Positions 1 to 64,000 of a stretch of 64,000 nt of DNA are shown in pieces (positions within the stretch are counted from its first letter, which is position 1; the number at the start of each line of letters is the position of its first letter). The stretch is from Octopus sinensis (Eukaryota), in assembly GCF_006345805.1 (NCBI RefSeq), contig NC_043016.1, positions 32,912,115 to 32,976,114 on the forward strand, written 5' to 3'. The notes under the pieces are model-generated. The model was not told where the DNA came from, made no database searches, and saw nothing but the letters and a program-made list of their open reading frames with translations. The translations under genes were made by a program, and so were the position numbers.

Positions 1-83
1 TTCTGAGTTGTTGGTGTGTCCTACTGGAAGAGTTTTGGTTATTCCAGGGTCTGGGTTGTTCGTACTGGGTGCAATGTTGGTTC

Positions 84-592
84 TGTAGTGACGCTATACA
101 GCGGCACATGCGCGAAGCCCCGGAAGAAGAACCCTTTTGCCTACGTAGCAGTTAGCCGAGGCAAGGGGATCGTAGTAGAACGTTTGACCACTAGCAGCAG
201 TCAGCAGCGACTTGAGACATGGCTATCGAAGGTACAACACGTATATTCTCTCTGTCCGTATTTGATAGCAGTCGGCCGAAGATTTTAACCAAATTGTTGC
301 CGACCACATCATCTTCCCTGTTCCGGACGCCATCTCTGACCAGTGTCGTTTTGCATTTGAACACTTTCTTATTTTACAGCGATAAGGTTCAGCTGAGACA
401 CAACTATACCAAAGGGATGCCAGATACACCAATTATCTGTTACCACATAAGAGAATAAAGTAGATATATATTATTTACGTTTGCGTCTTGTTGTTTCTGA
501 CGGGTAGAGAATCTGGATTATTAAAGCAACGGAAAGTGATTGCTTCTCGCACCCCCAAAAGGTCCAGAGAAGACACTCACAAGTTCGTAACA
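84..592 (+). mobile_element. Solo LTR, Gypsy-type (related to the LTRs at 31363 and 35984)
   Basis: Starts TGTAGTGACGCTAT, ends ...GTAACA, flanked by 4-bp direct repeat GTTC (80-83 and 593-596). The 3' half (AATAAA, tatatat, ttgcgt, gacgggtagagaatctgg, aagcaacggaaa) aligns by eye with the Gypsy LTR 3' half. Confidence 0.8.
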
Positions 593-759
593 GTTCCTTA
601 GAGTGGGTTGGAAACCACAGTCATGGTTTAGAGTTAAATACTTATATGTTGGGAGGGAACTCTGAGTTTTGAACGGTTTGGGTTGGGATCTACAATCATA
701 GTTCAGAGGTAGGTTTCTAAGTGATGGGTAGGATCTCCGATTCTGGAACGGTTCTTGTG

Positions 760-1850
760 TGGGTTGGGGTCTACATTGTCTATCAAACACATGATTGACA
801 AACGGGCACACATATACACACACCATCCTACCAAATTTCTAAAAAAACACACACATATATTTATACCACAATGGACCCTGGGACCATTCAAAAGCAGCCC
901 ACACACAAACACATGTATACATATACACACACAAAGACACATACACTCACACCATATATACGCACACACACAAACACATACTCAATACCAACACACACAA
1001 AACGTATACACACACACACGCCACACAGATACACCCAACAGACATGGACACATATACACACTAATGCACACGCAACACACTAACAAACATTAACCACACA
1101 CATACACACACAAACGAGCACAGATATACACACACCATCCCACCAAATTTTAAAAAACACACATCTCTTTACACCACAATGGACCCTGGGACCAATCAAA
1201 AACAGCCTCCCCCCTCACACACACACAAACACATGTATACACATATATACACACACACTCACACCATATATACGCACACACACAAACACATACGCAATAC
1301 CAACAAATACAAAACGTATATACACACACACACGCCACACAGATACACCCAACTGACATGGACACACATACGAACAAACACATACACACTAATGCACACA
1401 CAACACACTAGCAAACATTAACCATACATATACACACACACACACACAAACGGGCACACATATACACACACCATCGTACCAAATTTTTAAAAACACATCT
1501 ATTTACACCACAGTGGACCCTGGGACCAATCAAAAACAGCCCCCCCCCACACACACACACAAACACATGTATACATATATATACACACACACAAAGGCAC
1601 ACACACACTCACACCATTCTGACCTCCATACAGACACACATATACACAGGCAGCACCATGCCAAATGCCAATCACACACATACATACATATACACACACA
1701 CACAACACCAAGACAATCACACACACGATTGACAAATGGGCACACATATACACACACCATCCTACCAGATTTTATAAACACACAGACACATCTATCCACA
1801 TATGTATATACACACACACAAAGACACACATACTCAAACCATCCTGACCT
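760..1850. repeat. CA-rich degenerate tandem repeat, ~310-330 bp period
   Basis: Recurring tggaccctgggacc motif near 872, 1180 and 1514, embedded in (CA)n/(TA)n tracts. Confidence 0.75.
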
Positions 1851-2563
1851 CTAAAGCCAATCCCCCAAATCATTGATGCTTGAAGGTTCCACATTACTCC
1901 TCCTTCCCCCCACCCAAACACACCTACAGTGTCCCCTGAAATAGATAATATTCTTTTAAGTTAACATGGTGGACAGGTCAGTTTTAGCTTCCATACTATT
2001 ATAATGTAAACATTTTCGAACTCATAATATTCTGTGCTTGTATACCAATATTCCACTGAACTTTTTAATAATTCCTTCTGGAAATTATCTTGAAAATGTA
2101 TAATATATTTGTTGTAATCTTTTGTGCCTAATATTTCAATGAACTTGTTAAACATTTTTATGTTCTTAACAAGCTCTTGTCACCAAAGAATGTATATATA
2201 TATGTATTGTAGTACTCTGTGTCAACCAATATTCTGTGCGTGTTTGAATATACAAATACAATACCAATATCCTACTGAACTTTTTAATAATTCCTTCCGG
2301 AAACTATCCTTCACATGTTCCTGAGAATGATTATTTATGTTGTAATCTTTTGTGCCCAATATTTTTGGGAACTTGTTCAAATTTTTATGTCCTTAACATG
2401 TCCTTGTTACCAAAGACTGTATATATGTAATGTAGCATTTTGTAACAACCAATAATTAACGCAACCAAACTTCTACATGTTACTTTTGACAATCTTTTTC
2501 CAAAGAGTGAAACCGGTAAAGTAAATAAACATCTTTTAAAATTGCATTTCCAAACCTTCTTTC

Positions 2564-2650
<87 letters not shown>

Positions 2651-2829
2651 CGTTTAAATATTTGTTGTGCAAGATTTTTTATGTGAAGTCGTGCGTTGAA
2701 ACAGATATTGTTATATTTAGGAATGGTCATTTTGCCAGTTTAGCCAATAAAAACACATGCACTATATATATATATATTTTTTTTGTACTTGTTTCAGTCA
2801 TTTGACTGCGGCCATGCTGGAGCACTGCC

Positions 2830-2996
2830 TTTAGAGTGGTGAAAGAGTACAGCAGGGATCACCACCTCCTGCCGGAGCCTCGTGGAGCTTTTAGGTGATT
2901 TTTCGCTCAATAAACACACACAACGCCCGGTCTGGGAATCGAAACCGCGATCCTCCGACCGCAAGTCCGCTGCCCTAACCACTAGGCCATTGCGCC
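2830..2996 (-). mobile_element. tRNA-derived SINE head (mirror at ~63098-63265, + strand)
   Basis: Minus strand reads ggcgcaatggcctagtggttagggcagcggac...ggtttcgattccc (A box and B box) followed by non-tRNA body. Confidence 0.7.
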
Positions 2997-3229
2997 ATCA
3001 GTGGTCCTTGTTCTCTTCTTACTTATTTGTGTCTCTCCTTACACAAAAAAGTAAGAAGAAAACAAAGGACCACTGATGCGGTCACATGAGTATGACGAAA
3101 GAACTCTGGCCGAAATAAGATTAAGATTAATGTAAAAAAGAAATAACACTGAAGCAAAGTAACACCAAATATATAGTGCGTGTGTTTTTATTGGCTAAAC
3201 TGGCAAAATGACCATTCCTAAATACGATA

Positions 3230-3300
<71 letters not shown>

Positions 3301-4509
3301 TATATATATTATATATATATATATATATAAATATTTATATATTTATTTATATATATATAAATATTTATATATATATAAATATTTATATATATACTAGCAT
3401 TATATATGTGTACATCTATATATATATACATCTACACATAAAATATAAAATACAAAGTTATATCTTGATATCGCTAGTGATAACAATACTCAAAATGTAT
3501 AACAGACTGGAATTGTAATCCTGCCTCTTGTAATTTGATGAATTGTATCTTGTCCTCCCTCTTGTATAGAAGTGTGGTTACAATCCAGCCTACCTCTACT
3601 TCTGGGGTGGCATTTTAAATTTTTATCCGGGACGTCCTACATCCCAGATATAAAGGTAAAAATAAAATATTTCCACTTTCCAAGGTTCGACTCGAGTACT
3701 CCCTTGCACGCTCTGTTGACTTGAACCTTGCTTCTATTGTGGCAAATTTACTGCCTCTGGTTAGATACTTGATATCTTTCATACTCGCACCAAGACACTT
3801 TTCGATGGTGCTTTCCTTCAGGTGTTCAAATCTTTTTTTTTCTCTACATTGTGTACTTTATAGACAATAGTCTTTTCTTTAATTTAATGGACTACTCCAT
3901 TTCTGCGCACTAATTATATTTTTAATTTATTCCCATTCATGTCAAACCACTTATTCAAGTTCAAGTCATTGATGCAATTTTATACCAATTGCTATTTTTA
4001 CTTTTGTTATGTTACGGTTATATTATACTTTCTTTTGATTTTAATTATTACTTACTACATATAACTCAATTGTTACTATAATCTCTAATTTTTATTGTTA
4101 AAGTGAAAGTATCAGACATAAAATAGAGAAATGTTTTTGTTTCACTTTTAACATGTAATACTGAAACAGTGGAGAAGATATGATATTGCTATGGGCTCGC
4201 CCTAGGCAAGTTGAACATTTTTTTGCTCATGAAACTACATGGATCCTAAGTAAGGCATGTGTAAAATTTGAATGAAATTGGTTGTGTAGTTCTCAAGCTT
4301 TAGGCAAACACACAGACAGACAGATAGACACACATTCTCAGTTTTATATAGAGAGAGATATAACTATAAATATTCATATATATAAATATAAATATTTATA
4401 TATATATAAAAATATAAATATTTATATATATATAAATATAAATATTTATGTATATATATAATATATATATATATATGTATATATGTGTGTGTATATATAT
4501 ATATATATC

Positions 4510-6937
4510 ATTTTAGTTGCCAAGAAATCGTTTATTAAGTTTGATAATAAGTTGTGGATCCGTAAAGATACTCCCAATGAATTTGATGTGCCTATGGGTA
4601 GTTCGGATAGTGCGCAGATAGCCGATTTGGTCGGAATATATATTCTCTACGAATTGTCCGACCAATTCCCGGAGATCGCGGGCGGCCTGTATCGTGACGA
4701 TTGTCTGTTTTACCTGCAAAACACCACGAACAGAATAGTGCAGAAAACTAAGAGCAGGTTAGCTAGGTTTTTTAATAGAATGGGCATGAGTATAGTTTTT
4801 GATAATGAACTCACCAAGGCTAATTTCCTAGACGTTACGCTTAACCTTAATAGCGACTCATACTGCCCTTACCATAAGCCTTTAATTTAGTGAACAAGGA
4901 TAATTGTCGGTCCGGGAGATCTTACACTAACCCAAGACCCGTTATTCATCCGAGAATCACCCACCCGAATGCGAGTGCTGGCGTCCCGACCCATCACACA
5001 GATAGGAATAAGCATATATGGTTTGTAATTCCCTTTGGTAAGCAGATTAGAACTAACCTCCCCCTCATGTTTAGACAAGCCATCGCCAATAACTTCCCCA
5101 GAAATTCCAAATATTACTCCACAGTTAACTCGCATAAAGTTAGGATAGCTTTCTCCAACACTAAAAACCTCGCCCAGATAATCGCATCCCATAATAATAG
5201 GCTACTTACTAAGACCCTATCACCTTTTTCCGGAGGCTCAGCCTCTTCCGCTCCCGGTTTAATGCTCAGTAGGAATAATTATAGTAGTAATAATGATATG
5301 AGAGCCAGTACAGTGACACATAATCTCAGCTCCAGCCAGGGAGTACCCACTAGGGGTATAGTTATAAATAGGGGTGTTGTGGTTGACGGTAACAATGGGA
5401 GTAGGGTAGAGAGCCCCAATAGCATCCCCAGCATCATTTCCCGCAATAGCAGCACCACGGGCACTAGCAATGACAGCACTCTGATAGATAGTGGAGAATC
5501 AGGGGTTATTCCTATAGTTAATAGTGACGTAGTGGAAAATAGAGTAGTAAGCGGCTGCAGTTCTCGGAACGAATATAGTGACAGGAACGCAGTTCTAATT
5601 TCAGAAACTAATCCTAGCAGAATAAGATTCACGTCGGCGAACTCCAAGATCAAAAACGCCGTCTACCAATGCAAGGTTTACACGGACTCAGATGTCTTCA
5701 CTTATGTAGGGGCCTCATCGTCAGGATTGGCTTTGCGAGTCTCCAACCATTACGCAACTTTTCGGGACATGAACAAGCGCCAGACCACGGGACTCAGCAA
5801 GCTAATATGGCGACTGAAGGATACGAACTCAAGCTACAGGCTGGAATGGTCAATTTTGTCGGTGGCCCTCCCATTTGATAGGGGCAGAAGGCAGTGCAAC
5901 CTTTGTGTCTCCGAACTCTTCCATATTTTGTTTGCCAGAGGCCGGATGGTAAACGGACTTTTACAGTCGGCTTTTCGATGCCCCCATTGGCGGCGTTACA
6001 CACTTATCTGGCTTTTAAATAGCGTTTATAAATAATACCGGCACCCATAGCCCTTGGTAACAAATTCTGAAATAGCCTTTAAGATATTTACGATTAACCA
6101 CTGCAAGGGGAATTACTCCTGTAAGATAAACGGGGCTTGGTTTTTTGACAACGGGGGGTTACCTTGACAAGGCAGGCTCAGACGAACACACACACATAAA
6201 ACATATAATATTTTTTTTTTCTCTGCCACCCAACGGTTCTTACTGCAGTAGCCATTGTAGCGGCTTAGCCACTGACAGCCGAGCGATCAAACGCACACAC
6301 GTACACAAAAAATGTTTTCTCCCCTACGCCACCCACACACATATATAGAACAATTCTGAAATAGCCTTTAAGATATTTACGATTAACCACTGCAAGGGGA
6401 ATTACTCCTGTAAGATAAACGGGGCTTGGTTTTTTGACATAGGGGGGTTACATTGACAAGGCAGGCTCAGACGAACACACACACACATAAAACATAATAT
6501 ATATTTTTTTCTGCCACCCAACGGTTCTTACTGCAGTAGCCATTGTGGAGAGCGGCTTAGCCACTGACAGCCGAGCGATCAAACGCACACACGTACACAA
6601 AAAAATGTTTTCTACCCCTACGCCAGCACACACATATATAGAACAATTCTGAAATAGCCTTTAAGATACTTACGATGAACCACTGCAAGGGGAATTACTC
6701 CTGTAAGATAAACGGGGCTTGGTTTTTTGACATCGGGGGGTTACCTTGACAAGGCAGGCTCAGACGAACACACACACACATAAAACATAATATATATTTT
6801 TTTCTGCCACCCAACGGTTCTTACTGCAGTAGCCATTGTGGAGAGCGGCTTAGCCACTGACAGCCGAGCGATCAAACGCACACACGTACACAAAAAATGT
6901 TTTCTACCCCTACGCCAGCACACACATATATAGAACA
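4510..6937 (+). mobile_element. Penelope-like element 1, 5'-truncated, RT fragment + GIY-YIG, with three tandem pseudo-LTR units
   Basis: ORF 4483-4890 has FDVPMGSSDSAQIADLVG and GGLYRDD. ORF 4890-6035 has AVYQCKV..YVGASS..RVSNH..CNLCVSE. ~290-bp units restart at 6061, 6351 and 6643. Confidence 0.88.
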
Positions 6938-6949
6938 GTATACACACAT

Positions 6950-7445
6950 GTCTCTAAGTAGATTTTTTCTCGCCCCTTATAAAACATCCAATATTCCTTA
7001 AATAGTCAGAACTTTATTCTCGGTCACAAAGAACATCTACACACCCTCATCCACATGATTGACCGCTGCCTGACCCGTTAAAATCTTCAGCCACCGGTTC
7101 TCAACATACACTGATAAACAGTTTTGCCATGGGCTCTTAGGAGCCTAGTTCGATTTGTTTTGCTCCGCCTCTGTTCTGTTTTTGTTTTTTCCAACGGATT
7201 TCCTATTTCTTCCTGAAGAGAAAGACACAATATGGTCTCATTATTCAATCGGATTTTGGTAAATTGTGCCTTTCGAAACACGTGTAGATGAAATAAAACG
7301 ATTTCTGTTCAATCTTCGTTCAGCTCCATTTCTTCAATTCACCAATAATATTTTAATTTCAATTATCCGCACCAACGCACGGTTGCAACACCATATGGTT
7401 GTACCTCCAACCGTGCTGTTTTCTGCTGTGATTTTTGCTACCAAG
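6950..7445 (+). promoter_or_regulatory. Candidate promoter / non-coding first exon of the glycosyltransferase gene
   Basis: Non-repetitive, relatively CpG-rich block ending in a donor-like AAG|GTATCG (GT at 7446). Mirrored at ~59009-59510. Link to the gene is inferred only. Confidence 0.3.
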
Positions 7446-7501
7446 GTATCGGTTAAACTTTTGATTAATCTACTACAAGATTATTCATCTTTCTATTTCA
7501 C

Positions 7502-7574
<73 letters not shown>

Positions 7575-7844
7575 ATATTCACATATATATATATATATAT
7601 AAATGTTTACATATATATAAATATTTATATAATATAATATAAATGCGTATATATGTATATAAACATTTATATATGGCACCTTGGCAAGTGTCTGCTATTG
7701 CCTCTGGCTAACTATAGCCTTGTGAGTGGATTTGGTAGACGGAAACTAAAACAGCCCCGTCGTATATATGTATAATTTTATGTATGTGTGTGTATATGTT
7801 TGTGTGTCTGTGTTTGTCCTGCCAACATTGCTTGACAACCGATG

Positions 7845-8453
7845 GTAACTGGTCCTGAAGCGCAATGGCATTGCTGGGATCTTTGGCACTATGCAGTGTT
7901 GACCTGTTCTGGCATTACTGTAGCTTTCAATGTCAAAATTTGGCACAATTCCTTTCAGGATCTTCCAGATGTATATTACTGCATACCTCTCCCTCACCTT
8001 CGCTCCAGAGAGTAGAGTCTTAGCTGTTTCAGCCTTTCCCAGTAGCTTAGCAGTTGCAAAGAGATGATCTTGTTTGTGAATCTTCGTTGGATTGCTTCAA
8101 GGTCCGCTGTGAATTTCACTCTGTTGGGTGACCATAGCTATGAGCAGTAATCCAGGTGGCTGAGGACGAATGTCCGCCAGAGGACCATCATGGTTTCCTT
8201 ATCTCTGGTTCTGAATGTTCTCAGGATCCATGCAGCCAGTCGCCTGCACTTTGTCGACATCCTGGTAATGTGCACTTGGAAAGAGGTATCATCACTCATG
8301 TTGATACCCAGGTCCGTCACTGATTTAGGCCCTGGGATTGAAATTCCCTGTGGGCCAGTGAACCCTGTAAGTTTCATATTGAGTTTTGGATGCCGGTAGC
8401 GCAGGGCTTGGAATATTTCAGCATTAAATTGCATACTATTATCCTCAGCCCAT
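7845..8453 (-). mobile_element. CR1-like LINE fragment (RT C-terminal region)
   Basis: DLGINMSDDTSF..WILRTFRTRD..SHLDYCS and YSLERR.ERY..IYIWKIL motifs; broken ORF. Confidence 0.8.
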
Positions 8454-8559
8454 CAGTAAAATAACAGTGACAAACGAAAAATACACCACCAATAGTTGTT
8501 GCTGACAAACAATGGCAGTAATTTTATTCAGCTGAATGCACATCATTGATTGGTTGAAA

Positions 8560-9081
8560 TTACCGAAATACAACAACTTAAAACGAAATAACTTCTTAAA
8601 TATAAATTTTTCTCAAAAACGCTAACAGTAAAAGATATTTTATATGACACATTCTACCAGTATACGAAGTTTGAAAGTGTTTAGTTACAAAAAATTATTT
8701 TCTAAATCTGCCGGTCAGAAGGTAAAGATGCATTGCTTCCTTAGTATGTAACTCTTCCTTAGTACGTAACTTACACTTTCTGGTATGCGTCTTATATGGA
8801 GTGGTTTCCATTATAATAGACCAGTTTAAGTTGTTATTTCGTGTTTTTAGTTCATTAATGTATGTAGCGAGTGCCATTGAATTTTTTGTTCCTGGATTTG
8901 AGAATGAGCTGATATGCCCCCTATATCTTGTCTTAAAATCGGTTGTGCTCCTTATGTATACCTTGTTTGGTTCATTAATAGTTCCAGAAATTACAAGCTT
9001 TATTCTGCTCCCTTACATTTATATGTTTATTATCTGTGTTCATTATTATTATTATTATTATCATTATTATTATTATTATTA

Positions 9082-9118
<37 letters not shown>

Positions 9119-10036
9119 ATTAAGACTATCTGTATTCCCATTATTCTTAAGCTTAAATTTATTATTCCCTGTGATTTTCGATCCTAGATTTGGCGTAGAT
9201 GAATATGATAGTTTGAGACAGGATCTATTAAAAATGGGGTGGTATTTATGGTCCACAGCAAAGTTCTTGTAAATAACACAAACAAATAATTTAGGGAGGT
9301 TTTTGGCCTGAGGGAGAAAGGTGGGGGTTAAACCAGATAACTTCCCATTTTCTCGCTGTTTTATTTCCAGTTTGCCTATGCTTATTATTGTAACAAGAAC
9401 AGTTAGAATAAATTGGATATCTTCTAAAGTGAGAGGCATCCTGTTGTTCAGAAGGGTTGTTTATGGACAGGGTATCAATGGAAAGAGCTTACCTGATTTG
9501 TATTTGAATAGTGTATTCTTGATATAATATATATTTTACATGAATTCACTATTCTTTAAGGCTGTGTTATAAATAGGCGTCACATTATAGAAAATCTCTT
9601 GGTTTGATGATAGGTTGGAAATTCTAATTGACATTCCCTTGATGACTCCATTAATAATACTTTGGGGATGGTTTGACAATGCATGGTTAAATTTATTTGG
9701 CTTGTAGGGATAAAATAGCCCATTATCTAAGTTTAGTATTACATCTAAGAAGTTAATAATTCTAGTGGTATTTTCAAACATAATCTCTAAATTATCTACT
9801 TTAAAAAATTTGATTAATTTTTTTCTTAATTCTATCTATTGTTTCTCTAGTGAAGAGCCAGATATAGCAAGTAAGGCATCGTCCCTGTATAGACCTCCAC
9901 CGATATTTGGGAACTCATCCCTAATTTTCGAAAGTAGAAATAGGCCCACTATATCAATGATCTGGGTAGAGTCAGAAGAAACCATTGTAACATCGAAGTT
10001 GTCGTGAATGTTACTATGGGTTCAAAGCCTGTTTTT
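8560..10036 (-). mobile_element. Penelope-like element 2, degenerate and 5'-truncated
   Basis: FDVTMVSSDSTQIIDIVG, GGGLYRDDALL, NFLDVILNL, SNHP..I..RISNLSS and GIY-YIG remnants; internal (ATT)n tract. Confidence 0.8.
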
Positions 10037-10374
10037 AATATATATATATATTCTTTTATATAGGGCAGGGTGCAAAATTAGATGGCAACTGGGATAAAAT
10101 GAGTAAATTTTGATTTCTCCTACCTGTTTAAAGTCACTACATTGCAATTATTGCATCGTGTTTAGGAGTAAACATTTGTTAGCATAGTTGTTGAAGTTGA
10201 GAGAGTCTGAAACATAGTCAGGTGACAAGTACTTTTCGTCAAGAAATTTTTCCTCAACTTAAGAGAGCCACTCCAGCAGATTATGAAGAAGCTATAGAGA
10301 ATATTTTATGTTGAGATTGTTTTTTTATTCAAGTTTCATTAATTTCATAACATGTGCCATTTTTCCATGATCCT

Positions 10375-10542
10375 TTCTCTCTTTTACTCTTTTACTTGTT
10401 TCAGTCATTTGACTGCAGCCATGCTGGAGCACCGCTTTTAGTCGAGCCCAGTACTGATTTTATCGGTCTCTTTTGCCGAACCGCTAAGTGACGGGGACGT
10501 AAACACACCAGCATCGGTTGTCAAGCAATGCCAGGGAGACAA

Positions 10543-10579
<37 letters not shown>

Positions 10580-10746
10580 CATATATACAACAGGCTTCTT
10601 TCAGTTTCTGTCTACCAAACCCACTCACAAGGCATTGGTCGGCCCGGGGCTATAGCAGAAGACACTTGCCCAAGATGCCACGCAGTGGGACTGAACCCAG
10701 AACTATGTGGTTGGTTAGCAAGCTACATACCTCACAGCCACTCCTG
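10375..10746 (-). mobile_element. SINE with internal CA/TA microsatellite (mirror ~55695-56062)
   Basis: Shares blocks (tgactgc.gccatgctggagcac, tttgccgaaccgctaag, ctcacaaggc) with copies at ~13995-14390, 17205-17525 and 2785-2830. Confidence 0.7.
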
Positions 10747-12872
10747 CACCATTTTTAATTTCTGTTACATTTCTGATCCTTTTAAGGATGGATATTGATG
10801 TGATGAGTCTTTTTCAAATGTAATTCCTAAGAATTGAAGCAGCAAATTTACTTTATTTTGGCTTACTAATTTTTCCCCAGCTAAAGTTTTCTTTTATTTA
10901 CTCAAAGAGAATGGTGATAATTTTCTGAAATAGTGTTCAGATTATCTTATATTTGTTTTTAATGCATTTAGCGAAGATCATTTGCTTAGCTGATATAGTT
11001 TTTGTAAAGTAGTGAACATTTGTGAAATATATTTTTTCTAAAATTCAGAAGTGCAGTAAAAACTCATTGTGTCCCACCCCCTGTGTGTTTGTGTGTGCAC
11101 GTGTGTGTGCATGTGTGTGTGTGCATATGTGTGTTTTAGGATCAGTGGCATAACTAAGGAGAGTGACCATTCCTGCCAAGCACATTTTTCAAAATTGGCA
11201 CCTTTTATAAGATGTCTTAATCAATGAGATAAAAATTGTTTGGTATGTGTATGGTGCCTTCTTTTCTTTTTATGTGTTCGCTCACCTTGATTTTAGAACC
11301 TAGCTGTGCTCCTGGTTAGGGTTGTCATATCGGAACAAGCAGAACCCAGTATACTTCCACTGTCAATCACTGCAGCCTTCCATGGCCAACATACAGTAGA
11401 AGCTAAAAAAATAAACAAAAAAAAAGAAACAAATTTTCAGAATGAATTATATCAACAAATAAATGTAAGTATATTACCCAAAATGTATCTTCCTAATGCC
11501 CCCCTCTCTCACTCAACAGCCATGTTTCTCTTCTACTATAAGACTCCTGTTTCTGTCCCTCAATACTCACTCCTCTTCAGCTGAGGAATATTGCAAGTTA
11601 CTTAGTGACCTCACTGGTGATGGTGCCACATAAAAAGCACTCAGTACACTTTATAAAGTGGTTGGTGTTAGAAAAGACATCAAACCATAAAAATCATGTC
11701 AAGGCAAACACTAGAGCTTGGTGTAGTCTCCTGTCAAGAACTTTTTCATAAAAACTTTTAAAAATACAAGAAAAAAAAAATCCACTGAATGCCATCTGAT
11801 ACTTTATATAACCTCCATTGGCTTTAATAACTTGTATATATCTTTTTTTCAAAGATATTTTTCTGTAGATCTGATGTTTTCAGCATTGCCTAATTTGGAT
11901 TTTTAAAAGGTGAAGAAGTCACTGCAAGATGTGTCATGAAATTTTTACTATATATGATTAACCTCATAGAATAACCTTCAATACTATTGTTCCTTTCCTT
12001 TGTCCACTGAATTTACATCAGTGAAAAACTCAACTTGTGTTTGCATTTTGGGTTGCTACAGCAAGGAAAAGTTGTGCAATTCTGAACCTCTCTGAGCAGC
12101 ATTCAATATTTGATTTTTCAAAATATTTGGTCCATTTTTTATGTACTAGCAATTTACTGAATTTCTCATCACTCTTGTAATTTTGTAAAACCTACTTCAA
12201 GTTACTAACTCTTCATGTCATTAAACCTCTACTGCTTATCTACCAAATATTTGACACAAAACTCCAATTAAGTATCTTGCTCAAGGTCATCCACTTGAAT
12301 CCCGAAAACACTTTCGTTGGTTTCACCCACTTATCCAATGAATACACTGAACATCTGTTGTAGAAAGTAACTACTTCAGCTCAAAATTTTTTACATTCTT
12401 CTTTATATCATGAGCATTTCTGGCCAGCCAGTCCTTTAGCTTTTGAGGTTGTGAAATTCTGATTCTTTCTTTGTCATCCTCTTTTTCTTCTCTCTTTTTC
12501 TTCCATCTTTCTTCTGTTACTAGAATTTTAACCTTGTCCAATACCTTTCCTCCCTCTTTGTTCTCTTCTGCATGCCTTCACCCCCCCCCCACTCTCAGTC
12601 ACTCTTGATTGAGATAATTTTGTATTCAAGACATTCGAAGTCATGGCCATCTCATCTTTTATTCAAACCTAATGCAGTTGTGGCCTGTGCTTCTGACACA
12701 TAAAAGACACTGAGTGCACTCTATGAAGTGGTTGGCATTAGGAAGGGCATCAGGCCATAGAAACCGAGGCAAAATAGACTGGAATATGGTGCAGCTTTCC
12801 GGCTTACTGATTCCAGTGAAACCATCTAACCCATACCAGCATGGTAAACAGATACTAAATGATGATAATAAT

Positions 12873-13075
12873 ATGTACAGATCGCGTGTGTATTGTTGGC
12901 GATCTTTTTCCTCTGTCATCCCTTCCTTGGATCTTTCCTTTTCCTATGTTTCTGATGAAGAGCTCCACTTGAAACGTTAAATCCTCCTTCTTTCTTTCCT
13001 TTCCTGAGCGTCCAATAACACTATACTTGTTCCACGTCCTCGCGTTGTTGTGTTTTCCATTTTGGATTAATTATA
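12873..13075 (+). mobile_element. Short Penelope-derived repeat with degenerate hammerhead-like core (mirror ~53362-53565)
   Basis: CTGATGA-agagctccactt-GAAACGTT at 12952-12978. Confidence 0.4.
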
Positions 13076-13574
13076 TATATATATATATATGCATACAAGT
13101 ATGTGTGTACATGTACCTGTGTGTGTCTTCTTGCGTGTATCTGTGCATTTGTATGCATGTACATTGGTGTATAGCTATGTGCATCTATCAGAATGTAGTG
13201 GTGTGGTTATTTAAAAACCTTGTCCTCTTTGCCTACCATTTAGATGCAATATCTAGTCACTTGGCTATCTTTCTTCTACTAAGGTCATATAATTTGACTT
13301 AGATCCCACATTTCCAATCAGAGACCGACCCCTATTTTTTATCTACACTGGCTTACATTTCTGAGGAAGTGTCTGTGTCCAACCCCTATCTCTCCTTGTT
13401 TCCCCTGCAACTCTGTTCCCACTGGCCTTTACCTGCACGTTTGTGACCCTGTATGGGTTATATTTATAGAGTGACATCATTTAATTACTGAATACTGAAA
13501 CATACCTAACAGATGTAATAATGGAATACAAAGTTCAAGCCATGGCCTTTTACTATTCAGCTCTTTACCTCTTG

Positions 13575-13934
13575 ACAGACAGTCTAAGCAGCGGAGAATG
13601 TCTTAAGTACTTGTAGTCTTCTTCCTGCAGCTTCTCTCATAGCTAATCCTTCCTATGTGTGATGAGCAAGTTCTGTTGCAAAATCTGCCAGCAAGGAAGG
13701 TGCTGCAGGACTGTGGTGTATTGTCTTTCTTTCTTTGGCATTTTGCTTCTAGGGCCAGCATTTTGTCTTCCTCAAGCTGTTTGACTCCTTCGTTCACTGA
13801 GGTTTTCCATGCTGTTCTGTCCTCAGCTAACTTTTCCCCAAGTTTTTGTATTGATGTAGCACTTGGTCAGACTGCTCTTATATATGTCCTTAAATCTCAG
13901 CTTTGGTCATCCTTTGTGTCTGCTACTGTTCTTT

Positions 13935-13935
<1 letters not shown>
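13575..13935 (-). mobile_element. RTE-like LINE 3' fragment (mirror ~52501-52860)
   Basis: C-terminal zinc-finger-like CNRTCSSHIGRISYERSC preceded by DRTAWKTSV..GVKQLE. Confidence 0.6.
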
Positions 13936-13994
<59 letters not shown>

Positions 13995-13996
<2 letters not shown>

Positions 13997-14390
13997 CATA
14001 GGAGTGGCTGTGTGGTAAGCAGGCATAGGAATGGCTATGTGATAAGTAGCTTGCTTACTAACCACATGGTTCTGGGTTCAGCCCCACTGCGTGGCACCTT
14101 AGGCAATTGTCTTCTACCAAAGCCTTGTGAGTGAATTTGGTAAACGGAAACTGAAAGAAGCCCATCGTATATATATATATATATGTATGTGTGTCTGTGT
14201 TTTTGCCCCCCAATCACTTGACAACCGATGCTGGTGTGTTTACATCCCCGTAGCTTAGCGGTTCGGCAAAAGATAACAATAGAATAAGTACTAGGCTTAC
14301 AAAGAATAAGTCCTGGGGCTGATATGCTTGACTAAAGGCGTGCTCCAGCATGGCCACAGTCAAATGACTGAAACAAGTAAAAGAGAGAGT
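13995..14390 (+). mobile_element. SINE (mirror ~52065-52458)
   Basis: ggagtggctgtgtggtaag head, ggttcagccccactgcgtggcacctt, tail caaatgactgaaacaagtaaaagagagagtaaa. Confidence 0.7.
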
Positions 14391-15303
14391 AAAGTGTATA
14401 TATATATACATATACACCAATGAAAAGAAGACAAAGAAAATTCTTAACACATCTTTAATTATAAGTTACAAATGTTTCCCTACTATCTCCATTTGCAACA
14501 CCAGTTTGTATAAAAAATTTAAAATAAAAATTGCATAGTATTTGCAGTTTTAGGCATTGGAGAGGCACTTCCTCAGACTTGCATCAAAGGTGTGCTATTA
14601 CATTGTGCATCTATCAGAGCTTGTTAGGAAAGTACCGAGAGAAAATAAAAAAGAAAATTAAAAGTGTGTGTGTAGAATGAGTTTGTGGGGAATATTATGT
14701 GCTGGTGGTGGAGAGGAATCAAGAGGGTGGATACATATAAAGATATGAGTAAGAAAAGGAATGGAAGAAGGTGAAAGAGAAGTAGAAGAGGGGAAGAATC
14801 CAAAGGCAAGGAAGAAGAAAAAGAACAGAAAAGAAGAAGGAGAGGTAGTACAGTGGGCAGTGCTGCATATAGCAAAATGGTTTATCCATCATATGCTGCC
14901 AGTGTGTCAGCCAGTACAGGCAGAACCATTGTTACCAAAATTTGTCCAATGGAAGATGATGCATTTGATCACACAGCTGCATTAGTCTGTGACAACTTGA
15001 AGTGAAAAGATCTATTAAATAGATAACTAAACAATTGTATGGCATCGAAGGATGAGGATGTTAATGATGTATGTTGTGGGCTGACCTAATTTATGATCCT
15101 AGTGTGTTTCGACACTGGGAAAGGGATACAAGTAGGAAAAGACGAATATACATACAGAAGAATATGTACACATAGATACGTACATACGTATATATACTCA
15201 TGCAGAGGTAGATACTCATACGCACACAAACACACTCAGGTTGAGTAACTGTGTATTTCCTTTGCAGTAGCTCACCTGTTTCTGTCTTCATTCCTGATCT
15301 CTT

Positions 15304-15370
<67 letters not shown>

Positions 15371-16233
15371 CTCTTTCTCTGGATGGGTAACCTTGTATTC
15401 CTCTGCAGCAAGACACTTCTATCTGTCCTCCTCCTCCAATGACTCCTCTCTTGAAATTTTTTTTTGTCTAGCAAGTACTTGGCGACCCTGTCAGTGCAGG
15501 TGCCATTTAAAAGTACCCCAGTTCACACTGTAAAGTGGTTAGTGTTTGGTAGGGCGTCCAACTGTAAAAGCCTTGCCAAAACTGACCTCACCTGTGCTTG
15601 TGCCATGTAAAAAGCTCTGCCACATATAAGAGTCCACTCTGCTTAGTGGTTGGTGTTATGAAAGGTATCCATCTGTAAAAATCCTGCCAAAACAGTCACA
15701 GAAGTCTGGTGCAGGCTTCTGCCTGGCTGGCTCTTGTCAAACCGTCCCACCCATGCCAGCATGGAAGGTAGACGTTAAATGATGATATATATATATATAA
15801 ATAATTTGACCAACCAGATCATTGGATATTGTTATATATCACTGGTTACAATGTGCTTTGCATCATTTTAGCTTTTGAATGATGCTATATATGGGATGTA
15901 TGTGTGTGTATGATTCCTCTGCACATTGCTGTTTTTTATGCTCAGTCCAATTGCATAGCACACACACACACACACAACAATAATAACAGGGGATGGTAAT
16001 TAATAGGTTTTATTAAACTTTATTAATCAAGCTTAATTAACAAAGCCTTTGAATTTCAATCTGCATGTTATTATTGTAGTATTTATCCTAAGCAGAAAGG
16101 AGTTCCAAATGTATGCCCATACTATTAGATTACCCTGGGAGATGGAATTAACATGTGGCAGCTGACATTAAGAAGCACAGGAGCTTTTAAGAAGGCATAA
16201 TGAGGCTTTTGCCCAAACTAAACTAAACAGATA

Positions 16234-16550
16234 AGGTGCATGGCTCAGTGGTTAGAGTGTCAGGCTCACAATCATGAGGTAATGAGTTTGATTCCCGGAC
16301 CGGGCTGCGTGTTGTGTTCTTGAGCAAGACACTTTATTTCATGTTGCTCCAGTTCACTCAGCTGTAGAAATGAGTTGCGATGTCACTGGTACCAAGCTGT
16401 TGGCCTTTGCCTTGGATAACATTGGTGGCATGAAGAGGGGAGGCTGGTATGCATGGCTGGTCTTTCATAAACAACCTTGCCTGGACTTGTGCCTCAGAGG
16501 GGAACTTCTAGGTGTAATCCCATGGTCACTCATGACTGAAGGGTGTCATT
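16234..16550 (+). mobile_element. tRNA-derived SINE (mirror ~49840-50157)
   Basis: ggtgcatggctcagtggttagagtgtc...gagtttgattcccggaccgggc; a related copy lies on the minus strand at ~17540-17740. Confidence 0.7.
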
Positions 16551-17039
16551 ACCTATACATACATACATCACACATATGCACACACACACACACCTGTGAA
16601 ATTATAGTCATTACTGGTGCCATGTAAATGGTACTCATGCTGGTGGCACATAAAAGCACCCATTGCCCTCTTGGGGTGGTTGGCATTAGGAAGGGCATCC
16701 AGCTCTTCTTAAATTAGACTGGAATCTGATGCAGCTCTCCAGCTTACCAGTTTCAGTCAAACCATGTAACCCATCAATATGTGTGTGTACCACAAAGGAA
16801 TAGGGATTTTAAATCCAGGTAGATACTTTACTAACACTGTTAAAAATCTAGACTTGGCTAGCCACATCAAATATTAGGAAACATTTGGAATCGTTTAGAA
16901 TAAACAATTGTTTTGGGGCTTCTTTGAATTGGTAAATCCTGAATTTGCTTCAAAAGATTCTTATAAAATTCAGGGTGTATAAGAAATACAGAATAAAGAA
17001 TGGAGAATGATACATCTTTTATTAAAATCTTTTTTTTAG

Positions 17040-17163
17040 CATATAAAATTCTGCTACATAACTGTCTTAGGGCCCTTAGATGTGATAGTAATCCAAAGAT
17101 TGACTTTCTTATATAACTTTTTTTAACCTGGATGAAGTGAACTGAAATGCTGCAGTATCAAAG
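17040..17163 (+). other. Candidate non-coding 5'-UTR exon
   Basis: Bounded by tttttttAG (AG at 17038-17039) and AAG|GTAAAT (GT at 17164); no transcript evidence. Confidence 0.3.
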
Positions 17164-17790
17164 GTAAATGCCTAAAAAATCATAAGTGATAAGTGAATAT
17201 AAAAGAAAGGGACTGTGTGGTAAGAAGCTTGCTCCTCAACCACATGGTTCCAGGTTGTCCCACTACATGGTACCTTGGGCAAGCATTTTCTACTATAACC
17301 TCAGACCAACCAAAGCCTTGTCAGTGGATGCATGTGTGTGTGTGTGTATCTTTCTGTCTGTCTTTCCCCTCTCCCACCCCTCACTACTTGACAACAGCTT
17401 AGCAGTTCGGCAAAAGAGTCTAATATAATAACCACCAGGCTTAAAAAGAAGTACTGGGGTTGATTCATTCAACAAAAAAATTCAAAGTGGTGTTCCAACA
17501 TGGCTAAAGTCTAATGACTGAAACTATTTTTTATATTAACTGATGTTATCCAAGGGAAAGGCAAAGGCTGATACAGCTTGGTACCAGTGATATTGCAACT
17601 CATTTCCGCAGTTGAGTGAACTGGAGCAACATGAAATAAAGTGTCTTGCTTAAGAGTACAACACACGGCCCAGTCCAGGAATCGAACTCACTACCTCATA
17701 ATTGCGAGCCTGATGCCCTAACTACTGAGCCATGCACCTTCTTCATGTTATTGTTATTGTCTTTATATACATATATATATTATATATTAT

Positions 17791-17814
17791 CTTTTCTTTT
17801 CTTTTTTTTTGCAG
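17791..17814 (+). promoter_or_regulatory. Splice acceptor of the coding exon (mirror 48580-48603, - strand)
   Basis: cttttcttttcttttttttt-GCAG; the exon starts 52 nt upstream of the ATG in both copies. Confidence 0.75.
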
Positions 17815-17866
17815 TGTGATATAACATCAAAGTTTTCTGGACATATCACTGTCAAGTTACACAGGA

Positions 17867-18895
17867 ATGCCAATATCTGTGAAAATGCTTTGTCTAAAAC
17901 GTTATTTATGTTTATTATTTTTCTTTTCTTTATTTGCTTGCACACTTGTGTTCATTGGGATGAAAATGCTCCAGAAAAATGAATTGAAATCACAAATTTT
18001 AAAAAGTGAACAAAAGAACTATTCTCAAAATCTTCAAGGTGTAATCAGCCAGTCAGTTGAAATTGCTAAAGATATTATGAAAAAACATAATTTAGTTTTA
18101 TTTACTTTTATTAACAATGCTTATTTACCTTTTGTCTATAGTTGGTTGTGTAACACTGTTAATATGGGTATCCATGAGCAAATTCTCTTTATTACTACAG
18201 ATGCTATATCAAAACAACAATTTGAGAAGGATTGGCCTAATGTCAAAGTTGTTGTGTTGCCCATTACTTCACTAAATGGTAATCAAACTTATAGTAAAGT
18301 TGGTTATGTAAAACTAATGGTGAAACGTACAGAAATTTTAAATTCTTTATTGCAGAATGATATTGAATTGCTCTTATTTGAAGTTGACTGTCTTTGGGTT
18401 TCTAATCCTCTTGATGAATGCAAAAAAATAGCATTGAAAAATGATATGATAGTTACAAGTATTGCTGGCAGAAAAAATACTGCTGCTGGAAATTTCATAT
18501 ATATGAAGCCTACAAAAGCTGTGAAAACTCTCTTGCAAGAACTGAATTCAAAGATGAGACGTCTTGGCAAAGAAATTGAAGGAAAAGATGATAATAAACT
18601 TGTATCTGAAAGTAAAAATGACCAGGTATACTTGAGCGAACTTATTAATAAACGATTTGGTGGAATAAAATATGAAGTTCTTCCATTTGACAGATATATT
18701 GATGGAAAATGGTATGAAATGAAATTAGAAAATCGTCAGAAGAAACATGTTGTTATTATTCACAATAACTGGGTAGTTGGAAATGCAAAAAAGTTAAAAC
18801 GAGCCAAAAAATTTGGACATTGGTTTATAGATGACTCAATGAAATGTAAAATGGATCAAGTTGACAGAGTAGTTAACCGTGGGTTGTATGTGTAA
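17867..18895 (+). CDS. Nucleotide-diphospho-sugar transferase (PF03407 / GT77-like, xylosyltransferase-like), type II membrane protein, copy L
   Basis: Intact 342-aa ORF. Short basic N-tail plus hydrophobic anchor (aa ~13-31); FTFINNAY..SWLCN, FEVDCLWVSNP (DxD position), NDQ, HNNWVVG..K..R....W motifs. Confidence 0.88.
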   Translation: MPISVKMLCLKRYLCLLFFFSLFACTLVFIGMKMLQKNELKSQILKSEQKNYSQNLQGVISQSVEIAKDIMKKHNLVLFTFINNAYLPFVYSWLCNTVNMGIHEQILFITTDAISKQQFEKDWPNVKVVVLPITSLNGNQTYSKVGYVKLMVKRTEILNSLLQNDIELLLFEVDCLWVSNPLDECKKIALKNDMIVTSIAGRKNTAAGNFIYMKPTKAVKTLLQELNSKMRRLGKEIEGKDDNKLVSESKNDQVYLSELINKRFGGIKYEVLPFDRYIDGKWYEMKLENRQKKHVVIIHNNWVVGNAKKLKRAKKFGHWFIDDSMKCKMDQVDRVVNRGLYV

Positions 18896-19856
18896 TTTAA
18901 ATCAGGGTTAAATATATTCTTTGGTTTCAACATCACATTTGTATTCATTTTTGGTTTCCTTCTAACATTTTTGGTTCTCATCAGCTGAACATTAGTACAC
19001 CGGCATACCTGTACTCTCTTTTACTCTCTTTTAGAGAGTATATTTATATTTATGTAGTATATTTATATTTGAGATTTATTTAATCAGTAATTAAAAATAC
19101 ATCAATATATACTCAAAACATATACAATAGGAATTTTGTTCAGAATATTAAGCAGGCATTCAGTTTCTGAAGCCATTGAAGAAGCTTCTCTGTAGTCACT
19201 CAGTAGGTACCTAATATTCTTCAAATTTAACTTAGCGTCCTAAAAGTAATGGATAAATTGATCTGAGCATCTCTACATAGTAAGTAAAGAAAGCAAACAA
19301 CTAAAATACCCATGGATATTGCATTACCACAGAAACAAAAGAACAAATGAGTTGCATAAACAATACATTCTTGTTTAGGCCTACAATCTTTTCAGCAGCT
19401 CTCAATAAATTACAAAAAAAATAAAAATACAAATCACTGCATATTTCTAGCATTTCATCAATAAACCAAATTCTTAATTACACGAAAACACTAAAAATAA
19501 AAGACTATATAAACAGGAATGAGACACAGTTGCTGTGGTAAACACCAACCTTCACAATCCCTACCATTTCATGTACAACTATCTCAAGTATATATGTATA
19601 TATGCACAAATGCGAAAACTCATTGACTTGCATATATATACATATGTGTGTGTTTGTGTGTGTGTGTCTCTGTGTATATGTTTGCATCAGTTTGTCGTGC
19701 TAGTCTATTTGAAACCCATGTAGCTAATTAAATTGTTTACAATGCCTCATTATTCTCTGTATTTTCTCTCACTCTCACTCCCTGTATACATCTGTGTGTA
19801 TACGTGTGTGTGTATATGTATGTGCATATATTTGTGTGTGTGTGTCTGTGTGTATG

Positions 19857-19889
<33 letters not shown>

Positions 19890-19984
19890 CTGTGTGTATG
19901 TATGTATATACATATATTTATATATATATGTATATGTGTGTATATATATATGTATATGTGTGTATATATATGTATATATGTATA

Positions 19985-20768
19985 TAATGTCGGCGTCACT
20001 TTCTCATCATGAATGATGTCCATATTGTTCATGAAGCAGAGATCCAGAATGTTATTTACCCTAATTGGTCTGAGTACTGCTTGCTCCATGAATAGGGCAT
20101 TGGTGAGGTTGAGCATGGACTCCACCTGTGCTTGCTTGCAATGAGTCAATCCTTAGAGTATGTGACCTTTGGGCCATTTGACGTTGTGTAAGTTGAAATC
20201 ACCCATAAGAAATATGGTCATGTGGTGATCCAGATTCATGAGGATTTCTTTAATTCTTGTGAAGCAATCTTCAAACTTGACTATGTGGTTTGGAGCATCT
20301 GGTGGGCAATATGTATTGCATATGACTATATTATGTTGTCTTATGTATACAATTAGAGTGTCACATACTGAATTTGAGTATGACAGTAAGACCTGTGGTG
20401 TGAGGTCGACATGGAGGTATACAGCAACTCCACTATGACTCCTTTCCCTTCTGTCTGTTCATAGTCTGGCATATTTTGGTATGTGTACTTCTGCATCCTC
20501 TATATCAAGGCTGAGGTGAGTTTCCATGAGTGCTATGCATAGGGCTTGATTGCATGCAGTAAGATCTCTCAGGAAAGAAATTTTGCTTTTATTGTGATGC
20601 AAAAGGCCCCCAATATATAGTAAAAGTATTCGTGTGATGACTGTACAGGCGTTAGGGGAGGCCATCCCGTGTCTGTTGACTGTGGTGGACAAGGTTCCTT
20701 GTTTGTGCTTGAAGTTGCCAGGTCAGCTGCTGCACAATCTTTTGTGCCATGTACAAAAAAGACTCTTG
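19985..20768 (-). mobile_element. CR1-like LINE fragment (apurinic endonuclease region)
   Basis: IALMETHL, GVAVY, MGDFNL, NNILDLCFMN motifs with stops. Confidence 0.75.
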
Positions 20769-23213
20769 CTCAGTTGCTGGCTAGGAAATCGTTAATTAGA
20801 TATAATAATAAATTATGGGCTAGGAAGGATACTAGAGACTATTTTGATATACCTATGGGGGCACCAGATTCTGCACAGGCTACTGATTTAGTAGGTATTT
20901 TTTTATCAGAACTTCAATTAGAAAATTTTAATTTAGAGGGTGGTCTATATAGGGATGAGCTTTTATTACTTACTAGGGATTGTACAAATAGAAAATTAGA
21001 ATTATATAAAAAGAAACTTTATAATTTCTTTAAAAGATATGGTTTAAGTATTACTATTTATAATGAGAACTATAATGTTAATTATTTAGATGTTAATTTT
21101 ATTTAATAATGGGTGAAACCCAACCATTCCATAAAATTAACGAAAATCTGAAATATATTCATTCTTATAGTAATCATCCACCTTCTGTTAAAGAATCGTT
21201 GATAAATAATGTAGGTAAAAGAATATCATTACTTGCTTATGATTTAGAGATTTTTAATAAACATGCACCTTGTTATAATAAAGCCCTGCATGATGCAGGA
21301 TATAATAATAATATTAAATTCTTTAATACTTGTAAACATAATTATAATTTGAAGGAGTATAATATAAATGATTTTTATAATGATAAACCTAATTATCTGA
21401 ATTATGATAAATTTTATTTAGGTATCTATCATCCTAATAATAATAGGTATTTTGATGATGTAAATAATACATTTAATATTGGAATGAAAAATAAAAATAA
21501 GATAAAATTAAATTCAATTAATGAAGATAATAAATTTAATATTACAAAAAATATAATAATAATAATATAAAAATAAAATATGGTTAATCGTTCCTTTTGG
21601 GGTTCAGTTTAAAGTAAATCTTATTAAAAGGATTTTAAATATAATTGAAATATTCATTATGGATAATAAAAAATATAACATTTTTTCTACTAATAATTTT
21701 GGAGTTGGGTATTCAACTACTACTAATGTGGTAATATTTCTTCATTTAATACATTTAAATTAAATAAATTCTACAAAGATATATTAAACATTGATTCCAA
21801 TAATAAAAAAGACCAAGATATAATTTATTGTACATGTAGGGATAAAACTACATGTAAATTTAATAATTGTAATTTAGATAATGTAGTCTATAAGTGTATG
21901 GTAACTTTAATAGATGATAAGAATTTGAATTATCATAATTTAAACACTATTTATATAGGGTCCACTTTGAATAAAATTAAATCTAGAGTAGCACAACATA
22001 TGTATTCTTTTAGGAATAAAAATCTAATAAATTCAACAGGTCTCAGTAAATATATTTGAGACCTTAGATCTAGATCTATTAAATATGAATTAACTTGGGA
22101 GATTATTTGTAGGGCTAAATCATATTCTATATGGAGTAATTATTGTTCATTGTGTAATAATGAATTAAAAGAAATATTATTTAATAACAACTATGTGTTA
22201 GTAAACTCATTAGAGGAACGTAAAATTAAATGTAAACATCAATTAAATTACCTATATAATAGGTTTAGCTAATAAATGATTATATAAATTGATTAAGATA
22301 TATTAATTATAGTAATATATATTAATTTAAATATGATATATATATTTTACTTATTTATTATTTGAACTTTAAATTTATAGTAAAAAGTCATTTAAAATTA
22401 AATGCTAACATAATTTATTTATCTATATGATACGTTTAGCTTATTTTTCCGTATGTATAAAACCTTATCTCTTTTTATGTTATTTATTGTAGATATAATT
22501 TAGTAGTATTAGTGTATAATTTACTATATTATTATGTGTTATATTAATATATTTGAATAATTTTAAACTTAGATATTTCCTAATACATAAATGATTATTT
22601 ATAATTTTATTAAGACCTATTAATTATAGTAATATAAATTAATTTAATATTATATGTATATTTTATGTAATAATTATTTGGTAATTAATTTATAGTAAAT
22701 AGTCATTTATAGTTCTTTTGTTATTCTATTTTTCTTTCATTCATGAAGCTTAAATATTTTTCGTCTTTTTCATTAATAAATATTTTTCATCATTTTCATT
22801 GATAATATTATTATATTTTTTACACGTCTTCACGAGTTTAATTTCTTATAAACGCTAAGTAATGTTTTTTATTTAACAATATTATTTAACTTTTAAATTG
22901 TATTAAGTTTGATTATTATTATGATTATTATTGTAGCTAAAATATTAATTTATATATAATTTATTGATAATTATTAGTTACGATATGTATATCTATTTAT
23001 TTATTATGTTTTATGATTATTATTAATTTTATAATGTGATTTAACGAATTATATAATTTAATTTGAGAATTAGTTTTGTAAGACAATATATTATTTAAAG
23101 GTTAGGTGGTCTATTTATTTCATAGTATTACATTTAAGTAAATTAGTTTAATATTAATTAATATTTTGGTCAACTATATAATTGAATAAAATAATAAATC
23201 TATATATATACTA
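20769..23213 (+). mobile_element. Penelope-like element 3, very AT-rich, 5'-truncated, plus AT-rich 3' region
   Basis: FDIPMGAPDSAQATDLVG, GGLYRD, NYLDV, YIHSYSNHPPS and GIY-YIG VVYKC..IYIGST..KSRVAQH; frameshifted. Confidence 0.85.
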
Positions 23214-26157
23214 CATCATCATCGTTTAACGTCCGCTTTCCATGCTAGCATGGGTTGGACGGTTCAACTGGGGTCTGGGAAGCCCGAAGGCTGCACCAGG
23301 CCAGTCAAATCTGGCAGTGTTTCTACAGCTGGATGCCCTTCCTAATGCCAACCACTCCGTGAGTGTAGTGGGCGCTTTTTACGTGCCACCGACACATGTG
23401 CCAGACGAGGCTGGCGAACGGCCACGCTCGGATGGTGCTTTTTATGTGCCACCGGCACGGAGGTAAGGCGAGGCTGGCAATGGCCACGATTGGATCGTGT
23501 TTGTTACATGCCACGGGCACAGAGGCCAGTCGATACGGCGCTGGCTACGGCCACGTTCGGATGGTTCTCTTACATGCCACCGGCACTGGTATCACAACTA
23601 CAAATTCCATTGATGTTGATCGATTTCGATTTTCACTTGCCTCAACAGGTCTTCACAAGTAGAGTTTTGTGTCCCAAGAAGGAAGGTATGTATAGGTGGA
23701 CTGACTACGTCCCAGGTAGAGGCCACGGGTTATGGCCTCACTTGTCCTGCCGGGTTTTCTCACGCACAGCATACTTCCAAAGGTCTCGGTCTCCGGTCAT
23801 TTCCTCGGTGAGACTTAAAGTTCGAAGGTCGTGCTTCACCACCTCGTCCCAGGTTTTCCTGGGTCTACCTCTTCCACAGGTTCCCTGAACCACTTGGGTG
23901 TGGCACTTTTTCACACAACTATCTTCATCCAATTTTACCACGTGTCCATACCAGTGTAGAGGTCTCTCTTGCACACCATGTCTGATGCTTCTTAGGTCCA
24001 ACTTTTCTCTCAAGGCACTTACACTGTGTCGGCTATGAACACTGACATTACACATCCATTGGAACATACTGGCTTCATTTCTTGCAAGCTTACGCATATC
24101 CTCAGCAGTCACGGCCCATGTTTCACTGGCATGTAGCATGGCTGTTCGTACACATGCGTCATACAGTCTGCCTTTTACTCTGAGCAAGAGGCCTCTTGTT
24201 ACCAGCAGAGGTAAGAGCTCTCTGAACTTTGCCCAGGCTATTCTTACTCTAGCAGTTACACTTTCAGCACACCCGCTCCCGCTACTGACTTGATCACCTA
24301 GGTAATGGAAACTATCAACTATTTCTAGGTTTTCTCCCTGGAGTGTGGCGGAAGATGGTATCTGCGCATTTTCAGTGTTTCTTTCACCAGAGCATGTGCC
24401 ACATACAAAAAGTATCTTCCCAGTTAGCCTTCCTTTGACATTGCTGCACCTCTTATGTGTCCATAGCTTACACTTGGTGCATCTTACTACGCCTTTTCTA
24501 CAGATCGAGCAGGGCCATCTACCTGAAGGCGTTTGTGATTTGTCTACCTTCCTATTTATTAGGACTTTGGTTTTAGCTAGGTTGACTCTAAAGCCTTTCG
24601 ATTCTAATCCTTGCTTCCACACCTGAAACTTCTCCTCCAGTTCTGATAGTGACTCAGTAATTAGTGCAAGGTCATCAGCATAGAGGAGCTCCCAGGGGCA
24701 TTCTGTCTTGAATTCCTCTGTTATTGCCTGGAGGACTATGATAAATAGGAGTTGGCTGAGGACTGAGCCTTGGTGAACCCCTACCCCTACCCGGAATTCT
24801 TCACTGTACTTGTTGCCAACCCTCACCTTATTAACAGCGTCCCTGTACATGGCTCGCACAGCTCTCACTAACCATTCATCTATCCCTAGTTTCCTCATTG
24901 ACCACCAGATAAGGGATCGGGGCACCCTGTCAAAGGCTTTCTCCAAGTCAACGAAAGCCAGGTACAGAGTTTTATCTTTGGCAAGGTATTTCTCCTGCAG
25001 CTGTCTCACCAGAAATATGGCATTGGTAGTGCTTTTCCCTGGCATGAAACCGAACTGTATCTCATCCAGGTTGACTCTCCCCCCAATCAGTTGGGCTATG
25101 ACCCTTTCCGTAACCTTCGTTACCTGATCTAACAGCTTGATACCTCTGTAATTACTTGTATGTAGGGCGCCACCTTTACCGTTGTAGCAGTTGACTATTA
25201 TGCTACTACACCAGTCATTGGGTATGACTCCTTCGTGTATCACCTGGTTAACTATACGGGTGACTAGGCTATAGCCGACACTGCCAGATATTTTGAGCAT
25301 CTCTGCAGTAATTCCTGATGGGCCTGGGGTTTTCCCTGTCTTCATGCTTCTAATTGCCTTAACTACCAAGGAACTGTCAACTTGGATAGCTGGTCCCTCT
25401 GTTGGGTCGACATTCGGCAGACTCTCTTTATCCCATTTATTTTCTTTATTCAGCAACCTTTCATAGTGGCATCTCCAAACCTCTCTCTTTGCATCCTCAT
25501 TTAGTGCAAGTGAACCATCATCTATGTGAACACATTTCTCTCTTACCACATCACGGTTCTCTCTCACATACTGTCTTCCCTCCTCATTGCGAGAACCAAA
25601 ACCGTAGTCTCCATGTATGCCGTGGAAGCCCCCGACATGCCGTCCAACATGTCCATTGAAGTCCCCTGCCACAAAGAGAAGGTCTCTGTCATTTGTCAAC
25701 GAGGTAGTCTGTAATAGGGTGTCATAGAATCGGTCTTTCTATCCTTCAGGTAGCCCCGGTTGAGGGGCAGATGCCAAGTTGATGGTAGCTGACCTATGAT
25801 GAAGCACTAATCTAATCTTAAGTATTCTGTCACATACTCTGACTACCTCGTTTACCTTATCAACCCATTTCTCTGCAAGAAGTATACCCATGCCCCCGAC
25901 CCCGTCAGTGTTCCCTGCCCAGAAAATCTTGTACCTGTGTTCTTTGCCGGTGAGGAACCTAGCGGAACCTCCTCTCCACCTTACTTCTTGGATGCAGCAC
26001 AAATCCAAACGTCTCCGTTCAAGCAGCTCGATAATCTCACCAGACCTACCTTTCAATGTGCAAACTCTGAGGGTGTGGGAGGTGTGGGCCTGCGAGACCC
26101 TGGGATGAGGGACAGCAATGGCAGATTTCATAAAGAAACACTAGAAACACCAGACTA
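23214..26157 (-). mobile_element. RTE-clade LINE, copy A (internally deleted)
   Basis: ORFs 25739-26131 (CCIQEVRW endonuclease) and 23738-25699 (GDFNGHVG, QFGFMPGKST, GVHQGS, LLYADD, PHD-like CSIC..C..C..W.H..C, GRPRKTW); (GAT)n tail. Lacks ~650 bp present in copy B (28743-29396). Confidence 0.93.
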
Positions 26158-26709
26158 ACCTGCATACACTACACAGTTTTTTTGCGCTATATGACCGAAT
26201 AAGTCCTACAATAGGGTTGTGGGTGAGTGTCCGCGGGAGGGGATGCACATGTAAGACTGAGGTACTAACTTCCGGTTTTGGTGGAGGGAGGTATGACCGG
26301 TTTTTGTAGAGAGGTACTGACTTCCAGTTTTGGTGGAGGGGCGGGACTACCGCGAAACAGCAAATGTCGAAAAGCGTGTGCCAAGAGCTGAAAGCCGAAA
26401 TTTTTAAGGGAATTTGGGAGAAAAGGACAACCTGAAATAAAGGAGGAATATAGAAAATGCATCGTCTAAGACAAATAGAAAGCTAGCGGCATCCTGTTTA
26501 CAAGACAGAGAGATAAATAATAGAGAGGGACAAGATAGAGAGATAAATAATAGAGAGCGGAAGGCGTTAGTGTTACAGATCTACGCATAAACAGTAATGG
26601 ATGAGGTTAAAGTCAAAATAGGTTAGCTGCTCATTTCTGAAACCCGAGTTTTATCATCCGAAGCAATGAGAATCAGTAGAATATCTTTATTATGATCATG
26701 GTGATCTTA

Positions 26710-28600
26710 CATAAAATGAGACAATACAGGACAAACAAAAGACAAAGATGTTACATGAGTTCGCATTGTATAAATATTAAAAATTAACTTACATAATATG
26801 TATTTTATATATCGTTTGAAAAAAATTAGAACTTTGATGTAAACTGAAACTAAGTCATAGAAACACACGAACAAAACGTTATAGGTCGCACCTGTAAGGT
26901 CCTGCAACGAACTTTTCCTTTCCTCAATGATTAAGCTGGGTTACTAACACCCACCTTTCTCATCACATCCTTCCGTTGTTTCTCGAATACTCTCGGTGGC
27001 AGGGTCCTCCTCTCCAGCCCCATCTTGCTCTTCAGATGGTATCTGAAGTAGGTCAGCAAACCGGGGCCTGAGATGAAAGACCCTTTCACCGCACCTTCCA
27101 TCCTCGTTCTCCAGACGCACTCTTTCAATATTGCAACCGTACAGTAAAAACATGCTTTACCTTCCTCTGTGAGTCCAGCTGGCGGAATCATCTTTATCAT
27201 AGATTCAGCTGACAGCTGTACTCGCCCCAAATGCGACAGCACGTGTTTGACGTAACTCATCAAGCTAGATAGCTCCCGACATTGCACAATAGCGTGCTGG
27301 ACAGTTTCCTTGTCTACCCCGCATCTTGGACACGTCGGTGACACTGGTACTCCGTGTCTGGATAACTTATCTCGAACAGGTAAAGCGTTCCTATAACACT
27401 GCCAGGTCAGGGAAGTTATCCAAATACCCCGACCTGAAAGTTTTTTTAAACAGGTTGGCGAGTTGGTTCTCATCGAACCCCAGAGCCCTTCCTAGGACGT
27501 CATCGTTCTTTTCCTCTACCAGCCCTCTATAGAACACCGAGGTGGTATTCCCACTGCTGGCCTTGCCCGCCTTATGGATCAGCCAGAGTGCCTGATGGCA
27601 CTCCTTCTGCCATAAAGTCAGGTTCGTCTTTTAATGAGACCGGGTTTAAATCCCTCCAAGGAGGCCGGTCGCGGCAAGAGCTCCTCCGCCAGCGGACTTC
27701 ACACCCTATCACTCTTCAAGTGGCACCAGAGATGTCTCAGCCTCAACGCATGTCTGCGCATCATCAGCCAGGGCATCCCCAGTCCGCCTTTTAACGGTTC
27801 CTGGCAGCAAACGGAGCTCTTCACAAGTGGATTTCCTCCCTTCCACAAAAAGCGGAAGATGATTCGCTCCAACTTGTTCATCCACGAATCGGGCAAGGCA
27901 CCACGGACAGGCGGTAGGTGATTACAGATGCTACAAACACCTGCACTACCTCCGCCCTGCCCTTCAAGGACAGAGGCCTTCCGGACCACTTCTGTACTAT
28001 AGCCTCCACCTTTTCACTGCCTCGCTCCAATTCTTCTCCGCCTGTGAGTCCGGAGCAAACAAACTCCGAGCAACTTAACAGGATATTGTCCAATGTCCGA
28101 CGACACTGGACGATATCGGCTTGTTCCTCCAGGTGCCGAAACGCAAACCGATGGACTTGTCCTTGTTAACTTTTGCCCCTGCCACCGCTTCGTATCTTCG
28201 GAGAGTACCTTCTATACGAGGCAGTTGTGCTTCGTCGGACACGATGAGGGTGACGTCATCTGCATAGGCGGAAACAGACCTACCGCATGCGATTTCATTT
28301 GGGTTGCCTCCTAACTTCTCCAACCTCCGCAGTAATGGCTCAATAGCCAAAACGAACAGAAGTGGAGACAAAGGACAACCTTGACGAACAGAACGCGTGA
28401 TCGAAAACGGCTCCGTTAGGTAGCCGTTTATCTGGACTGTGGATTTTATGCCGCTGTACATAGCGGAGATCCACCCGCAAAAGCCAGGGCCCAGCCAGCC
28501 GCTTCGAGGACCGCCCCCAGGTACTGATGGTCTACCCTATCGAACGCTTTACATTTGTCTAAATGGACCAATGCCCCTCCCTTGCCGGCTAATTTCCCAA
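26710..28600 (-). mobile_element. L1/Tx1-clade LINE ORF2 3' portion, frameshifted
   Basis: SVRQGCPLSPLLF, AYADD, IFRFLWKG, GGLG and zf-RVT-like LPVRDKL..CPRCG..ETVQHAIVQC. Confidence 0.85.
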
Positions 28601-28636
28601 CCCTGTCTAAGGTGTAGCGTAGAAGGTGAAGGTTAT

Positions 28637-31600
28637 CTTCTCTTTGTGGCAGGTGACTTCAGTGGACATGTTGGACGGCATGTCGGGGGCTTCCACGACA
28701 TACATGGAGACTACGGTTTTGGTTCTCGCAATGAGGAGGGAACCAGGCTGCTGGAGTTCTGCGATGCAAATGACCTTATGATTTGCAATACCAACTTCAG
28801 GAAACCCACCTCTCACCTAGTCACCTACCGTTCTGGCAGACACTCTAGCCAGATCGACTACATCCTCGCCAGAAAGAGGGAAAGAGGGCTGCTTATAAAT
28901 GCCAAAACCTTCCCAGGCGAAGAATGTATTCTTCAATATAGATTAGTAGTTAGCGATTTCAGGATCAGGGCCAAATGGCTGCCCAGAAGAAGACCAGCTC
29001 GGAGGAGAAGGTCTGGAAACTTAAAGATCTTGCAAATGGACGGAGATTTAGAGACGTCCTACTCGAAGCATTCGACGAAATAGAAGGGGATATAGCTTCA
29101 CATAATGTGGAAGACAACTGGAGGTTTCTACGGGACAATCTGCTGAGAGCCACTGACCAGATCTGTGGATGGAGCAAAGTCCCAGGGTAACGTGGTGGTG
29201 GAGCAATGTCGTAGATTAGAGACAAGAGACAGGCTTGGAAGGACTGGAAGAATGGCGGTAGCAGGGGTTTATATCAGACTGCGAAAAGAGAAGCTAGGAG
29301 ACAGGTTTATTTAGCCAGAGGGGAAGCAGATAAGAAAAAATTTGCCAATGTTCTGCGTCGTGAGGACAAAGATTTGAAGTATTTCGTGTGATGCAAGACA
29401 GTGTGTGAGAGAGAATCGTGATGTGGTAGGAGAGAAATGTGTTCGCATGGATGATGTTCACTTGCACTAAATGAGGATGCAAAGAGAGAGGTTTGGAGAT
29501 ACACTATGAAAGGTTGCTGAATAAAGAAAATGAATGGGATAAAGAGAGTCTGCCGAATGTCGACCCAACAGAGGGACCAGCTATCCAAGTTGACAGTTCC
29601 TTGGTAGTTAAGGCAATTAGAAGCATGAAGACAGGGAAAGCCCCAGGCCCATCAGGAATTACTGCAGAGATGCTCAAAATATCTGGCAGTGTCGGCTATA
29701 GCCTAGTCACCCGTATAGTTAACCAGGTGATACACGAAGGAGTCATACCCAGTGAGGTGGTGTAGTAGCATAATAGTCAACTGCTACAACGGTAAATGTG
29801 ACGCCCTACATACAAGTAATTAGAGGTATCAAGCTGTTAGATCAGGTAACGAAGGTTACGGAAAGGGTCATAGCCCAACTGATTAGGGAGAGAGTCAAAC
29901 TGGACGAGATGCAGTTCGGTTTCATGCCAGGGAAAAGCACCACCAATGCCATATTTCTGGTGAGACAGCTGCAGGAGAAATACCTAGCCAAAGATAAAAC
30001 TCTGTACCTGGCTTTCGTTGACTTGGAGAAAGCCTTTGACGGGGTGCCCCGATCCCTTATCTGGTGGTCAATGAGGAAACTAGGGATAGATGAATGGTTA
30101 GTGAGAGCTGTGCGAGCCATGTACAGGGACGCTGTTAATAAGGTGAGGGTTGGCAACAAGTACAGTGAAGAATTCCGGGTAGAGGTAGGGGTTCACCAAG
30201 GCTCAGTCCTCAGCCCCCTCCTATTTATCATAGTCCTCCAGGCAATAACAGAGGAATTCAAGACAGAATGCGCCTGGGAGCTCCTCTATGCTGATGACCT
30301 TGCTCTAATTACTGAGTCACTATCAGAACTGGAGGAGAAGTTTCAGGAGTGGAAGTAAGGATTAGAATCGAAGGGCCTTAGAGTCAACCTAGGTAAAACT
30401 AAGGTCCTAATAAGTAGGAAGGTAGACAAATCACAAACGCCTTCAGGTAGATGGCCCTGCTCGATCTGTAGAAAAGGCGTAGTAGGAACTCTAGAAGATG
30501 CACCAAATGTAGCTATGGACAATAAGAGTGCAGCAGCAATGTCAAAGGAAGGCTAACTGGGAGATACCTTTTGTATGTGGCAGATGTTCTGGTGCAATAA
30601 ACACTGAAAATGCGCAGAGACCATCTTCCGCCACATTCCAGGGAGAAAAAAACTAAATAGTTGATAGTTTCCGTTACCTAGGTGATCAAGTCAGTAGCGG
30701 GGGCGGGTGTGCTGAAAGTGTAACTGCTAGAGTAAGAATAGCCTGGGCAAAGTTCAGAGATCTCTTACCTCTGCTGGTAACAAGAGGCCTCTCGCTCAGA
30801 GTAAAAGGCAGACTGGATGACGCATGTGTACGAACAGCCATGCTACATGGCAGTGAAACATGGGCCGTGACTGCTGAGGATATGCGTAAGCTTGCAAGAA
30901 ATGAAGCCAGTATGCTCCAATGGATGTGGAATGTCAGTGTTCATACCCGACAGAATGTAAGTGCCTTGAGAGAAAAGTTGGACCTAGAAACATCAGATGT
31001 GGTGTGCAAGAGAAACGTCTTCGTTGGTATGACACGTGGTAAAAATGGATGAAGATAGTGTGTGAAAAAGTGCCACACCCTAGCGGTTGAGGGAACTGTG
31101 GAAGAGGTAGACCCAGGAAACCTGGGAGGAGGAAATGACCGGAGACCGAGACCTTTGGAAGTATGCTGTGCGTGAGAAGACCCGGCAGGACAAGTGAGGC
31201 CATAACCCGTGGCCTCTACCTAGGACGTAGTCAGTCCACCTGTGCATACCTTCCTTCTTGGGACACAAAACTCTACTTGTGAAGACCTGTTGAGGCAAGT
31301 GAAAATCGAAATCGATCAACATCAATGGAATTTGTAGTTGTGATACCAGTGCCAGTGGCATGTGTAGTGACGCTATCCAACAGCGCGCGCGCGCAACGCC
31401 ACTTCAGTTCGCGTGTGCGGGTTTGGAGCCTCTGGTGAAGCAGAAGGGAAGCGCTCTCTCGCGCATGCGCGAAGACAAGAAGAAGGGAATATGATGTGGT
31501 ATTTAGCTGACAGGAGGCGTGGGAAGGTGAAACCTTGACCAGAAAGGGTACAGAGACACGTAGCAGTCGGACAGAAGGCTGCCACACCAAATTGTAGCAG

Positions 31601-34600
31601 ACGTGTAATTTCTCCGCTCTCTAAGGACGCTATATTTGACCAGCTCTGTTGCTGCTGAACTTGTAAGATTCTTACAAGCGTTAAAGTTTCAGCCTTGCCA
31701 CATCCATACCAAGTGGAACCAAATATACCACCTTATTTCTTACTGTTATAAGAAAAATAAAGAGTATATATATTTTTACTGTTGCGTTTGTGTTCTTTGA
31801 CTGGTAGAATCTGGTAATTTAAGCAACGGAAATGTGAATGCACCCGAGTTGCACCCTAAAAGTGCAAGAAGCAATAATTCCCGTTACAGTGGTGACCCCG
31901 AGAACACTCAACAAAACCAGTTTCTGCCTAGTCTGAACCACGATCAATTTGCGCAGTCATCATCCTCAAAGTTTTCAGCTATTTTCATCTTAGCACACGC
32001 ACGGAAAAAAAAAAAAAGAAAATTTTTTTTTTTCGGTTAAGACGCGACGAAGGTTTGTAAAATAAAAAAGAAAAGAATTTTTTTATTCTCTGTGCACACA
32101 GTACAAAAAAAAACCAAAAAAAAACCCCTTTTTTTTTTGTAAATTTCACATACAAAAAATTTTATTGATTCAATTGCTGGTCTTGTTTTTCCTTTTCTCC
32201 TTGTTGCGTCCGTTCACCTTTGATTCATTGTCGTTTGACTTTCCTTTGACAGAATCATCTAAAACTTAAAAAACTACAAAATATCTCTAACATCACGGTC
32301 TGCTGGTGCCTGCTCACAAGCTTTTTCAGCTTCGATTGAGGGACTTTCTAAACAAATAGAAAGTCTCACCAAAAGGATGGACGCGCGATGGCAAGCGATT
32401 TTCAAAATCGCGGAGTCGAAGCCGTACATCGTCACGTGCCACACAGTCAAAGTCCGGACTGTGTTGTTGGTATCACTCCAATTTTGGAGAGAAAGCACAT
32501 AAGTGCATACAGCCATGCACCTTTAAACTAGCTTCGGAGAATTTAAGCACGTCAACTTCCTCCACAACATTTTCTAGTTATCGTGCATTTTCGTCAAGGA
32601 TCAAGTGTCGAAGAAAAACTTCATGGTGGACACTGGTTCTTGTTGCAGCATTTGGCCTTTGCGTCTCACAACCGACAGGCCAAAACGATCTAACGTTACA
32701 TTGCACGCTATTGACTCGTCACCAATATCCACATTCGGTCAGATCTCGTTACGCCTTGATATTAATCTTCGTCGAGACTTTCAATGGGTTTTTATCATGC
32801 TGACATTCAGCATCCTATTTAGGTGCGGATTTCTAAGCAATTTTGATTTATTGGTAGATGTCAGACGTCGGAGGCTAGTCGATACTTCGACTACACTCTC
32901 CACGCCGACCAGAGAATCTACCAATTCAGCTCTTAGCCCGACATTTTTGTTTCAACATCTGGAGACGTTTTTCACTCTCTTTTGGCCTCTTTTCCAGAGC
33001 TATTTGATGTTACCTTTAAAGTGGCTAAGCCATTACACTCGACACAACACTTTATAACACAACACTGGACCGCCTGTTTTTTCGCGTCCACGGCGTCTTT
33101 CACATGATCGACTTAAAACTGCTAGGGCTGAGTTTGAGCATATGCTCCAGCTCGGTCTGATACGCCCATCCACCAGTCCATGGGCATCACCCCTTCATTT
33201 AGTTAGAAAAGGGGATACAGATTTTCGCCCGGTGGGAGATTATCGGCGTCTAATTCGGTGACGATTCCGGACAAATATCCAATAAGGATTCTAAACGACT
33301 TTTCGGCAAATCTCCATGGCTGTACCATTTTTTCTAAGGTTGACCTTATACGTGCTTATCATCAAATACCGGTCAACCCAGACGAATGTTCCTAAAACGG
33401 CAATTCACTCCTTTTGGCTGTTTCGATTTTGTTTATGAGTTTTGAGTTTTGGTTTGAGGAACGCTACTAAGTACGTTCCAACGTTTTATAGATGAAGTTG
33501 TTCGTGGACTTGATTTTTTTTTTCGCGTATGTCGATGATATTCTCATCGCAAGTGATACGCATGAAAATCATCTCCTGCACTTGTCTCAGCTTTTTCAGC
33601 GTCTTCGCGACTATGGTGTTCGCATTAATCCAGACAAGTGTGTTTTTGGGCAACCATCTCTTAATTTTCTCGGTCATTATATTTATTCGAGAGGAATCAA
33701 ACCACTCTCGTCTAAAGTCGATGCTATCAGTGCATCGCACCACCTTCTTCTTTGCGTCAACTTCGCCATTTTTTGGGCATAGTTAATTTCTATCGACGTT
33801 TCATAGATCGGTGTGCGGACAAGTTGTTTCCTTTAACGCAGATGCTAAAGGGCAATTCTAAAAAGGACGCCCGTCTTCTTACTCTTTCGGCTGAAGCACT
33901 GTCTGCCTTTGAGTTAGTTAAAAAGGAACTAGCTTCAGTCCCTGTTTTAGCACATCCGGCTCCTGATGCTCCACTTACATTATCTGTGGACGCATCAGAG
34001 TCTGCAATTGGCGCTGTTTTGCAGCACACGTAGGGGTGAGGTGAAGTTAAACCTTTGGCTTTCTTTTCTTGCCAGCTAAAGCCAGCTGAACGCAGATATA
34101 GTACTTTTGATCGAGAGTTACTAGCGATCTATCTGTCAGCTCGGCATTTTCAGCACCAGCTCGAGGGACGAGAGTTTGTGATTTATACTGATCACAAGCC
34201 CTTACCTTTGCATATCTTCTAAAACGGATAAACTCTCTCCTCGTGCTTTCCGTCACCTGGACTATATTTCTCAATTTACAAGTGATATTAGGCATTGTGC
34301 CAGGGAGGGAGAACGTCCCTGCAGATGCTCTCTAGACTCCCTGTCAATTCCATTTCCTCTCCTGCAGCAATTGACTTAACTGCTATTTCGCAGGATCAAC
34401 CACCTTTAGAGGAGTTGGATTTAACTTCGCCTAAGTTTGTTAACTGTAGTTTGCCTACCTTCCGCTCCCTTCAGCAGAAGGCTCTATTCTTTGTGACGTC
34501 TCTACCGGTTCACCTAGACCATTAGTACCTGAGAACATCAACGTTCTGTGTTTGATGCTCTTCATTCACTGTCACATCCAGGTATCTCTGCCACAGTAAA

Positions 34601-36895
34601 GCTCGTTACTGCTCGGTTCTTCTGGCCCAATATGCGACGATCAATTACCTCTTGGGCACGCTCTTGTTTGAGGTGAGAGGTGCCAGAGTGCTAAAGTCCA
34701 TAGACACGTTCGTGCTCCACTTGGACAGTTTTCTTCTCCTGAAGCCCGTTTTCGCCATGTCCACTTTGATTTGGTTGGACCATGGCCTGTGAGTCGCGGG
34801 TTTCATACATTTTAACTGTGTATTGATCGCTTTCACGCTGGCCGGAAGCTATTCCAATAGCAGACATTTCTGCTGAAACTGTTGCGAAAGCTTTCGTGTC
34901 TAATTGGATTTCTAGGTATGGTGGTTGTACCGTCCAGTTTAACCACTGATCGTGGTCGACAATTCGAGTCTGCCTTGTTTCGTGAGTTATCACGAATCCT
35001 GGGGATGCATCATATACGTACCACTAGTTACCCCCGCTTCTAAGGGATGGTGGAGCGTTTCCACAGGCAACTTAAGGCCGCGTTGCGTGCCTCGCGAAAT
35101 CCACAGTCGTGGACTGAATTTCTACCAATCGTCCTGCTTGGATGTCGGACTGCGATAAAAGCAGACCTGGGTTTTCGTCTGCTGAGCTCTTGTATGGTAC
35201 CACACTAGCATTGCCTGGTACGATGTTGGTGCCAGACAAGTCACAGTCTCTTAATTTAGAGTCTTATGTTGCTCGACTACGCAGATATTTTCTGCCTTCC
35301 TCCTATGGACCCTCGACACCAAAAATCCTCCTTTTAATGTGCCATCAGATCTTGATTCTGGACGCATGTATTTATTGTGATGATTCTGTCAATGGACCTC
35401 TTGTTTCTCCTTATAAAGGACCTTTTTCGTGTGATTTCTCGCACGCCGAAAGTATTCAAACTTGAAATTAACGGTCGTTCAGAGACCGTTCTCCGTAGAT
35501 CGTCTTAAAAGGGCATATTTTGAGGTGTCACATCTTTTAATAACCCCACTGCCAACAACCATCGTTGAACTTTCACATGCACCTTTGACAACACACCATT
35601 CACACACCTGCACCTTTGACAACACAACTATTTACACATGCACCTTTATCAAAACATCATCGGCAACACCACCTTCGTCGTCGCAGCCTGCCTCGAACAG
35701 ACTTATGTTACGTCAGGCAGGCAGAACTGTTCACTGGCCGAAAAAACTTTCCAAAACTATTTATATTTGACATTCTCAATTGTGACAGTTTCAATACTCA
35801 TTGAACTTTGCTCATTTTGAGTATTTTTTTCTCCTTTTCCTTTTGGTGCATTTCTTGTTTATATTGTAAATTTGCCTTGATTTGTTATATTGTGTGCTAT
35901 TTTGGTTATCTGGTATCCACCTTGAGTTTTAAAGTCACTACAACGAATTTTGTTTCGTGCTACGCACTTGTGGGGGGAGCCTTTGTAGTGACGCTATCCA
36001 ACAAGCGCGCGCGCAACGCCACTTCAGTTCGCGTGTGTGGGGTTTGGAGCCTTCTGGTGAGTGAAGCAGAGGGAAGCGCTCTCTCGCGCATGCGCGAAGA
36101 CAAGAAGAAGGGATGATGTGATTTGTGTGGTATTTAGCTGACAGGAGGCGTGGAAGTGAAACCTTGACAGAAAGGGTACAGGACACGTAGCAGTCGGGCA
36201 GAAGGTGCCACACCAACCAAATTGTAGCAGACGTGTAATTTCTCGCTCTCTAAGGACGCTATATTTGACCAGCTCTGTTGTCGGCTGACTTGTAACTGCA
36301 TTCTTAACAAGCGTTAAGATCTTAGCCCCTGCCACATCCATACCAAGTGGACCAAATATACCACCTTATTTCTTACTGTTATAAGAAAAATAAAGAGTAT
36401 ATATATTTTTACTGTTGCGTTTGTGTTCTTTGACTGGTAGAATCTGGAAATTTAAGCAACGGAAATGTGAATGCACCCGAGTTGCACCCTAAAAGTGCAA
36501 GAAGCAATAATTCCCGTTACACATGTAAGAGAACCATCCGAACGTGGCCGTAGCCAGCGCCGTATCGACTGGCCTCTGTGCCCGTTGCATGTAACAAACT
36601 CCATCCGATCGTGGCCATTGCCAGCCTCGCCTGGCCTCCGTGCCGGTGGCACATAAAAAGCACCATCCGAGCGTGGCCGTTTGCCAGCCTCGTCTGGCAC
36701 CTGTGTCGGTGGCACGTAAAAAGCACCCACTACACTCACGGAGTGGTTGGCATTAGGAAGGGCATCCGGCTGTAGAAACACTGCCAGATCTGACTGGCCT
36801 GGTGCAGCCTTCGAGCTTTCCAGACCCCAGTTGAACCGTCCAACCTATGCTAGCATGGAAAGCGGACCTAAACGATGATGATGATGATGATGATG
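28637..36895 (+). mobile_element. RTE-clade LINE, copy B, interrupted in its 3' UTR by a Gypsy provirus
   Basis: Same family and same 3' flank as copies A and C; GDFSGHVG, SQIDYIL, EMQFGFMPG, LLYADD; the 3' UTR resumes at 36522 and ends in (GAT)n. Confidence 0.92.
31363..36521 (+). mobile_element. Gypsy/Ty3 LTR retrotransposon with both LTRs, frameshifted pol and mostly missing gag
   Basis: LTRs 31363-31888 and 35984-36521 (TG..CA); TSD CATG; PBS TGGTGACCCCGA at 31890-31901 (complementary to the tRNA-Trp 3' end); PPT ggggggag at 35972. Motifs: CWYH..FG..A.KC..PC, VDTGS, YVDDILI, VDASESAIGAVL, HSLSHPG, YKGPF. Confidence 0.95.
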
Positions 36896-37404
36896 TAGTA
36901 TATATAGATTTATTATTTTATTCAATTATATAGTTGACCAAAATATCAATTAATATTAAACTAATTTACTTAAATGTAATATTATGTAATAAATAGACCA
37001 CCTAACTTTTAAATAATATATTGTCTTACAAAACTAATTCTCCAATTAAATTATATAATTCGTTAAATCACATTATAAAATTAATAATAATCATAAAACA
37101 TAATAAATAAATAGATATATATATATCGTAACTAATAATTATCAATAAATTATATATAAATTAATATTTTAGCTACAATAATAATCATAATAATAATCAA
37201 ACTTAATACAATTCAATAGTTAAATAATAGTTAAATAGAAAACATTACTTAGCGTTTATAAGAAATTAAACTCGTGAAAACGTTGTGTAAAAAATAGAAT
37301 AAAATTATCAATGAAAATGACGAAAAATATTTATTAATGAAAAAGACGAAAAATATTTAAGCTTCATGAATGAAAGAAAAATAGAATAACAAAAGAACTA
37401 TAAA
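36896..37404 (-). repeat. Third copy of the AT-rich RTE flank
   Basis: Direct repeat of 43222-43702 and reverse complement of ~22728-23213. Confidence 0.9.
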
Positions 37405-40245
37405 CTTAGATATGTTTCGACCAAAGATTGGTCCAGGCCATGTCTAACTTAATAGCACCACCTGATAGGATTATTCGAACCCTGTTTAAGTCAAGTTTTG
37501 TTTATGGTCCATTCAAGTAGTGAGTTCTTGTTGGGTGAGTTGTATCCAATTATGGGTGGCTTATCTAGTATTCTTTGAAGGAATCTATGCAGACTCCGTT
37601 TAAAATTGATGGGATCCTTTTCCTCTTTGATCTCCCTCGGGACAATGTTAAATAGGGCAGGGCCTGTTGAGGAAAAGAAATTATGTTGCAGTGTACATGT
37701 ATGCTGTGATCTTGAATTGGGCAGGGGACGTATGGCCCGTGGTCCCAGTCTTGGATGAAACCTGAAGCTAATGTTCAGGTCGATTGGGCAAAGTTGGCGG
37801 TATATTCTCCACATCGTACAAATGATGTACCGCTCACGGCGAGGCTGGAAAGTGTAAAGTTTCAAGGCTTTAAGGCGATCCCAGTAATCGAGAGCAGCCA
37901 TGCCTTCAATTCGTTTAGTGAGTGCCCTCTGGGGTGACTCAATCCTCGAGATGTTTTGTCTTGTATGGGGAGACCACAGTGGGCAGCAATATTCAAGGTG
38001 TGGCCGTGCACCTTGTTCTCTGGACCGGAAAGTTCTTAAGATCCAGGAACTCATCCTACGAGCTATATCGACCTTCTTGTTGATGTGTGCACTCTAACTG
38101 AGATCGTCATCAACAATTACACCTAGGTCTCTGATATTGTTAGAGGCTATGAGCGGTTCCCCTGAAGGAAGAGAGTATGGCTGTTTCAGTGAGGAGTTTC
38201 TTCCAAAATGCATCTGCTCAAATTTTCCCTCGTTCAGTTGCATTTTGTTTCTGTCTGCCCATTGATTCACAGCATATAGATCAGACTGGAGTTGAGTTCG
38301 GTCTGCTTCTTCATTGACGATTTGCTGGAGCTTAGTGTCATCAGCAAATATTTTCACTTTGCAGTAATGTACGACACTGGAAAGGTCGTTTATGTAAATT
38401 ATGAAGAGTAGCGGACACAAGACAGTCCCCTGGGGGACACCGCTGGTGACTTTTGCTGGGCTTGAGTGGACTCCATCAACTACAACATGTTGTGTTCTAT
38501 TTGCCAGGAAATACTTAATCCAGTGTAGAACTTTTCCACGGATTCCAACGTTTGCCAATTTTGAGAGTAGGATATTATGGTCTACCCTGTCGAACGCTTT
38601 ACTGAAGTCAAGATATATGACGTCAGAGTTCGAACCTGTTCCCAAGGCTTTGAGTACATCTTCAATGTGGTGTAAGAGCTGTGTTAGACAGTCCCTGCCA
38701 CAGCGAAAGCCATGCTGATTTGCATTTAGGAGTTTGTGGGTCTCCAGGAAGTCAGCTATCCTTGATCTTAACACTCTTTCAAACACTTTAATGATGTGGG
38801 AGGTGAGTGAGATTGGGCGATAGTTGAGTGCGAGGGATCTGTTTCCCTGTTTGAAAACCGGGATGACCGACTGGGATAGAAACTATTTCGGTATATAACC
38901 TGCGTCTAATGAATTTCTCCAGAGGTTGGTCAGAGTGACTGCAAGTTGGTGTCTACATTCCTTCAGGAGACTAGCGGGGAATCTATCAGGGCCTACAGCA
39001 GAGTAGTATTTGACCTCATTTATTGCTGCTACGATGTCAGTGGCAGTGAAGGTTATGTCTGAGATTTTATGTTGGGAGTCAACTTCGTTCGCTTCTCTTA
39101 CGTCAATATCAGTGGGAACACTATAGACAGAACAGTATTGTTTCTGCAATATTTCTGCCATTTCTTTAGCATCGTGTTGGGGAATGCCGTTATCATCAAT
39201 CAATGGCCCAATGGGTGAGACAGTGGTTCTATGCTTATTTGCATAAGAATAGAACATCTTTGGGTTCTGTTTGATGCTTTTGATTACCCACTGTTCCTCC
39301 ACAGCTCTTTGATTTTCAATGGAGGTTTTCATGTCGGTCTGCAGATGAAGCTTTTCCAGCTCTAGCCTTTTCATTGTTGTTGAATGTGGATGATGTATGA
39401 GGGAATATCTTAATTGGTTGATTTTTTTGTTGAGTCTTTTGATGCGCCTGATGAGTGCTTTTATTCTTTTTAGGGAGCCGGTTACTGTTAGTGTTAGTAG
39501 ATTTCGTGGGAGCGTGTTTAGAGCATGTATAGATGACAATGTTTTCAAAGTGCTGCCATGCGGTCTCAATATGGGTGGAATTGTAAGTAAAAGACCAGTC
39601 GATGAAAGACAGATCCTTTCTGATTGCTCCCCAGTCCGCTTTGTGGAAGTTTATGTTGTCAAATGAGTGGGATTGGCTGGTTTGGTTTTTATATGTCGGG
39701 AATTAAAATTGCAGAGTACCATGTGGTCTGAGAGGAGAGTTTTTTCAACTGAAATACTGTGAACGAAGCTAGAGTGATTGGTCAATACCAGATCCAAGGT
39801 CATTTTATTCTGTCTCGTTGGTTCGAGCACTAGCTGAGTGAGGAAGTATTCATACATCAGATTAAAGAGCAGTTCTGCTGCTGCTCTATCTGATGTAGAG
39901 CATTTGCCTAACTTCAGAGTATTTGTGGGCCAGTTCACATGAGGGGGGTTAAAATCACCCATCACTAGTATGTTTCCGGAGTGGTACTTCCGGAGGAAGG
40001 ACTTGACTTTGCTAAGGCACTCTTCAAAACACTTTAGAGGTGCTTGGGGAGACCTGTAAAGACCAACAATGATTATGTCCTTGGCCTTGCTGAATAGTGA
40101 TACTGATTCACGATAGCCATTGGAAAATATGTCCTTGGCATCAAGTGAAAAGGAGTCATGGATAAAGATGGCTGTCCCTCCCTTATTTCGGTCTGTGCGA
40201 TCCGCACGAACAATGGTGAAATCTTTTATTTTCACCTCGGCGTCC
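37405..40245 (-). mobile_element. CR1-like LINE, 5'-truncated ORF2 (endonuclease + RT), with stops and frameshifts
   Basis: RADR..KGGTAIF, MGDFN, TLDLVL, NYRPISLTS, QHGFR, YLDFSKAFDRV, SGVPQGTVL, IFADD, RPHLEYCCPLWSP. Confidence 0.92.
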
Positions 40246-40262
40246 ATTAGAAGCATGAAGCA

Positions 40263-43187
40263 TAAGGCAATTAGAAGCATGAAGACAGGGAAAGCCCCAG
40301 GCCCATCAAGAATTACTGCAGAGATGCTCAAAATATCTGGCAGTGTCGGCTATAGCCTAGTCACCCGTATAGTTAACCAGGTGATACACGAAGGAGTCAT
40401 ACCCAATGACTGGTGTAGTAGCATAATAGTCAACTGCTACAACGGTAAAGGTGACGCCCTACATACAAGTAATTACAGAGGTATCAAGCTGTTAGATCAG
40501 GTAACGAAGGTTACGGAAAGGGTCATAGCCCAACTGATTAGGGAGAGAGTCAACCTGGATGAGATACAGTTCGGTTTCATGCCAGGGAAAAGCACCACCA
40601 ATGCCATATTTCTGGTGAGACAGCTGCAGGAGAAATACCTAGCCAAAGATAAAACTCTGTACCTGGCTTTCGTTGACTTGGAGAAAGCCTTTGACAGGGT
40701 GCCCCGATCCCTTATCTGGTGGTCAATGAGGAAACTAGGGATAGATGAATGGTTAGTGAGAGCTGTGCGAGCCATGTACAGGGACGCTGTTAATAAGGTG
40801 AGGGTTGGCAACAAGTACAGTGAAGAATTCCGGGTAGGGGTAGGGGTTCACCAAGGCTCAGTCCTCAGCCCCCTCCTATTTATCATAGTCCTCCAGGCAA
40901 TAACGGAGGAATTCAAGACAGAATGCCCCTGGGAGCTCCTCTATGCTGATGACCTTGCTCTAATTGCTCAGTCACTATCAGAACTGGAGAAGTTTCAGGT
41001 GTGGAAGTAAGGATTAGAATCGAAGGGCCTGTAGTGACGTTATTTTCCAGTGTGCGCACAGGCAACGTCATTCTTCAGTGTGCGTGTGCGGAACGTAATT
41101 CCTCAGTGTGCGTGTGCAGAACGTAATTCTTCAGTGTGCGTGTGCGGAGCTGGAACCTTCTGGAAAGGCCTGAGGAAGTTCCCTCATGCACATGCGCTAG
41201 AGACTGGGGAAGAAAATTCTTTCGCGTTCCTTGTTAGCGTCGTTGACTTGAGAAACGGCTATTGAAGAGAAAGGACGTGTGAAACGTGTGATCAGCCATT
41301 CTCCTGTTCCTGACGCTTGGGATTTGACCTGCTCTGTTGCTGCTAAATTTGTTGTAAGAATCTTACAAATGTTAAAATTCAGCCTTGCTATATTTAACCA
41401 AGTGGATACCAATATACCAACGTGCTTCATTTGTAAATAAGAGAATAAAGAATCATATATATTTTTAAAGTTGCGTTTTGTTCCTGACTGGTAGGTTCTG
41501 GAAACAAGGCTGAATTTTAACAGTTGTAAGATTCTTACAACAAATTCAGCAGCAACAGACCAGGTCAAATCCCAAGCGTCTAGAACAGGAGAATAGCTGA
41601 TCACACGTTTCACACGTCCTTTCTCTTCAATAGCCGTTTCTCAAGTCAACGACGCTAACAAGGAACGCGAAAGAATTTTCTTCCCCAGTCTCTAGCGCAT
41701 GTGCATGAGGGAACTTCCTCGGGCCTTTCCAGAAGGTTCCAGCCCCGCACACGCACACTCAAGAATGACGTTTCGTGTGCGCACACTGGAAAATGACGTC
41801 ACTACATGCCTTAGAGTCAACCTAGCTAAAACCAAAGTCCTAATAAATAGGAAGGTAGACAAATCACAAACGCCTTCAGGTAGATGGCCCTGCTCGATCT
41901 GTAGAAAAGGCGTAGGTAGGAATTCTATAAGATGCACCAAGTGTAAGCTATGGACACATAAGAGGTGCAGCAATGTCAAAGGAAGGCTAACTGGGAAGAT
42001 ACGTTTTGTATATGGCAGATGCTCTGGTGCAATAAACACTGAAAATGCGCAGAGATCATCCTCCGCCACATTCCAGGGAGAAAAACTAGAAATAGTTGAT
42101 AGTTTCCATTACCTAGGTGATCAAGTCAGTAGCAGGGGTGGCTGTGCTGAAAGTGTAATTGCTAGAGTAAGAATAGCCTGGGCAAAGTTCAGAGAGCTCT
42201 TACCTCTGCTGGTAACAAAAGGCCTCTCTCTCAGAGTAAAAGGCAGACTGTATGACGCATGTGTACGAACAGCCATGCTACATGGCAGTGAAACATGGGC
42301 TGTGACTGCTGAGGATATGCATAAGCTTGCAAGAAATGAAGCCAGTATGTTCCAATGGATGTGTAATGTCAGTGTTCATAGCCGACACAGTGTAAGTGCC
42401 TTGAGAGAAAAGTTGGACCTAAGAAGCATCAGACATGGTGTGCAAGAGAGACCTCTACGCTGGTATGGACACGTGGTAAAATTGGATGAAGATAGTTGTG
42501 TGAAAAAGTGCCACACCCTAGCGGTTGAGGGAACCTGTGGAAGTGGTAGACCCAGGAAAACCTGGGACGAGGTGGTGAAGCACGACCTTCGAACTTTAAG
42601 TCTCACCGAGGAAATGACCAGAGACCGACCTTTGGAAGTAGGCTGTGCGTGAGAAGACCGGGCAGGACAAGTGAGACCATAACCCGTGGCCTCTACCTAG
42701 GACGTAGTCAGTCCACCTGTGCATACCTTCCTTCTTGGGACACAAAACTCTACTTGTGAAGACCTGTTGAAGCAAGTGAAAATCGAAATCGATCAACATC
42801 AATGGAATTTGTAGTTGTGATACCAGTGCCGGTGGCATGTAAGAGAACCATCCGAACGTGGCCGTAGCCAGCGCCGTATCGACTGGCCTCTGTGCCCGTG
42901 GCATGTAACAAACACGATCCAATCGTGGCCATTGCCAGCCTCACCTGACCTCCGTGCCGGTGGCACATAAAAAGCACCATCCGAGCGTGGCCGTTCGCCA
43001 GCCTCGTCTGGCACATGTGTCGGTGGCACGTAAAAAGCGCCCACTACACTCACGGAGTGGTTGGTATTAGGAAGGGCATCCAGCTGTAGAAACACTGCCA
43101 GATTTGACTGGCCTGGTGCAGCCTTCGGGCTTCCCAGACCCCAGTTGAACCGTCCAACCCATGCTAGCATGGAAAGCGGACCTAAAC

Positions 43188-43221
<34 letters not shown>
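40263..43221 (+). mobile_element. RTE-clade LINE, copy C (begins mid-ORF2), interrupted by foldback element
   Basis: Reverse complement of copy A 23214-25361; ORFs 40120-41010 and 41699-42652 carry the RT and C-terminal parts; (GAT)n tail. Confidence 0.93.
41030..41806. mobile_element. 777-bp non-coding foldback element made of inverted Gypsy-type LTR 5' ends
   Basis: Ends TGTAGTGACG...CGTCACTACA; arms 41030-41387 and 41505-41806; flanks GGCC/TGCC; empty site in copy B is aagGGCCttagag. Confidence 0.85.
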
Positions 43222-45645
43222 TAGTATATATAGATTTATTATTTTATTCAATTATACAGTTGATCAAAATATCAATTAATATTAAACTAATTTACTTAAT
43301 TGTAATATTATGTAATAAATAGACCACCTAACTTTTAAATAATATATTGTCTTACAAAACTAATTCTCGAATTAAATTATATAATTCGTTAAATCACATT
43401 ATAAAATTAATAATAATCATAAAACATAATAAATAAATAGATATACATATCGTAACTATATATAAATTAATATTTTAGCTACAATAATAATCATAATAAT
43501 AATCAAACTTAATACAATTCAAAAGTTAAATAATATTGTTAAATAAAAAACATTACTTAGCGTTTATAAGAAATTAAACTCGTGAAGACGTGTAAAAAAT
43601 ATAATAATATTATCAATGAAAATGATGAAAAATATTTATTAATGAAAAATTAATTTAAGCTTCATGAATGAAAGAAAAATAGAATAACAAAAGAACTATA
43701 AATGACTATTTACTATAAATTAATTACCAAATAATTATTACATAAAATATACATATAATATTAAATTAATTTATATTACTATAATTAATAGGTCTTAATA
43801 AAATTATAAATAATCATTTATGTATTAGGAAATATCTAAGTTTAAAATTATTCAAATATATTAATATAACACATAATAATATAGTAAATTATACACTAAT
43901 ACTACTAAATTATATCTACAATAAATAACATAAAAAGAAATAAGGTTTTATACATACGGAAAAATAAGCTAAACGTATCATATAGATAAATAAATTTATG
44001 TTAGCATTTAATTTTAAATGACTTTTTACTATAAATTTAAAGTTCAAATAATAAATAAGTAAAATATATATATCATATTTAAATTAATATATATTACTAT
44101 AATTAATATATCTTAATCAATTTATATAATCATTTATTAGCTAAACCTATTATATAGGTAATTTAATTGATGTTTACATTTAATTTTACGTTCCTCTAAT
44201 GAGTTTACTAACACATAGTTGTTATTAAATAATATTTCTTTTAATTCATTATTACACAATGAACAATAATTACTCCATATAGAATATGATTTAGCCCTAC
44301 AAATAATCTCCCAAGTTAATTCATATTTAATAGATCTAGATCTAAGGTCTCAAATATATTTACTGAGACCTGTTGAATTTATTAGATTTTTATTCCTAAA
44401 AGAATACATATGTTGTGCTACTCTAGATTTAATTTTATTCAAAGTGGACCCTATATAAATAGTGTTTAAATTATGATAATTCAAATTCTTATCATCTATT
44501 AAAGTTACCATACACTTATAGACTACATTATCTAAATTACAATTATTAAATTTACATGTAGTTTTATCCCTACATGTACAATAAATTATATCTTGGTCTT
44601 TATTATTATTATTGGAATCAATGTTTAATATATCTTTGTAGAATTTATTTAATTTAAATGTATTAAATGAAGAAATATTACCAACATTAGTAGTAGTTGA
44701 ATACCCAACTCCAAAATTATTAGTAGAAAAAATGTTATATTTTTTATTATCCATAATGAATATTTCAATTATATTTAAAATCCTTTTAATAAGATTTACT
44801 TTAAACTGAACCCCAAAAGGAACGATTAACCATATTTTATTTTTATATTATTATTATTATATTTTTTGTAATATTAAATTTATTATCTTCATTAATTGAA
44901 TTTAATTTTATCTTATTTTTATTTTTCATTCCAATATTAAATGTATTATTTACATCATCAAAATACCTATTATTATTAGGATGATAGATACCTAAATAAA
45001 ATTTATCATAATTCAGATAATTAGGTTTATCATTATAAAAATCATTTATATTATACTCCTTCAAATTATAATTATGTTTACAAGTATTAAAGAATTTAAT
45101 ATTATTATTATATCCTGCATCATGCAGGGCTTTATTATAACAAGGTGCATGTTTATTAAAAATCTCTAAATCATAAGCAAGTAATGATATTCTTTTACCT
45201 ACATTATTTATCAACGATTCTTTAACAGAAGGTGGATGATTACTATAAGAATGAATATATTTCAGATTTTCGTTAATTTTATGGAATGGTTGGGTTTCAC
45301 AACATTATTAAATAAAATTAACATCTAAATAATTAACATTATAGTTCTCATTATAAATAGTAATACTTAAACCATATCTTTTAAAGAAATTATCAAGTTT
45401 CTTTTTATATAATTCTAATTTTCTATTTGTACAATCCCTAGTAAGTAATAAAAGGTCATCCCTATATAGACCACCCTCCTACTTAAATTTTTCTAATTGA
45501 AGTTCTGATAAAAAAAATACCTACTAAATCAGTAGCCTGTGCAGAATCTGGTGCCCCCATAGGTATATCAAAATAGTCTCTAGTATCCTTCCTAGCCCAT
45601 AATTTATTATTATATCTAATTAAAGATTTCCTAGCCAGCAACTGA
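43222..45645 (-). mobile_element. Penelope-like element 3, right-arm copy
   Basis: Mirror of 20769-23213; ORFs 45483-45665, 44843-45214 and 44350-44754. Confidence 0.85.
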
Positions 45646-46420
45646 GCAAGAGTTTTTTTGTACATGGCACAAAAGATTGTGCAGCAGCTGACCTGGCAAC
45701 TTCAAGCACAAACAAGGAACCTTGTCCACCACAGTCAACAGACACGGGATGGCCTCCCCTAACGCCTGTACAGTCATCACACAAATACTTTTACTATATA
45801 TTGGGGCCTTTTGCATTACAATAAAAGCAAAATTTCTTTCCTGAGAGATCTTACTGCATGCAATCAAGCCCTATGCATAGCACTCATGGAAACTCACCTC
45901 AGCCTTGATATAGAGGATGCAGAAGTACACATACCAAAATATGCCAGACTATGAACAGACAGAAGGGAAAGGAGCCATAGTGGAGTTGCTGTATACATCC
46001 ATGTCGACCTCACACTGCAGGTCTTACTGTCATACTCAAATTCAGTATGTGACACTCTAATTGTATACATAAGACAACATAATATAGTCATATGCAATAC
46101 ATATTGACCACCAGATGCTCCAAACCAAGTTTGAAGATTGCTTCACAAGAATTAAAGAAATCCTCATGAATCTGGATCACCACATGACCATATTTCTTAT
46201 GGGTGATTTCAACTTACACAACATCAAATGGCCCAAATGTCACATACTCTAAGGATTGACTCATTGCAAGCAAGCACAGGTGGAGTCCATGCTCAACCTC
46301 ACCAATGCCCTATTCATGGAGCAAGCAGTACTCAGACCAATTAGGGTAAATAACATTCTGGATCTCTGCTTCATGAACAATATGGACATCATTCATGATG
46401 AGAAAGTGACGCCGACATTA
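45646..46420 (+). mobile_element. CR1-like endonuclease fragment, right-arm copy
   Basis: Mirror of 19985-20768. Confidence 0.75.
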
Positions 46421-46487
46421 TATACATACATATATATACACATATATATATAAATATATGTATATACATACATACACAGACACACAC

Positions 46488-46522
<35 letters not shown>

Positions 46523-47498
46523 CATACACACACACATACATATATACATATATACACATACATACATATAAACATATACATACATACAGATAAGTATATA
46601 TATATATATATATACACACATATATGCACACACATATACACACACATGTATACACACAGATGTATACAGGGAGTGAGAGTGAGAGAAAATACAGAGAATA
46701 ATGAGGCATTGTAAACAATTTAATTAGCTACATGGGTTTCAAATAGACTAGCACGACAAACTGATGCAAACATATACACAGAGACACACACATATGTATA
46801 TATATGCAAGTCAATGAGTTTTCGCATTTGTGCATATATACATATATACTTGAGATAGTTGTACATGAAATGGTAGGGATTGTGAAGGTTGGTGTTTACC
46901 ACAGCAACTGTGTCTCATTCCTGTTTATATAGTCTTTTATTTTTAGTGTTTTCGTGTAATTAAGAATTTGGTTTATTGATGAAATGCTAGAAATATGCAG
47001 TGATTTGTATTTTTATTTTTTTTGTAATTTATTGAGAGCTGCTGAAAAGATTGTAGGCCTAAACAAGAATGTATTGTTTATGCAACTCATTTGTTCTTTT
47101 GTTTCTGTGGTAATGCAATATCCATGGGTATTTTAGTTGTTTGCTTTCTTTACTTACTATGTAGAGATGCTCAGATCAATTTATCCATTACTTTTAGGAC
47201 GCTAAGTTAAATTTGAAGAATATTCGGTACCTACTGAGTGACTACAGAGAAGCTTCTTCAATGGCTTCAGAAACTGAATGCCTGCTTAATATTCTGAACA
47301 AAATTCCTATTGTATATGTTTTGAGTATATATTGATGTATTTTTAATTACTGATTGAATAAATCTCAAATATAAATATACTACAGGTATGCCGGTGTACT
47401 AATGTTCAGCTGATGAGAACCAAAAATGTTAGAAGGAAACCAAAAATGAATACAAATGTGATGTTGAAACCAAAGAATATATTTAACCCTGATTTAAA

Positions 47499-48527
47499 TT
47501 ACACATACAACCCACGGTAAACTATTCTGTCAACTTGATCCATTTTACATTTCATTGAGTCATCTATAAACCAATGTCCAAATTTTTTGGCTCGTTTTAA
47601 CTTTTTTGCATTTCCAACTACCCAGTTATTGTTAATAATAACAACATGTTTCTTCTGACGATCTTCTAATTTCATTTCATACCATTTTCCATCAATATAT
47701 CTGTCCCATGGAAGAACTTCATATTTTATTCCACCAAATCTATTCCGAATAAGTCCCGTAAAGAATACCTGGTCATTTTTACTTCGAGATATAAGTTTAT
47801 TATCATCTTTTCCATCAATTTCTTTGCCAAGACGTCTCATCTTTGAATTCAGTTCTTGCCAGAGAGTTTTCACAGCGTTTGTAGGCTTCATATATATGAA
47901 ACCTCCAGCAATAGATCTTTTTCTGCCAGCAATACATGTAACTATCATATCATTTTCCAATGCTATTTTTTTGCATTCATCAATAGGATTAGAAACCCAA
48001 AGACAGTCAACTTCAAATAAAAGAATTTCAATATCATTCTGCAATAAAGAATTTAAAATTTCTGTACGTTTCACCATTAGTTTTACATAACCAACTTTAC
48101 TATAAGTTTGATTACCATTTAGTGAAGTCTCGGGCAACACAACAACTTTGACATTAGGCCAATCCTTCTCAAATTGTTGTTTTGATATAGCATCTGTAGT
48201 AATAAAGAGAATTTGCTCATGGATACCCATATTAATAGTGTTACACAACCAACTATAGACAAAAGGTAAATAAGCATTGTTAATAAGAGTAAATAAAACT
48301 AAATTATGTTTTTTCATAATATCTTTAGCAATTTCAACTGACTGGCTGATTACACCTTGAAGATTTTGAGAATAGCTCTTTTGTTCACTTTTTAAAATTT
48401 CAGATTTCAATTCATTTTTCTGGAGCATTTTCATCCCAATGAACACAAGTGTGCAAGCAAATATAGAAAAGTAAAATAATAAACATAAATAACGTTTTAG
48501 ACGAAGCATTTTCACAGATATTGGCAT
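47499..48527 (-). CDS. Nucleotide-diphospho-sugar transferase (PF03407 / GT77-like), type II membrane protein, copy R
   Basis: Intact 342-aa ORF, colinear with copy L without indels; 310/342 identical residues by manual alignment. Confidence 0.88.
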   Translation of the reverse strand: MPISVKMLRLKRYLCLLFYFSIFACTLVFIGMKMLQKNELKSEILKSEQKSYSQNLQGVISQSVEIAKDIMKKHNLVLFTLINNAYLPFVYSWLCNTINMGIHEQILFITTDAISKQQFEKDWPNVKVVVLPETSLNGNQTYSKVGYVKLMVKRTEILNSLLQNDIEILLFEVDCLWVSNPIDECKKIALENDMIVTCIAGRKRSIAGGFIYMKPTNAVKTLWQELNSKMRRLGKEIDGKDDNKLISRSKNDQVFFTGLIRNRFGGIKYEVLPWDRYIDGKWYEMKLEDRQKKHVVIINNNWVVGNAKKLKRAKKFGHWFIDDSMKCKMDQVDRIVYRGLYV

Positions 48528-51021
48528 TCCTGTGTAACTTGACAGTGATATGTCCAGAAAACTTTGATGTTATATCACACTGCAAAAAAAAAGAAAAGAA
48601 AAGATAATATATAATATATATGTATATAAAGACAATAACAATAACATGAAGAAGGTGCATGGCTCAGTAGTTAGGGCATCAGGCTCGCAATTATGAGGTA
48701 GTGAGTTCGATTCCTGGACTGGGCCGTGTGTTGTACTCTTAAGCAAGACACTTTATTTCATGTTGCTCCAGTTCACTCAACTGCGGAAATGAGTTGCAAT
48801 ATCACTGGTACCAAGCTGTATCAGCCTTTGCCTTTCCCTTGGATAACATCAGTTAATATAAAAAATAGTTTCAGTCATTAGACTTTAGCCATGTTGGAAC
48901 ACCACTTTGAATTTTTTTGTTGAATGAATCAACCCCAGTACTTCTTTTTAAGCCTGGTGGTTATTATATTAGACTCTTTTGCCGAACTGCTAAGCTGTTG
49001 TCAAGTAGTGAGGGGTGGGAGAGGGGAAAGACAGACAGAAAGATACACACACACACACATGCATCCACTGACAAGGCTTTGGTTGGTCTGAGGTTATAGT
49101 AGAAAATGCTTGCCCAAGGTACCATGTAGTGGGACAACCTGGAACCATGTGTTGAGGAGCAAGCTTCTTACCACACAGTCCCTTTCTTTTATATTCACTT
49201 ATCACTTATGATTTTTTAGGCATTTACCTTTGATACTGCAGCATTTCAGTTCACTTCATCCAGGTTAAAAAAAGTTATATAAGAAAGTCAATCTTTGGAT
49301 TACTATCACATCTAAGGGCCCTAAGACAGTTATGTAGCAGAATTTTATATGCTAAAAAAAAGATTTTAATAAAAGATGTATCATTCTCCATTCTTTATTC
49401 TGTATTTCTTATACACCCTGAATTTTATAAGAATCTTTTGAAGCAAATTCAGGATTTACCAATTCAAAGAAGCCCCAAAACAATTGTTTATTCTAAACGA
49501 TTCCAAATGTTTCCTAATATTTGATGTGGCTAGCCAAGTCTAGATTTTTAACAGTGTTAGTAAAGTATCTACCTGGATTTAAAATCCCTATTCCTTTGTG
49601 GTACACACACATATTGATGGGTTACATGGTTTGACTGAAACTGGTAAGCTGGAGAGCTGCATCAGATTCCAGTCTAATTTAAGAAGAGCTGGATGCCCTT
49701 CCTAATGCCAACCACCCCAAGAGGGCAATGGGTGCTTTTATGTGCCACCAGCATGAGTACCATTTACATGGCACCAGTAATGACTATAATTTCACAGGTG
49801 TGTGTGTGTGTGCATATGTGTGATGTATGTATGTATAGGTAATGACACCCTTCAGTCATGAGTGACCATGGGATTACACCTAGAAGTTCCCCTCTGAGGC
49901 ACAAGTCCAGGCAAGGTTGTTTATGAAAGACCAGCCATGCATACCAGCCTCCCCTCTTCATGCCACCAATGTTATCCAAGGCAAAGGCCAACAGCTTGGT
50001 ACCAGTGACATCGCAACTCATTTCTACAGCTGAGTGAACTGGAGCAACATGAAATAAAGTGTCTTGCTCAAGAACACAACACGCAGCCCGGTCCGGGAAT
50101 CAAACTCATTACCTCATGATTGTGAGCCTGACACTCTAACCACTGAGCATTACACCTTATCTGTTTAGTTTAGCTTGGGCAAAAGCCTCATTATGCCTTC
50201 TTAAAAGCTCCTGTGCTTCTTAATGTCAGCTGCCACATGTTAATTCCATCTCCCAGGGTAATCTAATAGTATGGGCATACATTTGGAACTCCTTTCTGCT
50301 TAGGATAAATACTACAATAATAACATGCAGATTGAAATTCAAAGGCTTTGTTAATTAAGCTTGATTAATAAAGTTTAATAAAACCTATTAATTACCATCC
50401 CCTGTTATTATTGTTGTGTGTGTGTGTGTGTGCTATGCAATTGGACTGAGCATAAAAACAGAGCAATGTGCAGAGGAATCATACACACACATACATCCCA
50501 TATATAGCATCATTCAAAAGCTAAAATGATGCAAAGCACATTGTAACCAGTGATATATAACAATATCCAATGATCTGGTTGGTCAAATTATTTATATATA
50601 TATATATCATCATTTAACGTCTACCTTCCATGCTGGCATGGGTGGGACGGTTTGACAAGAGCCAGCCAGGCAGAAGCCTGCACCAGACTTCTGTGACTGT
50701 TTTGGCAGGATTTTTACAGATGGATACCTTTCATAACACCAACCACTAAGCAGAGTGGACTCTTATATGTGGCAGAGCTTTTTACATGGCACAAGCACAG
50801 GTGAGGTCAGTTTTGGCAAGGCTTTTACAGTTGGACGCCCTACCAAACACTAACCACTTTACAGTGTGAACTGGGGTACTTTTAAATGGCACCTGCACTG
50901 ACAGGGTCGCCAAGTACTTGCTAGACAAAAAAAAATTTCAAGACAGGAGTCATTGGAGGAGGAGGACAGATAGAAGTGTCTTGCTGCAGAGGAATACAAG
51001 GTTACCCATCCAGAGAAAGAG

Positions 51022-51152
<131 letters not shown>

Positions 51153-52457
51153 TCAGGAATGAAGACAGAAACAGGTGAGCTACTGCAAAGGAAATACACA
51201 GTTACTCAACCTGAGTGTGTTTGTGTGCGTATGAGTATCTACCTCTGCATGAGTATATATACGTATGTACGTATCTATGTGTACATATTCTTCTGTATGT
51301 ATATTCGTCTTTTCCTACTTGTATCCCTTTCCCAGTGTCGAAACACACTAGGATCATAAATTAGGTCAGCCCACAACATACATCATTAACATCCTCATCC
51401 TTCGATGCCATACAATTGTTTAGTTATCTATTTAATAGATCTTTTCACTTCAAGTTGTCACAGACTAATGCAGCTGTGTGATCAAATGCATCATCTTCCA
51501 TTGGACAAATTTTGGTAACAATGGTTCTGCCTGTACTGGCTGACACACTGGCAGCATATGATGGATAAACCATTTTGCTATATGCAGCACTGCCCACTGT
51601 ACTACCTCTCCTTCTTCTTTTCTGTTCTTTTTCTTCTTCCTTGCCTTTGGATTCTTCCCCTCCTTCTACTTCTCTTTCACCTTCTTCCATTCCTTTTCTT
51701 ACTCATATCTTTATATGTATCCACCCTCTTGATTCCTCTCCACCACCAGCACATAATATCTTCCCCACAAACTCATTCTACACACACACTTTTAATTTTT
51801 TCTTTTTTATTTTCTCTTGGTACTTTCCTAACAAGCTCTGATAGATGCACAATGTAATAGCACACCTTTGATGCAAGTCTGAGGAAGTGCCTCTCCAATG
51901 CCTAAAACTGCAAATACTATGCAATTTTTATTTTAAATTTTTTATACAAACTGGTGTTGCAAATGGAGATAGTAGGGAAACATTTGTAACTTATAATTAA
52001 AGATGTGTTAAGAATTTTCTTTGTCTTCTTTTCATTGGTGTATATGTATATATATATACACTTTACTCTCTCTTTTACTTGTTTCAGTCATTTGACTGTG
52101 GCCATGCTGGAGCACGCCTTTAGTCAAGCATATCAGCCCCAGGACTTATTCTTTGTAAGCCTAGTACTTATTCTATTGTTATCTTTTGCCGAACCGCTAA
52201 GCTACGGGGATGTAAACACACCAGCATCGGTTGTCAAGTGATGTTGGGGGCAAAAACACAGACACACATACATACATATATATATACGATGGGCTTCTTT
52301 CAGTTTCCGTTTACCAAATTCACTCACAAGGCTTTGGTAGAAGACAATTGCCTAAGGTGCCACGCAGTGGGCCTGAACCCAGAACCATGTGGTTAGTAAG
52401 CAAGCTACTTATCACATAGCCATTCCTATGCCTGCTTACCACACAGCCACTCCTATG

Positions 52458-52502
<45 letters not shown>

Positions 52503-55500
52503 AAAGAACAGTAGCAGACACAAAGGATGACCAAAGCTGAGGTTTAAGGACATATATAAGAGCAGTCTGACCAAGTGCTACATCAATACAAAAACTTGGG
52601 GAAAAGTTAGCTGAGGACAGAACAGCATGGAAAACCTCAGTGAACAAAGGAGTCAAACAGCTTGAGGAAGACAAAATGCTGGCCCTAGAAGCAAAATGCC
52701 AAAGAAAGAAAGACAATACACTACAGTCCTGCAGCACCTTCCTTGCTTGCAGATTTTGCAACAGAACTTGCTCATCACACATAGGAAGGATTAGCTATGA
52801 GAGAAGCTGCAGGAAGAAGACTACAAGTACTTAAGACATTCTCCGCTGCTTAGACTGTCTGTCAAGAGGTAAAGAGCTGAATAGTAAAAGGCCATGGCTT
52901 GAACTTTGTATTCCATTATTACATCTGTTAGGTATGTTTCAGTATTCAGTAATTAAATGATGTCACTCTATAAATATAATCCATACAGGGTCACAAACGT
53001 GCAGGTAAAGGCCAGTGGGAACAGAGTTGCAGGGGAAACAAGGAGAGATAGGGGTTGGACACAGACACTTCCTCAGAAATGTAAGCCAGTGTAGATAAAA
53101 AATAGGGGTCGGTCTCTGATTGGAAATGTGGGATCTAAGTCAAATTATATGACCTTAGTAGAAGAAAGATAGCCAAGTGACTAGATATTGCATCTAAATG
53201 GTAGGCAAAGAGGACAAGGTTTTTAAATAACCACACCACTACATTCTGATAGATGCACATAGCTATACACCAATGTACATGCATACAAATGCACAGATAC
53301 ACGCAAGAAGACACACACAGGTACATGTACACACATACTTGTATGCATATATATATATATATATAATTAATCCAAAATGGAAAACACAACAACGCGAGGA
53401 CGTGGAACAAGTATAGTGTTATTGGACGCTCAGGAAAGGAAAGAAAGAAGGAGGATTTAACGTTTCAAGTGGAGCTCTTCATCAGAAACATAGGAAAAGG
53501 AAAGATCCAAGGAAGGGATGACAGAGGAAAAAGATCGCCAACAATACACACGCGATCTGTACATATTATTATCATCATTTAGTATCTGTTTACCATGCTG
53601 GTATGGGTTAGATGGTTTCACTGGAATCAGTAAGCCGGAAAGCTGCACCATATTCCAGTCTATTTTGCCTCGGTTTCTATGGCCTGATGCCCTTCCTAAT
53701 GCCAACCACTTCATAGAGTGCACTCAGTGTCTTTTATGTGTCAGAAGCACAGGCCACAACTGCATTAGGTTTGAATAAAAGATGAGATGGCCATGACTTC
53801 GAATGTCTTGAATACAAAATTATCTCAATCAAGAGTGACTGAGAGTGGGGGGGGGGGTGAAGGCATGCAGAAAGAATAACAAGAGAGGGAGGAAAGGTAT
53901 TGGACAAGGTTAAAATTCTAGTAACAGAAGAAAGATGGAAGAAAAAGAGAGAAGAAAAAGAGGATGACAAAGAAAGAATCAGAATTTCACAACCTCAAAA
54001 GCTAAAGGACTGGCTGGCCAGAAATGCTCATGATATAAAGAAGAATGTAAAAAATTTTGAGCTGAAGTAGTTACTTTCTACAACAGATGTTCAGTGTATT
54101 CATTGGATAAGTGGGTGAAACCAACGAAAGTGTTTTCGGGATTCAAGTGGATGACCTTGAGCAAGATACTTAATTGGAGTTTTGTGTCAATATTTGGTAG
54201 ATAAGCAGTAGAGGTTTAATGACATGAAGAGTTAGTAACTTGAAGTAGGTTTTACAAAATTACAAGAGTGATGAGAAATTCAGTAAATTGCTAGTACATA
54301 AAAAATGGACCAAATATTTTGAAAAATCAAATATTGAATGCTGCTCAGAGAGGTTCAGAATTGCACAACTTTTCCTTGCTGTAGCAACCCAAAATGCAAA
54401 CACAAGTTGAGTTTTTCACTGATGTAAATTCAGTGGACAAAGGAAAGGAACAATAGTATTGAAGGTTATTCTATGAGGTTAATCATATATAGTAAAAATT
54501 TCATGACACATCTTGCAGTGACTTCTTCACCTTTTAAAAATCCAAATTAGGCAATGCTGAAAACATCAGATCTACAGAAAAATATCTTTGAAAAAAAGAT
54601 ATATACAAGTTATTAAAGCCAATGGAGGTTATATAAAGTATCAGATGGCATTCAGTGGATTTTTTTTTTCTTGTATTTTTAAAAGTTTTTATGAAAAAGT
54701 TCTTGACAGGAGACTACACCAAGCTCTAGTGTTTGCCTTGACATGATTTTTATGGTTTGATGTCTTTTCTAACACCAACCACTTTATAAAGTGTACTGAG
54801 TGCTTTTTATGTGGCACCATCACCAGTGAGGTCACTAAGTAACTTGCAATATTCCTCAGCTGAAGAGGAGTGAGTATTGAGGGACAGAAACAGGAGTCTT
54901 ATAGTAGAAGAGAAACATGGCTGTTGAGTGAGAGAGGGGGGCATTAGGAAGATACATTTTGGGTAATTATACTTACATTTATTTGTTGATATAATTCATT
55001 CTGAAAATTTGTTTCTTTTTTTTTGTTTATTTTTTTAGCTTCTACTGTATGTTGGCCATGGAAGGCTGCAGTGATTGACAGTGGAAGTATACTGGGTTCT
55101 GCTTGTTCCGATATGACAACCCTAACCAGGAGCACAGCTAGGTTCTAAAATCAAGGTGAGCGAACACATAAAAAGAAAAGAAGGCACCATACACATACCA
55201 AACAATTTTTATCTCATTGATTAAGACATCTTATAAAAGGTGCCAATTTTGAAAAATGTGCTTGGCAGGAATGGTCACTCTCCTTAGTTATGCCACTGAT
55301 CCTAAAACACACATATGCACACACACACATGCACACACACGTGCACACACAAACACACAGGGGGTGGGACACAATGAGTTTTTACTGCACTTCTGAATTT
55401 TAGAAAAAATATATTTCACAAATGTTCACTACTTTACAAAAACTATATCAGCTAAGCAAATGATCTTCGCTAAATGCATTAAAAACAAATATAAGATAAT

Positions 55501-55861
55501 CTGAACACTATTTCAGAAAATTATCACCATTCTCTTTGAGTAAATAAAAGAAAACTTTAGCTGGGGAAAAATTAGTAAGCCAAAATAAAGTAAATTTGCT
55601 GCTTCAATTCTTAGGAATTACATTTGAAAAAGACTCATCACATCAATATCCATCCTTAAAAGGATCAGAAATGTAACAGAAATTAAAAATGGTGCAGGAG
55701 TGGCTGTGAGGTATGTAGCTTGCTAACCAACCACATAGTTCTGGGTTCAGTCCCACTGCGTGGCATCTTGGGCAAGTGTCTTCTGCTATAGCCCCGGGCC
55801 GACCAATGCCTTGTGAGTGGGTTTGGTAGACAGAAACTGAAAGAAGCCTGTTGTATATATG

Positions 55862-55896
<35 letters not shown>

Positions 55897-56412
55897 TTGT
55901 CTCCCTGGCATTGCTTGACAACCGATGCTGGTGTGTTTACGTCCCCGTCACTTAGCGGTTCGGCAAAAGAGACCGATAAAATCAGTACTGGGCTCGACTA
56001 AAAGCGGTGCTCCAGCATGGCTGCAGTCAAATGACTGAAACAAGTAAAAGAGTAAAAGAGAGAAAGGATCATGGAAAAATGGCACATGTTATGAAATTAA
56101 TGAAACTTGAATAAAAAAACAATCTCAACATAAAATATTCTCTATAGCTTCTTCATAATCTGCTGGAGTGGCTCTCTTAAGTTGAGGAAAAATTTCTTGA
56201 CGAAAAGTACTTGTCACCTGACTATGTTTCAGACTCTCTCAACTTCAACAACTATGCTAACAAATGTTTACTCCTAAACACGATGCAATAATTGCAATGT
56301 AGTGACTTTAAACAGGTAGGGAGAAAATAAGGAGAAATCAAAATTTACTCATTTTATCCCAGTTGCCATCTAATTTTGCACCCTGCCCTATATAAAAGAA
56401 TATATATATATA

Positions 56413-57330
56413 TTAAAAACAGGCTTTGAACCCATAGTAACATTCACGACAACTTCGATGTTACAATGGTTTCTTCTGACTCTACCCAGATCATTGATAT
56501 AGTGGGCCTATTTCTACTTTCGAAAATTAGGGATGAGTTCCCAAATATCGGTGGAGGTCTATACAGGGACGATGCCTTACTTGCTATATCTGGCTCTTCA
56601 CTAGAAACAATAGATAGAATTAAGAAAAAAATTAATCAAATTTTTTAAAGTAGATAATTTAGAGATTATGTTTGAAAATACCACTAGAATTATTAACTTC
56701 TTAGATGTAATACTAAACTTAGATAATGGGCTATTTTATCCCTACAAGCCAAATAAATTTAACCATGCATTGTCAAACCATCCCCAAAGTATTATTAATG
56801 GAGTCATCAAGGGAATGTCAATTAGAATTTCCAACCTATCATCAAACCAAGAGATTTTCTATAATGTGACGCCTATTTATAACACAGCCTTAAAGAATAG
56901 TGAATTCATGTAAAATATATATTATATCAAGAATACACTATTCAAATACAAATCAGGTAAGCTCTTTCCATTGATACCCTGTCCATAAACAACCCTTCTG
57001 AACAACAGGATGCCTCTCACTTTAGAAGATATCCAATTTATTCTAACTGTTCTTGTTACAATAATAAGCATAGGCAAACTGGAAATAAAACAGCGAGAAA
57101 ATGGGAAGTTATCTGGTTTAACCCCCACCTTTCTCCCTCAGGCCAAAAACCTCCCTAAATTATTTGTTTGTGTTATTTACAAGAACTTTGCTGTGGACCA
57201 TAAATACCACCCCATTTTTAATAGATCCTGTCTCAAACTATCATATTCATCTACGCCAAATCTAGGATCGAAAATCACAGGGAATAATAAATTTAAGCTT
57301 AAGAATAATGGGAATACAGATAGTCTTAAT

Positions 57331-57367
<37 letters not shown>

Positions 57368-57890
57368 TAATAATAATAATAATAATGATAATAATAATAA
57401 TAATAATGAACACAGATAATAAACATATAAATGTAAGGGAGCAGAATAAAGCTTGTAATTTCTGGAACTATTAATGAACCAAACAAGGTATACATAAGGA
57501 GCACAACCGATTTTAAGACAAGATATAGGGGGCATATCAGCTCATTCTCAAATCCAGGAACAAAAAATTCAATGGCACTCGCTACATACATTAATGAACT
57601 AAAAACACGAAATAACAACTTAAACTGGTCTATTATAATGGAAACCACTCCATATAAGACGCATACCAGAAAGTGTAAGTTACGTACTAAGGAAGAGTTA
57701 CATACTAAGGAAGCAATGCATCTTTACCTTCTGACCGGCAGATTTAGAAAATAATTTTTTGTAACTAAACACTTTCAAACTTCGTATACTGGTAGAATGT
57801 GTCATATAAAATATCTTTTACTGTTAGCGTTTTTGAGAAAAATTTATATTTAAGAAGTTATTTCGTTTTAAAGTTGTTGTATTTCGGTAA
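56413..57890 (+). mobile_element. Penelope-like element 2, right-arm copy
   Basis: Mirror of 8560-10036; ORFs 56466-56648 and 56668-56913. Confidence 0.8.
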
Positions 57891-57996
57891 TTTCAACCAA
57901 TCAATGATGTGCATTCAGCTGAATAAAATTACTGCCATTGTTTGTCAGCAACAACTATTGGTGGTGTATTTTTCGTTTGTCACTGTTATTTTACTG

Positions 57997-58604
57997 ATGG
58001 GCTGAGGATAATAGTATGCAATTTAATGCTGAAATATTCCAAGCCCTGCGCTACCGGCATCCAAAACTCAATATGAAACTTACAGGGTTCACTGGCCCAC
58101 AGGGAATTTCAATCCCAGGGCCTAAATCAGTGACGGACCTGGGTATCAACATGAGTGATGATACCTCTTTCCAAGTGCACATTACCAGGATGTCGACAAA
58201 GTGCAGGCGACTGGCTGCATGGATCCTGAGAACATTCAGAACCAGAGATAAGGAACCCATGATGGTCCTCTGGCGGACATTCGTCCTCAGCCACCTGGAT
58301 TACTGCTCATAGCTATGGTCACCCAACAGAGTGAAATTCACAGCGGACCTTGAAGCAATCCAACGAAGATTCACAAACAAGATCATCTCTTTGCAACTGC
58401 TAAGCTACTGGGAAAGGCTGAAACAGCTAAGACTCTACTCTCTGGAGCGAAGGTGGGAGAGGTATGCAGTAATATACATCTGGAAGATCCTGAAAGGAAT
58501 TGTGCCAAATTTTGACATTGAAAGCTACAGTAATGCCAGAACAGGTCAACACTGCATAGTGCCAAAGATCCCAGCAATGCCATTGCGCTTCAGGACCAGT
58601 TACC
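57997..58604 (+). mobile_element. CR1-like RT C-terminal fragment, right-arm copy
   Basis: Mirror of 7845-8453; ORFs 58016-58312 and 58331-58702. Confidence 0.8.
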
Positions 58605-58876
58605 ATCGGTTGTCAAGCAATGTTGGCAGGACAAACACAGACACACAAACATATACACACACATACATAAATATATACATATATACGACGGGGCTGTTTT
58701 AGTTTCCGTCTACCAAATCCACTCACAAGGCTATAGTTAGCCAGAGGCAATAGCAGACACTTGCCAAGGTGCCATATATAAATGTTTATATACATATATA
58801 CGCATTATATATATATATTATATAAATATTTATATATATGTAAACATTTATATATATATATATATATGTGAATATT

Positions 58877-58908
<32 letters not shown>

Positions 58909-59519
58909 ATATATAATATATATATATATTATATATATATATATATATATATGTGAAATAGAAAGATGAATAATCTTGTAGTAGATTAATCAAAAGTTTA
59001 ACCGATACCTTGGTAGCAAAAATCACAGCAGAAAACAGCACGGTTGGAGGTACAACCATATGGTGTTGCAACCGTGCGTTGGTGCGGATAATTGAAATTA
59101 AAATATTATTGGTGAATTGAAGAAATGGAGCTGAACGAAGATTGAACAGAAATCGTTTTATTTCATTCTACACGTGTTTCGAAAGGCACAATTTACCAAA
59201 ATCCGATTGAATAATGAGACCATATTGTGTCTTTCTCTTCAGGAAGAAATAGGAAATCCGTTGGAAAAAACAAAAACAGAACAGAGGCGGAGCAAAACAA
59301 ATCGAACTAGGCTCCTAAGAGCCCATGGCAAAACTGTTTATCAGTGTATGTTGAGAACCGGTGGCTGAAGATTTTAACGGGTCAGGCAGCGGTCAATCAT
59401 GTGGGTGAGGGTGTGTAGATGTTCTTTGTGACCGAGAATAAAGTTCTGACTATTTAAGGAATATTGGATGTTTTATAAGGGGCGAGAAAAAATCTACTTA
59501 GAGACATGTGTGTGTATAC

Positions 59520-61642
59520 TGTTCTATATATGTGTGTGCTGGCGTAGGGGTAGAAAACATTTTTTGTGTACGTGTGTGCGTTTGATCGCTCGGCTGTCAG
59601 TGGCTAAGCCGCTCTCCACAATGGCTACTGCAGTAAGAACCGTTGGGTGGCAGAAAAAAATATATATTATGTTTTATGTGTGTGTGTGTTCGTCTGAGCC
59701 TGCCTTGTCAAGGTAACCCCCCGTTGTCAAAAAACCAAGCCCCGTTTATCTTACAGGAGTAATTCCCCTTGCAGTGGTCAATCGTAAATATCTTAAAGGC
59801 TATTTCAGAATTGTTCTATATATGTGTGTGCTGGCGTAGGGGTAGAAAACATTTTTTGTGTACGTGTGTGCGTTTGATCGCTCGGCTGTCAGTGGCTAAT
59901 GGCTACTGCAGTAAGAACCGTTGGGTGGCAGAAAAAAATATATATTATGTTTTATGTGTGTGTGTGTTCGTCTGAGCCTGCCTTGTCAAGGTAACCCCCC
60001 GTTGTCAAAAAACCAAGCCCCGTTTATCTTACAGGAGTAATTCCCCTTGCAGTGGTTAATCGTAAATATCTTAAAGGCTATTTCAGAATTTGTTACCAAG
60101 GGCTATGGGTGCCGGTATTATTTATAAACGCTATTTAAAAGCCAGATAAGTGTAACGCCGCCAATGGGGGCATCGAAAAGCCGACTGTAAAAGTCCGTTT
60201 ACCATCCGGCCTCTGGCAAACAAAATATGGAAGAGTTCGGAGACACAAAGGTTGCACTGCCTTCTGCCCCTATCAAATGGGAGGGCCACCGACAAAATTG
60301 ACCATTCCAGCCTGTAGCTTGAGTTCGTATCCTTCAGTCGCCATATTAGCTTGCTGAGTCCCGTGGTCTGGCGCTTGTTCATGTCCCGAAAAGTTGCGTA
60401 ATGGTTGGAGACTCGCAAAGCCAATCCTGACGATGAGGCCCCTACATAAGTGAAGACATCTGAGTCCGTGTAAACCTTGCATTGGTAGACGGCGTTTTTG
60501 ATCTTGGAGTTCGCCGACGTGAATCTTATTCTGCTAGGATTAGTTTCTGAAATTAGAACTGCGTTCCTGTCACTATATTCGTTCCGAGAACTGCAGCCGC
60601 TTACTACTCTATTTTCCACTACGTCACTATTAACTATAGGAATAACCCCTGATTCTCCACTATCTATCAGAGTGCTGTCATTGCTAGTGCCCGTGGTGCT
60701 GCTATTGCGGGAAATGATGCTGGGGATGCTATTGGGGCTCTCTACCCTACTCCCATTGTTACCGTCAACCACAACACCCCTATTTATAACTATACCCCTA
60801 GTGGGTACTCCCTGGCTGGAGCTGAGATTATGTGTCACTGTACTGGCTCTCATATCATTATTACTACTATAATTATTCCTACTGAGCATTAAACCGGGAG
60901 CGGAAGAGGCTGAGCCTCCGGAAAAAGGTGATAGGGTCTTAGTAAGTAGCCTATTATTATGGGATGCGATTATCTGGGCGAGGTTTTTAGTGTTGGAGAA
61001 AGCTATCCTAACTTTATGCGAGTTAACTGTGGAGTAATATTTGGAATTTCTGGGGAAGTTATTGGCGATGGCTTGTCTAAACATGAGGGGGAGGTTAGTT
61101 CTAATCTGCTTACCAAAGGGAATTACAAACCATATATGCTTATTCCTATCTGTGTGATGGGTCGGGACGCCAGCACTCGCATTCGGGTGGGTGATTCTCG
61201 GATGAATAACGGGTCTTGGGTTAGTGTAAGATCTCCCGGACCGATAATTATCCTTGTTCACTAAATTAAAGGCTTATGGTAAGGGCAGTATGAGTCGCTA
61301 TTAAGGTTAAGCGTAACGTCTAGGAAATTAGCCTTGGTGAGTTCATTATCAAAAACTATACTCATGCCCATTCTATTAAAAAACCTAGCTAACCTGCTCT
61401 TAGTTTTCTGCACTATTCTGTTCGTGGTGTTTTGCAGGTAAAACAGACAATCGTCACGATACAGGCCGCCCGCGATCTCCGGGAATTGGTCGGACAATTC
61501 GTAGAGAATATATATTCCGACCAAATCGGCTATCTGCGCACTATCCGAACTACCCATAGGCACATCAAATTCATTGGGAGTATCTTTACGGATCCACAAC
61601 TTATTATCAAACTTAATAAACGATTTCCTGGCAACTAAAATG
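59520..61642 (-). mobile_element. Penelope-like element 1, right-arm copy with two pseudo-LTR units
   Basis: ORFs 61261-61668 and 60131-61261 nearly identical to the left copy; pseudo-LTR units start at ~60090 and ~59812. Confidence 0.88.
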
Positions 61643-62774
61643 ATATATATATATATATACACACACATATATACATATATATATATATAATATATATATA
61701 TAATATATATATATTATATATATATATAAATATTTATATTTTTATATATATATAAATATTTATATTTATATATATGAATATTTATAGTTATATCTCTCTA
61801 TATATAAAACTGAGAATGTGTGTCTATCTGTCTGTCTGTGTGTTTGCCTAAAACTTGAGAACTACACAACCAATTTCATTCAAATTTTACACATGCCTTA
61901 CTTAGGATCCATGTAGTTTCATGAGCAAAAAAATGTTCAACTTGCCTAGGGCGAGCCCATAGCAATATCATATCTTCTCCACTGTTTCAGTATTACATGT
62001 TAAAAGTGAAACAAAAACATTTCTCTATTTTATGTCTGATACTTTCACTTTAACAATAAAAATTAGAGATTATAGTAACAATTGAGTTATATGTAGTAAG
62101 TAATAATTAAAATCAAAAGAAAGTATAATATAACCGTAACATAACAAAAGTAAAAATAGCAATTGCTATAAAATTGCATCAATGACTTGAACTTGAATAA
62201 GTGGTTTGACATGAATGGGAATAAATTAAAAATATAATTAGTGCGCAGAAATGGAGTAGTCCATTAAATTAAAGAAAAGACTATTGTCTATAAAGTACAC
62301 AATGTAGAGAAAAAAAAAGATTTGAACACCTGAAGGAAAGCACCATCGAAAAGTGTCTTGGTGCGAGTATGAAAGATATCAAGTATCTAACCAGAGGCAG
62401 TAAATTTGCCACAATAGAAGCAAGGTTCAAGTCAACAGAGCGTGCAAGGGAGTACTCGAGTCGAACCTTGGAAAGTGGAAATATTTTATTTTTACCTTTA
62501 TATCTGGGATGTAGGACGTCCCGGATAAAAATTTAAAATGCCACCCCAGAAGTAGAGGTAGGCTGGATTGTAACCACACTTCTATACAAGAGGGAGGACA
62601 AGATACAATTCATCAAATTACAAGAGGCAGGATTACAATTCCAGTCTGTTATACATTTTGAGTATTGTTATCACTAGCGATATCAAGATATAACTTTGTA
62701 TTTTATATTTTATGTGTAGATGTATATATATATAGATGTACACATATATAATGCTAGTATATATATAAATATTT

Positions 62775-62865
<91 letters not shown>

Positions 62866-63441
62866 TATCGTATTTAGGAATGGTCATTTTGCCAGTTTAG
62901 CCAATAAAAACACACGCACTATATATTTGGTGTTACTTTGCTTCAGTGTTATTTCTTTTTTACATTAATCTTAATCTTATTTCGGCCAGAGTTCTTTCGT
63001 CATACTCATGTGACCGCATCAGTGGTCCTTTGTTTTCTTCTTACTTTTTTGTGTAAGGAGAGACACAAATAAGTAAGAAGAGAACAAAGGACCACTGATG
63101 GCGCAATGGCCTAGTGGTTAGGGCAGCGGACTTGCGGTCGGAGGATCGCGGTTTCGATTCCCAGACCGGGCGTTGTGTGTGTTTATTGAGCGAAAAATCA
63201 CCTAAAAGCTCCACGAGGCTCCGGCAGGAGGTGGTGATCCCTGCTGTACTCTTTCACCACTCTAAAGGCAGTGCTCCAGCATGGCCGCAGTCAAATGACT
63301 GAAACAAGTACAAAAAAAATATATATATAGTGCATGTGTTTTTATTGGCTAAACTGGCAAAATGACCATTCCTAAATACAACAATATCTGTTTCAACGCA
63401 CGACTTCACATAAAAAATCTTGCACAACAAATATTTAAACG

Positions 63442-63535
<94 letters not shown>

Positions 63536-64000
63536 GAAAGAAGGTTTGGAAATGCAATTTTAAAAGATGTTTATTTACTTTACCGGTTTCACTCTTTGGA
63601 AAAAGATTGTCAAAAGTAACATGTAGAAGTTTGGTTGCGTTAATTATTGGTTGTTACAAAATGCTACATTACATATATACAGTCTTTGGTAACAAGGACA
63701 TGTTAAGGACATAAAAATTTGAACAAGTTCCCAAAAATATTGGGCACAAAAGATTACAACATAAATAATCATTCTCAGGAACATGTGAAGGATAGTTTCC
63801 GGAAGGAATTATTAAAAAGTTCAGTAGGATATTGGTATTGTATTTGTATATTCAAACACGCACAGAATATTGGTTGACACAGAGTACTACAATACATATA
63901 TATATACATTCTTTGGTGACAAGAGCTTGTTAAGAACATAAAAATGTTTAACAAGTTCATTGAAATATTAGGCACAAAAGATTACAACAAATATATTATA

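Follow-up and report, generated by a model that had tools for sequence, protein, structure and literature searches.

The window, by which we mean the whole 64-kb stretch of Octopus sinensis DNA analysed here, was compared with itself by BLAST. It contains two inverted arms of about 22 kb each. For most of their length they show 99.8% identity, and each carries one glycosyltransferase gene. The left arm (2099..24594, + strand) contains copy A, and the right arm (41808..64000, - strand), which is cut by the scaffold end, contains copy B. The spacer between the arms (24595..41807) is made up largely of LINE/retroelement fragments. The contig of the window is the end of the scaffold, which stops at window base 64000, and the adjoining contig is 99.3% identical and has the same palindrome layout. 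Two further copies, C and D, lie just upstream of the window copies and are probably a second haplotype. The coding sequence (CDS) of copy A (17867..18895, + strand) is one exon encoding 342 aa, with a PF03407 glycosyltransferase domain and an N-terminal hydrophobic anchor; its conserved start is probably Met7 at 17885. The CDS of copy B (47499..48527, - strand) also encodes 342 aa. A splice acceptor (polypyrimidine tract and AG) is predicted at 17800..17814 (+ strand), 52 nt before the first ATG of copy A, from the sequence and from a tblastn search with copy C's RefSeq model; its mirror on the copy B side ends near 48580 (- strand). The upstream exon of this RefSeq model was rejected as a coding exon because it sits in a dispersed repeat with more than 40 matches, and it probably patches the frameshift of copy C.

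Both products match PF03407 (Pfam Nucleotid_trans) with 80.7 and 79.6 bits against a cut-off of 22, over profile positions 2-207 of 208. This was the sole Pfam family at an E-value of 0.001 or better, so no GT6 signature was found at that threshold, and a Protein Atlas search returned PF03407 clusters only. Searching PDB chains with two profiles gave chance matches only and no significant sequence match. The predicted structures have pLDDT values of 92.3 and 93.3. The model of copy B matches GT8, GT24 and GT6 chains of the GT-A fold, its best matches being retaining GT-A enzymes; it aligned with Gat1 6mw5 (Z 14.8, rmsd 3.6, 212 aligned) and BoGT6a 4ayl (Z 14.5, rmsd 3.3, 200 aligned). The sequence and the models show a type II anatomy with a short basic N-tail, a hydrophobic helix (aa 8-31) and a stem, and the models have a long N-terminal helix. 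Both genes are GT77-like type II glycosyltransferases with, on the evidence of the models, a predicted GT-A fold. We found no known activity for an enzyme of this PF03407 subfamily in the literature searched.

Recomparison of the 1029-nt ORFs of copies A and B reproduced exactly the counts in an earlier note on this DNA: 46 nucleotide differences in 35 codons, of which 32 are replacement codons and 3 (S42, L169 and R263) are silent. As also described there, every silent codon adjoins a replacement codon (chance about 0.004), 9 codons carry 2-3 changes, and 20 of the 32 replacements lie within aa 191-299. The number of multi-hit codons is correct but carries less weight than had been given to it, since clustering is also seen for 34 of the 92 differences in the flanks; in neutral simulation the probability of at least 9 such codons rises to 0.03 under the clustered flank spectrum. 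An imprint of RNA editing was considered and rejected: sense-strand A/G versus C/T differences are 14 versus 4, yet 28 of the 46 differences are transversions.

The DxD position is occupied by E172-V-D174 (18380..18388, + strand, in A; 48006-48014, - strand, in B), the PF03407-subfamily form of this motif, which is the same in all octopus copies. The relatives have E in 131 of 139 cases and D in 8, consistent with a subfamily variant. Codons 204-210, the predicted G-loop as placed by motif register, read NTAAGNF in A (18476..18496, + strand) and RSIAGGF in B (47898-47918, - strand). Codons 238-263 (18578..18655, + strand, in A; 47739-47816, - strand, in B) are a hypervariable segment around the invariant N251-D252-Q253 at the xED-position motif; its aa 238-249, a predicted loop, show many charge-swapping changes. 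Codon 299 is His in A (18761..18763, + strand) and Asn in B (47631-47633, - strand). Judging from motif register, G209N is likely the ABO-268 position, and codon 299 would be that of the C-His, a predicted metal ligand. In ABO, according to excerpts of the published account, G-loop residues bind the donor and the C-His binds the metal (PMC7185993). Copy A has the derived residues N209, L223 and H299. Copy B keeps the ancestral I206, G209, W223 and N299, and has the derived residues R248, T257 and G258. Among non-cephalopod close homologues, G209 was found in 44/44 and N299 in 31/32. In more distant relatives, among them proteins of Owenia, Priapulus and Mytilus, N209 occurs in 21/136 and H299 in 23/123; because both residues are found there, the copy A states are natural alternatives. 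Replacements at 43, 51, 335 and 337 fall outside the motif windows.

The earlier note had treated A and B as a twin pair, but the locus is more than that. In addition to C and D, at least five copies exist in O. vulgaris, and public runs contain further variant blocks. Of the 9 octopus sequences, 3 (C, D and CAI9734449) are frameshifted or truncated, as would also be expected if spare copies were decaying. The locus is multi-allelic and mosaic. In O. vulgaris, too, A-type and B-type lie on one chromosome. Copies A and B each cluster with an O. vulgaris protein in a tree that sorts by type, which indicates that the variant lineages predate the species. Over aa 177-342, A and the O. vulgaris A-types are separated by 2 sites, and B and its match in that species by 5, as compared to 23 between A and B. 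With an O. vulgaris counterpart for each of them, the difference between A and B is not a haplotype artefact. These matches, and the position of both genes in one contig around a unique spacer, agree with the proposal that A and B are glycosyltransferase paralogues and speak against the alternative raised with it, that the arms are two haplotypes. The copies are probably both paralogues and ABO-like alleles, depending on the level considered.

Blocks of A-, B/C-, C- and D-type were recovered in independent contigs of public runs. An extra all-replacement block (L150I, K153Q, T155E, I166V) was present in 4/4 public runs examined and in two O. vulgaris proteins; public contigs carry this block and all four copies lack it, therefore an unassembled copy or allele exists. 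Runs X2 and X9, whose RNA origin is a guess, both gave A-type G-loop contigs. In X2 the B-type was found as well, with equal depth, and one of the contigs of this run breaks off 3 nt away from the predicted acceptor, leaving 33 letters over; transcription is not thereby shown. An external donor paralogue was rejected, as the assembly has only 4 loci matching the protein or PF03407 and only 4 full 3'-flank matches in a search that scored the best candidates only.

Arm divergence was computed with tandem arrays and gap edges masked. Copies A and B differ at 45/1012 sites in the CDS (4.45%) and at 21/10151 in the outer arm (0.21%; Fisher p=7e-32), 22/3736 in the inner flank (0.59%) and 48/1568 in the innermost LINE-derived 1.6 kb (23001..24594; 3.06%). 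The CDS is thus a divergence peak over the outer flank, as had been claimed, but the peak is not confined to it, the innermost LINE stretch also reaching 3%; this stretch is likely a minimum age marker for the duplication. The near-identity of the gene flanks was borne out. Upstream there is a single AT-unit indel at 17771, with zero substitutions from 16243 to 17890. Downstream, 114 bases are identical and are followed by an indel of 43 bp (19010..19052, + strand), a segment present in A and D and absent from B and C. The CDS and flank divergences are 1.28% vs 0.03% for A-D (Fisher p 1e-11) and 1.98% vs 0.07% for B-C (Fisher p 6e-16). The recombination between copies that the earlier note assumed is evident: 46/351 biallelic site pairs violate the four-gamete rule, some of them explicable by recurrent mutation. 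Arm C is A-like at 4/6 outermost sites and B-like further in. Very recent conversion should leave flank sites of the AB|CD pattern; there were 0 of these vs 83 of the AD|BC pattern, in units too young for much power (outer arm 0.03-0.07%). The arms are likely kept alike by recombination.

The explanation that we favour, with a confidence somewhat better than even, is that A and B are paralogous GT77-like enzymes in a palindrome likely homogenised by recombination, where selection likely retains and favours changes around the predicted substrate pocket that would lead to different, ABO-like terminal sugars. We consider it rather unlikely that A and B are instead old balanced alleles of one gene, fixed together by the inverted duplication as a permanent heterozygote. 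Their divergence would then predate the duplication; selection would still be involved, and a long conversion history would be unnecessary. Such an origin would fit the small distance between the outer arms, the same pattern in the allelic-level pairs A-D and B-C, and a CDS that is more diverged at its silent sites (3 of about 243) than is the outer flank (p=0.018). However, the divergence of the inner arm and several spacer insertions point to an older duplication, and both types share one chromosome in O. vulgaris as well.

For the preferred reading of selection on homogenised paralogues, the near-identical flanks are a built-in neutral control and therefore make a codon-level reading of selection possible. 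The A-D pair differs by 11 replacement and 0 silent codons, and B-C by 16 and 0. When neutral evolution was simulated with the clustered spectrum of the flank itself, the silent deficit had P=0.012, 0.042 and 0.007 for A-B, A-D and B-C, respectively, and for A-B the probability of 3 or fewer silent codons was 0.006-0.012. Among the 329 codons kept, 2 of the 41 variable ones were silent-only. The island had been called almost purely non-synonymous; the silent deficit is indeed beyond chance, although only moderate for the A-B pair alone. The dN/dS of this pair was 2.6-3.6 by NG86 and 2.2 by ML, with 0.5 rejected. The expected omega above 1 was obtained in the four-copy codon model (2.8, p=0.012) but was not significant for A-B by ML (p=0.15 vs 1). 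A site model gave a 2dlnL of 63; recombination and clustered mutations inflate this value, and it should not be relied upon.

As the ML interval for A-B includes 1, the copies could be spare genes drifting under relaxed selection, with mismatch in the diverged tract suppressing conversion and leaving a neutral island. The frameshifted or truncated copies, the clustered mutations common in the flanks, and the alteration of A at three positions nearly invariant among close homologues are in line with such drift. Nevertheless we regard it as unlikely. The silent deficit is found in all three pairs, and 26/26 family-conserved residues checked are invariant across the 9 octopus sequences. Copy A has kept an intact ORF with its derived G-loop in two species, and the same codons have been struck repeatedly, with 3-5 states (up to 5 residues at codon 257 and 4 each at codons 245 and 248 across the octopus copies).

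In line with the selection hypothesis, the changes cluster at motifs lining the GT-A active site, as located by motif register. Variable sites occupy the predicted G-loop (204-206, 209), the surroundings of NDQ and the putative metal-His position; 35 of 55 lie in motif windows that cover 72 of 254 residues and were drawn after seeing the data. Selection might have acted on the protein itself as target or marker (a shed enzyme, a gamete or mucus protein, or the target of a pathogen inhibitor) and not on its sugar product. The charge swaps in the predicted loop, which could be surface-exposed, and the four changes beyond the motif windows would suit this idea. It seems quite improbable to us, since core GT-A motifs (the G-loop, the C-His position and the helix after NDQ) hold the changes that stand out most, and the anatomy is that of a type II Golgi enzyme. 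An assembly artefact, with A and B as haplotypes joined head to head or as base errors, is hardly credible: the nearly identical contig beside the scaffold-end contig shows that haplotype duplication does occur here, but it concerns C/D vs A/B and not A vs B, which share one contig and a unique spacer in a layout repeated next door, and whose types are matched both in O. vulgaris and in independent contigs.

By analogy with human ABO, selection likely keeps variant enzymes that would cap cell-surface glycans with different sugars. On this explanation, the inverted pair would have arisen in the O. vulgaris group by duplication of a single ancestral gene that was B/C-like. The outer arms would be homogenised by crossover and conversion, which would also shuttle short coding tracts among copies. 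The A lineage would have altered the G-loop (I206A, G209N), W223L and N299H, and the variation in B, C and D would lie in the loop and helix flanking NDQ (245, 248, 249, 257, 258, 261) and at 274. These replacements may alter which donor or acceptor is preferred by a retaining alpha-transferase of the Golgi, and the frameshifted or truncated copies may be null, O-like alleles. More speculatively, the acceptor could be a fucose, as it is in RGXT and in the squid ink glycan with its GalNAc-alpha1,3-Fuc branch, and a glycan-binding parasite or microbe could be the driver.

A more tentative possibility, to which we give perhaps a modest chance, is a cephalopod histo-blood-group locus whose flipping palindrome shuffles active-site cassettes (donor helix, G-loop and NDQ region) among copies. 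It would give each individual a glycan signature, nulls included, read by parasites or used for self/non-self. In a clam study available in excerpt, the QTL interval for Perkinsus resistance contains one homologue-named gene, one among many (PMC13504780), and therefore a parasite link is worth testing in farmed octopus. If true, the histo-blood-group reading would reveal the first glycan-type system of this sort among cephalopods, and the ABO switch position would have been used convergently in a second enzyme family. As a candidate for heritable glycan polymorphism, the locus is small and testable, and no comparable one in octopus was found in the literature searched. Its natural variants point to candidate specificity-setting residues in an animal GT77-like subfamily that has no sequence-level PDB relative.

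GT77/PF03407 includes the plant RGXT xylosyltransferases and the Dictyostelium alpha3-galactosyltransferase AgtA. The RGXT enzymes are alpha-1,3-xylosyltransferases that transfer Xyl from UDP-Xyl to L-Fuc, and their RG-II substrate is plant-specific. The octopus genes resemble this family in scoring above the Pfam cut-off and in type II anatomy, and they and other mollusc homologues have database names transferred from RGXT; because RG-II is plant-specific, this name gives no function for the octopus genes. They differ in belonging to a mollusc-rich, invertebrate, uncharacterised subfamily with ExD for DxD and mostly Asn at the His position. Islands of interlocus gene conversion are known from RHD/RHCE, the red/green opsins and MHC-type tract shuffling, where duplicates are homogenised save at selected sites. 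There, too, short tracts pass between copies, whereas the octopus island spans the entire single-exon CDS of 1 kb and appears again when the presumed alleles of each locus are compared.

Human ABO (GT6) variants differ in the G-loop by L266M and G268A, according to excerpts of two reports (PMC7185993, PMC6240514). The octopus copies are comparable in being predicted retaining GT-A enzymes that vary at the putative G-loop, with A207-G208-G/N209-F210 likely in the same register, and in coexisting with candidate nulls; GT6 structures are among the fold matches of the octopus model. In contrast to ABO, the octopus enzymes are PF03407 only, have 10-15% identity to the structural matches, and occur as several palindrome paralogues plus alleles with tens of replacements vs four. 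In the excerpted report on Daphnia magna, the Pasteuria Resistance Complex consists of fucosyl-/galactosyltransferase islands in non-homologous haplotypes with a mapped parasite phenotype (PMC11500718). The octopus arms are instead near-identical, differ almost only at coding sites and carry another enzyme family. The two systems are alike in being invertebrate glycosyltransferase clusters with gains, losses and cross-species persistence, which that excerpt links in Daphnia to balancing selection (PMC11500718).

Two inverted arms (window 2099-24594 and 41808-64000) carry copy A (17867-18895, + strand) and copy B (47499-48527, - strand), respectively, and enclose a 17-kb spacer made up of retroelement fragments. 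After masking of arrays and gap edges, A-B divergence was 0.21% in the outer arm (21/10151), 4.45% in the coding sequence (45/1012), 0.59% in the inner flank (22/3736) and 3.06% in the innermost LINE-derived stretch (48/1568). The peak in the coding sequence is real. The earlier note's claim that the coding sequence is more diverged than its non-coding flanks holds for the outer arm and inner flank, but the coding sequence is not the sole diverged part of the arms because the innermost LINE stretch is diverged too.

In and next to the spacer, three or four reverse-transcriptase (LINE) fragments (23738-25345, 29395-31363 and 40129-42840) are related at 93-98% identity. They mark where each arm ends on its inner side, and the inversion may have been seeded by them. 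A small inverted repeat in the spacer (41120-41772; 268-bp arms, 96% identity, 117 bp between) adjoins the right arm. A 293-bp tandem unit occurs three times in the left arm (6063-6937) and twice in the right (59520-60094). Mirror ORF fragments (4483-6035 and 60131-61668), with a 2-nt indel between copies at the 3' end, resemble a Penelope-like retroelement; no Pfam match was found for them at E 0.001.

The assembly holds four loci in the order D(+), C(-), A(+), B(-). Copies C and D lie on a 62-kb contig just upstream of the window (about 32849685-32911692), between two 100-N gaps, which is 99.3% identical to window 6349-64000. The main contig's end overlaps with where the window contig starts and also, in reverse orientation, with the end of the C/D contig. 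Among the 6 informative sites that lie outermost, arm C agrees with arm A at 4; from about 4900 inward it follows arm B. On the simplest reading, the C/D contig is probably a second haplotype that was retained and has its palindrome flipped, D being an allele of A and C of B, and the number of genes counted at this end of the scaffold may thus be inflated; it may instead be a true duplicate. Thirteen substitutions found only in arm D, in an AT-rich repeat remnant of about 500 bp opposite window 21510-22017, have the look of a tract converted by a different copy of the repeat.

Copy C lacks 1 nt near codon 19, a deletion that recurs in one contig of a public run (X5). The RefSeq model of this copy, XP_029648611, takes its first exon from a dispersed repeat (window 14877-14993 and 51457-51573); that exon probably compensates for the frameshift, and the annotation is likely wrong. 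Two indels 5' of codon 74 in copy D were absent from the public runs and are possibly errors. The first ATG (17867-17869) reads ATA in copy D as well as in one public contig, and other cephalopods do not conserve it; Met7 is the likelier start codon.

Five copies are annotated in O. vulgaris, all on a single 58.8-Mb contig (CAI9734449, 450, 453, 454 and 460); CAI9734449 stops at residue 176. Over residues 177-342, A is 2 sites away from two O. vulgaris proteins, and B is 5 away from one, versus 23 between A and B. The tree grouped sequences by A/B type across both species with moderate support, and D, whose flanks are 0.03% from those of A, shares G209, R249 and N257 with CAI9734450. The coding variants are therefore older than their own flanks, as homogenising exchange with selective retention would leave them. 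We regard the reading of A and B as captured old alleles as improbable. The octopus copies are mosaics, with all four gametes present in 46 of 351 biallelic site pairs. A further block (L150I K153Q T155E I166V), carried by none of A-D, occurs in two O. vulgaris proteins and, among the matches listed, in contigs of all 4 public runs examined.

Direct A-B comparison reproduced the reported 46 nucleotide differences in 35 codons, with 32 replacements, 3 silent changes and 9 multi-hit codons. Neutral simulation, with stop-containing runs discarded (711 and 835 of 6000 kept), gave 9-11 expected silent codons (P(<=3) = 0.006-0.012). The A-B dN/dS was 2.6-3.6 by NG86 and 2.2 by maximum likelihood, the latter different from 0.5 but not from 1 (p = 0.15). 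For A-B alone, the deficit of silent changes moderately exceeds chance. Multi-hit codons, pointed out in the earlier note, deserve less weight than they were given there (P = 0.03) because the flanks also often show clustered changes (34 of 92 differences). Clusters of 2-4 non-coding arm differences occur at 7775-7776, 12561-12565, 16239-16242, 20396-20397 and 20926-20935, and multi-nucleotide mutation seems common in these arms.

The pattern recurs in A-D (flanks 0.03%, coding sequence 1.28%; 11 replacement and 0 silent codons) and B-C (0.07%, 1.98%; 16 and 0), whether C/D is haplotype or duplicate. For the four-copy set, 13 codons were left out (codons 1-6, those in the frameshift zone and those at gaps); of the 329 that remained, 41 were variable, 2 of them silent-only, and one-ratio omega was 2.8 (p = 0.012). 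Diversifying selection probably acts on the protein. Relaxed decay of the copies is unlikely.

Both proteins match PF03407 and nothing else in Pfam. Close relatives are rich in molluscs and annelids, and matches at E 0.001 or better comprise 919 cluster representatives. AlphaFold models (pLDDT 93.3 for A, 92.3 for B) have identical secondary structure. Among retaining GT-A enzymes, the B model resembles Gat1 (Z 14.8, rmsd 3.6, 212 aligned) and BoGT6a (Z 14.5, rmsd 3.3, 200 aligned), besides UGGT, glycogenin and, via Foldseek, the human ABO enzymes GTA/GTB; the tied Z values of these predicted matches indicate fold, not function. Database names of the homologues derive from plant RGXT and are predicted labels.

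None of the 26 family-conserved residues checked, R154, E172, D174, N251, D252 and Q253 among them, varies across nine octopus sequences. Fifteen codons have at least three states, ten of them in residues 238-274, and codon 257 has five. Relative to outgroups, derived states are I206A, G209N, W223L and N299H in A and E248R and M257T, among others, in B. G209 occurs in 44/44 and N299 in 31/32 non-cephalopod close homologues; among wider relatives, N209 occurs in 21/136 and H299 in 23/123, carriers including Owenia, Priapulus and Mytilus proteins. The GT-A core comprises DxD, G-loop, xED and C-His; in ABO, the donor is bound by residues of the G-loop, and M266 stands one position before the conserved glycine (PMC7185993, Taujale et al. 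2020). By motif register, these would correspond to E172-V-D174 (DxD), A207-G208-G209 (G-loop), N251-D252-Q253 (xED position) and residue 299 (C-His). Residue 209 therefore likely corresponds to ABO 268, which is among the residues that switch between A and B (PMC6240514, table). An altered specificity between variants is predicted with reasonable likelihood; that the protein itself is selected as a target is unlikely.

The most likely reading, somewhat more probable than not, is that one ancestral gene was duplicated into an inverted pair, that arm-to-arm exchange would remove non-coding differences and shuffle coding tracts, and that selection would retain donor and acceptor pocket variants, such that copies and alleles may cap glycans differently, null copies being an additional type. 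There is only a very slight chance of an artefact. A parasite or microbe as driver is a tentative suggestion. RGXT enzymes, going by name, add Xyl alpha1,3 to Fuc. Dictyostelium AgtA, a GT77 member, is an alpha3-galactosyltransferase (PMC8724618), and GalNAc-alpha1,3-Fuc is present on a squid ink glycan (PMC5923393); fucose is thus a candidate acceptor by analogy, as a lead only. Mollusc glycans, oyster A-type structures included, mediate parasite recognition (PMC8699351).

A full-text search, with most subscription journals outside its coverage, found no literature on this octopus locus. Weak links are a gene of the same database name in a clam Perkinsus-resistance interval (PMC13504780) and another that marks a cluster of Capitella cells whose identity is unclear (bioRxiv 2020.10.16.342709). 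The divergence pattern is real and robust as a pattern, and the glycan role is predicted. The locus may work like ABO, although its enzymes belong to another family, and it is similar to the Daphnia Pasteuria Resistance Complex (PMC11500718), whose enzymes are likewise of another family.
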